Shown here piece by piece: positions 1-64,000 of a DNA stretch of 64,000 nucleotides (position 1 is the first letter of the stretch; the number at the start of each line of letters is the position of its first letter). The notes below the pieces were generated by a model. It did no database searches, was not told the origin of the DNA, and saw only the letters and a program-made list of their open reading frames with translations. The stretch is from assembly GCA_024226315.1 (NCBI GenBank), contig JAAELT010000565.1:10305-74304 (forward strand), read 5' to 3'. This stretch comes from a bacterium (GTDB taxonomy: Bacteria > Acidobacteriota > Thermoanaerobaculia > Multivoradales > J023). The position numbers were made by a program, and so were the translations under genes.

Positions 1-1520
1 GACTCGAGCGCGTAGAGGGCGAGGATCAGATCGGCCAGGCTGGCGAGCACGATCTGGTGACGCTCGGCCTTGCGGCCCAGCTTCTTGATCGCGACACCCC
101 CGCAACGTCCGATCACCCACCGCAACTGGCCGATCAGTGCCGGGACGCCCGGCCCCGCTTCCGGTGCCGTCTTGCGGCCGAGCGCGAGCAGCGCTTTAGC
201 CGCTGGATCGCCCTTCCATGCCTCTTGCAGAAACTTGCCGGCGATCAACAGGCGGTTGATCTCGCTGGTGCCCTCGAAAATGCGGTTGACCCGGACGTCA
301 CGGTAGATCCGGCTGACCGCGTACTCCTCCATGAAACCGTAGCCGCCGTGGATCTGGAGTGCTTCGTCGGCAACTTTCTGCACCGTCTCCGACCCGAGAA
401 CCTTGATGATGGCGCTCTCCACCGCGTGCGCCTTGAGCACCCTGACGGCGTCTTCGGGCGCGGCTTCGGCCAGCCCGTCCGGAAGCCCCCTGTCTACCGA
501 CCTGCTGGTGCGCAGAGCGGTGGCTTCGAGCGCAAAGAGCCGGGCCGCCATGTCTGCGAGCTTCTCGCGGATGAGCTCAAGCTCGCCGATCGGCCGGCCG
601 AACTGGCGGCGAACCGCGGCATGAGTCGCCGCCAGCCGCAGCGCTTCCCGGCCGTAGCCGAGCGATCCGAAGGCGAGTTTCATACGGCCGACGTTGAGGA
701 TGTTGAAGGCCACCCTGTGCCCGGCGCCGACCTCACCGATCACGTGATGGTGAGGGATCTCGACGCCCTCGAAGGAAACCGACGCGGTCGGCGAGCCGCG
801 CAGGCCCATCTTCTTCTCGGCTGGGCCGGCGGTGACTCCCGGTGTTTCCGCGGCTACGACGAACGCCGTGAAGGCTTCTCCGTCGACCTTGGCGAAAACC
901 GTGTAGAGACCGGCGATACCGGCGTTGGTGATGAACTGCTTTTCCCCGTCGAGCACCCAGCCACCCTCCCCGCTGACGGCTCGAGATCGCACGGCGAGGG
1001 CGTCGGAGCCGGCTTCCGTCTCGGTCAGAGCGTATGCGCCGATGCGCTCGGCGGACGCCAGCTCGGGTAGGTAGCGACTCTTGAGCCGCTCCGAGCCGAA
1101 CAGAACGAGGGGCAGCGTTCCGATCCCGAAGTGGGCACCGATCGACGTGGAGAAGGATGCTTGCCGGGCGATCTCGGCCGTCACCAGCAGGGAGCTGGTC
1201 AGATCGAGGCCGAGACCACCATGACGTTGCGGCACCTCCATACCCGTGATGCCCAGCTCCCCGGCGCGGCGAAACAGATCGAGCAGCACCTCCCGGTCGC
1301 CGAGCTCGATGGCCTCGCTTCGCGGCAGAACCTCTCGATCCACGAAATCCCGGACCGACTGCATCATCAGCCGCTGTTCTTCAGTGATCTCTCCGCCGGC
1401 TCCGGCCGCGCTCGCGGGTAGCGGAGCCGCAAGCGTTCCCGATGCCGCTTCCGGTTCTCGTTTGCGGATCACCTTCTCCAGGAAGCCCTTCACTCCGTAC
1501 TCCTTCCTTTCAGCCAACAT
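1..1520 (-). CDS. acyl-CoA dehydrogenase (3-prime end runs off the window)
   Basis: Absent from the ORF track because there is no stop in the window. My reverse translation from the ATG at 1520-1518 reads [16 protein letters not shown]...[14 protein letters not shown]...[16 protein letters not shown]...[36 protein letters not shown], which are typical ACAD motifs. The listed + ORF 57..1070 is its antisense shadow. Confidence 0.85.
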
Positions 1521-1560
1521 CCCAGGCGTCTCACGAGCAGCTGACGATGACGACGACGAG

Positions 1561-1608
1561 CACAAACAACCTAAAGCGAGTAGAATTCGATTGTCAAGCG
1601 TTACTCGG
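1561..1608 (-). promoter_or_regulatory. conserved promoter/operator box S1 (TTGACA -35 on the minus strand), paralogous to box S2 at 6734..6781
   Basis: 48 nt align with 6734..6781 at about 37/48 identities. The minus strand reads CTTGACAATCGAATTCTACTCGCTTTAGGTT, about 50 nt upstream of the acyl-CoA dehydrogenase ATG. The box lies in the divergent region shared with the activase gene. Confidence 0.5.
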
Positions 1609-1639
1609 GTTTCCCCGCGCGCGAAAGAAGGTGTAGGCG

Positions 1640-2557
1640 ATGGATGCCACGGCCGGCGAAGCTGCACGCGGGTTGATCTTCGACGTCCAGCGATACTCGG
1701 TACACGACGGGCCGGGGATCCGAACCACGGTCTTTCTCAAAGGCTGCCTGCTGCGCTGCGCCTGGTGCCAGAACCCCGAGTCCTTGCGGCCACACCCCGA
1801 AGTCGCGTTCTACGCCGACCGCTGCCGCGAGCTCGGCCAATGTCTCGCGGTATGCCCTCGCGACGCTCTGCAGCCCGATACGGAGCGGGTGGTGCGGGAT
1901 CGCTGTGATGCCTGCGAGCTGTGTGCGGCGGCTTGCCCCCACGGCGCCTTCGAGGTCGTGGGCAGGAGGGTAGCGGCGAACGAGCTCGTGGAAGAAGTTC
2001 AGCGCGACCGGGCCTTCTTCGAGGCCTCCGGAGGAGGCGTGACCCTCTCGGGTGGAGAGCCGACCCTTCAGATGGCTTTCGTCGGAGCCTTCGCGCGGCT
2101 CTGCCGGGATCTCGGTCTCCGTGTCGGTCTCCAGACCTGCGGTGCCTTCGGCTGGGCTGCGCTCGAGCCTCTGCTGAGCGATTTCGAATTCGTGCACTTC
2201 GATCTCAAGATCATGGACCCCCAGGATCACCGGCGGTGGACGGGGGCCGACAACCGGAGCATCCTGGAGAACGCGCGCCGGCTGGCGGCCGGGGAATGGC
2301 CGGTGGAGTTCCGGATGCCGGTGATTCCGGGTCGCACCGACTCGCTCTCGAATCTGGAATCTGTGGCCGCCTTCCTCCACGAGCTCCGGGTCGAGAGAAT
2401 CCGCCTGCTCGCCTATCACCGGCTGGGAGAAGCCAAGCTCCCCCGCCTCGGGTACCCGATCCCGCCCCTCGGATCGGCGCCCGAGCCGAACGGGAAAACC
2501 CAGCTCGAAGCGGCCCGAGAACATCTGCGAGGTCTTGGACTGGAGGTGCTCACGTGA
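1640..2557 (+). CDS. glycyl-radical enzyme activating protein (radical SAM, PflA family with two extra ferredoxin-type clusters)
   Basis: The CX3CX2C motif is in [11 protein letters not shown]. Two further Cys clusters are [12 protein letters not shown] and [12 protein letters not shown]. The stop overlaps the downstream GTG (GTGA). Confidence 0.9.
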
Positions 2558-4965
2558 TCCGGCCGTCAATCCACTCCGGCGACTCTGGGCAGAAAACACC
2601 GGAACCCCTCGCGCTCAGCGAACGTGTGCGGCAGATCCACGAAACGATCCTCAGGGCAGCTCCGGCGCTCTGTGCGGAGCGGGCGCTGCTGGTGACGCGC
2701 TACTTTCGCCGACGGACCGACCGTGCCGAGCCGAGGGTGGTACGCAAGGCCTCGGCGTTGGCCTATTTGCTCCGCAACAAGAAAGTCAGAATCTACCCGG
2801 GGGAGCGCCTGGTAGGGTGTTTCACCTCCTACCGGGTGGCGGGCGGGCTCTATCCGGAGCTGCACGGAGTCGCGATGATGGAGGATCTTTTCCGCTTCGA
2901 CAAAAGGGCGGTCAACCCGATCCGTGTCGATCCCAAGGCTCGCCGGCGGCTGCTGCTCGAAGTCCTCCCCTATTGGCTGCCACGCTTCGTCGCCCTGCGG
3001 TCGTTTTCGCCGCTCGGAGCGCTCGCCTTCGTCCTCGATCAGCTGTCACCGGCGTCGTACGTCGTCAACGAGACCGGCGGGGTCTCCCACTTCGTGCCCG
3101 ACTATGCCGGGCTCGTCAGCCGGGGCACCGAAGGCTTTCGCCGGCAGGCCGCCTCCCGGCTGGCGGAGCTGGGCGTCGACTCTCCCGCCGGTCCCTTCCT
3201 CCGCTCGGTGGCGCTGGTTTGCGACGCCCTGGAAGCTTTCGCAGACGGCTATCGCCGGGCGGCGCAGAAGCTCGCGAGCCGGGAGGCGGACGGTGTGCGC
3301 AGACGGGAGCTCGAGAGGATCGCAGAGATCTGCTCTCGGGTCCCCCGGAAAGGCGCCGGCACGTTCCATGAGGCCCTTCAATCGATCCTCTTCGCCCAGA
3401 TCGCACTCAATCTCGAATCGCTCGACAATGGCGTGAGCCCCGGTCGGCTGGACCAGATCCTGGGCCCGTTCTACCAGCGGGACCTGGCGGCCGGGGTCCT
3501 CGACCGCGAGGACGCGTTCGAGCTTCTGGGCTGCTTCGCGCTCAAGCTGTGCGAGATCGTGCCTGTCTTCTCGGAGCGGACGACCAGGATCCACGGCGGA
3601 ATGATGAACGGCCAAGCCGTCGTCGTGGGCGGGACCGACGCCGAGGGCAAGGACGCTTCGAACGCGGTGACGGATCTCTTGCTCGACTTGATGGACCGCC
3701 TGCGCACCCGGCAGCCGAACTACCACGCCCGTCTCCACCGCTCGAGCCCCGCGGGTTACCAGCTGCGGATCGCGAGGGCGCTGGCCGGCGGCGCCGGCTC
3801 GCCGGCGCTCTACAACGACGAGGTGATCGTGCCCATCCTGCGGGCCCAGGGCATGACCGAGAGGGACGCGCGCGACTACGCCACCGTCGGCTGCGTCGAG
3901 CCGGTGGCCGCCGGCAAGAGCTTTCAGTCCACCGACGCCGCGCTCTTCAACCTGCCCCTCTTTCTCGAGCTCGCTCTGAACCGGGGACGACGTTTCGGCT
4001 CCTGGCGGCGCATGGGGCCCAAGACCCCTCGGGCTGAGACGTGCAGCTCCATCGATGAGGTGATCGAGCTCTTCCGTGCCCAGCTCGAGCACGGCGTCGC
4101 TCGCCTCCTGCGCGCCTTGGCGGCGATCGAAGACGGCAATGCCCGGTGGCACCCGACGCCGCTGACCTCGATGCTGCTTCGAGGCTGCCTGGCCACCGGT
4201 CGGGACGCCACGCATGGAGGTGCGCTCTACAACGGAAGTGGCATCCAGGGCGTCGGCGTGGTGGAGGTGGGCGATAGCCTGGCGGCCTTGGAGGCGGTGG
4301 TCTTCCAGCACCGCAGAGCCTCCCTCCGCGAGGTCGTCACGGCGTGTCGACAGGGTTTTCGGGACTGCGACGCGCTCCGGGCGAGGCTCCTGCGAAGCCC
4401 GAAATTCGGCAACGACGACCCGCGTGCCGACCGTTTCGTGGGCCGAGCGATGGAGCTCTTCGCCGCCACTCTCGAGGGCCGAGAGAACCGTCGCGGAGGG
4501 CCCTATGTCGCGGGCTTCTATTCGATGACCGCTCACCAGGCCTTCGGCAGCCTGGTCGGTGCGCTGCCCAGCGGCCGGTTGCCGGGGACGGCTTTCTCCT
4601 CGGGATTGTCGGCCGGACCCGGTTGCGACCGCCGCGGACCCACCGCGGCCCTCTGCTCGGTGGCGAGCCTACCCTTGCACCGGGCGCCCAACGGGGTCAA
4701 CTTCAACCTCAAGCTGGCGCCGTGGTCGGTGGCCGAGCCCGCCTGGTTGCAGGGCCTGGTCCGGGGCGGCTTTGCCGCCGGCGCCATGCAGATGCAGATC
4801 AACGTGATCGACCCGAAGATCCTCATCGAAGCGCGCGACCACCCCGGCCGCTACCCAGGCCTGCTGGTCCGGATCTCGGGCTACTCGTCGTACTTCGACG
4901 ACCTCTCCCCCGAAATGAAGCAGGAGGTGATCGATCGCACCCTGTGTGAAGCGGTCGCAGGCTGA
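2554..4965 (+). CDS. glycyl radical enzyme, PFL2/dehydratase-like group, substrate unknown
   Basis: In-frame GTG at 2554 overlaps the activase stop. The upstream 211 codons of track ORF 1921..4965 overlap the activase gene and look non-coding. Thiyl-Cys loop is TVGCVEP. The C-terminal glycyl-radical motif is LLVRISGYSSYFDDL. Confidence 0.9.
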   Translation: MIRPSIHSGDSGQKTPEPLALSERVRQIHETILRAAPALCAERALLVTRYFRRRTDRAEPRVVRKASALAYLLRNKKVRIYPGERLVGCFTSYRVAGGLYPELHGVAMMEDLFRFDKRAVNPIRVDPKARRRLLLEVLPYWLPRFVALRSFSPLGALAFVLDQLSPASYVVNETGGVSHFVPDYAGLVSRGTEGFRRQAASRLAELGVDSPAGPFLRSVALVCDALEAFADGYRRAAQKLASREADGVRRRELERIAEICSRVPRKGAGTFHEALQSILFAQIALNLESLDNGVSPGRLDQILGPFYQRDLAAGVLDREDAFELLGCFALKLCEIVPVFSERTTRIHGGMMNGQAVVVGGTDAEGKDASNAVTDLLLDLMDRLRTRQPNYHARLHRSSPAGYQLRIARALAGGAGSPALYNDEVIVPILRAQGMTERDARDYATVGCVEPVAAGKSFQSTDAALFNLPLFLELALNRGRRFGSWRRMGPKTPRAETCSSIDEVIELFRAQLEHGVARLLRALAAIEDGNARWHPTPLTSMLLRGCLATGRDATHGGALYNGSGIQGVGVVEVGDSLAALEAVVFQHRRASLREVVTACRQGFRDCDALRARLLRSPKFGNDDPRADRFVGRAMELFAATLEGRENRRGGPYVAGFYSMTAHQAFGSLVGALPSGRLPGTAFSSGLSAGPGCDRRGPTAALCSVASLPLHRAPNGVNFNLKLAPWSVAEPAWLQGLVRGGFAAGAMQMQINVIDPKILIEARDHPGRYPGLLVRISGYSSYFDDLSPEMKQEVIDRTLCEAVAG

Positions 4966-5001
4966 GACCACGGCCATCCCAGGCGTCCCGCGAGCAGCCG
5001 C

Positions 5002-6060
5002 TCAGGAAGGATCGCTCGTCGAAGCGGCCGGAGTCACCACCATGCGAACCGGATCACCGACGCGACGCTCGAGACCTTCCAGCGCTTCGTTGATCTTCTC
5101 CAGTGGCCACCTCTGGGTCACCGACTGCGAGACGTCGAGCCGGCCTTCGGCCGTCAGCCGGAGGACTTCCTCCATATCCTTACGAGAGAAGCCCATCGAT
5201 CCCATGACGGTGAGCTCGGCGCCGACGAAGACCCGCAGCGGCGGCAGCTGCACCCGATCGGTGCCCACCCCGACGACGATCAGGCGACCGCCACGCCGAA
5301 GACTCTTCATGGCCTCCACCACGGTGCTTGCCCTGCCCACGCACTCCAGGGCCAGATCGACGCCTTCGCCGCCGGTGAGCTCGCGGATGGCTCGAGCGGG
5401 GCTCGCGCCGGTCGCGTCGATGATCTCGTCGGCCCCCGCCTCTCCGGCGCGACGCAGGGCTCCTTGCTCCAGATCGACCGCCAGGATCCGTCCCGCTCCG
5501 AGCAGCTTGGCCAACTTGACGGCGTGATGGCCCACTCCCCCGCAGCCGAATACGGCCAGGGTTTCCCCGGCTGCCAGATGAGCCCGACGGGTCAGAGCAT
5601 GGTAGGCGGTGGACACCGCATCGGTGAGAATCGCTCCCTGATCGAATGGAATCTCCTCGGGTAGAGAGAGCAGGCAGTCGGCACGGATCTTCAGGTACTG
5701 TGCAAAGCCTCCGTCGAGATGAAGCCCGAGCACCCGGGTGCTCGGGCACAAAGCCTCGCTGCCACCGGTACACGATGGGCAAATACCGCAGGGCTCATGG
5801 GGATAGACCGCGACCCGGTCACCCGCCTTCCAGCCCGCCACCTCCCGGCCGACCCGATCGACGACCCCGGCCGCTTCGTGACCCAGGGTGATCGGGACTC
5901 TCTCCGGCCGGATCGACCCTTCGTGCACGATGTGGAGATCCGTGCCGCACAGACCGCAGGCCTCGACCGCGACCAGGACCTCCCCCGGGCCGAGATCGGG
6001 AATCGGCGTTTCTACCAGATCCAACGGCTGGCGAGCGTTCGAGAAGCGGGCCGCCAGCAT
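5002..6060 (-). CDS. zinc-dependent alcohol dehydrogenase (MDR family)
   Basis: Internal ATG at 6060 gives MLAARFSNARQPL... Motifs are GHEAAGVV, the structural-zinc cluster CGICPSCTGGSEALC and the Rossmann motif VFGCGGVGH. The N-terminal 238 aa of track ORF 5002..6777 overlap the TetR gene in another frame. Confidence 0.85.
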   Translation of the reverse strand: MLAARFSNARQPLDLVETPIPDLGPGEVLVAVEACGLCGTDLHIVHEGSIRPERVPITLGHEAAGVVDRVGREVAGWKAGDRVAVYPHEPCGICPSCTGGSEALCPSTRVLGLHLDGGFAQYLKIRADCLLSLPEEIPFDQGAILTDAVSTAYHALTRRAHLAAGETLAVFGCGGVGHHAVKLAKLLGAGRILAVDLEQGALRRAGEAGADEIIDATGASPARAIRELTGGEGVDLALECVGRASTVVEAMKSLRRGGRLIVVGVGTDRVQLPPLRVFVGAELTVMGSMGFSRKDMEEVLRLTAEGRLDVSQSVTQRWPLEKINEALEGLERRVGDPVRMVVTPAASTSDPS

Positions 6061-6065
6061 CGTCT

Positions 6066-6701
6066 TCACGAGTCTTTGTCCTGGCTCTGCCGGCCGGCCA
6101 TACCGCCCAGCAACACCCCGAGCGCCGCCTCGAGCTCCGTCTCGGTGGGGTGGGCCGCGGCACCGAGGCTGATTCGGGAGTCGCGCAACACCATGAGCCC
6201 GACGAACGCGGCCCAGAAGAGATCGGCGGCGAGCCGGCCGTCGCTCTTGGAGGTCGGGTCCTCGAAGAAAGAGGCCAGGCGGCGCAGATTGTCGCCGGTG
6301 CGGCGCACGACCTGAGCCTTGACCTCGTCCGTCACCGCCGCCGTCGCCTGCGGATGGGCGAGATAGCCGAAGACCTGGATGTACTCCGGATGTTCGCGGC
6401 GCACTTCCCCGAAGAAGCTCCAAAGCCGAGCCAGCCGCTGGCGGCGGGGAACGTCCAAAGCCTGGATCTCGTCGAGCCCCCGGGCCATGAAATCGATCCC
6501 TTCGAAGAGTAGCGAGGTGAAGATCTCGTCTTTGCTCTTGAAGTAGTGGAAGAGCGTCGCCTCGGAGAACTCGCACCGTTCGGCGATCGAGCGTGTCGTC
6601 GCCCCGGCGAAACCGCGTTCCCTCACCAGGTCTCGGGTGGCGCCGAGCACGGCGTCCAGCCGAGCTTGTCGTTCCCGCTGGCGTCGTTCCTTGATTCCCA
6701 T
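6066..6701 (-). CDS. TetR/AcrR family transcriptional regulator
   Basis: N-terminal HTH reads LVRERGFAGATTRSIAERCEFSEATLFHYFKSKDEIF. It lies 5 nt upstream of the ADH gene on the same strand. Confidence 0.9.
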   Translation of the reverse strand: MGIKERRQRERQARLDAVLGATRDLVRERGFAGATTRSIAERCEFSEATLFHYFKSKDEIFTSLLFEGIDFMARGLDEIQALDVPRRQRLARLWSFFGEVRREHPEYIQVFGYLAHPQATAAVTDEVKAQVVRRTGDNLRRLASFFEDPTSKSDGRLAADLFWAAFVGLMVLRDSRISLGAAAHPTETELEAALGVLLGGMAGRQSQDKDS

Positions 6702-6733
6702 CGATCCAATCTCCTTCGTCGCCGGAAGTCCGG

Positions 6734-6781
6734 CACTGAAAACCTAGATCGAATAGAGTTCGATTGTCAAGTGACACTCGG
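6734..6781 (-). promoter_or_regulatory. conserved promoter/operator box S2 with perfect dyad ATCGAA-N5-TTCGAT
   Basis: The minus strand reads CTTGACAATCGAACTCTATTCGATCTAGGTT. The -35 is TTGACA and the dyad ATCGAATAGAGTTCGAT (6746..6762) sits in the spacer. It is about 45 nt upstream of the TetR ATG and divergent from the thioesterase gene. Confidence 0.5.
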
Positions 6782-6848
6782 TCGGTGCAAACGGTGTCAG
6801 ACCAGCCGAACGAACAGGATTCAATCCCCCCCGCCGAGAGGAGCGCAG

Positions 6849-7286
6849 ATGGTCGAAAAGCTCTACGAGTTACCCCGCGAGGAACTGGAACGGATTTTCA
6901 GCGCGGCACCTTTCGTGGCGAACCTCGGGATTCAATTGACGTCCCTGGGCCCGGGGGAGTGCGAAACACGACTCGAGATCGGACCTTCTCACTTGCAGCA
7001 GGACGGTTTCGTTCACGCAGGCGTTCAAGCCACCATGGCGGATCACACGGCTGGAGGAGCGGCCGCGACGTTGATCGGGCCGGGGGAGGTCGTTCTCACG
7101 GCGGAGCTCAAGATCAACCTCTTGAGAGCCGCCAGAGGCCGGACGCTCAGGTGCTTGTCCAAGGTCCTCAAACCAGGTTCACGGCTCACGGTTGTGGAAT
7201 CCGAGGTCTTCTGCGAATCCGAGGAGGACCGCAAGCTGGTGTCGAAAACGACGGTAACCATAGCCGTCGTCAAGAACGGTCGATGA
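6849..7286 (+). CDS. PaaI-family hotdog-fold thioesterase
   Basis: Internal ATG at 6849 gives MVEKLYELPREELERIF...GFVHAGVQATMADHTAGGAA...SEVFCESEEDRKLVSKTTVT. Size is about 145 aa. Confidence 0.8.
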   Translation: MVEKLYELPREELERIFSAAPFVANLGIQLTSLGPGECETRLEIGPSHLQQDGFVHAGVQATMADHTAGGAAATLIGPGEVVLTAELKINLLRAARGRTLRCLSKVLKPGSRLTVVESEVFCESEEDRKLVSKTTVTIAVVKNGR

Positions 7287-7341
7287 TAGGGCTCGGAGGG
7301 TCGAGCTGGCGGCCAAATACGCCTGGCTCAGAGCTCGGCTC

Positions 7342-7638
7342 TCACAAGAACTCGAGCATCCCCGGCCGCGTCAAGACGTCGGCGAGCACGAAAGCGCCGA
7401 AGATCAAGAGCCAGAAGAAGCCGCCGACGGCGGCCATCTTGATCAGCGGGGTCGCCCCCTTGACGTGCATGAAGAAGACCACCACCAGGCTCGCCTTGGT
7501 CATCGCGATCAAGAGCGCCACCAGATCGCTCCACGGGTGGCCGAAGTCCCACAGGGCAGCGCCGTAGGTGACCCAGGTAAGGATCAGCAGGCCCACGAGG
7601 ACGAAGACGTAGGGCTTTAAGCTGTGATGTTCGGACAT
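7342..7638 (-). CDS. cytochrome c oxidase subunit IV (prokaryotic small subunit)
   Basis: 98 aa with three hydrophobic helices and the motif ALLIAMTKASLVVVFFMHVK. It lies directly downstream of subunit III. Confidence 0.75.
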   Translation of the reverse strand: MSEHHSLKPYVFVLVGLLILTWVTYGAALWDFGHPWSDLVALLIAMTKASLVVVFFMHVKGATPLIKMAAVGGFFWLLIFGAFVLADVLTRPGMLEFL

Positions 7639-7687
7639 GGCTCGGTTTCCGTCGCGCCAGAGGCGGGCAAATGTTATTCAGTAGTCC

Positions 7688-8359
7688 TCAGTGGGTGGCG
7701 AGGCCGATCAGGTAGAGGAACGGGAACAGGAAGATCCACACGATGTCGACGAAGTGCCAGTAGAGGCCGAAACCCTCGACGAAGTTGTGGTTCTGAGGCG
7801 TCCACTTGCCGCGCCACGCCGGGCGCAGCATGAAGAGCATGATGCCGATGCCCACCACCATGTGCAAGGCGTGCATGCCGGTCATCGCGAAGTACAGGCA
7901 GAAGAAGATCTCGACCGGCCGCCCCACCCCTTCACCGTGCCACTCGAAGTAGGGCCCGGGCACCAGGTGGTGCTGCCACTTGGCGCCGTACTCGAAGTAC
8001 TTCACGCCCAGGAAGATGCCGCCGAAGAGGATGGTCAACAGCAGCCCGTAGACGATCCACTTGCGATTGCCTTTCTTGGCGGCGGTGACCGCGATCACCA
8101 TGGTGAAGCTCGAGATCAGGAGCACAGTGGTGTTGACGGCGCCGATCATGACGTCGAGCTGGCGGCTGCCGGCGGCAAAGGCGTCGCCGTAGAGCGACCG
8201 GTAGGTGACGTAGACGACGAACAGGCCGCCGAAGAACATCACCTCCTGGACGAGGAACAGCCACATCCCCAGGAACGAGCTGTGTTTCTGCTGCTCGTAG
8301 CTCTCGAAGTGGTGGGCGAGACCCGGGGGGTGGGCGGCCGCGGCGCTGGAATCTGACAA
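7688..8359 (-). CDS. ctaE: cytochrome c oxidase subunit III
   Basis: 223 aa polytopic protein with HHFESYEQQ, FYWHFVDIVWIFLF-type motifs (GLYWHFVDIVWIFLFPFLY). Confidence 0.9.
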   Translation of the reverse strand: MSDSSAAAAHPPGLAHHFESYEQQKHSSFLGMWLFLVQEVMFFGGLFVVYVTYRSLYGDAFAAGSRQLDVMIGAVNTTVLLISSFTMVIAVTAAKKGNRKWIVYGLLLTILFGGIFLGVKYFEYGAKWQHHLVPGPYFEWHGEGVGRPVEIFFCLYFAMTGMHALHMVVGIGIMLFMLRPAWRGKWTPQNHNFVEGFGLYWHFVDIVWIFLFPFLYLIGLATH

Positions 8360-8375
8360 CTCTACTTCTCCTTCC

Positions 8376-10036
<1,661 letters not shown>

Positions 10037-10040
<4 letters not shown>

Positions 10041-11026
10041 TCCGGTGATTCCCCGGTCGACTCGGCGGAGGCCTCCGCGGATGTCTCCGCGCCAGGGGCG
10101 CCACCGAGCGACTTGACGTAGGAGATCAGCTGCAGCAGGCTCACCTCGCTGAGCTGTCCTTGATAAGTAGGCATGATCTGCAGGTAGCCCTCGACCACCT
10201 GGGAGGCGGGAGTCAGGATCGATTGGCGCAGGTAGTCGTCATCGCGAATGCCGGTGGTGCCGTCCGTGAACCGCGTTTCCTGGCCATAGATGCCCACCAG
10301 CGAAGGACCGCGGCCGGAGCCGTCCTCGAGGTGGCAGGTATTGCAGATGTGCTGCTCGAAAAGCGTCGCGCCGAGGTCTTTGGGCGCCTCGGCCGGCGCG
10401 CCGCCGGCCAGCCAGGCCTGGTAGTCGTCGGGGTCCATGACGGTGACCCAGCCGATCATCCGCGAGTGGTGGGAGCCACAGTATTCGGTGCAGAACAGGT
10501 GATACCTGCCGGTTTTGCTGGCCTCGAACCAGACCGTGGTGTAACGGCCGGGCACCACGTCCTGCTTGACCCGGAAGGCGGGCACGAAGAAGCTGTGGAT
10601 GACGTCTTCCGACGTCATGGTCAGCTTGATGGTCTCGCCCAGCGGCACGTGCAGGGTGTTGATCTCGCGTTGCCCCTCGGGATGCTGGAACTTCCACATC
10701 CACTGCTTGGCGGTGGCGAAGTACTCGGTGGCGTCCTCGGGCACGGTCTTCATCTCGATGAAGATCACCGCGCCCCACACGAAGAGCACCATGGTGATGA
10801 CCAGCGGGATCACCGACCAGACCACCTCGAGCATCATCGAGCCGTGAGCCCGGGCGCCCACTTCGCCGGCGTGCCGGCGGCGGAAGCGGATGAAAAAGAA
10901 GAAGATGACGACCGCGATCAGGAGCGAGAAAAAGGCGCTCATCGCCAACGCGAAGAAATAGAGCGCATCGACCTTCGAGGCGATGGTCGATGCCTGCTCC
11001 GGGAACAGCGAGAACTCGGGGCTCAT
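10037..11026 (-). CDS. ctaC: cytochrome c oxidase subunit II fused to a C-terminal cytochrome c (caa3 type)
   Basis: Start reset to the ATG at 11026 ([11 protein letters not shown]...). CuA site is HSFFVP...[13 protein letters not shown]-terminal heme site is CNTCH. The upstream part of track ORF 10037..11998 is an alternative frame of the SCO gene. Confidence 0.9.
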
Positions 11027-11919
11027 CGCGAGGCGGCTCCTAGGGTGGAGGAAGGATGCAGCGCGAGTCGTTCTCGGCGCCACATGACGAAGAAGAAGAT
11101 GCCCAGCGCGATCAGGAAGACGACGCCGGCGAGACGCAGGATCCGGGTGATGACGGCGGTGTACTTGCCCAACTCGGGGTCGTAGCGGAAGCAGTAGAGC
11201 AGGATCTGGTCGACCACCGAGCCGATACGGTTCTCCGACGCCTCGACCAGCGCCAGGCGTACGTGCTTGGGCGCGAAGTCGAGGCCGTAGAAGTACTGGG
11301 ACAGTGTGCCTTCGGGGCTGGCCACGATCATGCCGCTGGCGTGCGCGTATTGATACCCTTTGCGCCCCTCCAGGGCGACATCTCCCTTGCCCCCCTCCGG
11401 GGTGACATCGTTCTCGGGCACGTAGGCGAAGCGGAAGCCCGCCGCCTTGGTGAGGCGTGCGACCGACTCCTCGGTGCCGAGCAGGAAATGCCAGCCCGGC
11501 GCCGTCTCTTCGCGGCCGTAGCGCTTGACCGTGGCGCGCTTCGACTCGAGCGCCATCTCGGGTGTCTCGCGGGGGTCGATCGAGACCGCCACCACGTCGA
11601 ACTCCTCGCCGACCCGAAACTGGAGCACGTTCAAGGTCTTGGCCACCCCGTTCAGCACCATCGGGCAGAGCATGGGGCAGTCGTAGTAGACGAACACCAG
11701 AACCACTGGTTTCTCGCCGAAGTAGTCGCCGAGGGTGACCTCGCGGCCCCGTTCGTCGACGAACCGCAGGTCGAGCGGCAAGGTCTCGCCCAGGTGCTGG
11801 TCGAAGCCGACCTCCTTGAGCGGGCCGGGCATGGCCTGCGGATCGACCAGGCCGCCCTCGCCCCAGGCGGGCAGGGCCAGGAGGAAGAGGAGCAAGCCGG
11901 ATGCAGTCGAGAGTCTCAT
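11023..11919 (-). CDS. SCO1/SenC family copper chaperone
   Basis: Start reset to the ATG at 11919 (MRLSTASGLLLFLLALPAWG). The thioredoxin-fold CxxxC is in VFVYYDCPMLCP. There is a C-terminal membrane helix. Confidence 0.85.
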   Translation of the reverse strand: MRLSTASGLLLFLLALPAWGEGGLVDPQAMPGPLKEVGFDQHLGETLPLDLRFVDERGREVTLGDYFGEKPVVLVFVYYDCPMLCPMVLNGVAKTLNVLQFRVGEEFDVVAVSIDPRETPEMALESKRATVKRYGREETAPGWHFLLGTEESVARLTKAAGFRFAYVPENDVTPEGGKGDVALEGRKGYQYAHASGMIVASPEGTLSQYFYGLDFAPKHVRLALVEASENRIGSVVDQILLYCFRYDPELGKYTAVITRILRLAGVVFLIALGIFFFVMWRRERLALHPSSTLGAASR

Positions 11920-12386
11920 TCCGCGGTCTCCCCCGCGGCCGGCGTCGTCGGGGCGGTAGCCGCCTCCACGCCGCGCTCGACCACCAGGTCCATGGCATCG
12001 TCGATCGGGATACGCACGACCCCGGCGCCTTTGTTGACCCAGCCGTAACCGCCGAGCCGCTCGGCCATCTCGTGGCGCATGGCCTCGAGCTCGCCCTCGG
12101 GATCCCGCTGCAGCAGCGGACCTTCCGGCAGCTGGGGCTCGACCGCGGCGGCCGGCGGCGAGCGCACGCCTTCGGCGCGGGCGGCGTAGTAGCCCTGCAT
12201 GCCCCAGGTGATCAACATCCCCAGGCCGCACGCCAGGGCCAGGCCGAACGTCGTCCAGATGATCCCCGGCACGTTGACCTCGTCGTCGAAGCGTTTGCCG
12301 AAACGCCCGTCGTGGCGGGTCGCTTCCCGGTCCATCGCCGGCGTCGGATCAGCCATGGGCCAGGACCTCCCGGAGCGCCGGGTCAC
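11916..12386 (-). CDS. small membrane protein in the ActG position of the alternative complex III operon
   Basis: One predicted helix (IIWTTFGLALACGLGMLITWG). It overlaps the ActF stop. An alternative ATG at 12356 is possible. No family motif recognised. Confidence 0.5.
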   Translation of the reverse strand: MTRRSGRSWPMADPTPAMDREATRHDGRFGKRFDDEVNVPGIIWTTFGLALACGLGMLITWGMQGYYAARAEGVRSPPAAAVEPQLPEGPLLQRDPEGELEAMRHEMAERLGGYGWVNKGAGVVRIPIDDAMDLVVERGVEAATAPTTPAAGETAE

Positions 12387-13563
12387 GCACCGGCACCATC
12401 GCCTTGTTCTTGAACTGACCGACCAGCAGTGCCAGCCACAGGCCGCCGAGAGCCAGGGGAACCGCCAGGTTCAGCCAGTGGAAGGCCGCGCCGTCGGTCA
12501 GGCTCGGCGCGCACAGCCAGTAGTAATCCAGCCAGCGCATGGCCAGCACCCAGATGGCGACGCCCGCGAGCAGGCGCGCGCGCTTCTTGAGGTCGGCCGA
12601 GAGCAGCAGGCAGAACGGAATCGCGAAGTGGCCGATGATCAGCAGCAGCGACACCGCCTGCCAGCCGCTCGAGCTGCGCACGATGTACCAGCCGATCTCC
12701 TCCGGCAGGTTTCCGGACCAGATGATCAGGTACTGGGAGATCATGAAATAGGCCCACACCATCACCGCGGCCAGCATCAGCTTGCCGTAGTCGTGGAACT
12801 GTTTCGTGCTCACCACCTCGGACAGCGGCTTGCGGCTGGCCAGGAACAGCATCATCGGCACCGCGAAAGCGAAGGCCGAGAGGAAGTTGCCGGCGACAAA
12901 GGCGAAGCCGAACAGGCTCGAGAACCAGTGCGGATCGAGCGACATGATCCAGTCCACCGACGCCAGCGTGCCGGTGACCACGTAGAGGATCAGCCCGAGC
13001 GCGCTCAGCCGCTTCATCTTCTCTTTGTACCTGGGGTCGCCGGTCTCGTCCTGACGGTGCGACCAGGCGGAGAGGACGTAGGCCATCACCGTCCAGACGG
13101 CGACGAAGATCAGTGCGCGGCCGAGAAACGCCGAGACGTTGAGGTAGGGGGCTTTGTGCTGCAGCAGGGCGTCGTGGGCGACGTTCTCAGGCACCGACCA
13201 CGGGTAGAGGTGCTCGAGCCCGAAGGCCAGCGGCAGGCCCGCCACCACGAAGAACGGCAGGGTGCGGCCCGAGGCCTCGAGCACCCGGCGCAGCACCACG
13301 CCCCAGTCGCCACCCGAGACGTGGCTCAACATCGAAAGGACGAACAACCCCAGGGCGATCGACAGCGACCACAGCCAGGCCACCAGGTAGGCGCGGTAGA
13401 AATCGATCGGCGCGCTGGTGAAGTAGCCGGCGGCGGTGAGCACGACGCCCACGGCACCGGCGACCAGCGCCCGGCGCTGCAGGCGGTCGAGGTCCTCCCG
13501 CGGCTGGAACTCCGCGTCGCGGATGATGGGCTCGCTGTCGCGAGGGGACGACTCGGTCATCAA
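12349..13563 (-). CDS. actF: alternative complex III subunit ActF (NrfD-like polytopic membrane protein)
   Basis: 404 aa multi-helix protein, the second NrfD-like paralogue in the operon, translationally coupled on both sides. Confidence 0.75.
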   Translation of the reverse strand: MMTESSPRDSEPIIRDAEFQPREDLDRLQRRALVAGAVGVVLTAAGYFTSAPIDFYRAYLVAWLWSLSIALGLFVLSMLSHVSGGDWGVVLRRVLEASGRTLPFFVVAGLPLAFGLEHLYPWSVPENVAHDALLQHKAPYLNVSAFLGRALIFVAVWTVMAYVLSAWSHRQDETGDPRYKEKMKRLSALGLILYVVTGTLASVDWIMSLDPHWFSSLFGFAFVAGNFLSAFAFAVPMMLFLASRKPLSEVVSTKQFHDYGKLMLAAVMVWAYFMISQYLIIWSGNLPEEIGWYIVRSSSGWQAVSLLLIIGHFAIPFCLLLSADLKKRARLLAGVAIWVLAMRWLDYYWLCAPSLTDGAAFHWLNLAVPLALGGLWLALLVGQFKNKAMVPVRDPALREVLAHG

Positions 13564-14204
13564 TGATGCTCCTCTGCCGAGTGCACGGCGCCCGTGGGCT
13601 CCTCGCCGGAGCTCCCGGTCCCCAGCGCCTCGTGGAACCGTTCCTGCGCCTCCGGCGGCAGCTCGTTCAGCGCACTGTTCTGGCTGAGCTGCAGCGCCCG
13701 GACATAGGCGACGATCGCCCAGCGGTCCGCCACCGGGATCTGGTTGGCATAGCTCGACATCAGGCCGAAGCCGGCGGTCATGACGTCGAAGAAATAGCCC
13801 GCCGGCATGTCCTTGAGGCGCTGCTCGTAGAGCGGCGGCGGTTGCTTGAAACCTCGCCGCACGATCATGCCGCGGCCGCCGCCGGTCGAGTCGTGGCAGA
13901 CGCTGCAGTAGATCTCGTAGCGGTCGCGTCCGCGCTCCAGCAGCTCACGGGTGAGCTCGAGCTCCGCGGGCAGAGAGTCGACCAGGTTGCCGTCGGCGTC
14001 CTTGCCTTGCCACCAGTGGGTGTCCTCGCGCAGGAAGCCCTGGGGGATGGTCCCTTCCGGGATCGGCCGCGAAGCCATGCCATTGTCGAAGAACGAGCTC
14101 GCCTCGAGCGGCTGGAGCTTGGGCTGATCGTGCATGTCCTGCCGGCAGCCGATCAGCAGGGCCACGCAGACGACCATGAGCGCCGGGGCTTCAAGCCTCG
14201 ACAT
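13560..14204 (-). CDS. actE: alternative complex III subunit ActE (monoheme cytochrome c, probable lipoprotein)
   Basis: Single CSVCH heme site. Signal peptide has LIGC. Confidence 0.8.
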   Translation of the reverse strand: MSRLEAPALMVVCVALLIGCRQDMHDQPKLQPLEASSFFDNGMASRPIPEGTIPQGFLREDTHWWQGKDADGNLVDSLPAELELTRELLERGRDRYEIYCSVCHDSTGGGRGMIVRRGFKQPPPLYEQRLKDMPAGYFFDVMTAGFGLMSSYANQIPVADRWAIVAYVRALQLSQNSALNELPPEAQERFHEALGTGSSGEEPTGAVHSAEEHH

Positions 14205-14725
14205 CGTGCACCTCTTCGGGGTCCATGCTCTCCAGGAGAGCCCGGGTCTCCTGCAGATCGAATCTCGGGTCGGCGGCTTCGATCAGCAGGAAGCAGCGGT
14301 CCTGCGTCGCCCGCTCGAAGCTCGCCACGTTGAACACCGGGTGGTAGGGCTCCGGCAGCTTGTTGAGGGCGAACATGCCGATCACCGCTGTCAGGGCGGC
14401 GAACAAGATGGTCATCTCGAAGGTCGCGGGAATGAACGCCGGCCAGCTGTTGAGCGGCCGGCCGCCGATGTTGAGAGGGTAGCCCGCCGAGGAGATCCAG
14501 AGCTGCATGCCGAAGCCGACGACGGCGCCGGCGAGGCCGCCGAGCAGCACCAGCAGAGACACCTTCGACTTCTTGTGGTCCTCGATCTCCTCGCTCACCG
14601 GTTCCACCGGATAGGGGGTGAACGCGTCGATCGCGCGGAAGCCCTCGGCCTTGACCCGGAGCACGGCGTCGAGCAGCGCCTGGGGCGTCACGAACTCGGC
14701 CATCAGGCCATAGGTTTCCCCTCGC

Positions 14726-14733
<8 letters not shown>
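14191..14733 (-). CDS. actD: alternative complex III subunit ActD (DUF3341-like)
   Basis: 180 aa. Begins YGLMAEFVTPQALLDAVLRVKAEGFRAIDAFTPYPV and has two C-terminal helices. Confidence 0.75.
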
Positions 14734-19160
<4,427 letters not shown>

Positions 19161-19168
19161 ATCTTGCC

Positions 19169-19828
19169 TCAGCGATGGCAGGTCGAGCAGCTGGTCAGTC
19201 GCTGTTCGTCCTCGATGCCGGCCGCCGCCACCAGCTTGGCGCCGTACTCCGGATCGTCGTCCGGGCGCTCCCAGTCGAAGTTGAAGACCTCTTCCGGCGG
19301 CCGAACGTAGCGCTCCGGGTTGCGGTGGCAATCCAGGCACCAGCTCATCTGCAGCGAAGCGCCGCGCGCGATCAGCGGCATCTCGGTGACGTCGCCGTGG
19401 CAGGTCTCGCAGCCGACGCCCTTGGCGACGTGGATGCTGTGGTCGAAGTAGACGAAGTCCGGCAGATCGTGGACCCGGAACCACTCGATCGGCTCGTCGT
19501 CGCGGAAGCTGGCGCGCACCGGCTCGAGCATCGGGCTGTCCTTCCAGATCTCGATGTGGCAGTTCATGCACACTTCGGTGGCCGGGATGTTGGCCGACGC
19601 CGCCCGCTCGACCGTGTTGTGGCAGTAGCGGCAATCGATGCCCAGCGCCGCGGTGTGGTGGTCGTGGCTGAAGGGGATCGGCTGCTCGTAGACCACCCCC
19701 TCGTTGGTGCGGTAGGGCGAGCGCTCGAAGGCCATCATCAGCCCCACGCCGCCGCCGGCCAGGAGTGCCGCGGCCAGGATGCTGAGTCTCGAATAGGGGT
19801 TGGAAGCGGGGTGGAAGATCTGTGCCAT
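19169..19828 (-). CDS. actA: alternative complex III subunit ActA (pentaheme cytochrome c)
   Basis: Five CxxCH sites (CRYCH, CMNCH, CETCH, CLDCH, CSTCH) and an N-terminal membrane anchor. Confidence 0.85.
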   Translation of the reverse strand: MAQIFHPASNPYSRLSILAAALLAGGGVGLMMAFERSPYRTNEGVVYEQPIPFSHDHHTAALGIDCRYCHNTVERAASANIPATEVCMNCHIEIWKDSPMLEPVRASFRDDEPIEWFRVHDLPDFVYFDHSIHVAKGVGCETCHGDVTEMPLIARGASLQMSWCLDCHRNPERYVRPPEEVFNFDWERPDDDPEYGAKLVAAAGIEDEQRLTSCSTCHR

Positions 19829-19933
19829 GAGCTCGTCGCGCCTGCGCTTCTTCGGGAATGACCTTGTCTTCAGCCGGGGCCGAGATGCCGCTCGAAGTGC
19901 CGCCTCTAGCCGAAGTCGGCGAAGTCTAAGAGC

Positions 19934-19949
19934 CTGTGAAAAACTTCAC
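19934..19949. promoter_or_regulatory. perfect CRP-type palindrome TGTGA-N6-TCACA upstream of actA
   Basis: TGTGAAAAACTTCACA read directly, about 105-120 nt upstream of the actA ATG in the only sizeable intergenic gap of the respiratory operon. Confidence 0.35.
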
Positions 19950-20026
19950 AAGCCCCTTGCCGACGGGATTCGAAAATGGACTGCCACCGGATTTGAGCTT
20001 CATAGTACCTTCCGCCGGCCGGATCT

Positions 20027-21262
20027 TCAACCGCTCCGGCGACGGAGCTCCTCCAGGGCCTTCAGCACCTTCCGCGCCACCGGCGAGGCGCTGAACAGGA
20101 AGATCTCCCCGGGTATCTCGCCCAAGCCCTCGCGGCCGGAGGCCAGCTGCTTGGAGAGCGCCAGGATCAGGTTGTCCGGCCCGTGGCGGCGCAGCAGCTC
20201 CAGGCGCGAGGCCACGGCGCCCTTGTTCCAGAAGCCGAAGACCTCCATGTAGACCTCGAAGCCGCTGCCCGGATGCTCGAACACGAAGTCCGGTACCAGC
20301 ACCCCGCGTCCGTCGAGGTCGACGAGCTCGGCGTCGGTCGAAATTGTCCACTCCGACTCCAGTTTCTCGAACTGCTCGGGCAGCCAGGTCAATACCTCCG
20401 GCTGCCACTGGCCGGTGAGGCGGGTGTGGGGCCTGAGGCCGTCGGCCGGCGACAGACGGAAGCCGAGCTCACGGCGTTTCTTGCCCCACAGCAGGCGGGC
20501 GGTCAGCGACCAGCGGTCGAAGTGCAGCAGGGTGGGCAGGAAGCTGGCCATCCGCAGCCCGTAGCGGCCGCTCGACTTGAACACCGACAGCGGGCCGTCG
20601 AGCCGGATCACGTAGCCCGAATCGGCGTCGCCCTCGACCCGGTGCATGAGCTGGAAGAACTTGATCTTGCGGAACAGCTCCCGGTGCTGGCGGATGTCGC
20701 CGCCGTCGATCCGGATCTCGAGCTCGGCGGCCTTGAACAGCACCCCCTGGGCGAGCGCCACGTTGTAGCGCCGCAGCAGCCAGTCGGGCTTGCACGGTTT
20801 CCAGTTCTGCAGGATCTGCTCGTCCTTGAGATCAGCGTAGAGGCCGCGCTCGATCTGGCCCGCCTCGACGCCCAGCCGCTCGGCGACGCCGCCGAGCACC
20901 GAGTCCCGATCGAGGTGAAACGGCTGGGCGTCGTCCCCCTCGAGTGGAGCGCGGTAGGCGTCGGCCGCGGCCTCGAACACCGCGCCGCGCAGCTCGTCGG
21001 GCTCGACCTCGGACTCGGTGTCGAAGGTCGAGCGGTCGAGCAGCAGCTTGGCCAGCGCGCGGTGGAGCAGGAACTCGGTGCCGGTGCCGAGCAGCTCCTT
21101 CAGCTCCTGGTCGAGCTCGTGGCGCGGCCGTCCCTCGTGGCCACGGAACACGTCGATCAGCTCGCCGGCCAGGGCCAGGTTGCCCTCGTCCTCGGCGTCG
21201 ATATAGCGGGGCCGCACCTCCTGTCGGTAGACCCGCGCCTGGACGAGATCGGCGGTCAGCAC
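20027..21262 (-). CDS. DUF790/Bax1-like nuclease (partner of XPB helicase)
   Basis: 411 aa. The C-terminal PD-(D/E)xK-like core is LVPDFVFEH...FEVYMEVFGFWNKG. Confidence 0.75.
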   Translation of the reverse strand: MLTADLVQARVYRQEVRPRYIDAEDEGNLALAGELIDVFRGHEGRPRHELDQELKELLGTGTEFLLHRALAKLLLDRSTFDTESEVEPDELRGAVFEAAADAYRAPLEGDDAQPFHLDRDSVLGGVAERLGVEAGQIERGLYADLKDEQILQNWKPCKPDWLLRRYNVALAQGVLFKAAELEIRIDGGDIRQHRELFRKIKFFQLMHRVEGDADSGYVIRLDGPLSVFKSSGRYGLRMASFLPTLLHFDRWSLTARLLWGKKRRELGFRLSPADGLRPHTRLTGQWQPEVLTWLPEQFEKLESEWTISTDAELVDLDGRGVLVPDFVFEHPGSGFEVYMEVFGFWNKGAVASRLELLRRHGPDNLILALSKQLASGREGLGEIPGEIFLFSASPVARKVLKALEELRRRSG

Positions 21263-21453
21263 GTCTCGCGGTCCCGATCAGGTGGGCTTGTGGCGCGAGC
21301 TCGGCACATCGGGGACATTATCGTGAGCCGCGGGCTTCGTTTCAAGCGAGGGGGAGGCGCTGCGGGTCACACGGGCCGCGACAGTGATGCGCCGGCCGAC
21401 AACCCTGGTCCGACGGGCTGTGACCCTTTTCCTTTGTGCTTTTCAGGTGCTTT

Positions 21454-21730
21454 TCAGTACCTCATGTCCATCGCGAAGGCGTACGTCCAGTAGTAGTCGG
21501 AGTGCGGCGTCGGGCTCCAGGGGCAGCAGTCGGAGAGCCCGATGCTGTCGATCGAGCGGTAGCGTTTGTTGGTCTCGGACGGCGGCACGTGGATGCTCTC
21601 GAGCTCGTGGATGGTCGGCAGTCGCCAGTCGGTGTGCCGGCCCTGACTCAGGTCGCGGCAGTAGGCCGCGGCGGCGTCCAGGGTGGCGTTCTCACTCCAC
21701 GGCGATCAGCCCGTCTTCGAACCCCACCAT
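21454..21730 (-). pseudogene. frameshifted, C-terminally truncated DUF1566-like gene fragment (cassette A)
   Basis: My translation reads SPWSENATLDAAAAYCRDLSQGRHTDWRLPTIHELESIHVPP...CCPWSPTPHSDYYWTYAFAMDMRY-stop. The nearest ATG (21730) is in another frame and stops after 12 codons. It is 93% identical over 171 nt to 23840..24010. Confidence 0.5.
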
Positions 21731-21895
21731 GCTCGTCCGGCCCGCCGTGCCGTTTGAAGCCAGGCGCCTGAGTCAACGCGCCTTTGCGGAAGGCCCCGAG
21801 CCGGGGGTGAAGCGCGGGTGCGCCTGGATGAACGCAGTACGAATCCGAACCCTCCGAACCTTGACTCGATCAGCGTAAGACGCTATCTTACCTGT

Positions 21896-22126
21896 ATGAA
21901 GACCGCAGTCTCCACGAAGGGCCAGATCGTCCTCCCAGCGGAGATCCGCCGGCAGGACGACATCGAACCTGGGCAGGAGTTCGAGATCGAGCGAATTGAT
22001 CGCGGCGAGTACCGGCTGGTGCGTCGTTCGCCGCCGAAGAACTACGGTCTCGTGGACTGGTTGCTCGCTTGCCCTGAGAAGGGTTTCTTCGTTCCCATCG
22101 AGTCTGAGTCCACCGATACGCTGTGA
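21896..22126 (+). CDS. vapB: AbrB/SpoVT-MazE family antitoxin VapB
   Basis: MKTAVSTKGQIVLPAEIRRQ is a swapped-hairpin motif. The stop overlaps the vapC GTG (GTGA). Confidence 0.8.
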   Translation: MKTAVSTKGQIVLPAEIRRQDDIEPGQEFEIERIDRGEYRLVRRSPPKNYGLVDWLLACPEKGFFVPIESESTDTL

Positions 22127-22530
22127 CGTTCCTGGTCGACGCCAACGTCCTCAGCGAAGCCACCAAGCCAGATCCCGATCCAGGGGTCTTGGACTGGCTC
22201 CGCCGTCATGAGCGGGAGATCACCGTCGATCCCGTCATCCTCGGCGAGATTCGCTTCGGCATTCTTCACCTACCGGAGGGCAGACGCCGTAGGCGGCTCG
22301 AGGAATGGTTTGAGGCCGGCATCGTCAATATCGAGTGTTGGCCCTGGGATGCGGCCACGGGTTTGCGCTGGGCTCGGCTGCTCGCAGACCTGCGTGGGAG
22401 AGGCCGATCCATGCCGATCAAAGATAGCCTGATCGCGACCACGGGCCTCGTCCATGGGCTTCCGGTCGTGACCCGGAATCAAACTGACTTCGAGAAGGCG
22501 GGAGTCGAAGTCGTCAATCCGTTCGTTTGA
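22123..22530 (+). CDS. vapC: PIN-domain toxin VapC
   Basis: Begins FLVDANVLSE. Acidic PIN residues are present (D at position 6, E, and D near ...IKDSLIATT...). 135 aa. Confidence 0.85.
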   Translation: MTFLVDANVLSEATKPDPDPGVLDWLRRHEREITVDPVILGEIRFGILHLPEGRRRRRLEEWFEAGIVNIECWPWDAATGLRWARLLADLRGRGRSMPIKDSLIATTGLVHGLPVVTRNQTDFEKAGVEVVNPFV

Positions 22531-22599
22531 AGTTGGATCAGCTTCTCGCTGATCGCCCCGTGCGGCGGCAGGCACGGCTGCGAGCGATCAGAGATCGAC

Positions 22600-22813
22600 C
22601 AGCCGGCGCAGCAGCGCTTCACCATTGATCGCCGACCCCAGTATTTCTCCCGCCAGTCCGCGATCCGCCCGACCTCGCGCGCCAGGTTGCTTTTGACGTA
22701 GCCGACGAAGCCGGCGAGCCGATCGACGTCGGAGACGCCGATCAGCATGTGCGCGTGCGTCCGGAGTCCGCCGAAGGCGTAGAGCTCCACCGGGTAGAGC
22801 TCTGGCAGTCCTC
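22600..22813 (-). pseudogene. remnant of a REP-associated tyrosine transposase (RAYT, IS200/IS605 Y1 family)
   Basis: Only the core VELYAFGGLRTHAHMLIGVSDVDRLAGFVGYVKSNLAREVGRIADWREKYWGRRS is recognisable. It resembles the xLMxNHxHLL and YWxxRF blocks. The N-terminus is replaced by translated REP repeats and the C-terminus drifts into vapC. Confidence 0.55.
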
Positions 22814-23131
22814 GGTCACTCCAGCCGTGACCGTGACCGGACGGTTGCCATGCCAGGTCACTCTGGCCGTGACCGTGACCGAACGATTGCCACGCCAGGT
22901 CACACCGTCCGTGACCATGATCAGGCGATTGCCACGCCAGGTCACTCCGTCCGTGACCGTGACCGGGCGTTTGCCATACCAGGTCACACCGTCCGTGACC
23001 GTGACCGGGCGTTTGCCATGCCAGGTCACACCGTCCGTGACCGTGACCGGGCGTTTGCCATGCCAGGTCACACCGTCCGTGACCGTTACCGGGCGATTGC
23101 CACACCAGGTCACGCTTGCTGTGACCGTGAC
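22814..23131. repeat. 7.6 tandem copies of a 42-bp REP-like palindromic unit
   Basis: The unit is GGTCACACCGTCCGTGACCGTGACCGGGCGTTTGCCATGCCA. Each copy carries a GGTCAC/GTGACC stem. Four overlapping track ORFs, two on each strand, run through the array, which marks it as non-coding repeat DNA. Confidence 0.85.
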
Positions 23132-23151
23132 TCATCCGATAGCTTTACGTC

Positions 23152-23754
23152 ATGGCCTGGCAACCCCTCAAAGAGCTCGATGCGAAACGCAGGCGGCAGC
23201 GCAAGGCGGCGCGGGCGGCGGGTTTGAAGAAGGCGCCGGGGGATCTGGAGCTCGTCCGGGCTTTCGTCAGCACGGTGGCGCGCGCCAAGCGAGTCGACGA
23301 GCTGGCGACCCCGGCCCGGCTGGGGCGCTGGCTCGAGAATCGCGGGCTGCTCGACGCCGGGGCCGCCCTCGGTGAGGCGGAGCAGCGGAGCGCTCTCGAC
23401 CTGCGCCGGGGCCTGCGCAACCTGATCCTCGCCAACAGCGGCGTCGCGGCCGACCCGGCGATGCTCGAGCGGATCGAGGCGTCGTCGACCGGCGGGCGGT
23501 TCGCGCTGCGCTACGAAGGCGGCCTGCCCGTGGGCTTCGGCCCTGCCTCGCGTCGTTTCGACGACGCCCTGGGGGCGCTCGCCGCGATCGTCGTCACGGC
23601 GCGCTCCGAGGGCCTCTGGCCCCGGCTCAAGATCTGCTCCGGCAGCGATTGCCGGCGGGCCTTCTTCGACACCTCGCCGAACTTCACTGGCAGGTGGTGC
23701 TCACCGCAGTGTGGCGACAAGCACCGGGCGGCGGGTCACCGCCGGCGCCGGTGA
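23152..23754 (+). CDS. CGNR zinc-finger (ABATE-family) putative regulator
   Basis: The C-terminus reads CSGSDCRRAFFDTSPNFTGRWCSPQCGDKHR. Confidence 0.8.
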   Translation: MAWQPLKELDAKRRRQRKAARAAGLKKAPGDLELVRAFVSTVARAKRVDELATPARLGRWLENRGLLDAGAALGEAEQRSALDLRRGLRNLILANSGVAADPAMLERIEASSTGGRFALRYEGGLPVGFGPASRRFDDALGALAAIVVTARSEGLWPRLKICSGSDCRRAFFDTSPNFTGRWCSPQCGDKHRAAGHRRRR

Positions 23755-23776
23755 GGCGCCTCGCGGCCAAGAGTGC

Positions 23777-24370
23777 TCAGCCGGCGGCGTCGCGCACGCA
23801 CAGCGCACGCATGTGGTAGCCGAGGGACTCGTACTGCAGGTACCTCATGTCCATCGCGAAGGCGTACGTCCAGTAGTAGTCGGAGTGGGGCGTCGAGCTC
23901 CAGGGGCAGCAGTCGGAGAGCCCGATGCCGTCCATCGAGCGGTAGCGCTTGCTGGTCGTCGACGGCGGCACGTGGATGCCCTCCAGCTCGTGAATGGTCG
24001 GCAGTCGCCAACCGACTCGGCAGGACTCGGTTGCCCAGGATCCACTCGTCGGAGATCTTGCCGTCGCGGAAGTGGTACATGCCGAAGTTGACGCTCTCCA
24101 TCGCGAACCGGGTCTCCCCCCAGCCGCCGGTGAACCGCCAGCGCATGGCGCCCTTGTCGGCATTGGCCACCACGCCGTGCAGCTCGATGTGGAGGTCGCG
24201 GTAGAACCCCCGGCCGCCCTCGATCACGCTCCGCAGCTTCGCTCGCGAATCGGCCGGTCCGAAGCCGCCGTGGCGCGTGAAGTCTTCGGTCACCAGCTCG
24301 TCGAGCCGGTCGAGGCGAGAACGAGCGACAGCATCAGACAGACTAAGAACAAGGGGAGTCGACGCTTCAT
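23777..24370 (-). pseudogene. three-frame composite (cassette B): signal peptide, SnoaL-like segment, DUF1566 C-terminal half
   Basis: Frame 1 reads MKRRLPLFLVCLMLSLVLASTGSTSW-stop (24370..24290). Frame 2 reads LDRLDELVTEDFTRHGG...MYHFRDGKISDEWILGN. Frame 3 reads WRLPTIHELEGIHVPP...YYWTYAFAMDMRYLQYESLGYHMRALCVRDAAG-stop (23777). Confidence 0.45.
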
Positions 24371-24516
24371 CTCGAAGCTCTTTCTTCGACGAGCGGGTGC
24401 GGAATGGGTCGTGGTCGTCCCATCCTCCGCGGAGGATGGCGCGGCGTCAACGCGCCTTTGCGGACAGCCCCTGGCCGGGGGTGAAGCGCGGGTGGGTCTG
24501 GATGAATGCAGCGCTC

Positions 24517-25890
24517 CTACCCACGCTGATACGCCCCGTGCTGACGCCGGCGCGAGCTGGTGAACTCTTCCGCCGTATCCTCCGCCACCACCTCGTAGAG
24601 CACCGCGCGCTTGCCTTCCCGGCGCCTCAGGATCCTCCCCAACCGCTGCACGTGCTCGCGGACGCTGCCCGAGCCTGACAGGACGATGCCGACGTTGGCG
24701 GCGGGGACGTCGACGCCTTCGTTGAGGACCCGTGAGGTGACGACGAAGGGGTAGTCGCCGGAGTTGAATTTCTGCAGGGTCTCGTGGCGCTCTTTGATCT
24801 TGGTCTGGTGGGTGATGGCGGGGATGAGGAAGCGCCTCGAGATGCGGTAGACGGTGTCGTTGTCGCTGGTGAAGATCAGGGCGCGGTCGCCGCGGTGGCG
24901 CTCGATGAGGGTTTCGAGCATGCGGAGCTTGGCGCCGGAGGCCTGGGAGATGTTCTTCTGGGTGCGGTAGGCGAGGAAGGCGCGGCGGCCTTCCTCGCTG
25001 CGGGAGGTGAGCATGAGGAAGCGCTGCCAGCCGCCGCGGCCGCCGAAGGAGATGCGATGCTGGGAGACGAAGTCGCGGTAGATCGCCCGTTCCTGGACAT
25101 AGAGCTCGCGCTCCTCGTCCGAGAGGCGGACGCGCACTCTCCGGGTCTCGTACTCGGCCAGGAACTCGCCGGCGAGCTCGCCGATCTCGCGGCGGTAGAC
25201 GATCGGCCCCACCAGCCGTTCGAGGCGGACCTCGCCGCCGTCCTCGCGCTCGGGGGTGGCGGTGAGGCCGAGGCGGAAGGGGGCCAGGGAGAGCTCGGCG
25301 GCGACGGCGTAGGACGGCCCGGGCAGGTGGTGGACCTCGTCGAACACCAGGAGGGCGAACTGGTTGCCGAGGCGTTCCATGTGGATGTAGGCGGAGTCGT
25401 AGGTGGTGACGGTGACCGGCTTCGGCTCGTAGTAGCCGCCGCCGATCAGGCCGACCTCGACGTCGAAGGCGGTCGACAGCTCGCCGTACCACTGCTGCAT
25501 GAGGTCCAGCGTCGGCACCACCACCAGGCAGGAGCGGGCGACGCGGGAGATGATCAGCATCGCGACGAAGGTCTTGCCGGTGCCGGTGGGCAGCACGACG
25601 ACGCCGCCCCGGCCGTTCGTCCACCATTCGTCCACCGCCTCGGCCTGGTAGGGGAAGGGCTCGCGCTCGAGTCGTAGGCGCAGGTCCAGGGTTTCGAAGC
25701 CGCCGGCCCGGTTGTCGAGCTCGACGCCGGCGCGGTGCAGCGCCCTCATCAGGTCGCGGTAGCGGTGGGCGGGGGCGCGCCACAGCTTGACGCGGTCGTC
25801 GAAGGTGCAGCCCGGCAGGGTCAGACCGGCTGGTGGATCCTCCTCGCCGGGATCGATCAGCAGGGTTCCGCGATCGAATTCGAGGCGCAT
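24517..25890 (-). CDS. XPB/Ssl2-like SF2 DNA helicase
   Basis: Walker A is LPTGTGKT and the DEAH-type box is FDEVHH. The XPB-signature RED motif is in TATPEREDGGE. Motif VI is QRLGRILR. Confidence 0.85.
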   Translation of the reverse strand: MRLEFDRGTLLIDPGEEDPPAGLTLPGCTFDDRVKLWRAPAHRYRDLMRALHRAGVELDNRAGGFETLDLRLRLEREPFPYQAEAVDEWWTNGRGGVVVLPTGTGKTFVAMLIISRVARSCLVVVPTLDLMQQWYGELSTAFDVEVGLIGGGYYEPKPVTVTTYDSAYIHMERLGNQFALLVFDEVHHLPGPSYAVAAELSLAPFRLGLTATPEREDGGEVRLERLVGPIVYRREIGELAGEFLAEYETRRVRVRLSDEERELYVQERAIYRDFVSQHRISFGGRGGWQRFLMLTSRSEEGRRAFLAYRTQKNISQASGAKLRMLETLIERHRGDRALIFTSDNDTVYRISRRFLIPAITHQTKIKERHETLQKFNSGDYPFVVTSRVLNEGVDVPAANVGIVLSGSGSVREHVQRLGRILRRREGKRAVLYEVVAEDTAEEFTSSRRRQHGAYQRG

Positions 25891-25942
25891 GTCGTCGCGG
25901 CTGAGAGGCCGTCCGAGTATTCGAGGTTGGCCCGGGGCCGCC

Positions 25943-26575
25943 CTACGCCGCGATCTGCAGCAGCTCCTCGACCCGCGCCGCGACCATCTCCAGCGCCACC
26001 CGGTTCTCGCCGCCTTCGGGCACGATGACGTCGGCCCAGCGCTTGGACGGCTCGACGAACTCCAGGTGCATGGGGCGCACGGTCTCCATGTATTGCCGCA
26101 GGATGTCGTCCAGAGCGCGGCCGCGCTCGTTGATGTCGCGCAGGATGCGGCGCTTGAGGCGGACGTCGGCGTCGGTGTCGACGAAGATCTTGAAGTCGAG
26201 CAGCTCGCGAATCTCCGGCTCGGCCAGCAGCAGGATGCCTTCGGCCAGCACCACCTTCCGCGGCTCGATACGCTCTGTCCGCGAGCTGCGGCGGTGGTTG
26301 ACGAAGTCGTAGACCGGAGCGTCGACCGCCTTGCCCTGCTTCAGGGCATGCAGGTGCGCGACCAGCAGCTCGGTGTCGATCGACGATGGATGGTCGAAGT
26401 TGTGCCGGGCGAAGTGCTCGGGGCCTTTCCACTCGATGTGGCGGTAGTAGCTGTCCTGGGCGATGAAGGCCAGCCGCTGTTTACCGATCGCGTGGAGAAT
26501 GGCGCGTGCGACGGTGGTCTTGCCGGAGCCGGTGCCGCCGGCGACGCCGAGAATCACGGGTGCTGTCTTAGGCAT
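25943..26575 (-). CDS. udk: uridine kinase
   Basis: P-loop GVAGGTGSGKTT, then QDSYY, DHPSSID and FVDTDADVRLKRRILRD. Confidence 0.9.
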   Translation of the reverse strand: MPKTAPVILGVAGGTGSGKTTVARAILHAIGKQRLAFIAQDSYYRHIEWKGPEHFARHNFDHPSSIDTELLVAHLHALKQGKAVDAPVYDFVNHRRSSRTERIEPRKVVLAEGILLLAEPEIRELLDFKIFVDTDADVRLKRRILRDINERGRALDDILRQYMETVRPMHLEFVEPSKRWADVIVPEGGENRVALEMVAARVEELLQIAA

Positions 26576-26736
26576 AGAGGGCCTATACTACCGCCCCAAG
26601 AACCCGAGGCCGGGAGACCGTCCGAGGATTCGAGGACGGTCTCCCGGGCTGGTGCGGATGGGCCAGGAAGTCGAACGCCGAAGGCTTCGACTTTCTGGGG
26701 CGCTACGACTCGCGTCCTTGGCCCAGCCCCTCCTCT

Positions 26737-26771
26737 CCCGGAGATGTCCGATCTGATCGGACATCTCCGGG
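26737..26771 (-). terminator. 35-nt near-perfect palindrome abutting the mutM stop codon
   Basis: CCCGGAGATGTCCGATCTGATCGGACATCTCCGGG sits immediately 3-prime of the mutM stop. There is no U-tract, so termination is inferred from position only. Confidence 0.45.
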
Positions 26772-27602
26772 TCAGCGCTGACAGCCGGGGCAGTAGTAGG
26801 TGCTGCGGCCTCCCTGCACCAGGCGGCGCAGCGACCTGCCGCAGCGGGCGCAGGGCTCGCCCTCGCGGCCGTAGGCGGCGAGCGAGACCTGGAAGTAGCC
26901 GGCGTTACCTTCGCCGTCGGTGAAGTCGTTGAGCGTCGTGCCGCCTTGCTCGATCGCCTGACCGAGCACGCCGCGGACGGCGTCTCGCAGACGTTGCCAG
27001 GTCGCCATGCTGACGCGCGCCACCGATCGCCGCGGGTGGACGCGCGCCTGCCACATTGCCTCCGAGGCGTAGATGTTGCCGACGCCGACCACGATCTTCG
27101 CGTCCATCAGGAAGCTCTTGATCGGACCCCGGCGACCTCTGGCGGCTTGCTTGAAGTAGCGGGAAGTCAGCTCGTCGCCAAGGGGCTCGATCCCTAGGTG
27201 GGCGAAGTGGCGGTCGGTCGCCAGGCGGCCGGTGGGCAGGGCGAAGGCCAGGCCGAAGCGCCGCGGATCCACCAGGCGCAGCCGTCCCTTACCGCCGCGG
27301 CCGGCGAGGTGGAAGGCGACGTGCTCGTGGCGCTCGACCGGCGCCGCGTGCGGCACCACGGTCAGGCGCCCGCTCATGCCGAGATGGATGATCAGGGTCG
27401 AGTCGCCCTCGACGTCGATCAACAGGTACTTCGCACGCCGTCTGAGCCTGGTGACCCGCCGGCCGGCCAGCCGCCCGAGCGCTCGCCTGTCGAGTGGCTC
27501 GCGCAGCGCCGGGGAGAGCACCTGAACGCGCTCGATCCGCCGCCCTAGGAGCCTGGGCTCCAGACTGCGGCGCAGCACCTCGACCTCGGGAAGCTCGGGC
27601 AT
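26772..27602 (-). CDS. mutM: formamidopyrimidine-DNA glycosylase
   Basis: N-terminal MPELPEVE and the C-terminal zinc finger CARCGRSLRRLVQGGRSTYYCPGCQ. Confidence 0.9.
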   Translation of the reverse strand: MPELPEVEVLRRSLEPRLLGRRIERVQVLSPALREPLDRRALGRLAGRRVTRLRRRAKYLLIDVEGDSTLIIHLGMSGRLTVVPHAAPVERHEHVAFHLAGRGGKGRLRLVDPRRFGLAFALPTGRLATDRHFAHLGIEPLGDELTSRYFKQAARGRRGPIKSFLMDAKIVVGVGNIYASEAMWQARVHPRRSVARVSMATWQRLRDAVRGVLGQAIEQGGTTLNDFTDGEGNAGYFQVSLAAYGREGEPCARCGRSLRRLVQGGRSTYYCPGCQR

Positions 27603-27685
27603 GGGCGTTACTATAACTTCCCTGCTAGAATGACTCTTCCGCCGAGACCAGCCGTTCGGTTCCCGGGACGGACGGAGGAGAATCC

Positions 27686-28141
27686 GTGACGACGCTGACC
27701 CGCATCCAGATGGTGGTCTACCTGCAGGCGGTGGACCTCTTCACCTACTGCAACGCCGAGCAGATGGTGCGCATCGCCGGCATCGCGCGGCAGGTGTCGT
27801 TCATCGACGGCGAGCAGATCTACTCGGTCAACGATCCGGCGGACGCCTTGTACTGCGTGGTCGAGGGCGGCGTGAGGCTGTGCGATCCGGCAGGCGCGGA
27901 GCGCTGGATCGTGCCCCGCGAAACTTTCGGCGCCAGCGAGATCCTGAGCGATCGTCTGCGCGGGGAAGACTGCCGGGCCGAGTCCGCCACCAGGGCGCTG
28001 GTGATCGACGCCGAGGACTTTTTCGACCTGCTGTCGAACAACGTCGAGATCGTCAAGGCGTTATTCCGCCAGCTCCTGCGCCACCCCGAGACTTTCGAGA
28101 ACCTCCATGAGCCCGCGACCCCAAGGCTGGCGGCGAGCTGA
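27686..28141 (+). CDS. cyclic-nucleotide-binding domain protein (no DNA-binding domain)
   Basis: 151 aa. cNMP beta-roll motifs are GEQIYSVNDPADALYCVVEGGV and FGASEIL. Confidence 0.7.
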   Translation: MTTLTRIQMVVYLQAVDLFTYCNAEQMVRIAGIARQVSFIDGEQIYSVNDPADALYCVVEGGVRLCDPAGAERWIVPRETFGASEILSDRLRGEDCRAESATRALVIDAEDFFDLLSNNVEIVKALFRQLLRHPETFENLHEPATPRLAAS

Positions 28142-29366
28142 AGCGCGGCACTGTGCGGCGCGGCACTGTGCGGCGCTCGCTCTGATCGCCGCCCTGGCCC
28201 TGGGCGGCGTGGCGCTGGCCGAAGGCACGCCCGAGGGCAACGGCACCGGCGACCACTCGCGGCGGGTCGTCGCCGTCGGTGACATCCACGGCGCTTTCAA
28301 CGGCGTGCGCGAGATCCTACGCAAGTCACTGCTGATCGATCAGCGCGACAACTGGGTGGGCGGCGACGCCATCCTGGTCCAGACCGGCGACTTCCTCGAC
28401 CGCGGCCCCGGCGCCACCAAGGTCGCAGAGCTGTTGATGAATCTCCAGGACCAGGCGCCCGAGCAGGGCGGCGAGGTGATCGTGTTGCTCGGCAATCACG
28501 AGATCCTCAATCTGCTGGGCGATCTGCGCGACGTCACCAAGTACATCGTCCGCAACCTGGTCGACGGGCACTCCGAGAAGCGCCTCACGGTCAGCTGCAA
28601 CGAATACGCGTCGTTCTACCGCAAGCTGGCCCAGCTGCGTCACGAAAAGGCCGAGAAACGGCGCGAGCTGGTGAATCGTTGCTTCGCGGAGCGGCCGCTG
28701 GGCCTGATGGAATACATCGAGGAGGTCGGACCAACCGGCCGCATCGGCCGCTGGATCCGTCAGCTCCCGGCCGCGGCGCGCGTCGGCGACGTGGTGTTCG
28801 TGCACGGCGGCATCAGCCCCGAGCTGGCGGACGTCGATCTCGAAAAGATGAATCGCGAGGCGCGGCGTGAGATCCGCAGCTTCGACGCCACCCGGCAGTA
28901 CCTGCTCGACAACGGCCTGATCCTGCCCACCACCAGCCTTCCGGAGGTCCTGTCGGTCGCCCGCCAGCTGGCAAAAGCCACCTCCAACGCCCGGACGCTG
29001 CCTCCGCTCTCAGCCGAGTTTCTGCATGTTCTGCAGTTCGAGAAGTGGTACCTGGTGCGCGAGGACGGTCCGTTCTGGTTCCGGGGCTACGCACGGTGGA
29101 GCAACGAGGAGGGCGCGGAGCTGCTGCCGCCGATCCTCGACTCACTGGGTGCCGACTACGTGGTGGTCGGGCACACGCCACAACCGCCCTTCATCATCCG
29201 GAACCGTTTCGAATCGCGGGTCTACCTGATCGATACCGGCATGCTGACCAGCTTCTACAAGGGTTCGCCCAGCGCGCTCGAGATCCAGGACGGCCGCTTC
29301 ACCGCCCTCTACCTGACCAAGCAGAACCTGCTCTACGAGCCGCGCGCGGTTGCGCTGACCAACTGA
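28107..29366 (+). CDS. secreted calcineurin-like metallophosphoesterase
   Basis: GDIHG, GDFLDRGP and LLGNHE motifs. The signal peptide contains an in-frame 15-bp tandem duplication (ARHCA ARHCA). The start overlaps the upstream gene and is uncertain. Confidence 0.8.
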   Translation: MSPRPQGWRRAEARHCAARHCAALALIAALALGGVALAEGTPEGNGTGDHSRRVVAVGDIHGAFNGVREILRKSLLIDQRDNWVGGDAILVQTGDFLDRGPGATKVAELLMNLQDQAPEQGGEVIVLLGNHEILNLLGDLRDVTKYIVRNLVDGHSEKRLTVSCNEYASFYRKLAQLRHEKAEKRRELVNRCFAERPLGLMEYIEEVGPTGRIGRWIRQLPAAARVGDVVFVHGGISPELADVDLEKMNREARREIRSFDATRQYLLDNGLILPTTSLPEVLSVARQLAKATSNARTLPPLSAEFLHVLQFEKWYLVREDGPFWFRGYARWSNEEGAELLPPILDSLGADYVVVGHTPQPPFIIRNRFESRVYLIDTGMLTSFYKGSPSALEIQDGRFTALYLTKQNLLYEPRAVALTN

Positions 29367-29367
29367 C

Positions 29368-29808
29368 TCACGGGTCGAAGCGCTGCCGCAGCTCGGGTGG
29401 CAGGAAGGGGCAGGTTCCGTCGGGGCGCTGGGCGAGTCGGTGGCGGCGCTCGGCGAAGCGGTCGTAGAACCAGTCGCGGACCGAGCGCGGCACCAGCACC
29501 ATGAGGCAGCCCATGGAGCGCCAGAAGAGGCCCAACCGGGATAGGATGTGCCGTACGGCGTCCGAGCGCAGTAGCAGCTCGCCCTCCTCGGTGTGGACGA
29601 TCATCGAGTCGGGAAGATCGCGACGCTCGTCGGCCAGCACGACGCGGCTGAAGGCCTCACCGTCGAGCGGCGCGAAGCGGAAGGCCTCGCCCCTGGGATC
29701 GTGCCGCGCGACGAAGCCCACCGACCAGTGGCAGACACCGCAGTCGCCGTCGTAGAAGATGTGCTCGGTGGGTGACGCCGACACGGTCATAGCAGCTATA
29801 TTAACCAT
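29368..29808 (-). CDS. thiol-disulfide oxidoreductase DCC family (DUF393)
   Basis: FYDGDCGVCHWSV motif. Start set to the ATG at 29808 to avoid a head-on overlap with tmk. The ATG at 29790 is also possible. Confidence 0.75.
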   Translation of the reverse strand: MVNIAAMTVSASPTEHIFYDGDCGVCHWSVGFVARHDPRGEAFRFAPLDGEAFSRVVLADERRDLPDSMIVHTEEGELLLRSDAVRHILSRLGLFWRSMGCLMVLVPRSVRDWFYDRFAERRHRLAQRPDGTCPFLPPELRQRFDP

Positions 29809-29843
29809 CCGGTGGCGGACGCTATTCCGCCGCGAGACAGACC

Positions 29844-30494
29844 ATGGCGGCTTCATTCATCACCTTCGAGGGCCTCGACGGCAGCGGCAAGAGCACGCAT
29901 CTGAAGCGTGCCGCCGAGTGGATGCGCGCGGGCGGCCTGGAAGTGCGCTGCACCCACGAGCCCGGGGGCACCCCGCTGGGCGACGCCATCCGCGGTCTGT
30001 TCCTGGATCCGCGCTGGGAGAGCGTCGAGCCCCGCGTCGAGGCGCTGCTGGTCTTCGCCAGCCGCCGGCAGCACCTCCACGAGTTGGTCGAGCCGGCACT
30101 GCGGGCCGGGGTGAACGTGCTCTGCGACCGCTTCACCGACTCGTCGCTCGCCTACCAGGGCATCGGCCGCGGCCTGGCCAGGCCGTGGCTAGAAGAGCTC
30201 GACCGGCTCGCTACCGACGGCCGGCGCCCCGACCGCACCCTGCTCTTCGACCTGCCGGCCGAAACCGCGCGAGGGCGCGGGCAGAGCCCCAAGAGACGGC
30301 AACGCGAGGGTGGCCTCGACCGCTTCGACGCGCTGGATCTGGCCTTCTATCGGCGGGTGAGAGACGGATTCCTGGACTTGGCGCGTGATGATCCGGAGCG
30401 CTTCCTGATCATTGATTCGAGCGGCGACGTCGAGTCCACCTGGGCCCAGGTCGAGGTCGCGATGGGCCAGATCGTGAAGGTCCGGGCGTCGTGA
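29844..30494 (+). CDS. tmk: thymidylate kinase
   Basis: FITFEGLDGSGKST P-loop and the DRF...SSLAYQG motif. Confidence 0.9.
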   Translation: MAASFITFEGLDGSGKSTHLKRAAEWMRAGGLEVRCTHEPGGTPLGDAIRGLFLDPRWESVEPRVEALLVFASRRQHLHELVEPALRAGVNVLCDRFTDSSLAYQGIGRGLARPWLEELDRLATDGRRPDRTLLFDLPAETARGRGQSPKRRQREGGLDRFDALDLAFYRRVRDGFLDLARDDPERFLIIDSSGDVESTWAQVEVAMGQIVKVRAS

Positions 30495-31321
30495 GACTCG
30501 AGGCGGTCCTCGAAACAGCGCGTGATGACCGGCTCTATCCGTCGGTGATCCTCTACGGCTCGAACCTCGACCGGCGTCGGTCGGCGGCGGTCGAGCTTGC
30601 CCGCGTCCTGTTGTGCGAGCGTTCGCCGGAGCTCAGGCCGTGCGGCGAGTGCCGCCACTGCTCCCGCGTCGGCTCACCCGCGGAGAGCTTCCATCCCGAT
30701 TTCCACGTGCTCGAGCGCGATCTGCGGACCTCCACCTCGGCCGGCGCCACCAAGAGCTTTCTGAAGAACGCCTACGCGGCCCCCTTCGAGGCCCGCGGCC
30801 AGGTCTTCGTGCTGGCCGAGGCGGAGACCCTGACCGGTGGCGCAGCGGACGCCCTGCTGAAGCTGCTCGAAGAACCGCCGGAGAGCAGCCCGCGGCATTT
30901 CATGCTGCTCGCGGGCTCGCGCCTGGATCTGCTGACCACCCTGCGCAGCCGGTCGCTCGCCGTCTACCTGGGCCCCGCCGACGCCTTCGACGAGAGCGAC
31001 GTCGCGGCCCTGTCCGAGGCCTTCGGCCGCTCGATTGACGGTTTCCTGGCCAATCCTTCGGCCATCCACCTGCTGACCGCGGCCGAGGCTCTCGGGCGAG
31101 GCAGTGGCTGGGAGGACCCCCGCGCCCGCAAGCCCTGGGCCACGGCATCGGCGGCGATCGTCCACTACCTCGAGGGTGTCACGCTGGACGCGCCGATCCG
31201 CCGGGCGCTCCTGGCGCTGGCCGAGGAGCTGCTCGACGCTCCGCTCATGCGCGTGCGCGGTATCACCCACGGGCGGATCCTCGAAGGCCTCGTGTCCCGG
31301 CACCTGGCCTCCCCAACTTGA
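30491..31321 (+). CDS. holB: DNA polymerase III delta-prime subunit-like AAA+ protein
   Basis: Zinc module CGECRHCSRV and the sensor region FVLAEAETLTGGAADALLKLLEEPP. Overlaps the tmk stop. Confidence 0.7.
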   Translation: MRLEAVLETARDDRLYPSVILYGSNLDRRRSAAVELARVLLCERSPELRPCGECRHCSRVGSPAESFHPDFHVLERDLRTSTSAGATKSFLKNAYAAPFEARGQVFVLAEAETLTGGAADALLKLLEEPPESSPRHFMLLAGSRLDLLTTLRSRSLAVYLGPADAFDESDVAALSEAFGRSIDGFLANPSAIHLLTAAEALGRGSGWEDPRARKPWATASAAIVHYLEGVTLDAPIRRALLALAEELLDAPLMRVRGITHGRILEGLVSRHLASPT

Positions 31322-31404
31322 GCTTTCCCCGCGAGGGCGGGTAAGATGCGCCCGATCCGGCGCGCACCGGATCGTTCTCACCTCATCGCTCTGGAGACAA
31401 CCCG

Positions 31405-32463
31405 ATGCAAGATCGACCGCAGGGTAAGGGTATTCTGGTCAAGAGGTTGCTTCTGCTCGCCGCCAGCCTGGCGGTCGGAGCCGTCGTCTGGTTCATGTTG
31501 GGCGAATCCGAATCCGTGACCGCCGCCGAAACGCCGGCCGCGACTGCCGACGGCACGGTCCTGGCGCGCGTCGACGGCGTCGCGATCACCGAGGAAGCGG
31601 TGAAGGATTCGATCGCCGGCCAGCTGCTCAAGATGGAGCGCGACCGGCACGACCTGATCGAGCAGGCGGTCCAGACCCAGGTGCGCGACACCCTGCTCGA
31701 GGCCGTTGCCGAGAAACAGGGAATGACCCGGGAAGAGCTGGTCGAGGCGGAGGTCAACGCCAAGCTCGCGGACGTGCCCGCCGACAAGGTCGACGCCTTC
31801 TACGAAGAGCGCAAGCGACAGATCCGGGCGCCCAAGGAGCAGGTCGAGCAGCAGATCCGCAAGTTCATCCGCTACGAGGAGTTCATGACCGGTCTCGAGG
31901 ACGCCGCCGAGATCGAGATCCTGACCGAGCCGTTCCGCGTCGACGTCGCCGCGGAAGGCCCGCGCAAGGGCCCCGAGGACGCGCCGATCACCATCGTCGA
32001 GTTCTCGGACTTCGAATGCCCGTTCTGCGGCCGGGTGAATCCCTCGATCCAGAAGGTCCGGGAGACCTACGGCGACAAGGTACAAATCGTCTTTCGCCAG
32101 TTCCCGCTCGGCATGCACCGCAACGCGCGCAAGGCCGGTGAAGCCTCGCTGTGTGCCAACGATCAAGGCAAGTTCTGGGAGATGCACGATGGCATGTTCG
32201 CCGATCAGAAGAACCTCGCCGTCGACGGCCTGAAGTCGATCGCCGCCTCGGTCGCGGATCTCGACGCCGAGGCGTTCAACGAGTGCCTCGACTCGGACAA
32301 GTACGCCGACTCGGTGGAAAGCGACTTCCAGGCCGGCACGCGTGCGGGGGTCGGCAGCACGCCGGCGTTCTTCATCAACGGCCGCTACCTCTCGGGCGCC
32401 CAGCCCTACGAGACCTTCGCCGAGATCATCGACGACGAGCTGGCCCGAGGCGGCTCCAGCTAG
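31405..32463 (+). CDS. DsbA-family thiol:disulfide oxidoreductase with an N-terminal chaperone-like extension
   Basis: Membrane anchor present. Thioredoxin motif is FSDFECPFCGRV. Confidence 0.8.
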   Translation: MQDRPQGKGILVKRLLLLAASLAVGAVVWFMLGESESVTAAETPAATADGTVLARVDGVAITEEAVKDSIAGQLLKMERDRHDLIEQAVQTQVRDTLLEAVAEKQGMTREELVEAEVNAKLADVPADKVDAFYEERKRQIRAPKEQVEQQIRKFIRYEEFMTGLEDAAEIEILTEPFRVDVAAEGPRKGPEDAPITIVEFSDFECPFCGRVNPSIQKVRETYGDKVQIVFRQFPLGMHRNARKAGEASLCANDQGKFWEMHDGMFADQKNLAVDGLKSIAASVADLDAEAFNECLDSDKYADSVESDFQAGTRAGVGSTPAFFINGRYLSGAQPYETFAEIIDDELARGGSS

Positions 32464-32472
32464 GCCGCTGGA

Positions 32473-33149
32473 GTGACCCACTACCCGTTCGTCCCCTTCG
32501 ACAGCCAGCGCTACGAGCCCGAGGAGATGTGGCGGCGCGCCGACGCTTTCCACGAGCTCATGGACCGGCGGCGGAGCATTCGCCATTTCTCGGGCGAGCC
32601 GGTGCCCCGCGAGCTGATCGAGACCGCCATCCGCACGGCCTCGACCGCGCCCTCCGGCGCCCACCGCCAGCCGTGGCGTTTCGTGGTGATCGGGGATCCC
32701 GCGATCAAGCACGAGATCCGCGTCGCTGCCGAGGCCGAGGAGCGCAAGACCTACGAGCAGCGGATGCCCGACGAGTGGCTCCAGGCGCTGGCGCCCCTGG
32801 GCGTGGACTGGCACAAGCCCTTCCTCGAGATCGTGCCGTGGATCGTGGTCGTCTTCGAGGAGCTGTACGGTTTCTACCCTGATGGTCGCAAGCGCAAGAA
32901 CTACTACGTGCGCGAGTCGGTGGGCATCGCCTGCGGCATGTTCATCACCGCGCTTCACCAGATGGGGCTAGCCACCCTGACCCACACCCCGAGCCCGATG
33001 GGCTTCCTGCGCGAGATCCTCGGCCGGCCGAAAAACGAGAAGCCCTACATCTTGTTTCCCGTCGGGTATCCGGCGCCGGAAGCCGAGGTGCCCGACCTCG
33101 AGCGCAAGACGCTCGACGAAGTGGCAATCTGGGATCCGCGACCGGAGCG

Positions 33150-33153
<4 letters not shown>
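32473..33153 (+). CDS. nitroreductase family protein (iodotyrosine-deiodinase-like subgroup)
   Basis: RRSIRHFSGEPVP and SGAHRQPWRFVVI motifs. 226 aa. Confidence 0.75.
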
Positions 33154-38237
<5,084 letters not shown>

Positions 38238-38398
38238 GCGAGGCCCCTTGTCAGGTCGTCGAACGGATGCGGCGCTGTCTGCCCAGCAAAGCCCTGCTGC
38301 CCAAGACCGTTGCGCCCTCTTCGAGCGCCGGATCCGGCTGCTTCTTCAGTCCGGGAACCGGCGGCGTTTCCACGCCTCGTCAGACTAATCGGCCAGCA

Positions 38399-38415
38399 TT
38401 ACGATCCGGCTTACG
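38399..38415 (-). promoter_or_regulatory. TTACG-N7-TTACG direct repeat upstream of the hybrid kinase gene (variant of the TTAAG boxes)
   Basis: TTACGATCCGGCTTACG with 12-bp phasing, about 165 nt upstream of the kinase ATG. Confidence 0.25.
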
Positions 38416-38439
38416 ACAGGCCAATCGGCTTCACCAGTT

Positions 38440-40614
38440 TCAGTCCTGTTCCACCCAGGCGTTGATCGCCATCGGCTCGGTCAGGCCGGTGCTCCACAGA
38501 TATCCGGTGCTCCACAGGTAGCCGGTGCTCCACAGATATCCGTCGACGTCCAGATCGGCAGTGCTCCACAGGTAGCCGGTGCTCCACAGGTAGCCGGTGC
38601 TCCACAGGTAGCCGGTGCTCCACAGGTACCCGTCTCCGGAGACCAGGCTGCCGTCCCACTCGAGACCATCCTGGCCTTCGATGTAGAAGCTGCCGTCCTC
38701 GGCCTCCCGAACCGGTCCGGCGTAGTGATCCACGCCGTTCAGGTCGCTGGCGATGTCGAGGCCACCGTTCGCGCAGCCGGACTCGGCCGAGGTCACCGCC
38801 TCGGCGGCGTTCACGATGCCGGCGCCCTGCTGGAAGATGCTGTAGGCGAGCTCGCCGTCGTCGTCGACCGCCGCTCGCGCGGTGGCGATCAGCCGGCACT
38901 TGACGTCGTCGGGAGTCAGCGTCGGGTCGGCCTGGAGGATCAACGCGGCGACGCCCGAGACCACGGCGGCCGCCTGAGAGGTGCCGGACATCACGAAGTA
39001 CTCGTAGCCGTCGTGGAACTTCTTGTAGGTCTTGGGGATGTGGTCCCCCTTCTCCATGATGCCCAGCAGGTGGCCACCGGGCGCGACGATCTCGGGTTTG
39101 ACGAAGCCTTCCACGGTCGGTCCGGCGGCCGAGAAGGTGGACAGGCGATCGTCGGAGGTGTCGCCGGGCGTGAAGTTGTCGGTCATCGCGCCGACGGTGA
39201 TCAGGTACGGCAGGTTGCCGGGCACGCCGACAGTCATCGGGTCGGGGCCGTTGTTGCCGGCCGAGGCCACCACGACGATCCCGGCTTCCCAGGCCGCCAT
39301 GATCGCCTGGTTCAGGGGGTCGTCCCAGTAGTGGGAGCGCGGCTCGGCGCTGATCGACAAATTCAGCACTCGGATGCCATAGGCGTCCTTGTGGTCGACG
39401 ACGAACTCGATGCCGCGGATGACGTCGGCGTAGGTGCCGAGACCGTGCTTGTCGAAAGCCTTGACCGAGACGATGTCGACGTTGGGCGCGACGCCGTTGT
39501 AGGTACCCATGGGCAGACCCCAGGGATCGGTCGACTCGCGGCTATTGGCGATGATGCTCCAGACGTGAGTGCCGTGGCCGTTGCCGTCCTTGGGGTTGTG
39601 GGTGTCGACGGTGTCGGCGATCGCGTCGTACTGCACCAGGATCCGATCCTGACCATGGGCGTTCTTCTTCAGGCCCTTGCCCTTGCCCCACACGCCGGTG
39701 TCGACCGCGGCGACGGTCACCCCATGGCCGTCGATGCCTTCGAGATGGAGCCCGGCGGCGGCGATCAGGGTGGGGAAGTAACTATCCCGCGCGGGGCCGT
39801 TGTTGCCCGGTTCGGGTTTGAGCTCCACGCACTGGCCGTCGGCGAACCCGAGCAGCAAGGAGTAGCTGGCCGGGCTCTGCAGAGCGGTGTGCTGGAATTC
39901 GAGCCGCAGCTCGGCGGTCTGTCCGGCGTCGATCTCGCGGTCGTGGCCGTGGCCCTTCCAGCCCGAATCGATGGTGGTGAAGTAGGGGTCCCGGTGGTGC
40001 TTGAAGATCTCCTTGCCCTCGAGCTTCACCTTCGTGAGCTTGCCGTTGGCATCGGGCCAGCTGACAGAGGCGCTCTCGAGCCGAATCGTGGCGCCCTCCG
40101 AGCTCGTGATGCGCCAATCGACCTTCTTGCCGTCGAAGCTCGGGTGCTCCTCGGCGCTGACGTTGGCGTTGCAGGCCGGGGCGAGGCGCGCGGAGCAATC
40201 GCTCTCCTCGAAGGCGACGTGGATCGTGTACAGCCCGTCGGCGTCGGCGTCCATCTTGAACTCGAACCTCAAGACCGCGCTCTCCCCAGGCTCGATCTCG
40301 CGGTCGTGCCGGTGGCCTTTCCAGCCGGAGTCGATCAGGGTCGACGTCGGGTGGCGCTTGTGCTTGAAGATCTCCTTGCCGCCGAGCCGGAGCTTTTCGA
40401 GCTCCTTGTTGGCGCCCGGCCAGCTCAGGAAGACGCTCTCGATGGTGAGATCGTCGTCGCCGTGGTTCGTGATCGTCCAGTCGACTTTCTTGCGGTCGAA
40501 CACGAGGCTGTCGGAAGCGGAGACGAGACACTCGCCGCTGCTGGTCGCCGCGACGGACAGCGCGGCGAGGATTGGAATCCAGAGTCGGCGCATGCCGACC
40601 TTCAGGTTGCTCAT
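38440..40614 (-). CDS. S8 subtilase, class A (YLWST tail), with two tandem N-terminal domains of unknown function
   Basis: Start set to the ATG at 40614 (MSNLKVGMRRLWIPILAAL), with GGAGGAG 9 nt upstream. Triad motifs are VAAVDTGV, NGHGTHVWS and MSGTSQAAAVVSG. The C-terminus has 7 x GYLWST then GLTEPMAINAWVEQD. Confidence 0.9.
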   Translation of the reverse strand: MSNLKVGMRRLWIPILAALSVAATSSGECLVSASDSLVFDRKKVDWTITNHGDDDLTIESVFLSWPGANKELEKLRLGGKEIFKHKRHPTSTLIDSGWKGHRHDREIEPGESAVLRFEFKMDADADGLYTIHVAFEESDCSARLAPACNANVSAEEHPSFDGKKVDWRITSSEGATIRLESASVSWPDANGKLTKVKLEGKEIFKHHRDPYFTTIDSGWKGHGHDREIDAGQTAELRLEFQHTALQSPASYSLLLGFADGQCVELKPEPGNNGPARDSYFPTLIAAAGLHLEGIDGHGVTVAAVDTGVWGKGKGLKKNAHGQDRILVQYDAIADTVDTHNPKDGNGHGTHVWSIIANSRESTDPWGLPMGTYNGVAPNVDIVSVKAFDKHGLGTYADVIRGIEFVVDHKDAYGIRVLNLSISAEPRSHYWDDPLNQAIMAAWEAGIVVVASAGNNGPDPMTVGVPGNLPYLITVGAMTDNFTPGDTSDDRLSTFSAAGPTVEGFVKPEIVAPGGHLLGIMEKGDHIPKTYKKFHDGYEYFVMSGTSQAAAVVSGVAALILQADPTLTPDDVKCRLIATARAAVDDDGELAYSIFQQGAGIVNAAEAVTSAESGCANGGLDIASDLNGVDHYAGPVREAEDGSFYIEGQDGLEWDGSLVSGDGYLWSTGYLWSTGYLWSTGYLWSTADLDVDGYLWSTGYLWSTGYLWSTGLTEPMAINAWVEQD
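38488..38631 (-). repeat. 18-bp coding tandem repeat (7 GYLWST units, one ADLDVD interruption)
   Basis: The plus strand reads GGTGCTCCACAG[AG]TA[TG]CC repeated. Confidence 0.9.
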
Positions 40615-40698
40615 CTGGTCTATCTCCTCCGTCGATTCGCGATCTCTACTTCGATTCAGAGGATCTCGCGGCAACCTGAACGCCGCTTTGTGCCGAGA

Positions 40699-40715
40699 TT
40701 AAGGCATCTTTAAGG
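40699..40715 (-). promoter_or_regulatory. TTAAGG-N5-TTAAGG direct repeat (11-bp phase)
   Basis: GAGATTAAGGCATCTTTAAGGG, 85-100 nt upstream of the ATG at 40614. Confidence 0.45.
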
Positions 40716-40718
40716 GAG

Positions 40719-42374
40719 CTACTCCTGCTCGACCCACATGTTGACCGCCGCCGGCTCGACCAGGCCGTCGGTCCACAGGTATCCGTCTGTCCACAGATAG
40801 CCGTCGGTCCAGAAGTATCCGTCTGTCCAGAGGTATCCGTCGGTCCACAGGTATCCGTCTGTCCACAGATAGCCGTCGGTCCAGAGGTATCCGTCGGTCC
40901 ACAGGTAGCCGCCGGGCCAGACGGTGCCGTCACCGTCGAGGTCGGCGAGGTAGAAGTTGCCGTCCTCGTCCTGGTGGGCGCGGCCGCCATAGTGCGCGGC
41001 GCCGGCCAGGTCCTTGGCGACGTCGAGTCCGTTGTTGGCGCAGCCGGCGGCGGTCGAGTAGACGGCGTCGCGGGCGTGGACCATACCGGCCCCCTGCTGG
41101 AAGACGCTGTAGGCCAGGGTGCCGGCGGCGCGCACTGCGGGCCGGGCCGAGGCCATCAGCCGGCATTTGACCTCGTCGGGGGTGAGCTGGGGCTCTGCCT
41201 GAATCAGCAGCGCGGCGGCGGCGGAAACGACGGCCGCCGCCTGTGAGGTGCCGGACATGTAGAAGTATTCCCCGTAGATCCATTCCGGATACAACAGAGG
41301 AATCCGTTGATCGGCGTAGGCCTTTGCCAGGATGTGGCCGCCGGGGGCGACGATCTCCGGCTTGACGAAGCCTTCCGCCGTCGGGCCGGCGGCGGAGAAT
41401 GAGGCCAGGAAGTCGTCCCCGGGCATTGCCGGGGTGACGCCGTCGGACATGGCGCCGACGGTGATGGCGTAGGGATTGTTGCCCGGCACACCGATGGTCA
41501 TCGGGTCGGGCCCGGTGTTGCCGGCCGAGGCCACCACCACGATGCCCGCCTGCCAGGCCGCCATCACCGCCTGGTTCAGCGGATCGTCCCAGTAGTGCGA
41601 CTGCGGCGCGGCCGAGAACGACAGGTTCAGCACCCGGATGTTCAACTTCCGTTTGTAGTGCACGATCCAGTCGATGCCACGGATGACGTCGGCGTAGGAG
41701 CCGTTGCCGTCGTCGGCGAAGGCCTTGACCGCGAGCAGCGTGGCTCCAGGGGCGATGCCGTTGTACGCCAGCGGGTCGCCGCCCTTGCGGTTGTCGACCG
41801 CGATGCTCGCCAGGTGGGTGCCGTGCCCGTGCCCGTCGTCGGCCGTGAAGGTGCCGGAGATCGCGTCGTAGTCCTGCCAGGACACGAAGTGTGGATCATT
41901 GGCGGTCATCAGCGCCAGAGGCGGTGCGCGCAGTCCGGTGTCGAGCACCGCGATACCGATGCCGGCGCCTGTGATGCCTTCGTCGTGGAGCTGATCGGCG
42001 CCGATCAGGCGTGGATACTCGGTGTAGGGTCCGGGGTCGTCGCTGTCCATGTCCGAGAGGGCGTCGACGCCCACCTTGCGGTCGTCGTAGATGCGAGTGA
42101 CCGCGGTGTGCTCTTCGAGGGCGGCGCGCTGGGCCGCGGTGAGCTCGGCGCCCGCCGCGCGGATGATCCGCAGCTCGTGGGTGACCTCGCCACCGACCTC
42201 GTGCACCGCGGCGCGAACGGCCGGCAGGTCCTTGCCTTGCACAATCACAGCGGTCGTGGGTTGTTCGGGTGCGATCTCGCTGTCGGTCGGTACCGTCGAG
42301 GCACAGGAGAGGAACAGGAACCCCCCTCCGATGACGGCGGCGAACAGGGATCTCGGGCGCTTTCGGCTCAACAT
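40719..42374 (-). CDS. S8 subtilase, class B (I9 propeptide, YLWTD tail)
   Basis: Signal peptide has FLFLSC. I9-like segment is VIVQGKDLPAVRAAVHEVGGEVTHELRIIRAAGAELTAAQ. Triad motifs are IAVLDTGL, HGHGTHLAS and MSGTSQAAAVVS. The C-terminus has 8 x GY[LF]WTD then GLVEPAAVNMWVEQE. Confidence 0.9.
   Translation of the reverse strand: MLSRKRPRSLFAAVIGGGFLFLSCASTVPTDSEIAPEQPTTAVIVQGKDLPAVRAAVHEVGGEVTHELRIIRAAGAELTAAQRAALEEHTAVTRIYDDRKVGVDALSDMDSDDPGPYTEYPRLIGADQLHDEGITGAGIGIAVLDTGLRAPPLALMTANDPHFVSWQDYDAISGTFTADDGHGHGTHLASIAVDNRKGGDPLAYNGIAPGATLLAVKAFADDGNGSYADVIRGIDWIVHYKRKLNIRVLNLSFSAAPQSHYWDDPLNQAVMAAWQAGIVVVASAGNTGPDPMTIGVPGNNPYAITVGAMSDGVTPAMPGDDFLASFSAAGPTAEGFVKPEIVAPGGHILAKAYADQRIPLLYPEWIYGEYFYMSGTSQAAAVVSAAAALLIQAEPQLTPDEVKCRLMASARPAVRAAGTLAYSVFQQGAGMVHARDAVYSTAAGCANNGLDVAKDLAGAAHYGGRAHQDEDGNFYLADLDGDGTVWPGGYLWTDGYLWTDGYLWTDGYLWTDGYLWTDGYFWTDGYLWTDGYLWTDGLVEPAAVNMWVEQE
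40767..40910 (-). repeat. 18-bp coding tandem repeat (8 units)
   Basis: The plus strand reads GTCGGTCCACAGGTA[TG]CC repeated. Confidence 0.9.
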
Positions 42375-42401
42375 ATCGCTATTCCTTCCGGTCGAAGTTC
42401 G

Positions 42402-43895
42402 TTACTCCGGCGGTACCCAGGCGTTGATCGCCAGGGTCTCGTTCAAGGTAGTGCTCCAGAGGTAGCCGCTGCTCGAGAAGTCGTCTGTCGTGCTCCACAG
42501 GTAACCGTCGTTCCAGAGGTTGCCGGTGCTCCACAGATAGCCGTCGTTCCAGAGGTTGCCGGTGCTCCACAGGTAGCCGTCGTTCCAGAGGTTGCCGGTG
42601 CTCCACAGGTAGCCGGAGCCGGAGACGTAGCGGCCGTCCCACGCGAGACCTTCAGTGCCCTCGACGTAGAAGCTGCCGTCCTCGGCCTCGCGTGCCGGTC
42701 CGAAGTAGTGCTCGACGTCGCCGAGATCCTTTGCGATGTCGAGACCGCCGTTGGCGCAGCCGGTGGCGGTGGAGAAGGCGGCGCCCGCGGCGTCCGCCAG
42801 GCCGGCTCCCTGCTGAAAGACGCTGTAGGCGAGGCCGCCGTCGTTGTCGACCGCCGGGCGGGCCGAGGCGATCAGCCGGCACTTGACGCCGTCAGGGGTG
42901 AGCGACGGGTCGGCCTGCAGCAACAGGGCGGCGATCCCCGATACCACCGCGGCGGCCTGGGAGGTGCCCGACATGGTGAAGTACTCGCCGTGCTCGCGAA
43001 ACTCTGGATGCTCGAAAGCGATGGTAGAGAAGTAGGGCATGATTCCCAGCATGTGCCCGCCGGGCGCCACCACCTCCGGCTTGAGGAAGGCTTCGTAGGT
43101 CGGGCCGGTGGCCGAGAAGGAGGCGAGGAGATCGTCGCCGTCGTCGCCCGGGGTGAAGTTGTCGGTCATGGCGCCGACGGTGATCACGTAGGGCACGTTG
43201 CCGGGTACGCCGACGGTCATCGCATCGGGGCCGTTGTTGCCGGCCGAGGTCACGACCACGATCCCCGCCTGCCAGGCGGCCATCACGGACTGCGCCAGGG
43301 GATCCTCCCAGTAGTGGGAGCGGACCGGGCCGCTGAACGAGAGATTGAGCACGCGGATGCCGTAGGCGTCGCGGTTCGCCACGACCCAGTCGATGCCCCG
43401 GATGACGTCGCCGTAGGTGGCGACGCCGTCGGAGTCGAAGGCCTTGACCACCACCAGATCGGCATCGGGCGCGACGCCGTTGTACTTGCTCTCGGTGCCG
43501 CCGATCCCGCTGCCCGTGGCGATCGAGACGACGTGCGCGGAATGGCCGTTGTAGTCGGTGTAGCTGTGCGATACCTCGCGGTCTTCGATGGCGTCGTACT
43601 GCGCCAGGAGTCGGTAGTCGCCGCTGGCGTTCTCGGCCAGGACCGAGCTCCAGGCGTAGCCGGTGTCGATCACCGCGATGGTCACACCGTGGCCGGTGAT
43701 GCCTTGCTCGTGGAGGGCGTCGGCGCCGATCCGGTTGGGGAAGTCGCTGTACGGTGTGGTGAAGACCGGGCCGGTGCCCCAGCCGCCCCAGCCCCAGGCC
43801 ACGGGCGCGTTCCAGGCCAGTGAAGCCATCGCCAGCAGAATCACCGGCAGGATCCGTCCGTTCAGTGTCCGCGGGTTCGTCGTCGGCGTTTTCAT
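42402..43895 (-). CDS. S8 subtilase, class A (no propeptide, alternating YLWST/NLWND tail)
   Basis: Signal peptide is followed directly by the catalytic domain. Triad motifs are IAVIDTGY, NGHSAHVVS and MSGTSQAAAVVSG. The tail has 5 YLWST plus 3 NLWND units then TLNETLAINAWVPPE. It lies only 27 nt upstream of the next gene. Confidence 0.9.
   Translation of the reverse strand: MKTPTTNPRTLNGRILPVILLAMASLAWNAPVAWGWGGWGTGPVFTTPYSDFPNRIGADALHEQGITGHGVTIAVIDTGYAWSSVLAENASGDYRLLAQYDAIEDREVSHSYTDYNGHSAHVVSIATGSGIGGTESKYNGVAPDADLVVVKAFDSDGVATYGDVIRGIDWVVANRDAYGIRVLNLSFSGPVRSHYWEDPLAQSVMAAWQAGIVVVTSAGNNGPDAMTVGVPGNVPYVITVGAMTDNFTPGDDGDDLLASFSATGPTYEAFLKPEVVAPGGHMLGIMPYFSTIAFEHPEFREHGEYFTMSGTSQAAAVVSGIAALLLQADPSLTPDGVKCRLIASARPAVDNDGGLAYSVFQQGAGLADAAGAAFSTATGCANGGLDIAKDLGDVEHYFGPAREAEDGSFYVEGTEGLAWDGRYVSGSGYLWSTGNLWNDGYLWSTGNLWNDGYLWSTGNLWNDGYLWSTTDDFSSSGYLWSTTLNETLAINAWVPPE
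42450..42614 (-). repeat. 36-bp (2 x 18) coding tandem repeat
   Basis: GYLWSTGNLWND x3, plus GYLWST, a TDDFSSS spacer, and GYLWST. Confidence 0.9.
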
Positions 43896-43977
43896 CGTCC
43901 GCCCCTCTCGTCCGTGGTCGTTCGTGTTGACGGACTCGATCGTGCCGGTCGCGCTTGAACGGTGCTTTGCGCCGAGA

Positions 43978-43994
43978 TTAAGGTTCCATTAACG
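43978..43994 (-). promoter_or_regulatory. TTAAGG-N5-TTAACG direct repeat (11-bp phase)
   Basis: GAGATTAAGGTTCCATTAACGG, 85-100 nt upstream of the ATG at 43895. Confidence 0.45.
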
Positions 43995-44051
43995 GACGAC
44001 GCCACCGCGCCGGGGCGGTGGCGAAGCGTGCGGAGTCGTCGGACTCCGGGA

Positions 44052-46181
44052 CTACTCCTGGTCGACCCACATGTTGATCGCCGCCGGCTCGGCCAGGCTG
44101 CCGGTCCACAGGTAGCCGTCGGGGTAGACGTTGGTCCACAGGTAGCCGTTGGTCCACAGGTAGCCGTCGGTCCACAGGTAACCGTCGGTCCACAGGTAGC
44201 CGTTGGTCCACAGGTAGCCGCTGGTCCACAGGTAGGCCTCAGTCCACAGGTAGCCGCCGGACCACACGGTGCCGTCGCCCTCCAGGCCGGTGATGTAATA
44301 GTCGCCGTTCGCGTCCTGGTTGGCGCGGCCGCCGTAGTGCTCGATGCCGGCCAGATCCTTGGCCACGTCGAGGCCGCCGTTGACACAGCCGGAAGCGGTC
44401 GAGGCCACCGCGTCGGGGGCGTGGACCATGCCGGCGCCCTGCTGGAAGACGCTGTAGGCGAGGGTGCCGTCGGAACGCACCGCGGGGTGGGCGGAGGCCA
44501 TCAGGCGGCACTTGAGATCCTCGGGAGTGAGGGTGGGGTCGGCCTGGAGCAGGAGCGCCGCGATGCCCGAAACCACCGCCGCCGCCTGAGAGGTGCCCGA
44601 CATGTAGAAGTAGTCGCCGTCGATCCAGCCCGGATGCTGGCTCGGGATGGTCTGGCTGGCCTTCGCGATCCCCAGCATGTGGCCTCCAGGTGCCACCACC
44701 TCGGGCTTGACGAACCCCTCCACGGTCGGGCCCGCGGCGGAGAAGGAGGTCAGGAAGTCGTCGCCGGCGGTCTCCGGAGTGACACCGTCGGACATGGCGC
44801 CGACCGTGACGACGTAGGGCACGTTGCCCGGCACGCCGATCGTCATGGGCTCGGGACCGGTGTTGCCGGCCGAGGCCACCACTACGATGCCGGCCCGCCA
44901 GGCGGCCATCACCGCCTGATTCAGCGGGTCGTCCCAGTAGTGGGAGCGCGGCTCGGCGCTGATCGAGAGGTTGAGGATCCGGATGCCGTAGAAGCTCTCG
45001 TTGGTGACGACCCAGTCGATCGCCCGGATGACGTCGGCGTACGTCCCCTGGCCGTTCGCGCCGAAGGCCTTGACCACCACCAGATCGGCGTCCGGCGCGA
45101 CCCCGTTGTGAGCCCCCGGCCGGGAGCGCGGGCGCTGGCTGTCCGCGATGATGCTGGCGACGTGGGTGCCGTGACCGTGACCGTCGTCCGCGATGTTCTC
45201 CTGGTCCGCAATGGCGTCGTAACGCGCCAGGACGCGGCTCGCACCCTGGGTGTTCTTGGCCAGGCTGCGCCACGACGTCATTCCGGTGTCGACCACGGCG
45301 ACCGTGACCCCGTCGCCGGTAATCCCCTGGCCGTGGAGCAGATCCGCACCTATCAGCGCCGGGAACTCGCTGTACCGGACTGTCGCGAACGCGATCTCCA
45401 GGTTGTCGACGTAGAAGAATTCGTCGGGCCCGCCGTAGAGTTTGTGAACCCGGAATCGCACGGTGGTGTCGGCCGAGAGATAGTCGCTGATGTCGTACTG
45501 TCGGGAGCCCGAGGCGGCGCCTTCGATGTCATCGAAGATCTCCAGCACCGTGTAGCTCGAGCCGCCGTCGTCGGAGATCTCGACGGCAATCTCGTCCTCG
45601 AAGGCCTCTACGCCGGGGCTGGTCCGGAAGTCGAAGCTAAGGGCGGCGGAGCTGACCCCGGAGAGATTCACCTCCCGGGCGGCGCTCGGCTGAGTACCGG
45701 TGTTCGGCCGGTCGCCCAGCCGGAGCTCGCCGGTCACGATCCGGACCTGGCCGTAGGTCGGGCCGGCGCTCTCGACGTCGTCTTCGATCCAGCCGCCGTC
45801 CCAGCTCGCCGTGCCGTCGTCGTTGGTGAACGACGCGGTGTCGAACTCGTCGCGAACCATCTGCTGCGCGGCGTCGATGCCGATCTTACGGTCCTCGTAA
45901 ATGCGGGTGACCGCGTCGTGCCGCCCGAGGGCGGCGCGCTGGGCGGCGGTGAGCTCGGCGCCCGCCGCGCGGATGATTCGCAGCTCGTGGGTGACCTCGC
46001 CGCCGACCTCGCGCACCGCCGCGACGACGGCCGTCAGGTCGGTGCCCTGGACGATCACCGTCGTCGGCCGCTCGGGGGTGGATCCGTTCTCGGTCGGTAC
46101 CGTCGAGGCGCAGGACAGGAACACGAGCCCCCAACTCATGGCGACGGCGAACAAGTATCTCGGGCAGTCTTGGCAAGACAT
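44052..46181 (-). CDS. S8 subtilase, class B (I9 propeptide, inserted beta-sandwich-like domain, YLWT tail)
   Basis: Start reset to the ATG at 46181 (MSCQDCPRYLFAVAMSWGLVFLSCAST) by homology with the 42374 start region. Triad motifs are VAVVDTGM, HGHGTHVAS and MSGTSQAAAVVSG. The tail has 8 units then SLAEPAAINMWVDQE. Confidence 0.85.
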   Translation of the reverse strand: MSCQDCPRYLFAVAMSWGLVFLSCASTVPTENGSTPERPTTVIVQGTDLTAVVAAVREVGGEVTHELRIIRAAGAELTAAQRAALGRHDAVTRIYEDRKIGIDAAQQMVRDEFDTASFTNDDGTASWDGGWIEDDVESAGPTYGQVRIVTGELRLGDRPNTGTQPSAAREVNLSGVSSAALSFDFRTSPGVEAFEDEIAVEISDDGGSSYTVLEIFDDIEGAASGSRQYDISDYLSADTTVRFRVHKLYGGPDEFFYVDNLEIAFATVRYSEFPALIGADLLHGQGITGDGVTVAVVDTGMTSWRSLAKNTQGASRVLARYDAIADQENIADDGHGHGTHVASIIADSQRPRSRPGAHNGVAPDADLVVVKAFGANGQGTYADVIRAIDWVVTNESFYGIRILNLSISAEPRSHYWDDPLNQAVMAAWRAGIVVVASAGNTGPEPMTIGVPGNVPYVVTVGAMSDGVTPETAGDDFLTSFSAAGPTVEGFVKPEVVAPGGHMLGIAKASQTIPSQHPGWIDGDYFYMSGTSQAAAVVSGIAALLLQADPTLTPEDLKCRLMASAHPAVRSDGTLAYSVFQQGAGMVHAPDAVASTASGCVNGGLDVAKDLAGIEHYGGRANQDANGDYYITGLEGDGTVWSGGYLWTEAYLWTSGYLWTNGYLWTDGYLWTDGYLWTNGYLWTNVYPDGYLWTGSLAEPAAINMWVDQE
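44100..44255 (-). repeat. 18-bp coding tandem repeat (8 units, one VYPD interruption)
   Basis: YLWTE/S/N/D/D/N/N ... YLWTG. Confidence 0.9.
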
Positions 46182-46207
46182 ATCGTACTTCCTTGTGTCG
46201 AAGGTCG

Positions 46208-46300
46208 TTACGCCGGCGGTACCCAGGCATTGATCGCCAGCTGTTCGGTCAAGGCGGTGCTCCAGAGGTAGCCGCTGTTCCACATGTCGTCGCCGAAATC
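46208..46300 (-). pseudogene. relic of the last ~30 codons of a class A subtilase
   Basis: My translation reads DFGDDMWNSGYLWSTALTEQLAINAWVPPA-stop. It and the following 26-nt spacer are colinear with the 42402 stop / 42374 start junction (CATATCG...GTCGAAG.TCGTTAC.CCGGCGGTACCCAGGC). Confidence 0.6.
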
Positions 46301-46417
46301 TCTTGTCAGTCTCGTGTCGGCGTCACTCTCGAGTTGGTCAGTCGTCTGTTGTTGCAAAGTGGTCCGAGATCGACGCCGAGGTTCCAGGACGCGCCTTGAG
46401 GTCGCTTTGGGGCCTGG

Positions 46418-46434
46418 TTAAGCTCTGTTTAAGC
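46418..46434 (-). promoter_or_regulatory. TTAAGC-N5-TTAAGC direct repeat (11-bp phase)
   Basis: GGTTAAGCTCTGTTTAAGCGG, upstream of the relic and the 46181 gene. Confidence 0.4.
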
Positions 46435-46445
46435 GGCGTGTCCGC

Positions 46446-47825
46446 TTACTCCTGGTCAACCCAGTCGTTGATCGCCGCGGGCTCGATCAAGCCGGTGCTC
46501 CACAGGTAGCCGGTGCTCCACAGATAGCCGGTGCTCCACAGGTAGCCGGTGCTCCACAGATAGCCGTCGTTCCACAGATTGCCGGTGCTCCACAGGTAGC
46601 CGGTGCTCCACAGGTAGCCCGTTCCTGACACGTAGGTGCCGTCCCACTCGTAGCCGCCGTGGCCCTCGATGTAGAAGCTGCCGTCGGCGGCCTCGCGCAC
46701 CGGTCCGGCGTAGTGCTCGATGTCGGCGAGGTCATTGTCGACGTCGATGCCGCCGTTGGCGCAGCCGGTTTTGGTGGAGTAGACCGCGTCGAAGGCGTTG
46801 ATCACGCCGGCGCCCTGCTGGAAGACGCTGTAGGCGAGCTCGTCCTCGTCGACCGCCGGCCTGGCCGAGGCAATCAGCCGGCACTTGACGTCGTCGGGGG
46901 TGAGGGACGGGTCAGCCTGGAGCATCAAGGCGGCGGCGCCCGAGACCACCGCGGCCGCCTGGGAGGTGCCGGAGATCTGGTGCCAAGTGCCGTCCACCTG
47001 GGATTCGGGATGGTCCTTGGGAATCTGCGAGCCGGGCTTGATCTGGCCCAGCATGTGGCCGCCGGGAGCCACCATCTCGGGCTTCAGGAAGGCCTCGAAG
47101 CTCGGGCCGGCGGAGGAGAACGAGGCCAGGCGATCGTCGCTTCCGTCGTCGGGGGTGTAGCTGTCGGTCATGGCGCCGACGGTGATGATGTACGGCACGT
47201 TGCCCGGCACGCCGATCGTGATCGGGTCCGGCCCGGTGTTGCCGGCCGAGGCCACCACCACGATCCCCGCGCGCCACGCCTCCATCACCGCCTGGTTCAG
47301 CGGGTCGTCCCAGTAGAAGGAGTTCAGCGGCGCGCTCATCGACAGGTTGAGCACGCGGATGTTGTAGGCGTCCTTGTTGTCGATGATCCACTGGAGGCCG
47401 CGGATCACGTGGGCGTAGGTGCCGCTGCCCCGCTTGTCGAAGGCCATGACCGCCACCAGGTCGGCGTCGGGCGCCAGGCTGTTGTAGCCCTCGGGAGCCT
47501 CGGCGCTCGACAGCGCGATACTGGCGAGGTGGGTGCCGTGGCCGCTCTTGTCCTTGGCCTTGCCGGCCTTGTCCTTGATCGCGTCGTACTCGGCCAGCAG
47601 GCGGTGTTCGCCCAGGGTGTTCTTCTTGAGGTCGCGGTGGTTCCAGATGCCGGTGTCGAGGAACGCCACGGTGATGCCGTAGCCGGTGATGCCCTGAACG
47701 TGAAGCGCGTCGGCGCCGACCAGGCTCGGGAAGTGCGCGTAGGGAGGATTGCTCTCGGCCTCGATCGGTGCAGCGGCGCAGGTGATCGTCAGGAGGCAGA
47801 GGGCGGAAAGCCAGGTCTTGTTCAT
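46446..47825 (-). CDS. S8 subtilase, class A (no propeptide)
   Basis: Signal peptide is MNKTWLSALCLLTITCAAAPIEA. Triad motifs are VAFLDTGI, SGHGTHLAS and ISGTSQAAAVVSG. The tail has 6 YLWST plus 1 NLWND then GLIEPAAINDWVDQE. Confidence 0.9.
   Translation of the reverse strand: MNKTWLSALCLLTITCAAAPIEAESNPPYAHFPSLVGADALHVQGITGYGITVAFLDTGIWNHRDLKKNTLGEHRLLAEYDAIKDKAGKAKDKSGHGTHLASIALSSAEAPEGYNSLAPDADLVAVMAFDKRGSGTYAHVIRGLQWIIDNKDAYNIRVLNLSMSAPLNSFYWDDPLNQAVMEAWRAGIVVVASAGNTGPDPITIGVPGNVPYIITVGAMTDSYTPDDGSDDRLASFSSAGPSFEAFLKPEMVAPGGHMLGQIKPGSQIPKDHPESQVDGTWHQISGTSQAAAVVSGAAALMLQADPSLTPDDVKCRLIASARPAVDEDELAYSVFQQGAGVINAFDAVYSTKTGCANGGIDVDNDLADIEHYAGPVREAADGSFYIEGHGGYEWDGTYVSGTGYLWSTGYLWSTGNLWNDGYLWSTGYLWSTGYLWSTGYLWSTGLIEPAAINDWVDQE
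46494..46619 (-). repeat. 18-bp coding tandem repeat (7 units)
   Basis: The plus strand reads GGTGCTCCACAG[GA]TAGCC repeated. Confidence 0.9.
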
Positions 47826-47943
47826 CTTGGGTTCTCCAGCGTCAGTTCGAGTGAGCGGATGCCGTTTCCAGCAGCCAGTATTCGGGGAGTAGCGGAGACC
47901 AGCGAGAATGACCGGTGCGTCTGAAGTCCGTCTTGCGTCGTGG

Positions 47944-47960
47944 TTAAGCTCCTCTTAAGC
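47944..47960 (-). promoter_or_regulatory. TTAAGC-N5-TTAAGC direct repeat (11-bp phase)
   Basis: GGTTAAGCTCCTCTTAAGCG, 120-135 nt upstream of the ATG at 47825. Confidence 0.45.
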
Positions 47961-47985
47961 GTGGGGCCTCAGCGGGCTGGGAACG

Positions 47986-48013
47986 AGAAAAGCCGCCGGT
48001 GGGTGCCGGCGGC
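47986..48013 (-). terminator. intrinsic terminator after the 1116-aa subtilase gene
   Basis: The minus strand reads GCCGCCGGCACCCACCGGCGGC followed by TTTTC. Confidence 0.6.
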
Positions 48014-48074
48014 GGAAGAGGAGAAATGGGCTTCGCTGGGGACGAAGCTGTACCGAGGGTACTCGTGCTCGAGC

Positions 48075-51000
48075 CTACTCCTGCGGCACCCAGACATTGA
48101 TCGCCGCCGGCTCGGCCAGAGCCTGGCTCCAGAGATAGGCGTCGTAGTCGGCGTAGGCGTCGGTCCACAGATAGGCATCGGTCCACAGGTAGCCGCCCGT
48201 CCACAGGTAGGCGTCGGTCCACAGATAGCCGCCCGTCCACAGATAGCCGCCCGTCCACAGGTAGCCGTCGGTCCACAGATAGGCGTCGGTCCACAGATAG
48301 CCACCCGTCCAGACGTGGCCGTCTTCGAGCAGGGGCCGTGGACAGTCTTGGACGCAATTCGTGTCCATGATGTAGAAGTTGCCGGTCGAGTCGAGATTGG
48401 CGCCGCCGCCGTAGTGCTCGGTGCCCGCGAGGTCGAGGGCCACGTCGAGACCGTAGTTGGCGCAGCCCGAGGCGGCCGAATAGACAGCGTCGTAGGCGTG
48501 GGCCATCCCCGCACCCTGTTGGAAGATGCTGTAGTGGAGCGTGCCGTCGGGCTTGATCGCGGGTCGCGCGGAGGCCATCACCCGGCACTTGATGTCGTCG
48601 GGGCTCAGCACAGGGTCGGATTCCAGCATCAACGCCGCGATTCCGCTCATCACTCCCGCTGCCTGCGAGGTGCCGGACATGTAGAAATAGTCCCCGTCAT
48701 TGTCATAGAGCCACTCAGGATGCTGGCTGGGGAGGGTGTCACTCGGATCCACTAGCCCCAGCAGATGGCCGCCGGGAGTGACGATCTCTGGTTTGATGAA
48801 ACCCTCCACGGTCGGCCCGGCCGATGAGAACGAGGTCAGATAATCGTCGCCGAGCTGCTCCGGGGTGCCGGCGTCTGACATCGCGCCGACGGTGATGACG
48901 TAGGGAACGTTCCCAGGAACACCGATGGTCATCGGGTCCGGCCCGAAGTTGCCTGCCGAGGCCACGACCACGATCCCGGCTTCCCAGGCAGCCATCACCG
49001 CCTGGTTGAGTGGATCGTCCCAGTAATGGGAGTGGGGCTCGGCACTGATCGACAGGTTGAGCACCCGGATGTTGTAGGCAGACTGGTTCTGCACGATCCA
49101 ATCGAGCCCGCGGATGACGTCGGCATAAGTGCCCTGGCCGTTGACGCCGAACGCCTTGACCGCCACCAGGTTGGCGTCGGGAGCGATGCCGTTGTGCTGG
49201 AGGGAATTGCCCGGCTTCTGACTGTTGAGGATCACGCTCGCCACATGAGTGCCGTGACCGTGTTGATCCTGTGCCGTGCCCTCGCTGTCTGCGATGGCGT
49301 CGTATTGCGCCAACAGGCGGTTCTCCTTGCGGGTGTTCTTCTTCAGGGCGCGCTTCGGCTTGATGCCGGTGTCGAGCAGCGCGACCGTGATTCCGTCGCC
49401 GGTGACGCCCTGATCGTGGAGCTGTCCCGCGTTGACGAGAGTCGCGACCTCGGAATCGGGCGTGGCGGGGAAGGCGACCTCGACGTTGTCGACGTAGAAG
49501 TACTCGTTCGAGCCGCCGTACAGGTTGGTAACCCGAAAGCGGATCACGGGGTCGGAGTCGAGATCGCCCGAGAGGTCGTAGCTCCGCTCGCCCGAAGTAG
49601 TGCCGCTGATGCCGGTGATTGACTCGAGCAACGAATAGCTCGAGCCGCCGTCGGTGGAGACCTCCACTGCCACCGCATCGCTCGAGTCGACGCCCGGGGA
49701 GGTCCGGAAATCGAAGCTGAGGACCGCCTGGCCGGCGCTGCCCGAGAGGTCCGCCCGGCGTGCCGCGCTCGGCTGGCCGCCGGTGTTGGGCTGATCGTCG
49801 AGGCGCAGCTCGCCGTAGATGACGCGCACCTGGCCGGCTCCGGGGCCGGTGCCGCCGGCCTCGGGGTCGTCTTCCAGCCAAGCGCCGATCCAGCCGACCG
49901 AACCGTCGTCGTTGCCGAAAGATGCGGCGCTGAACTCGTCGCGAACGTTGCTGGTGCCGCCGCCGGTGGCGCCACCATCGCCACCGCCGCCACTGCTCGC
50001 GACAGTGTAGGTGATCTCAAGAAGCGGCTCCTCGTCGTCCTTCTCGCGACTGGAGAGTTTGGCCTCGCCGTCGGCTCCGGTGGGATCCAGGAGCACGCCG
50101 TGGTTGGCATGGATACCGGCCACCCAGTCCCCGGCCAGGGCGGTGACGTCCACTTCCTGCCAACCCTTGGTGTCAGGCGAAAACGAGCCCGCCACCGCCG
50201 CGTCGAAGTCGCCGCCGGGGCTCGCCCAGGAGCTCGGGTCGTCGTGGTGGATCCAGTCGGCACCACTGTCGCTGTCACCGATGCCTTCGGCCCAGCTGGC
50301 GTCGAGGCGGTGGACGTTGATGGTCTGATCGGACCTGTCGCCTGTCACGTTGAGGTGCAGCTTGGCAGTGCTCACCGACACCCCGGCCGGGACGGCGGAG
50401 AGATCGAAGCGCAGCAACACGCGCTGGATCTTGCCGGCTTCAGGCTTGAGCTTGAGGTCGTTGTCGTCGCCTTTGTTATCGTCCGTGTTGTCCTGCCTGA
50501 TGAAGGTGTCGGCGACGGCGGGCAAGAGGACGGTCGTGGATGGTGGGGGCCCGCCCCCGCCGGTATCGTAGGACACGCTGAGCAAGGGCGCGGCTCCCGA
50601 CTCGCCCTCGTAGGACTTTGCCGTGCGCTCGCCGGAGCCGGAGACCACGAAGACCATGCTGTTGCCGCTCGCCCAGCCGGGACGGTTGACGACCTCCTGC
50701 ACCAGCGCCGAAAGGTCCGGCGTCAGGTGCTTCTCGCTCACGCTCGACCAGGGCGCCGGGTTCCAGCCCACCGCGGCACTCGTGGTCGGACGGCTGCTGA
50801 CGTCGAAGGCGTTGGAGGTGAACACCGCGGCGTTGTCCGCGGCCTCCGCTTTGAAGGTCAGCGAGGTGGCCACGCTGTCGGTCTCGTCGGTCTCGAGCTC
50901 GATCCGCGCCGAGGTGATGGTCGCCCCGGCGGGGATCGCCAGGTTCTGGAAACGGATCCCAACCAGCTGCGCAGTGGAGCCCTCGTCGACCAGCTCCAGA

Positions 51001-51425
51001 TCCGAGCTGTTGATGTACATCGAACCGCTGCCAGCGTTCTCTTCCACGTCGTCCGAGCCCTGGCTCACCCGCGAACTGATGGTCGTGACCGCTGAAACCC
51101 GGACCGCGGCGTCGCCGTAGATCCGACGCACGGCAGCCGAATGCTGTAGCCCGTACTCCTGCGCCGGGGTCAGCCGTGCGCCCACCGCGTGGATGATTCC
51201 GAGCTCATGGGTGACCGTCGCGCCCGCGGCTTCGACGGCCGTTCTGACCGTCTCGAGATCGGTGCCCTGGACGATGAAGGAGGCTGTTGTTTCGGGGGCC
51301 GAAGTAAAGGCGTCTGGTGTGTCGCTGCAGCTCGAAATCAGGAGGAGGCCGAGGATCATCTCTATTGCTCCTACGATCGTCATCGAGCTGCGGGCGGTGC
51401 TGTTGCCTGTGGAATCTCGGAACAT
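48075..51425 (-). CDS. large S8 subtilase, class B (I9 propeptide, about 550 aa of extra beta-sandwich-like modules, YLWT[DG] tail)
   Basis: Possible lipoprotein signal LLLISSC (alternative ATG at 51383). I9-like segment is FIVQGTDLETVRTAVEAAGATVTHELGIIHAVGARLTPAQ. Triad motifs are VALLDTGI, HGHGTHVAS and MSGTSQAAGVMSG. The tail has 9 units then ALAEPAAINVWVPQE. Confidence 0.9.
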   Translation of the reverse strand: MFRDSTGNSTARSSMTIVGAIEMILGLLLISSCSDTPDAFTSAPETTASFIVQGTDLETVRTAVEAAGATVTHELGIIHAVGARLTPAQEYGLQHSAAVRRIYGDAAVRVSAVTTISSRVSQGSDDVEENAGSGSMYINSSDLELVDEGSTAQLVGIRFQNLAIPAGATITSARIELETDETDSVATSLTFKAEAADNAAVFTSNAFDVSSRPTTSAAVGWNPAPWSSVSEKHLTPDLSALVQEVVNRPGWASGNSMVFVVSGSGERTAKSYEGESGAAPLLSVSYDTGGGGPPPSTTVLLPAVADTFIRQDNTDDNKGDDNDLKLKPEAGKIQRVLLRFDLSAVPAGVSVSTAKLHLNVTGDRSDQTINVHRLDASWAEGIGDSDSGADWIHHDDPSSWASPGGDFDAAVAGSFSPDTKGWQEVDVTALAGDWVAGIHANHGVLLDPTGADGEAKLSSREKDDEEPLLEITYTVASSGGGGDGGATGGGTSNVRDEFSAASFGNDDGSVGWIGAWLEDDPEAGGTGPGAGQVRVIYGELRLDDQPNTGGQPSAARRADLSGSAGQAVLSFDFRTSPGVDSSDAVAVEVSTDGGSSYSLLESITGISGTTSGERSYDLSGDLDSDPVIRFRVTNLYGGSNEYFYVDNVEVAFPATPDSEVATLVNAGQLHDQGVTGDGITVALLDTGIKPKRALKKNTRKENRLLAQYDAIADSEGTAQDQHGHGTHVASVILNSQKPGNSLQHNGIAPDANLVAVKAFGVNGQGTYADVIRGLDWIVQNQSAYNIRVLNLSISAEPHSHYWDDPLNQAVMAAWEAGIVVVASAGNFGPDPMTIGVPGNVPYVITVGAMSDAGTPEQLGDDYLTSFSSAGPTVEGFIKPEIVTPGGHLLGLVDPSDTLPSQHPEWLYDNDGDYFYMSGTSQAAGVMSGIAALMLESDPVLSPDDIKCRVMASARPAIKPDGTLHYSIFQQGAGMAHAYDAVYSAASGCANYGLDVALDLAGTEHYGGGANLDSTGNFYIMDTNCVQDCPRPLLEDGHVWTGGYLWTDAYLWTDGYLWTGGYLWTGGYLWTDAYLWTGGYLWTDAYLWTDAYADYDAYLWSQALAEPAAINVWVPQE
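48123..48302 (-). repeat. 18-bp coding tandem repeat (9 units, one AYADYD interruption)
   Basis: [GA]YLWT[DG] x8, plus AYLWSQ. Confidence 0.9.
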
Positions 51426-51548
51426 GGTGTCTTCCTACGATGAGTTATGGGTTCCGTCTCTCCAGAAAGACGAAACACTGCCAAACGAAACACTGCCAAG
51501 TCGATTTCGATTCTGGCCGGCGAATGTTGGTCCTAGCTGTTTCTCCCG

Positions 51549-51565
51549 TTAGGTCGGTGTTAAGC
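51549..51565 (-). promoter_or_regulatory. TTAGGT-N5-TTAAGC direct repeat (11-bp phase)
   Basis: CGTTAGGTCGGTGTTAAGCC, about 125-140 nt upstream of the ATG at 51425. Confidence 0.35.
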
Positions 51566-51594
51566 CGAACGCCTGGATTCTGCTCGCTGAGCGC

Positions 51595-51623
51595 GAAAAA
51601 GCCGCCAGCGGATGCCGGCGGCG
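51595..51623 (-). terminator. intrinsic terminator after the 448-aa subtilase gene
   Basis: The minus strand reads GCCGCCGGCATCCGCTGGCGGC followed by TTTTTC. It is followed by the same conserved 3-prime UTR block (GGAAGAGGAGAA.TGGGC.TCGCTGGGGA) seen at 48013..48050. Confidence 0.6.
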
Positions 51624-51683
51624 GAAGAGGAGAAGTGGGCGTCGCTGGGGAACGAGGCCGTGCAGGAATCTGTCTCGAGAGAT

Positions 51684-53030
51684 CTACTCTTGATCCACCC
51701 AGATGTTGATCGACGCTGGCTCGGTGAGGCCTGTGCTCCAGAGGTAACCGGTGCTCCAGAGGTATCCGGTGCTCCACAGGTATCCGGTGCTCCAGAGGTA
51801 GCCGTCGCCGGCCACGTGGCTGCCGTCCCACTCGAAGCCCTGGTGGCCCTCGATGTAGAAACTGCCGTCGGAGGCTTCGCGCACCGGGCCGGCGTAGTGC
51901 TCGACGCCAGCGAGATCCAGAGAGACGTCGATGCCGCCGTTGGCGCAGCCCGTTTCGAGGGAGTACACGGCGTCGTGGGCGTTGACCATACCGGCGCCCT
52001 GCTCGAAGACGGTGTAGGCGAGCTCGTCATTCTCGTCCACCGCCGGCCGGGCCGAGGCGATCAGCCGGCACTTGACCTCGTCGGGGGTGAGCGACGGGTC
52101 GGCCTCGAGGATCAGGGCGGCAGCGCCCGTAACCATGGCCGCTGCCTGGGAGGTGCCCGACATGGTGAAATAGGTACCGGCGTCGTGGAATTCGGGGTGA
52201 TCGACGGCGATCCGCGCCGAGTCGTCCATGAGCGCCTTGATGTGTCCGCCGGGCGCCACCACCTCGGGCTTGAGGAAGGCCTCGAAGCTCGGCCCCGCCG
52301 AGGAGAACGTCGCCAACAGATCGTCGGTGCCGTCGTTCGGGGTGTAGTTGTCGGTCATCGCGCCGACCGTGATCACGTACGGCACGTTGCCGGGCACGCC
52401 GATGGTCATCGCGCCGGGGCCGGTGTTGCCGGCCGAGGCGACCACCACGATCCCCGCCTGCCAGGCGGCCATCACCGCCTGGTTGAGCGGGTCGTCCCAG
52501 TAGTGGGAGCGGACCTCGGCGCTGAGCGACAAGTTCAGCACCCGGATGCCGTAGGCTTCCTTGTTGGCCACCACCCACTCGATACCGCGGATGACGTCGG
52601 CGTAGGTGCCCAAGCCTTCGTCGTCGAGCGCCTTGACCGAAACCAGATCGGCGTCGGGGGCGATGCCCAGATACTGGCCGTTCTGTTTCTTGGAGTTGAT
52701 CGCCACCGAGGTCACGTGCCCGCCGTGACCGTTGCCGTCGTCGCTCGACCACCACACCTGCTGGTCGGCGATGGCGTCGTACTGAGCGAGCAGGCGGTTG
52801 CGGTTGAACGTGTCTTTGTTGAGATTCTTGTGCGCGTAGTATCCGGTGTCGATCATCGCCACGGTGACGCCGTGGCCGGTGACGCCCTGCTCGTGGAGGA
52901 GGTCGGCCCCCACCAGACTCGGCGAGGCCACCGCTTCGGCGGTGCACCAGAGCAGCGCGGTGATCGCCAGCAGCACGATCAGCGAGGTCGGTCCGTTACT
53001 CTTTGTCGTGTACATCGTCTTGTCCTTCAC
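51684..53030 (-). CDS. S8 subtilase, class A (no propeptide)
   Basis: Triad motifs are VAMIDTGY, NGHGGHVTS and MSGTSQAAAMVTG. The tail has 4 x GYLWST then GLTEPASINIWVDQE. Confidence 0.9.
   Translation of the reverse strand: MKDKTMYTTKSNGPTSLIVLLAITALLWCTAEAVASPSLVGADLLHEQGVTGHGVTVAMIDTGYYAHKNLNKDTFNRNRLLAQYDAIADQQVWWSSDDGNGHGGHVTSVAINSKKQNGQYLGIAPDADLVSVKALDDEGLGTYADVIRGIEWVVANKEAYGIRVLNLSLSAEVRSHYWDDPLNQAVMAAWQAGIVVVASAGNTGPGAMTIGVPGNVPYVITVGAMTDNYTPNDGTDDLLATFSSAGPSFEAFLKPEVVAPGGHIKALMDDSARIAVDHPEFHDAGTYFTMSGTSQAAAMVTGAAALILEADPSLTPDEVKCRLIASARPAVDENDELAYTVFEQGAGMVNAHDAVYSLETGCANGGIDVSLDLAGVEHYAGPVREASDGSFYIEGHQGFEWDGSHVAGDGYLWSTGYLWSTGYLWSTGYLWSTGLTEPASINIWVDQE
51732..51803 (-). repeat. 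18-bp coding tandem repeat (4 units)
   Basis: The plus strand reads GGTGCTCCA[GC]AGGTA[AT]CC repeated. Confidence 0.9.
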
Positions 53031-53137
53031 GTAGTTGCCGCACGGGTTCCGCTCATGCGCAACCGCAGATTCTCGTATTCACGTCACCGGTGGCACTGAT
53101 CGTGCCGCGTGAGCTTGAAGCTCACTTTCAGGCGAGA

Positions 53138-53154
53138 TTAAGGTCGCTTTAAGC
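53138..53154 (-). promoter_or_regulatory. TTAAGG-N5-TTAAGC direct repeat (11-bp phase)
   Basis: GAGATTAAGGTCGCTTTAAGCC, 105-125 nt upstream of the ATG at 53030. Confidence 0.45.
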
Positions 53155-53158
53155 CGGG

Positions 53159-53575
53159 TCAGCCTGTCGAGCGGATGCCGACTTCCCGATCCGCGTAGAT
53201 CCGGGTGACGGCTTCGTGCTGTTCGAGGGCGGCGATCTGGGCCGGCGTCAGCCGGGCGCCGACGGCGTTGATGATCCGCAGCCGGTGGGTGATCGTGCCG
53301 CCGACCTCTTCGACCGCCGCCACCACTGCCTCGAGCTCGCGGCCCTGGACGATCATCGCGGAGACCGAGTCCTCGGCGGCCGGCTCCACGATGGCAGTTT
53401 CTTCGGGCACGGCTTCGGGCACGGCGTCAGCCGCGCTCTTCGGCGTCGAGGAGCACGACATCAGAACCGAAGCGACGGCGACGGTGAATACCAGGTTGGC
53501 GCACCAATGGAATCTCTCGAGCATGGCATTGTCCCTGTACTCGTCGCGCGGCATTCGCGCCTCCGAGCCGATCAA
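53159..53575 (-). CDS. stand-alone peptidase-inhibitor I9 (subtilase propeptide-like) protein, probable lipoprotein
   Basis: AMIVQGRELEAVVAAVEEVGGTITHRLRIINAVGARLTPAQIAALEQHEAVTRIYADREV aligns with the propeptides of the class B subtilases. Signal has VLMSC. The maximal ORF starts at a TTG overlapping the regulator stop. The ATG at 53524 (MLERFHWCANLVF) is the more likely start. Confidence 0.7.
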   Translation of the reverse strand: MIGSEARMPRDEYRDNAMLERFHWCANLVFTVAVASVLMSCSSTPKSAADAVPEAVPEETAIVEPAAEDSVSAMIVQGRELEAVVAAVEEVGGTITHRLRIINAVGARLTPAQIAALEQHEAVTRIYADREVGIRSTG

Positions 53576-54330
53576 GCTGCTGAGGTGAGCTGCATACGGG
53601 GAACGCTGGATTCGAGGACCAGGCCGGATCGGTAACCGACGCCCCGGACGGTGAGGATCAGCTTGGGATTTGCCGGATCATCTTCCAGCTTCTCGCGCAG
53701 GTGCCTGACGTGGACGTCGATCGTTCGCTCGACCGAATAGTGTCCCGGGCCCCAGGCCGCGTCCATGATCTGGCCTCGGCTCAGCACTCGGCCCTGGGCT
53801 TGCGCCAGGGCCTCGAGCACGCCGAACTCGCGCAGCGTCAGGTCGATGGGCTCGCCGTGCTTGAAGACCTCGTGACGATTCGAGTCGATCACGAGCGGAC
53901 CCAGTTTGAGGCCTTCGTACTCGTCCTCGGCGGAGGGTCGGCCGCGGCGCAGCACGGCCTTGACGCGGGCGGTGAGCTCCTGCGGGCTGAAGGGCTTGGT
54001 GACGTAGTCGTCGGCCCCCCAATTGAGCGCCAGCACCTTGACGCTTTCGGCGCGGGTGGCCGAGAGCATGATCACCGGGATGTCCAGATCCTTGCGTACC
54101 CACTTGAGCAGGCCGAGGCCGTCTTCCGGCAGGCCGGGGGCCGAGAAGTCGCGCCCCAGCGAGATGTCGAGGATCATCGCCTCGGGTCTTGGGTCGAGCC
54201 CCAGGCGCTGAACGGCCTCCAGCACGCTGGCGGCGGTGCGCACGGAGAAGCGCTCCTCCTTGAGGTCACACCTCACCTGATCGAGCACGTTCCTGTCGTC
54301 GTCGACTACCAGAATCTCTTGCTGACTCAT
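53572..54330 (-). CDS. OmpR/PhoB-family response regulator (REC plus winged helix)
   Basis: Start set to the ATG at 54330 (MSQQEILVVDDD), with GGGGGTGA upstream. Phospho-acceptor context is MILDISLG. The wHTH region reads LTLREFGVLEALAQAQGRVLSRGQIMD...TIDVHVRHLREKLE...ILTVRGVGY. Confidence 0.9.
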   Translation of the reverse strand: MSQQEILVVDDDRNVLDQVRCDLKEERFSVRTAASVLEAVQRLGLDPRPEAMILDISLGRDFSAPGLPEDGLGLLKWVRKDLDIPVIMLSATRAESVKVLALNWGADDYVTKPFSPQELTARVKAVLRRGRPSAEDEYEGLKLGPLVIDSNRHEVFKHGEPIDLTLREFGVLEALAQAQGRVLSRGQIMDAAWGPGHYSVERTIDVHVRHLREKLEDDPANPKLILTVRGVGYRSGLVLESSVPRMQLTSAA

Positions 54331-54397
54331 CGCTTCACCCCCGGCTACGGCGCTACCTGCGGAAACGGTTGCCACTGTGCGGACTCTAGGCCCGCCT

Positions 54398-54444
54398 CGT
54401 TACGATCCTCATTAAGCACCCGCTGCGTTACGATGAACATTAAG
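54398..54444. promoter_or_regulatory. two copies of CGTTACGAT-N4-ATTAAG, 28 bp apart, in the divergent regulator/manC promoter region
   Basis: CGTTACGATCCTCATTAAG (54398..54416) and CGTTACGATGAACATTAAG (54426..54444). Each contains TTACG and TTAAG pentamers 12 bp apart. Confidence 0.3.
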
Positions 54445-54519
54445 AAACCAAGCGCCTTGGATATACTTCGCCTCCCGGCGCCACGAGTGCCACCGGCATT
54501 TTCACCCCATGGAGGAACC

Positions 54520-55566
54520 GTGCAAGCGTTGATTCTGGCGGGCGGCAGCGGCACCAGGTTCTGGCCGCTCAGCCGCCGCGGCCGACCGAAACAGCTCCTG
54601 CCGCTGGACGGCGAGCACAGTCTGTTGCGGCAGACCGTCGATCGCCTGCCGCCGGAGATCGAGCCGGCAGCGGTGTGGGTCTGCACCACGCGGGCGCTCG
54701 CCGAGAAGGTGCGTGCAGAGCTCCCCGAGGTGCCGCCTGATCAGATCCTGGCCGAGCCCGAGGGGCGCAACACCGCGCCCGCCATCGGCTGGTCGATCCG
54801 CACCATGCCGGCCGCGGTCCGGAACGAGGCGATCGCCGTGCTGCCCGCCGACCACCGCTTCGGCGACGCGGCCGCCTTTCGCCGCGCCCTGGCCTTGGCG
54901 GCGAGGGTGGCCGAGCGCGACGACCGGGTGGTCGCTCTCGGTGTCACCCCGCGCTGGGCGGAGACCGGCTACGGCTATCTGGAGCTGGGCGACGAGCTCG
55001 ACGCCGCCATCTCCCTACGCCAGGTGACGAGATTCACCGAGAAGCCCGACGCCGATACCGCCCAGGAGTACCTGCGTGGGGGCCGCCACGTGTGGAACGC
55101 CGGTATATTCGTCTTCCGGGGCACCACACTATTGCGCCACCTGGAGCGTTTCGAGCCCGAGATCGCGGCCGACCTGGAGGTCATCGCCGGGACGCCCGAG
55201 CGCACGGACGAGATCTATCCGAGGCTGAAGTCGATCTCGATCGACTACGCGGTGATGGAGCGCCTCGATTCGATCGTTACGTTGCCGCTCGCCTGCGAGT
55301 GGAACGACCTGGGATCGTGGGAGGCGCTCGCCGAGGTGCTGGGCGAGGACGAGGACGGCAATCGCGGGCGTGGCGACGCGCTGGCGATCGACGCCAGGGA
55401 CAATCTGCTCTTCGCCGACGAGGGCTCGGTCGCCGTGCTCGGGGTCGAGGGGCTGGTGGTGGTGCGCACCGCGGACACGGTTCTGGTGATCCCGAGGAAT
55501 CGCTCGCAAGAGGTGCGGCGGATCGTCGACGAGCTGAAGACCCGCCGGCGGACCGATCTGCTCTGA
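54520..55566 (+). CDS. mannose-1-phosphate guanylyltransferase (nucleotidyltransferase domain only)
   Basis: GTG at 54520 with GGAGGA 4 nt upstream. Motifs are ALILAGGSGTRFWPLS and EPEGRNTAPAI. The upstream part of track ORF 53701..55566 is antisense to the regulator gene. Confidence 0.85.
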   Translation: MQALILAGGSGTRFWPLSRRGRPKQLLPLDGEHSLLRQTVDRLPPEIEPAAVWVCTTRALAEKVRAELPEVPPDQILAEPEGRNTAPAIGWSIRTMPAAVRNEAIAVLPADHRFGDAAAFRRALALAARVAERDDRVVALGVTPRWAETGYGYLELGDELDAAISLRQVTRFTEKPDADTAQEYLRGGRHVWNAGIFVFRGTTLLRHLERFEPEIAADLEVIAGTPERTDEIYPRLKSISIDYAVMERLDSIVTLPLACEWNDLGSWEALAEVLGEDEDGNRGRGDALAIDARDNLLFADEGSVAVLGVEGLVVVRTADTVLVIPRNRSQEVRRIVDELKTRRRTDLL

Positions 55567-55569
55567 GCC

Positions 55570-56256
55570 ATGCGGCTCGAGCTTCTTCTGGCCGCCGGGC
55601 AGCGGCGATGGCGGCTCGGCGAGCTTCGGCAGCCGCTGTCGCTCGACGATCTCGTGCCCGGTGACGGCGAGTGGGAGGTGGAGATCGGTTTCGGCAAGGG
55701 CCGTTATCTGCTGAAGCGCGCTCTCGAGGTTCCCGGGCGGCGGTACCTCGGCGTCGAGGTGGTCTCGAAGTACTTCCGTCTGCTGCTGAAGCGGTCCCAG
55801 CGTCAGGGTGCCGCCAATCTGCTGCTGGCGCGTGGCGAGGCCCTCTACCTGCTCTCGGCGGTCCTACCCAGCGCCTTCGCCTCGGTGCTGCACGTCTACT
55901 TCCCCGACCCGTGGCCCAAGGCCCGTCACCACAAACGGCGCCTGTTCGACCCCGAGACGGTCGACCTGGTGCTCGGCACGTTGAGGCCGGGCGGCGAGCT
56001 GTGCTTCGCCACCGACTTCATCGAGTACGGGCAGCGGGTGGCCGAGATCCTGGCGTCTCATCCGGATCTCACCGTCGAGCTCCGAGAGGGCCCCTGGCCC
56101 GACGGAGCACGCACCAACTACGAGGCCAAGTACATGGCCGAGGGGCGTCCGATCCTGCGCTTGCGGGCGCGGCTGGCGGAGGACGCGGAGCCTGGTGCGT
56201 TCCATCCGGAGGGCAGGGCGGGGATCCTGGCGGCAACGGCGCCGCGCCCGGGGTGA
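55570..56256 (+). CDS. trmB: tRNA (guanine-N7)-methyltransferase
   Basis: EIGFGKGRYL, YLGVEV and HVYFPDPWPKARHHKRRL motifs. Confidence 0.85.
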   Translation: MRLELLLAAGQRRWRLGELRQPLSLDDLVPGDGEWEVEIGFGKGRYLLKRALEVPGRRYLGVEVVSKYFRLLLKRSQRQGAANLLLARGEALYLLSAVLPSAFASVLHVYFPDPWPKARHHKRRLFDPETVDLVLGTLRPGGELCFATDFIEYGQRVAEILASHPDLTVELREGPWPDGARTNYEAKYMAEGRPILRLRARLAEDAEPGAFHPEGRAGILAATAPRPG

Positions 56257-56267
56257 TATCTGGCCCT

Positions 56268-56286
56268 CCCCCTTTGAAAAAGGGGG
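56268..56286 (+). terminator. hairpin CCCCCTTT-GAA-AAAGGGGG after trmB
   Basis: 8-bp perfect stem, 12 nt after the trmB stop. Confidence 0.4.
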
Positions 56287-56351
56287 AGATGGAGGGGGAT
56301 TTCTGGACGGCAGGCGGTCAGCCGTTACCGAGGAGAGAATCCCCCCTCGGT

Positions 56352-56372
56352 CCCCCCTTTTCCAAAGGGGGG
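56352..56372 (-). terminator. hairpin CCCCCCTTT-TCC-AAAGGGGGG after the PDZ gene
   Basis: 9-bp perfect stem, 16 nt beyond the PDZ gene stop. A sequence relative of the hairpin at 56268. Confidence 0.4.
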
Positions 56373-56387
56373 AGGTTGGTCTTGCTC

Positions 56388-57263
56388 CTAGATCGGCTCG
56401 ACGGACCCGTCTTCTCGCTCCGCCCGCTCGCGATCCCGCTCGGCGCGCTCCCGGTCCCGCTCGGCGCGTCTCTCTGCCCGCTCGAGGTCACGGCCGTACT
56501 CCCTCTCCAGCCGTTCCTCCAGCCGCTCGAGACGCTCCTGGACTCGCTCCATGCGCTCCTCGATGCGCTCGAGGTCGATCTCGCTCAGGCTCAGGCCCTG
56601 GAGGTGCTCCTGCCAATCCTGTCCCTCGATCGCCTCGCGGGCGGTCTCCAGTGCGCTCTCGATCGATTCGCGGCTGAACTCGATGCCGAAGTCTTCGAGC
56701 TTCGGCAGATCCTCGAGGTGGATCGCCTCCATGTAGTCGCCGATGTCGAAGGCGCAGCGCTCGCGCTCCTCGAGGGTGGCGGTGGTCTGGTTCACCAGGC
56801 CGTCGCGCCAGTACTCGATGTCGATGACCTCACCGCCGTCCCGCTGCCGGACGACGCGACCTAGCTCGGCGGCGGATGCGATGTCCTCGTCGCCGACACG
56901 GGTGATGATGTCACCGACCAGGAGCCCCGCGGCCTGGGCGGCGCTGCCGTCGACCACCCGGGAGAGCAGCACCCCGGCGTCCTCGGGCACGCCGAAGTGG
57001 TGGCGCAGCTCCGGCGTCAGCCCGGAGGTCTCGACCCCCAGAAAGCCGCGGGGCGACATCGACAGCACCTTCACGTTGCCCGCACCCAGCACTTGGATCT
57101 CCGGGCAGTCGCGGAGCTGTCTGACTTCGCGGATCACCCGCAGATCGTCGTCGTCCGGGTCGCCGGCGGCGGCTGGGACGGCGAGCACCGTGCTGATCGA
57201 GACAGTGAGAATCAGCGCGCGCAGCAGGACGGTCTTCCATTTGGTGGTCTTGGCAGGTTTCAT
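56388..57263 (-). CDS. secreted PDZ-domain protein with a C-terminal Glu/Arg-rich coiled coil
   Basis: Signal peptide present. PDZ core is GFLGVETSGLTPELRHHFGVPEDAGVLLSRVVDGSAAQAAGLLVGDIITRVGDEDI. The tail reads ERLERLEERLEREYGRDLERAERRAERDRERAERDRERAERE. Confidence 0.75.
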   Translation of the reverse strand: MKPAKTTKWKTVLLRALILTVSISTVLAVPAAAGDPDDDDLRVIREVRQLRDCPEIQVLGAGNVKVLSMSPRGFLGVETSGLTPELRHHFGVPEDAGVLLSRVVDGSAAQAAGLLVGDIITRVGDEDIASAAELGRVVRQRDGGEVIDIEYWRDGLVNQTTATLEERERCAFDIGDYMEAIHLEDLPKLEDFGIEFSRESIESALETAREAIEGQDWQEHLQGLSLSEIDLERIEERMERVQERLERLEERLEREYGRDLERAERRAERDRERAERDRERAEREDGSVEPI

Positions 57264-57277
57264 GTTCCTCTCCTGAT

Positions 57278-57775
57278 CTAGTAGACGGCTCGCTGAGCCG
57301 TGAGGCGTTGCTTTGGTCGGAAATCGGCGGGTCGCAATTCAGCGGGGCGCAAATCAGCGGGACGTGGCCCGGCTTCCATGCCGGGCCATTCCGCGAGGCC
57401 GTCGGGCCGGCCTTTCAGCCGGGCAAGGTCGAGCACCAGGTCCACCCTCTCGTTGCCTCCGAGGTACACCACCGGCCTCGCTTCGCTGGCCAAACGGCGG
57501 AGCAAGTGGAGCTCCTCCTCGAGCTCCTGCTTCTCGGCCAGGAGGATCTCGAGCTGGGCGACGGCCCGCTTCTGCTCCTGGTGGTGACGCCACTCGCGCC
57601 AGCCCAGGCCCAGCGCCAGCACGACGGCGGCGGTGACCGCCGCCATCGCCCAGGGGCCGGTGAAGGCGCGGCGCGGCGGCTCGTCGATACGCCGCAGCAC
57701 GCCGGTGGTGAAGCCGGGGCCGGCTTCCTCGCGCGGCAGCGACTTGAGCGCGGTTGCGATCCGGTCGTTGTTCAT
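57278..57775 (-). CDS. putative membrane anti-sigma factor
   Basis: ATG at 57775 overlaps the sigma stop (ATGA). It has a single TM helix (WAMAAVTAAVVLALGLGW) and a coiled-coil segment. No zinc-finger motif, so the call rests on position. Confidence 0.5.
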   Translation of the reverse strand: MNNDRIATALKSLPREEAGPGFTTGVLRRIDEPPRRAFTGPWAMAAVTAAVVLALGLGWREWRHHQEQKRAVAQLEILLAEKQELEEELHLLRRLASEARPVVYLGGNERVDLVLDLARLKGRPDGLAEWPGMEAGPRPADLRPAELRPADFRPKQRLTAQRAVY

Positions 57776-58350
57776 GATGCGGGTCGACCTCCGTTCCAAT
57801 AGGGCGTCAGCTTCTGTTTCAGCAGTTGGCGGCCACGGTGCAGGCGCGATTTCACCGTGCCCTCGCTGCAGGCGAGGACGCCGGCGATCTCCTGGTAGGG
57901 GAGCCCTTCGATCTCCCGCAGCACCAGCGGCGCGCGGTAGATCACGTCGAGCGTGGAGAGCGCCCGTGTCACCTGGCGGTGCTCCTCGGTGGCCAGGGCG
58001 TCGGCCTGCGGGCTGGCCGGCGAATGGTGGCCGTTGGAGGCGAAGCCGCTGGTGGCGAGGATCGGCTGCAACAGCCGCCAGCGCCGCTTGCGCCGCTCTT
58101 CGGTGCGCACCAGATTGGTGGCGATGCGGAAGAGATAGGCCGACAGGGTGCCTTCCTCGCGGTAGTGGTGAAGCTGCTTGTAGAAGCGCACGAACGTCTC
58201 TTGGGCGATGTCCTCGGCGCGATCACGGCAGCCGGTGAGGCGGGCCAGGTAGTTGACCATCTGATCCTTGTGGCGGTCGATCAGCTGGGCGAACGCCTGG
58301 GAATCCCGCGCTCGTGAGCGGGTCAGAAGCTCTGTGTCGGTGGCTGCCAT
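57772..58350 (-). CDS. ECF-type RNA polymerase sigma-70 factor
   Basis: Region 2 is AEDIAQETFVRFY and region 4 is REIEGLPYQEIAGVLACSEGTVKSRLHRGRQLL. The start could also be 58371. Confidence 0.85.
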   Translation of the reverse strand: MAATDTELLTRSRARDSQAFAQLIDRHKDQMVNYLARLTGCRDRAEDIAQETFVRFYKQLHHYREEGTLSAYLFRIATNLVRTEERRKRRWRLLQPILATSGFASNGHHSPASPQADALATEEHRQVTRALSTLDVIYRAPLVLREIEGLPYQEIAGVLACSEGTVKSRLHRGRQLLKQKLTPYWNGGRPAS

Positions 58351-58428
58351 CGCGCGTCTTCCGACCGTCATAACGCCGGTCGCCGGGAAAAGTTCCCGGC
58401 GTGGCCTCAGGAAACGCGAGCCATGGTG

Positions 58429-58464
58429 GCGGAGCGTGTTCGAGGTCTCTCGAACACGCTCCGC
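58429..58464. terminator. 16-bp perfect-stem hairpin between the EF-G paralogue and the sigma gene
   Basis: GCGGAGCGTGTTCGAG-GTCT-CTCGAACACGCTCCGC. It is flanked by two further hairpins (58381..58401 and 58489..58505). Confidence 0.4.
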
Positions 58465-58518
58465 AGAGGAGGGGAAGGGGCAAGGAAGCCGAGCCGAAGG
58501 CTCGGGTTTCTTGGGGAG

Positions 58519-60600
58519 CTAATCCTCGTCGGCTTTCTTCGAATCGGCGATGAGCTTGTCCTGGATCTGCTTCGGCACCATCTCGTAGTGCGAGAACTCC
58601 ATGGTGAAGCTCGAGCGGCCCTGGGTCATCGCGCGCAGCGACCGCGCGTAGTCGAGCATCTCGGACATCGGTACTGTGGCCTTGATGATCTGGCGGTCGT
58701 CCTGCGCCTCCATGCCCTGCGGCTTGCCGCGGCGCTGGGAGAGGTCGCCCATGACGTCGCCCATGAAGTCTTCCGAGGTTCGGATGTCGACCGCCATGAT
58801 CGGCTCCAGCAGCACCGGCGCGGCCTTGGCCATGGCGTCTTTCCAGGCCATCGAGCCGGCGACCTTGAAGGCCATCTCCGAGGAGTCGACGTCGTGGTAC
58901 CGGCCGTCGACCAGCCGGACGCGGAAATCGGCCACCGGATAGCCCGCCAGGTAGCCTTTCTGGCGCGCCTCCTGGATGCCTTTCTCCACCGCCGGCCGGA
59001 AGCCCTGGGGGATGGCGCCGCCGAAGATCTCGTCGACGAACTCGAAGTCTTCGTCCGACTTGAGCGGCTCGATCTTGATCGAGCAGTCGGCGAACTGGCC
59101 GCGGCCGCCGGTCTGCTTCTTGTGGCGCCCGTGCCCGTCCGCCGGCCGGCGGATGGTCTCGTGGTACGGCACCTTCGGCGGGTGCAGGATGACGTCGACA
59201 TGGAAGCGTGAATGCAGCTTGGCGACCGCCAGCTCGACGTGCAGCTGACCGGCGCCGGAGAGCAGTACCTCGTGGGTCTGCGGATCGCGCCCGCCCACCA
59301 GGCCGAGATCCTCTTCCATCATGCGATGCAGAGCGTCCGAGATCTTCTCCTCGTCGCCCTTCGACTTGGGCTCGATGGCGAACGAGATCGCCGGCGGCCG
59401 GATCTCGACCCAGGCGAGCCTGATCGGCCGTTCCTTGGCGCACACGGTGTCGCCGGAGAGGGTGTGCTTGAGCTTGGCCACGCCACCGATATCGCCGACC
59501 ACCAGCTTGGAGGTCGGTGTGCCCTGCTTGCCCTGCATGTGCAGCAGCTGGCCGACCTTCTCGTTCTCCTCGGCGCGGGTGTTCCAGACCATCGTGTCGG
59601 ACGACAGCTCGCCGGCGGCCACCCGCAGGACCGAGATCTTGCCGGAGAATGGGTCGTTCAGCGTCTTGAAGCACAGGACGCTGATCGGTTCGCCGTCTGC
59701 GGTCGCGATCTCGATCGGCTCACCGCCCAGATCGGTGGCCGGGAAGGTACCGCGCTCGGTGGGCGAGGGCAGGTAATCGACAATCGTGTCCAGCAGGCGG
59801 CTCGAGCCGATACCGTGGAGGGCGGATCCCAGCGTGACCGGAAAGATCTTGCGCTGAGCCAGAGCCTTGCGCAGGCCCTCCTTGAGCTCCTCGGGCGACA
59901 GGCTGCCTTCCTCGAAGTAGCGTTCCATCAGGTCGTCGTCGGTCTCCGCGACGCCCTCGATCAGCTTGCTGCGCCATTCCTCGATCGCATCGGTGAGATC
60001 GCCGGGCGGATCCGAAGGCTCGGCCTTGCCGTCGCCGTCGGTCTCGTAGCGGTAGGCCTTGCCGTCGACCAGGTCCACCACGCCTTCGAAGTCGTGCTCC
60101 TTACCGAGCGGGAAGTGCAGCGGCACGACCGCCGCGCCGAAGAATTTGTTCAGCGCCTCGAACACGCGGTCGACGTCGGCGTTGTCGCGATCCATTTTGT
60201 TGATGTGGAACGCCACCGGCTGGTCGATCGACTCCGCGAACTTCCACATCCGTTCGGTCGCCACCTCGACGCCGGAAACGGCATTGACCACGATCACCGT
60301 GGCGTCGGTGGCGCGTACGGAGATCCGGCTTTCGACTTCGAACATCCCCGAGCCCGGGGCGTCGACGATATTGACCTTGTGCTTGCGCCAGGGCGCGAAA
60401 CACGGTCCCAGGCTGATCGAATTTCCCCGCTCGATCTCTTGCTCGTCGAAATCCGTGGTGGTATTGCCGTCCTCCACTCGCTGCATGCGGTTGACCGCGC
60501 CGCCGGCGTAGAGCAGGGCGCTGGCCACGGTGGTCTTGCCGGTATCGGCATGGCCCGCGAGGGTAATATTCCGGATCTGGTCGGGGCTGTCGACCTGCAT
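58519..60600 (-). CDS. elongation factor G family GTPase (EF-G paralogue)
   Basis: G1 is AGHADTGKTT, G3 is DAPG and G4 is NKMD. Domain IV/V motifs are present. 693 aa. Confidence 0.9.
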   Translation of the reverse strand: MQVDSPDQIRNITLAGHADTGKTTVASALLYAGGAVNRMQRVEDGNTTTDFDEQEIERGNSISLGPCFAPWRKHKVNIVDAPGSGMFEVESRISVRATDATVIVVNAVSGVEVATERMWKFAESIDQPVAFHINKMDRDNADVDRVFEALNKFFGAAVVPLHFPLGKEHDFEGVVDLVDGKAYRYETDGDGKAEPSDPPGDLTDAIEEWRSKLIEGVAETDDDLMERYFEEGSLSPEELKEGLRKALAQRKIFPVTLGSALHGIGSSRLLDTIVDYLPSPTERGTFPATDLGGEPIEIATADGEPISVLCFKTLNDPFSGKISVLRVAAGELSSDTMVWNTRAEENEKVGQLLHMQGKQGTPTSKLVVGDIGGVAKLKHTLSGDTVCAKERPIRLAWVEIRPPAISFAIEPKSKGDEEKISDALHRMMEEDLGLVGGRDPQTHEVLLSGAGQLHVELAVAKLHSRFHVDVILHPPKVPYHETIRRPADGHGRHKKQTGGRGQFADCSIKIEPLKSDEDFEFVDEIFGGAIPQGFRPAVEKGIQEARQKGYLAGYPVADFRVRLVDGRYHDVDSSEMAFKVAGSMAWKDAMAKAAPVLLEPIMAVDIRTSEDFMGDVMGDLSQRRGKPQGMEAQDDRQIIKATVPMSEMLDYARSLRAMTQGRSSFTMEFSHYEMVPKQIQDKLIADSKKADED

Positions 60601-60818
60601 CTTAACCTCCTTGACTGTGTTGCCCCAGAAGGGCGCTCCAGAACGGCTTGCTGTGAGACCGGTAGGCTCCTGGCTCGATCTGGTCGGAAAGGCCGGACTG
60701 AGAATAGGGCCGGTGAATATACCATTGATCGCGCGCGGGTGGGAGACGACTTCGCGGGCGAAGCTTGGTATCCTCCGGCGTATGTCCCCGGAGACAGTAT
60801 GAGCGGGCAGACGACAGT

Positions 60819-62825
60819 ATGAGCGGACAGACGCCCGAGAAGCTGGGCCGCTACGAGATCCTCGACGAGCTCGGCAAAGGCGCGATGGGAGTCGTCTATC
60901 TGGGGCGCGATCCGCTGATCGGCCGGCAGGTGGCGCTCAAGACCTTCCACCTCGGGTATTCCGCCGGCGATCAGGAGCTCGAGCAGTTCCGGACGCGGTT
61001 TCTGCGTGAGGCTCAGAGCGCCGGCATCCTCAACCATCCCAACATTGTCGCCATCCACGACGTGGCGGTCGATCCGGACGGCGATTTCTTTATCGCCATG
61101 GAGTACGTGCAGGGCACCGACCTGAAGCTGTTGATGCAGCGGCAGGGCCGGTTCGATCCGCGCTTCACCATCGACATCGTGGCGCAGATCGCCGAGGGAA
61201 TCGGCTACGCCCATTCCAAGGGCGTGGTGCACCGCGACATCAAGCCCGCCAACATCATCCTCACCGCCGACAAGCAGGCCAAGATCACCGACTTCGGCAT
61301 CGCCCGGGTGGAGACCTCGAACCTCACCATGGAGGGGCAGTTGCTCGGCACGCCGAACTACATGGCGCCCGAGCAGATCCAGGGCAAGGAAGTCGATCAC
61401 CGCGCCGACATCTTTTCGCTCGGCGTCATGCTCTACGAGCTGGTGACGGGGCAGAAGCCGTTCGCCGCCGACAACCTGACCGCGGTCACCCACCGTATCG
61501 TCTTCGAGCCCTTCATGCCTCCAGACCAGATCGTGCAGGGGCTGCCGCCGGGCATCACCGCGGTTTTGGACCGGGCGCTCGCCAAGGACCCGGCGGCGCG
61601 CTACGATCGCGGCGTCGAGATGGCGAACGATCTGCGGGCCATCCTCGACCCGGCGTCCGCTCCGCCGCCGGCCGCGCGCACCGGCTCGTTCCTCGAGGCC
61701 GGACCCCCGGCCGCGCAACCGATGACGACCGCGGACGGCACCGTGGTGGCGACTCCGCAAGGCACTGTCGCCCCACCGGTCGCCACGCAGCCCGCGGACC
61801 CTCACATGACGCCTCAGCCGTTGGCGCAGCCGCCGGCCGCTCCTCAGCAGGTCCTGCCGCCGGTCGTTTTCCCACAGGAGGCGGCCGGTCCCGACACTCC
61901 CGACGTGCCGCCTGCGCCCGGCAGAGGATTCCTCTCCCGTCCGCCGGTAGTGCGCATGGCGCTGGTGGCGGTGTCGGTGCTGGCCGTCTCGCTGGTGGCC
62001 GCGGGCGCCGCGCGGATGGCGGTCAAGGACGAGGAGGTCCTCCCCCAGGGGCAGGACCCGAAGCTCCAGCGTCAGCTCAGGCTTCTGCCGCACCTGAAGG
62101 AGGGCCGCGCGCTGCTCGACGCGGGCGATCCGTCGGCGGCTCTCGATGCCTTCGAGGCGGCGCTGGCGCTGGCGCCCGAGAACCGGAACCTGCGACGCCT
62201 GCGCGACCAGGCGCAACGAAAAGTCCTCCAGGTCGACGGTATCGACCTGGAGGAGGAGTACGTCACCGAGCGGATCGAGGCGGCGCGCGAGGCGCTCCGC
62301 CAGCGCGACTACCCGGTCACCATCCGCCTTGCGGAGGAGGTGCTGAAAGTCGATCCCGACCATGCCGACGGCAAGGAGCTCCTGGCGTCGGCGCGCGAGG
62401 GCCAGCGGCGCAAGGAGCAGGTGCGCGCGCGTCTGAGCAGCGCCCCGCCTTCTACCACCGCCGCGCCACCGCCGCCGGCGACCAGCACCACGCCCACGGC
62501 CCAGGCGACCCTCGCCGTGGACTTCTTCTCCGAGGTGTCCGAGGGCCGGCTGACCATCTTCAACGGCCAGGAGAAGATCTTCCAGCAGCCGTTCAAGTTC
62601 GTTAGCGGCAAGTCGGGCTTCATGCGGCGCGCCCGCAAGACCTCCGGCAGCCTGAAAGGCAATCTGACCCTGCCGTCCGGCGATCTCGACCTACGGATCT
62701 ACGTGTGGCGCAAGGGCGCGCAGACCAAGACCGCCGAGGTCAAGGGCAACCTGCCGGCGGGCAGCCTGCGCACCCTGGGCATCCGGGTCTCCGCCGAAGG
62801 CCGGGTCAGCGTGCAGCTGGAGTGA
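60819..62825 (+). CDS. Ser/Thr protein kinase with a TM segment, TPR-like region and a C-terminal beta-rich domain
   Basis: [25 protein letters not shown] and APE motifs. The start codon lies in the second copy of a 20-bp tandem duplication. Confidence 0.85.
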
Positions 62826-62873
62826 CGCCGGCTCTCCGCGGCCGATCCGGAGCTTCCTGATCGCCCGTGCGGC

Positions 62874-63881
62874 TTGCCCGCGGCCGATCCGAAACTCTTC
62901 GGAACCGCATGGGTGATCCCCACGGCGGTCCTGGAATCTCCAGGACCGGCGCGGGTGGCCCGCACGTCGGATCTGCGATCCGCAGGACGCGTCTGTGGCT
63001 TCGAAGCCGTCGAGGTCCACGCCCTGATCGCCCGCCAGGAGCGGGCCGCCGCGGTCCAGGTGCTCGAGAAGTACCGCGCCGAGGCGCTCGCCTGCTGCCG
63101 TCACTGCGAGACGGAGTGGTATCGCCGTCACGGCGACCTGCTGGTCGAGGACCGGCAACCTCGCGAGGCCGGCAAGGCGCTCAGGCGCTCGGTCGATCGG
63201 CTGGGCGAAGAGGCGACCGGCGACAGGCTGGGGCGCGTCTGTTTCGTCCGCGGCATCCAGCACCACTACCGCGGCGAGCGCGAGAAGGCGATCGACGACG
63301 CGGGCACCGCGCTGATGCAGATCTCCTTCGACTCGCCTCTCGCCTACTTCGTCGACGAACTGTGCCTCATGGCCTGCTTCCTCCAAGGCGGCGCCGAGCG
63401 CCGTCACGTCGGGAAGGCGATGGCCTACGTCCAGCAGTTCCGCCCCCGCCTCAAGGGCCGCCGCGATGTCTCCGCCGTGCTCAGCAACCACCGCTGGCTC
63501 GAGGGCCAGCTGTTCGCCCGCCTCGGCGATTTCCAGTGCGCCATCGACCGCCTCGAGAGCGTCCGCGGCGACTACCTCAGCTTCGGCCCCCCGAAGCGCC
63601 TCGCCGCCGTCACCATCGACCAATGCCTGGTCCTCGCCCGCCGCGTCCACGACGTCAGCCGGCGCCGCATCTGGTCGCTGCTCAACACCTGCGTGCCGCG
63701 GCTCAAAGACGAGCCGGTGCTCAAGAAGAACGTCGAGAACGCCATCCGCACCGTGAGCACCGACAACGAGAAGATCCACGGCGCCCTGCTGGTGCTGCGC
63801 GCGTCGTTCATCGTGCCCATGCCGGGCATCGTCGCGGAGTTGCCGGGGATCGGGAGTCGGCGGTCGGAGAGCAACGGATGA
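62874..63881 (+). CDS. hypothetical protein (helical repeat-like)
   Basis: Its composition, with K/F/Y/C/W present, looks coding. The overlapping minus ORF 62691..63779 has the A/G/D/V/E/L-only composition of an antisense shadow. No family recognised. Confidence 0.45.
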   Translation: MPAADPKLFGTAWVIPTAVLESPGPARVARTSDLRSAGRVCGFEAVEVHALIARQERAAAVQVLEKYRAEALACCRHCETEWYRRHGDLLVEDRQPREAGKALRRSVDRLGEEATGDRLGRVCFVRGIQHHYRGEREKAIDDAGTALMQISFDSPLAYFVDELCLMACFLQGGAERRHVGKAMAYVQQFRPRLKGRRDVSAVLSNHRWLEGQLFARLGDFQCAIDRLESVRGDYLSFGPPKRLAAVTIDQCLVLARRVHDVSRRRIWSLLNTCVPRLKDEPVLKKNVENAIRTVSTDNEKIHGALLVLRASFIVPMPGIVAELPGIGSRRSESNG

Positions 63882-64000
63882 GAAGACACGAGGGCGTGAT
63901 GATCTGCGACGGTCCGACGGGTCGCCATGCGGTCATCGTCGGAACGGGTCTCGATGTCTGGGAGGTCATCGCGACCTGGAAGAGTTGCAGCGAGGACTTC
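63878..64000 (+). CDS. hypothetical protein, 5-prime fragment (runs off the window)
   Basis: The ATG overlaps the upstream stop (ATGA). It reads MRRHEGVMICDGPTGRHAVIVGTGLDVWEVIATWKSCSEDF. Too short to classify. Confidence 0.3.
   Translation, partial: MRRHEGVMICDGPTGRHAVIVGTGLDVWEVIATWKSCSEDF

Follow-up and report, generated by a model that had tools for sequence, protein, structure and literature searches.

A cluster of seven subtilase genes with a shared C-terminal module

The 64-kb stretch of DNA analysed here (64,000 nucleotides, referred to below as the window) carries seven S8 subtilase genes on the minus strand, named p1 to p7 in ascending coordinate order, together with a sensor kinase gene on one side and two smaller genes on the other. 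The first-pass annotation had claimed that all seven proteases end in tandem Trp-containing hexapeptides followed by an invariant tail, and this observation is confirmed. All seven genes end in 4-9 hexapeptides of the form G-[YN]-[LF]-W-[ST]-x, encoded by 18-bp tandem DNA repeats, followed by the tail L-x-E-P-x-A-I-N-x-W-V-x-Q-E and the stop codon. The features are as follows.

33150..38237 (-), hybrid sensor kinase with signal/TM, about 14 Reg_prop blades, Y_Y_Y, TM, PAS, HisKA, HATPase, 2 REC and Hpt; it starts 203 nt downstream of p1 on the same strand and is the conserved neighbour of the protease clade
38440..40674 (-), p1, S8 subtilase (Peptidase_S8, E=6.5e-52) with two copies of an unassigned ~110-aa N-terminal domain; the true start is probably the internal M of MSNLKVGMRRLW
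38443..38775 (-), p1 C-terminal module, consisting of a mini-domain CANGG..HYAGP..DGSFY, then 7 hexapeptides (DNA array 38485-38632), then the tail (38443-38487)
40719..42374 (-), p2, S8 subtilase with a lipobox (FLSC) and a fused I9-like propeptide
40722..41042 (-), p2 C-terminal module, 8 hexapeptides GYLWTD (DNA array 40765-40919) and the tail (40722-40766)
42402..43895 (-), p3, S8 subtilase with a signal peptide and no propeptide, 99% identical to P0003
42405..42758 (-), p3 C-terminal module, 8 units alternating GYLWST and GNLWND (36-bp period, DNA array 42451-42616) and the tail (42405-42449)
44052..46283 (-), p4, S8 subtilase with a lipobox, an I9-like propeptide and an insert weakly like choice-of-anchor J
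44055..44387 (-), p4 C-terminal module, 8 hexapeptides (DNA array 44123-44277) and the tail (44055-44099)
46446..47825 (-), p5, S8 subtilase with a signal peptide and no propeptide; the protein modelled with AlphaFold2
46449..46763 (-), p5 C-terminal module, 7 hexapeptides (DNA array 46490-46619) and the tail (46449-46493)
48075..51425 (-), p6, S8 subtilase with a lipobox (ISSC), an I9-like propeptide, a DNRLRE/CBM96 domain and a choice-of-anchor-J-like region
48078..48464 (-), p6 C-terminal module, 9 hexapeptides (DNA array 48128-48311) and the tail (48078-48122)
51684..53030 (-), p7, S8 subtilase with a signal peptide and no propeptide
51687..51947 (-), p7 C-terminal module, 4 hexapeptides (DNA array 51733-51804) and the tail (51687-51731)
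53159..53575 (-), stand-alone lipoprotein made of an I9-like subtilase propeptide, with no Pfam hit; its similarity to the p2/p4/p6 propeptides was judged by eye
53572..54375 (-), OmpR-type response regulator at the upstream end of the array

Each gene ends with exactly the tail that had been reported for it, i.e., GLTEPMAINAWVEQD, GLVEPAAVNMWVEQE, TLNETLAINAWVPPE, SLAEPAAINMWVDQE, GLIEPAAINDWVDQE, ALAEPAAINVWVPQE and GLTEPASINIWVDQE. To ensure that these matches were not due to chance, we scanned all six frames of the 64-kb window with a regular expression; the tail motif was found seven times only, always at these ORF ends, and the same scan counted 7, 8, 8, 8, 7, 9 and 4 hexapeptide units. 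At the DNA level, Tandem Repeats Finder reported 18-bp arrays, with 36- and 54-bp super-periods, in all seven genes, with matches of 80-96% for the main rows and 66% for the period-18 reading of p3, whose true period is 36 bp. The description of the tail as invariant is slightly too strong, since p3 has E-T and P-P-E, p1 ends in D, p2 has V for I, and p7 has S for A. The further claim that copy number can change by slippage is plausible across orthologues, where counts run from 0 to 17; however, no such change was seen in the one close strain available (L001), which is 99.35% identical over 5081 nt with no indel across p2 and p3.

Distribution, conservation and predicted structure of the module

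We next examined if the module is known, and if it is confined to this lineage. The first-pass annotation had named two findings that would count against it, namely a match of the repeat plus tail to a described domain or sorting signal, and absence from orthologues in related genomes; neither was found. Searches of Pfam and NCBIfam returned nothing even at E<=10, no PDB entry matched, and the searched literature had nothing for it. On the other hand, the module is present in hundreds of orthologues across phyla, and we collected 299 non-redundant tail-bearing sequences from Gammaproteobacteria, Acidobacteriota, Chloroflexota and other phyla. Across these 299 homologues, only W(-5), V(-4), N(-7), Q(-2) and E(-1) are near-invariant, with frequencies of N 87%, W 100% (by selection), V 98%, Q 86% and E 91%; the tail is much more conserved than the repeats and is always flush with the C-terminus.

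The module occurs only on this S8 clade. Of 130 pattern matches in genomes, about 123 are real, and 106 of these have an S8 domain in the same ORF, the rest being locus-edge truncations, 3 frameshifts and 2 remnants; among 1.84 billion proteins, 68 of 69 long profile hits are S8. The carriers form a widespread group of exported AprX/Tk-SP-like subtilases, of which the module is the clade-defining C-terminal extension. It has three parts: a conserved ~45-residue mini-domain that follows the catalytic domain, with a near-invariant Cys pair probably linking the two; a slippage-prone array of aromatic hexapeptides, [GAS]-[YF]-[LVAI]-W-[SNT]-[DN], with a median of about 7 copies; and a 9-14-residue terminal peptide, [SA]-[IV]-N-x-W-V-x-Q-E-COOH. 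The closest solved relative of the catalytic domain is Tk-SP (3afg/9ues, E about 1e-49), which aligns only to residues 44-350. Like the aqualysin I C-terminal pro-sequence, the PPC pre-peptidase C-terminal domain and the Tk-SP C-terminal domain, the module is an extra segment after an S8 catalytic domain in an exported enzyme; those extensions, however, are folded domains of about 100 residues, whereas this one is a hexapeptide array plus a 15-residue tail.

To examine if the repeats adopt a fold of their own, we modelled p5 with AlphaFold2, which found no confident fold for them. In the full-length model, the repeats scored pLDDT 36-60, while the tail reached pLDDT 66-71 and formed a 4-residue strand (449-452). 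When the C-terminal fragment was modelled without the catalytic domain, the repeats scored 66-71 with no DSSP strand, and the tail dropped to pLDDT about 51 and lost its strand, although this fragment-only model was poor overall. The tail is placed only with moderate confidence, and only when the catalytic domain is present.

A sensor gene beside the protease genes

Examination of the gene neighborhoods revealed that a Reg_prop/Y_Y_Y double-propeller sensor gene, with histidine-kinase, GGDEF, sigma-54 or other outputs, lies directly after the protease or protease array in the window and in many other loci. Among 85 tails with at least 1.5 kb of downstream sequence, the next gene is the sensor in 32 and another protease paralogue in 20, while about 39% have neither as the next gene. 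A sensor gene is contained in 55 of 122 loci examined, compared to an expectation that we estimate at under about 3% for a random 8-kb block. All seven contexts retrieved by protein look-up (loci L002-L005, L123, L124 and L127) also carry it, and when we started from the sensor instead, 2 of 2 close homologues were preceded by tail-bearing proteases. The outputs differ (13 histidine kinase, 16 GGDEF, HWE kinase, sigma-54 AAA+) while the propeller ectodomain is kept; the sensing domain is therefore what goes with the protease. More distant SpoIIE-output homologues of the sensor, by contrast, sit next to an M1/M28 peptidase and an alpha2-macroglobulin that lack the module, and the sensor family therefore does not need this tail. 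No transporter, sortase or exosortase-like gene recurs in the neighborhoods examined.

Candidate roles of the C-terminal module

The interpretations offered by the first-pass annotation, i.e., a Trp-zipper-like beta-meander, a signal for an export or attachment machinery, and an autoprocessed region releasing hexapeptides, are partly supported. The module is indeed unassigned and does not resemble the known C-terminal sorting tags. The beta-meander receives no support from AlphaFold2, and only W and its small or polar neighbors are conserved across relatives, with units that include NEGTSW, DASAWG, GNPWID and GNPFLD; the meander is neither shown nor excluded. A general sorting tag is refuted by the confinement of the tail to S8 proteases in the counts above, but the idea of a recognition peptide survives in changed form; the conserved neighbor is a sensor rather than a transporter or sortase.

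Our preferred, though tentative, explanation is that the extension is a flexible aromatic tether carrying a terminal docking peptide that couples these proteases to the co-encoded sensor. In this view, the hexapeptide array would act as a flexible, sticky tether and the terminal peptide would be the functional end, a docking motif probably helped by the Trp units, whose most likely reader is the extracytoplasmic double beta-propeller of the Reg_prop/Y_Y_Y sensor. While the anatomy of the module, its conservation, its exclusivity to S8 proteases and the synteny come directly from the data, the flexibility of the tether, the docking role of the tail and the identity of its partner, and hence the function, are inferences, and binding was neither assayed nor modelled. 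Beta-propellers commonly bind short linear motifs. TolB binds the disordered Trp-containing TolB box of colicin E9, which, like the module, is a Gly/Ser/Asp/Trp-rich sequence without a fold of its own that could be read by a periplasmic beta-propeller; there is no sequence relationship, the TolB box is a single epitope, not a repeat array, and this analogy was not tested here. Likewise, the c-di-GMP receptor LapD of Pseudomonas holds the periplasmic protease LapG, and in both cases a transmembrane signalling protein of the c-di-GMP world is encoded with an exported protease that could be bound by the receptor's extracytoplasmic domain. Here, however, the protease is S8 rather than a LapG-type cysteine protease, the ectodomain is a double beta-propeller plus Y_Y_Y rather than a PAS/Cache-like domain, and the outputs are active-type GGDEF, histidine kinase or sigma-54; this comparison concerns only how the system might work.

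Several points weigh against this explanation. The synteny could be purely regulatory, with the sensor reading substrate peptides, as Bacteroides hybrid two-component sensors do in polysaccharide utilisation loci. Those sensors share the ectodomain family (Pfam Reg_prop and Y_Y_Y) and are also encoded beside exported hydrolases, but the hydrolases here are proteases, not glycanases, the outputs are histidine kinase with REC and Hpt, GGDEF, sigma-54 or SpoIIE rather than AraC-type, and the hosts are Gammaproteobacteria, Acidobacteriota and Chloroflexota; the ligand is unknown. In addition, the dependence of the tail strand on the protease's own catalytic domain in the AlphaFold2 models favors an intramolecular partner, and in diderms the propeller is periplasmic, whereas the enzyme may work outside the cell.

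Only slightly less possible is that the extension is a C-terminal latency or pro-region, in which the tether lets the terminal peptide fold back into the enzyme's own substrate cleft as a poorly cleavable pseudo-substrate (P1 = Ile or Val, P1' = Asn), keeping the protease silent until the extension is removed by autoprocessing, while the neighboring sensor would only regulate expression. Besides the behavior of the tail strand, two segments that we aligned by hand to the cleft walls of subtilisin BPN' are also in strand conformation in the full-length model, S134-T136 (roughly BPN' 101-103) and M163-A165 (roughly BPN' 126-128), although the pairing partner of the tail strand is inferred from the DSSP string only. 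Furthermore, p3, p5 and p7 lack the usual N-terminal propeptide, and the wide variation in repeat number suits a simple tether. Many secreted subtilases shed C-terminal extensions, and Bacillus intracellular subtilisins are inhibited by a short terminal extension (LIPY/F motif) lying across the active site; that extension, however, sits at the opposite terminus, has a different motif and belongs to intracellular enzymes. Against this reading, p2, p4 and p6, which have a fused I9-like propeptide, keep the tail just the same, and mutual information between the tail and catalytic-domain columns showed no signal. Nor does it explain the strict requirement for a free Q-E C-terminus, the conservation of only W in the repeats, or the synteny.

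A somewhat more doubtful possibility is an adhesion or anchoring platform, in which the Trp/Tyr-rich repeats, as a beta-meander, a solenoid or an interfacial strip, would stick the enzyme to the cell surface, to exopolymer, or to insoluble protein or polysaccharide particles, with the tail capping or stabilizing the array. The repeat composition, an aromatic residue flanked by Ser/Thr/Asn/Asp/Gly, is typical of carbohydrate- and interface-binding surfaces; many homologues show period-12 alternation, as expected for hairpin units, with W-W spacing of 12 in 15% of cases; carriers are largely sediment-, particle- or host-associated taxa such as Woeseiaceae, Thermoanaerobaculia and Kangiellaceae; and p6 also carries a CBM96/DNRLRE domain. 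However, no beta structure is predicted for the repeats, their hydrophobic positions other than W are not conserved, no binding-repeat family was matched, and this reading gives no reason for the extreme conservation of the tail or for the synteny with the sensor. Compared to choline-binding repeats, Trp-zipper hairpins and the hexapeptide left-handed beta-helix, the module shares aromatic repeats or a period of 6, but it has no Pfam or NCBIfam hit and no predicted beta structure.

It is unlikely that the extension is a dedicated export or sorting signal, needed for passage across the outer membrane or for covalent attachment by an unknown machinery. Its strictly C-terminal position, shared with PEP-CTERM, GlyGly-CTERM, LPXTG and T9SS CTD tags, and its conserved sequence are compatible with such a role, all seven proteins have Sec signal peptides or lipoboxes, so that a second targeting step is conceivable, and the C-terminal pro-sequence of aqualysin I is needed for secretion. 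Nevertheless, the tail is found on one protein family only, has no hydrophobic helix, transmembrane helix or basic cluster, and is present in Chloroflexota on long contigs (locus L013, 340 kb; locus L089, 70 kb) as well as in diderm phyla, and, as noted, no transporter, sortase or exosortase-like gene recurs in the neighborhoods examined.

Comparably unlikely, though still possible, is a precursor of diffusible peptides, in which self-cleavage after the aromatic residues would release defined Trp hexapeptides as signals or products. The near-identical units carry large hydrophobic residues that subtilisins accept at P1, and the adjacent sensor lends this idea some interest; cleavage was not examined here, but the unit sequence is very variable between relatives, even within one array, no modifying enzymes were found in the neighborhoods, and the conserved tail is not explained. 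Finally, a functionless low-complexity expansion by replication slippage, suggested by the 18-bp DNA repeats, is contradicted by preservation of the reading frame, the period of 6, the W position and the tail across several phyla and hundreds of proteins, and by the unchanged copy number between the two strains.

Altogether, this undescribed module marks a widespread protease clade whose genes sit next to a membrane sensor, which hints at an unknown protease-to-signalling link. If the docking explanation is correct, the cell's two-component or c-di-GMP circuitry would be told about its exported proteases through contact between extension and sensor, and the extension could act while still attached, or after it is clipped off.

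Seven tandem subtilases and their C-terminal module

To determine if the seven subtilases described in the first-pass annotation share one C-terminal ending, we translated the tandem genes on the minus strand, scanned the window in six frames with a regular expression for the tail motif, and searched the DNA with Tandem Repeats Finder. The features of this region are as follows:

38440-40674, minus strand, p1, S8 subtilase
39700-40560, minus strand, N-terminal part of p1, two ~110-aa copies of a domain (FDxKKVDWxIT...SGWKGHxHDREI...) placed before the catalytic domain, with no Pfam or NCBIfam match
40719-42374, minus strand, p2, S8 subtilase
42402-43895, minus strand, p3, S8 subtilase
44052-46283, minus strand, p4, S8 subtilase
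46446-47825, minus strand, p5, S8 subtilase
48075-51425, minus strand, p6, S8 subtilase
51684-53030, minus strand, p7, S8 subtilase
44700-45400 (p4) and 49300-49800 (p6), a shared ~150-aa insert between the propeptide and the catalytic domain, weakly similar to choice-of-anchor J (E=7e-4 in p6)
51601-51622 and 47992-48013, minus strand, near-identical GC-rich terminator-like hairpins after p7 and p6
53159-53575, minus strand, 138-aa ORF with a lipobox (LMSC) and an I9-like propeptide
33150-38237, minus strand, 1695-aa hybrid sensor kinase

All seven proteins matched Pfam PF00082 (Peptidase S8) at E=1e-48 to 1e-53, and the motifs of the catalytic triad, i.e., DTG, GHG[TGS]H or GHSAH, and SGTSQAAA, are visible in every translation. 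Every protein ends with hexapeptides of the form G-[YN]-[LF]-W-[ST]-x, followed by a 15-residue tail and the stop codon. Within the 64-kb window, the tail motif was found exactly seven times, always at the ends of these ORFs, with 7, 8, 8, 8, 7, 9, and 4 repeat units, respectively, from p1 to p7. At the DNA level, 18-bp arrays with 36- and 54-bp super-periods were detected in all seven genes, with matches mostly of 80-96%. The observation made from the sequence alone therefore holds, although calling the tail invariant is a slight overstatement, since p3 reads TLNETLAINAWVPPE and p1 ends in D.

All seven proteins have N-terminal export signals. Those of p2, p4, and p6 are lipobox-like sequences (FLSC, FLSC, and ISSC) followed by an I9-like propeptide, while p3, p5, and p7 have plain signal peptides and no propeptide. 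The 138-aa ORF, which encodes a lipobox plus an I9-like propeptide and nothing else, lies just upstream of p7 and may act as a chaperone or inhibitor in trans for p3, p5, and p7. Downstream of the catalytic domain lies a conserved segment of ~45 residues, C-A-N-G-G-x-D...H-Y-x-G-P...D-G-x-[FY]-Y, after which come the repeats and the tail. In an alignment of 119 sequences, the first Cys of this segment and a Cys in the last catalytic helix are both nearly invariant, suggesting a disulfide and an oxidizing, extracytoplasmic location; this is an inference. The terminator-like hairpins (GCCGCCGGCA.CC....GGCGGC followed by a T run) lie about 60 nt after the stop codons of p7 and p6; the gene-plus-terminator unit was therefore duplicated, and the array is not a single operon.

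A comparison of repeat copy number between strains had been suggested at the outset. A contig of assembly GCA_024449835.1 (locus L001), whose very large accession series suggests a host or metagenome assembly, is 99.35% identical to positions 39873-44953 over 5081 nt with no indel, and the repeat numbers of p2 and p3 are the same in the two strains. The other nearest DNA relatives are Thermoanaerobaculia-type loci with 72-75% identity.

Distribution of the module and comparison with known signals and repeats

We next examined if the module is already described, a match to a known domain or sorting signal having been named beforehand as grounds for abandoning its novelty. When whole proteins were scanned against Pfam and NCBIfam, only the S8 domain was matched, with DNRLRE/CBM96 in addition in p6. 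When the isolated module was scanned down to E<=10, only noise appeared: Bombesin, La, and WXXGXW (PF12779), the last at E=0.031 in 1 of 7 members and below threshold. The closest solved structure is Tk-SP (3afg/9ues), which aligns to residues 44-350 only, and PDB searches with a profile of the module and with its AlphaFold2 model by fold found nothing. Literature searches for the repeat and tail peptides, for Y_Y_Y or Reg_prop sensors together with subtilisins or proteases, and for the related assembly gave nothing relevant; a paper on Lysobacter HtsH concerns such sensors but not proteases.

Absence of the module from orthologues had likewise been put forward as a result that would count against it. 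A search with p7 gave 1810 hits at E<1e-20, and nearly all of the best 120 (51-61% identity) end in the same way, with repeats following [GSA][YF][LIVM]W[STN][DNGSQ] and an end of ...S-I-N-x-W-V-x-Q-E. A word-indexed search with the module alone returned a single hit, as its low complexity defeats that index. Scanning one genome per species with the back-translated tail plus a stop codon recovered at least 117 stretches with 130 matches, of which about 123 are real. Carriers include Gammaproteobacteria (Woeseiaceae, Steroidobacteraceae, Kangiellaceae, Halieaceae, and Chromatiaceae), Acidobacteriota (Thermoanaerobaculia and Holophagae), Chloroflexota on contigs of 340 and 70 kb, Gemmatimonadota, and Acidimicrobiia on short contigs only; the taxonomy of MAGs on short contigs is uncertain. 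Four cultured strains carry the module, i.e., Alteromonas salexigens, Pleionea mediterranea DSM 25350, Colwellia sp. RSH04, and Thiocystis violacea DSM 208.

Over 299 non-redundant tail-bearing sequences, the W-W spacing is 6 in 69% of cases and 12 in 15%, the unit is [GAS]-[YF]-[LVAI]-W-[SNT]-[DN], and the median is about 7 units with a range of 0-17. The tail reads L-[TAS]-E-[PTSA]-[MA]-[SA]-[IV]-N(87%)-x-W-V(98%)-x-Q(86%)-E(91%)-COOH. The unit drifts widely, with AYFWND, DSMLWA, NEGTSW, DASAWG, GNPWID, and even GNPFLD; only the aromatic position and its small or polar neighbors are held, while the tail is far better conserved. Repeats and tail can be uncoupled: some relatives keep the Trp repeats but lack the canonical tail (the first gene of locus L123, at 832-2553, and proteins P0143 and P0191), and protein P0146 has units of 11-12 residues and extra ARYLWD repeats at its N terminus.

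To test if the tail is a general sorting tag, we inspected the proteins that carry it. Of the 130 matches, 106 have an S8 domain in the same ORF; the others are cut by a locus edge, are frameshifted copies with S8 upstream (loci L016, L086, and L109), are two orphan remnants, or are the seven chance hits. The two orphans, in loci L020 (about 150-275; ...SLTETMSINTWVDQE) and L116 (about 22-156; ...SLGETMSINGWVEQE), end short ORFs with no S8 domain within 3 kb upstream and are probably deletion remnants or assembly joins. A profile of the module run against 1.84 billion representatives found 314 proteins; of the 69 that are at least 330 aa long, 68 are S8, and the exception is a eukaryotic low-complexity false positive. 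No sortase, exosortase, or rhombosortase gene was seen in the neighborhoods examined, which were searched in place of whole genomes. A general tag is therefore rejected, as no tail was found on any non-S8 protein, and together with the presence in Chloroflexota this argues against a PEP-CTERM-style or outer-membrane-specific signal.

We then compared the module with known signals and repeats one by one. PEP-CTERM, GlyGly-CTERM, and LPXTG type signals have a signature motif followed by a hydrophobic transmembrane helix and a basic cluster, while the tail examined here ends in W-V-x-Q-E, is acidic, and has no hydrophobic stretch. The T9SS C-terminal domain (Por_Secre_tail), a beta-sandwich of about 80-100 residues in Bacteroidota hosts, gave no hit, and the carriers here are Gammaproteobacteria, Acidobacteriota, and Chloroflexota. 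The module does not fit type I secretion (RTX) with its nonapeptide GGxGxDxUx repeats and lack of an N-terminal signal peptide, since its period is 6 with no GG motif and all seven proteins have signal peptides or lipoboxes. The period of 6 is shared with the hexapeptide-repeat left-handed beta-helix (PF00132), but Pfam found no hit at E<=10 and AlphaFold2 predicted no strands in the repeats. There was no hit to choline-binding or cell-wall-binding repeats (CW_binding), which are aromatic repeats of about 20 residues, and compared to WXXGXW units the W-W spacing is 6, not 5.

Predicted structure and the neighboring sensor gene

Structure prediction of a catalytic domain together with its tail was among the checks proposed initially. 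In the AlphaFold2 model of full-length p5, made with 119 homologues, the catalytic domain and the ~45-residue segment are confident (pLDDT about 90), the repeats (residues 400-442) score pLDDT 36-60, and the tail scores 66-71 with a beta-strand at residues 449-452. When the C-terminal 105 residues were modeled alone with 69 homologues, the repeats scored pLDDT 66-71 but had no DSSP structure, and the tail scored about 51 with no strand. The repeats thus have no confidently predicted fold of their own, and the placement of the tail depends on the catalytic domain. D-G and N-G turns and period-12 alternation are common, yet no strand was assigned to the repeats and no experiment was performed, so these data speak neither decisively for nor against the Trp-zipper-like beta-meander first suggested. 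In the full-length model, S134-T136 and M163-A165 are also strands, and by our hand alignment these correspond to the two walls of the substrate cleft in subtilisin BPN' (101-103 and 126-128). This would fit the tail lying in the cleft as a pseudo-substrate, an inference of low weight because the model coordinates were not inspected. Mutual information between tail positions and catalytic-domain columns in 239 sequences reached a maximum corrected value of 0.115 with no outlier; the residue mapping was unreliable, and the result was discarded.

The unexpected finding is the neighbor of the array. Directly downstream of p1, 203 nt away on the same strand, lies the 1695-aa hybrid kinase, whose extracytoplasmic part is a Reg_prop double propeller (E=4e-62) plus a Y_Y_Y domain (E=3e-18), placing it in the Reg_prop/Y_Y_Y sensor family; the signal-like N terminus and a transmembrane helix after residue 826 are visible in its sequence. 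An OmpR-type regulator closes the other end of the array. The propeller blades carry D-x-x-G-x-L-W-[VI]-G-T, for example QGYLWFGT and QGYLWLSS, which resembles the protease unit D-G-Y-L-W-S. This could be coincidence, common origin, or mimicry, and the Reg_prop model of Pfam does not match the protease repeats.

To examine if this pairing recurs, we analyzed the loci collected from other genomes. A close homologue of this ectodomain is present in 55 of the 122 loci examined. Among 85 tails with at least 1.5 kb of downstream sequence, the next gene is the sensor in 32, another protease paralogue in 20, and something else in 33. All seven contexts obtained through protein look-ups (loci L002, L003, L004, L005, L123, L124, and L127) have the sensor within a few kb. 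Starting from the sensor, both close homologues tested are preceded by tail-bearing proteases, three in L123 and one in L124. A third conserved gene between protease and sensor was considered, but it turned out to be another S8 paralogue in loci L005 and L054 and a REC-GGDEF-EAL protein in L025, L040, and L060. A search for sigma-54 promoters upstream of the protease genes gave 37 matches against 52.6 expected by chance, thus no signal.

The part of the sensor that is conserved is the ectodomain. Outputs vary, with 13 histidine kinase, 16 GGDEF, HWE-type kinase, and, in locus L094, a directly fused sigma-54 AAA+ activator. REC/PAS-GGDEF-EAL proteins, PatA_N/PilZ proteins, and sigma-54 activators recur between or beside the protease and sensor genes (loci L025, L040, L060, L003, L127, L123, and L124). 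More distant homologues with a SpoIIE output lie directly after a 2028-aa bacterial alpha2-macroglobulin (loci L125/L126, 1837-11288) or after an M1/M28/PDZ peptidase (the context of protein P0280). The alpha2-macroglobulin lacks the Trp tail, whereas the C terminus of the peptidase was not examined. The sensor family therefore seems tied to extracytoplasmic proteolysis in general.

Possible roles of the extension

The data show a clade-specific extension in three parts (mini-domain, aromatic hexapeptide array, and terminal peptide) on exported subtilases that are genomically coupled to a propeller sensor; that the array is a flexible, slippage-tolerant tether and the terminal peptide a docking motif is our inference. 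The interpretation in the first-pass annotation is partly supported, in that the module is indeed unassigned and unlike the sorting tags named there, while the beta-meander is left undecided, a general attachment or export tag is contradicted, and a precursor of released hexapeptides is unlikely.

We tentatively prefer the co-encoded propeller ectodomain as the partner of the terminal peptide, which would make the extension the link between the enzymes and the kinase or c-di-GMP circuit. This preference rests on the exclusivity of the module to the sensor-linked clade, on the strictly terminal and highly conserved peptide, typical of short linear motifs read by a partner domain, and on the conservation of the sensing domain rather than the output domain. 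Synteny is the only evidence for the pair, and it may reflect regulation only; capture of the protease by the ectodomain, as in a LapD-LapG-like receptor-protease pair, was not assayed, nor was enzymatic activity. Precedents exist for propellers binding disordered Trp motifs (TolB and colicin E9) and for signaling receptors holding exported proteases (LapD and LapG).

Nearly as possible, though also doubtful, is a C-terminal latency or pro-region that plugs the enzyme's own cleft, the reading favored by the AlphaFold2 behavior; it and the sensor-ligand reading are not mutually exclusive. An adhesion platform is somewhat less likely. A dedicated export signal and a hexapeptide precursor are both improbable, and functionless slippage is very improbable.

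Altogether, the feature is real, conserved, and undescribed: a subtilase C-terminal extension with no family model, no structure, and no literature that we could find, embedded in a conserved protease-sensor gene pair that appears to be unreported. Subtilases of this clade are among the commonest predicted exoproteases in marine-sediment and host-associated Woeseiaceae, Thermoanaerobaculia, Kangiellaceae, and relatives, and the module deserves a Pfam or NCBIfam model whichever role it has. What the widespread proteobacterial and acidobacterial propeller sensors sense is, to our knowledge, unknown, and the tight, cross-phylum pairing with a protease makes the unknown ligand of a large sensor family directly testable in cultured strains. 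If the tail instead proves to be an active-site plug, it would be a new latency device for S8 proteases. In a further reading, which the evidence leaves possible but which we regard as doubtful, the Trp-hexapeptide array and its W-V-x-Q-E-COOH end are the built-in ligand of the neighboring double-propeller sensor, acting tethered to the enzyme or after being clipped off. This would give the first defined ligand for the non-Bacteroides Reg_prop/Y_Y_Y sensors. If so, exported subtilases would report their own presence, location, or activity to a histidine-kinase, c-di-GMP, or sigma-54 circuit, a self-reporting exoenzyme system conserved from Gammaproteobacteria to Acidobacteriota and Chloroflexota, and the pairing could reveal how bacteria couple costly secreted enzymes to biofilm and motility decisions.
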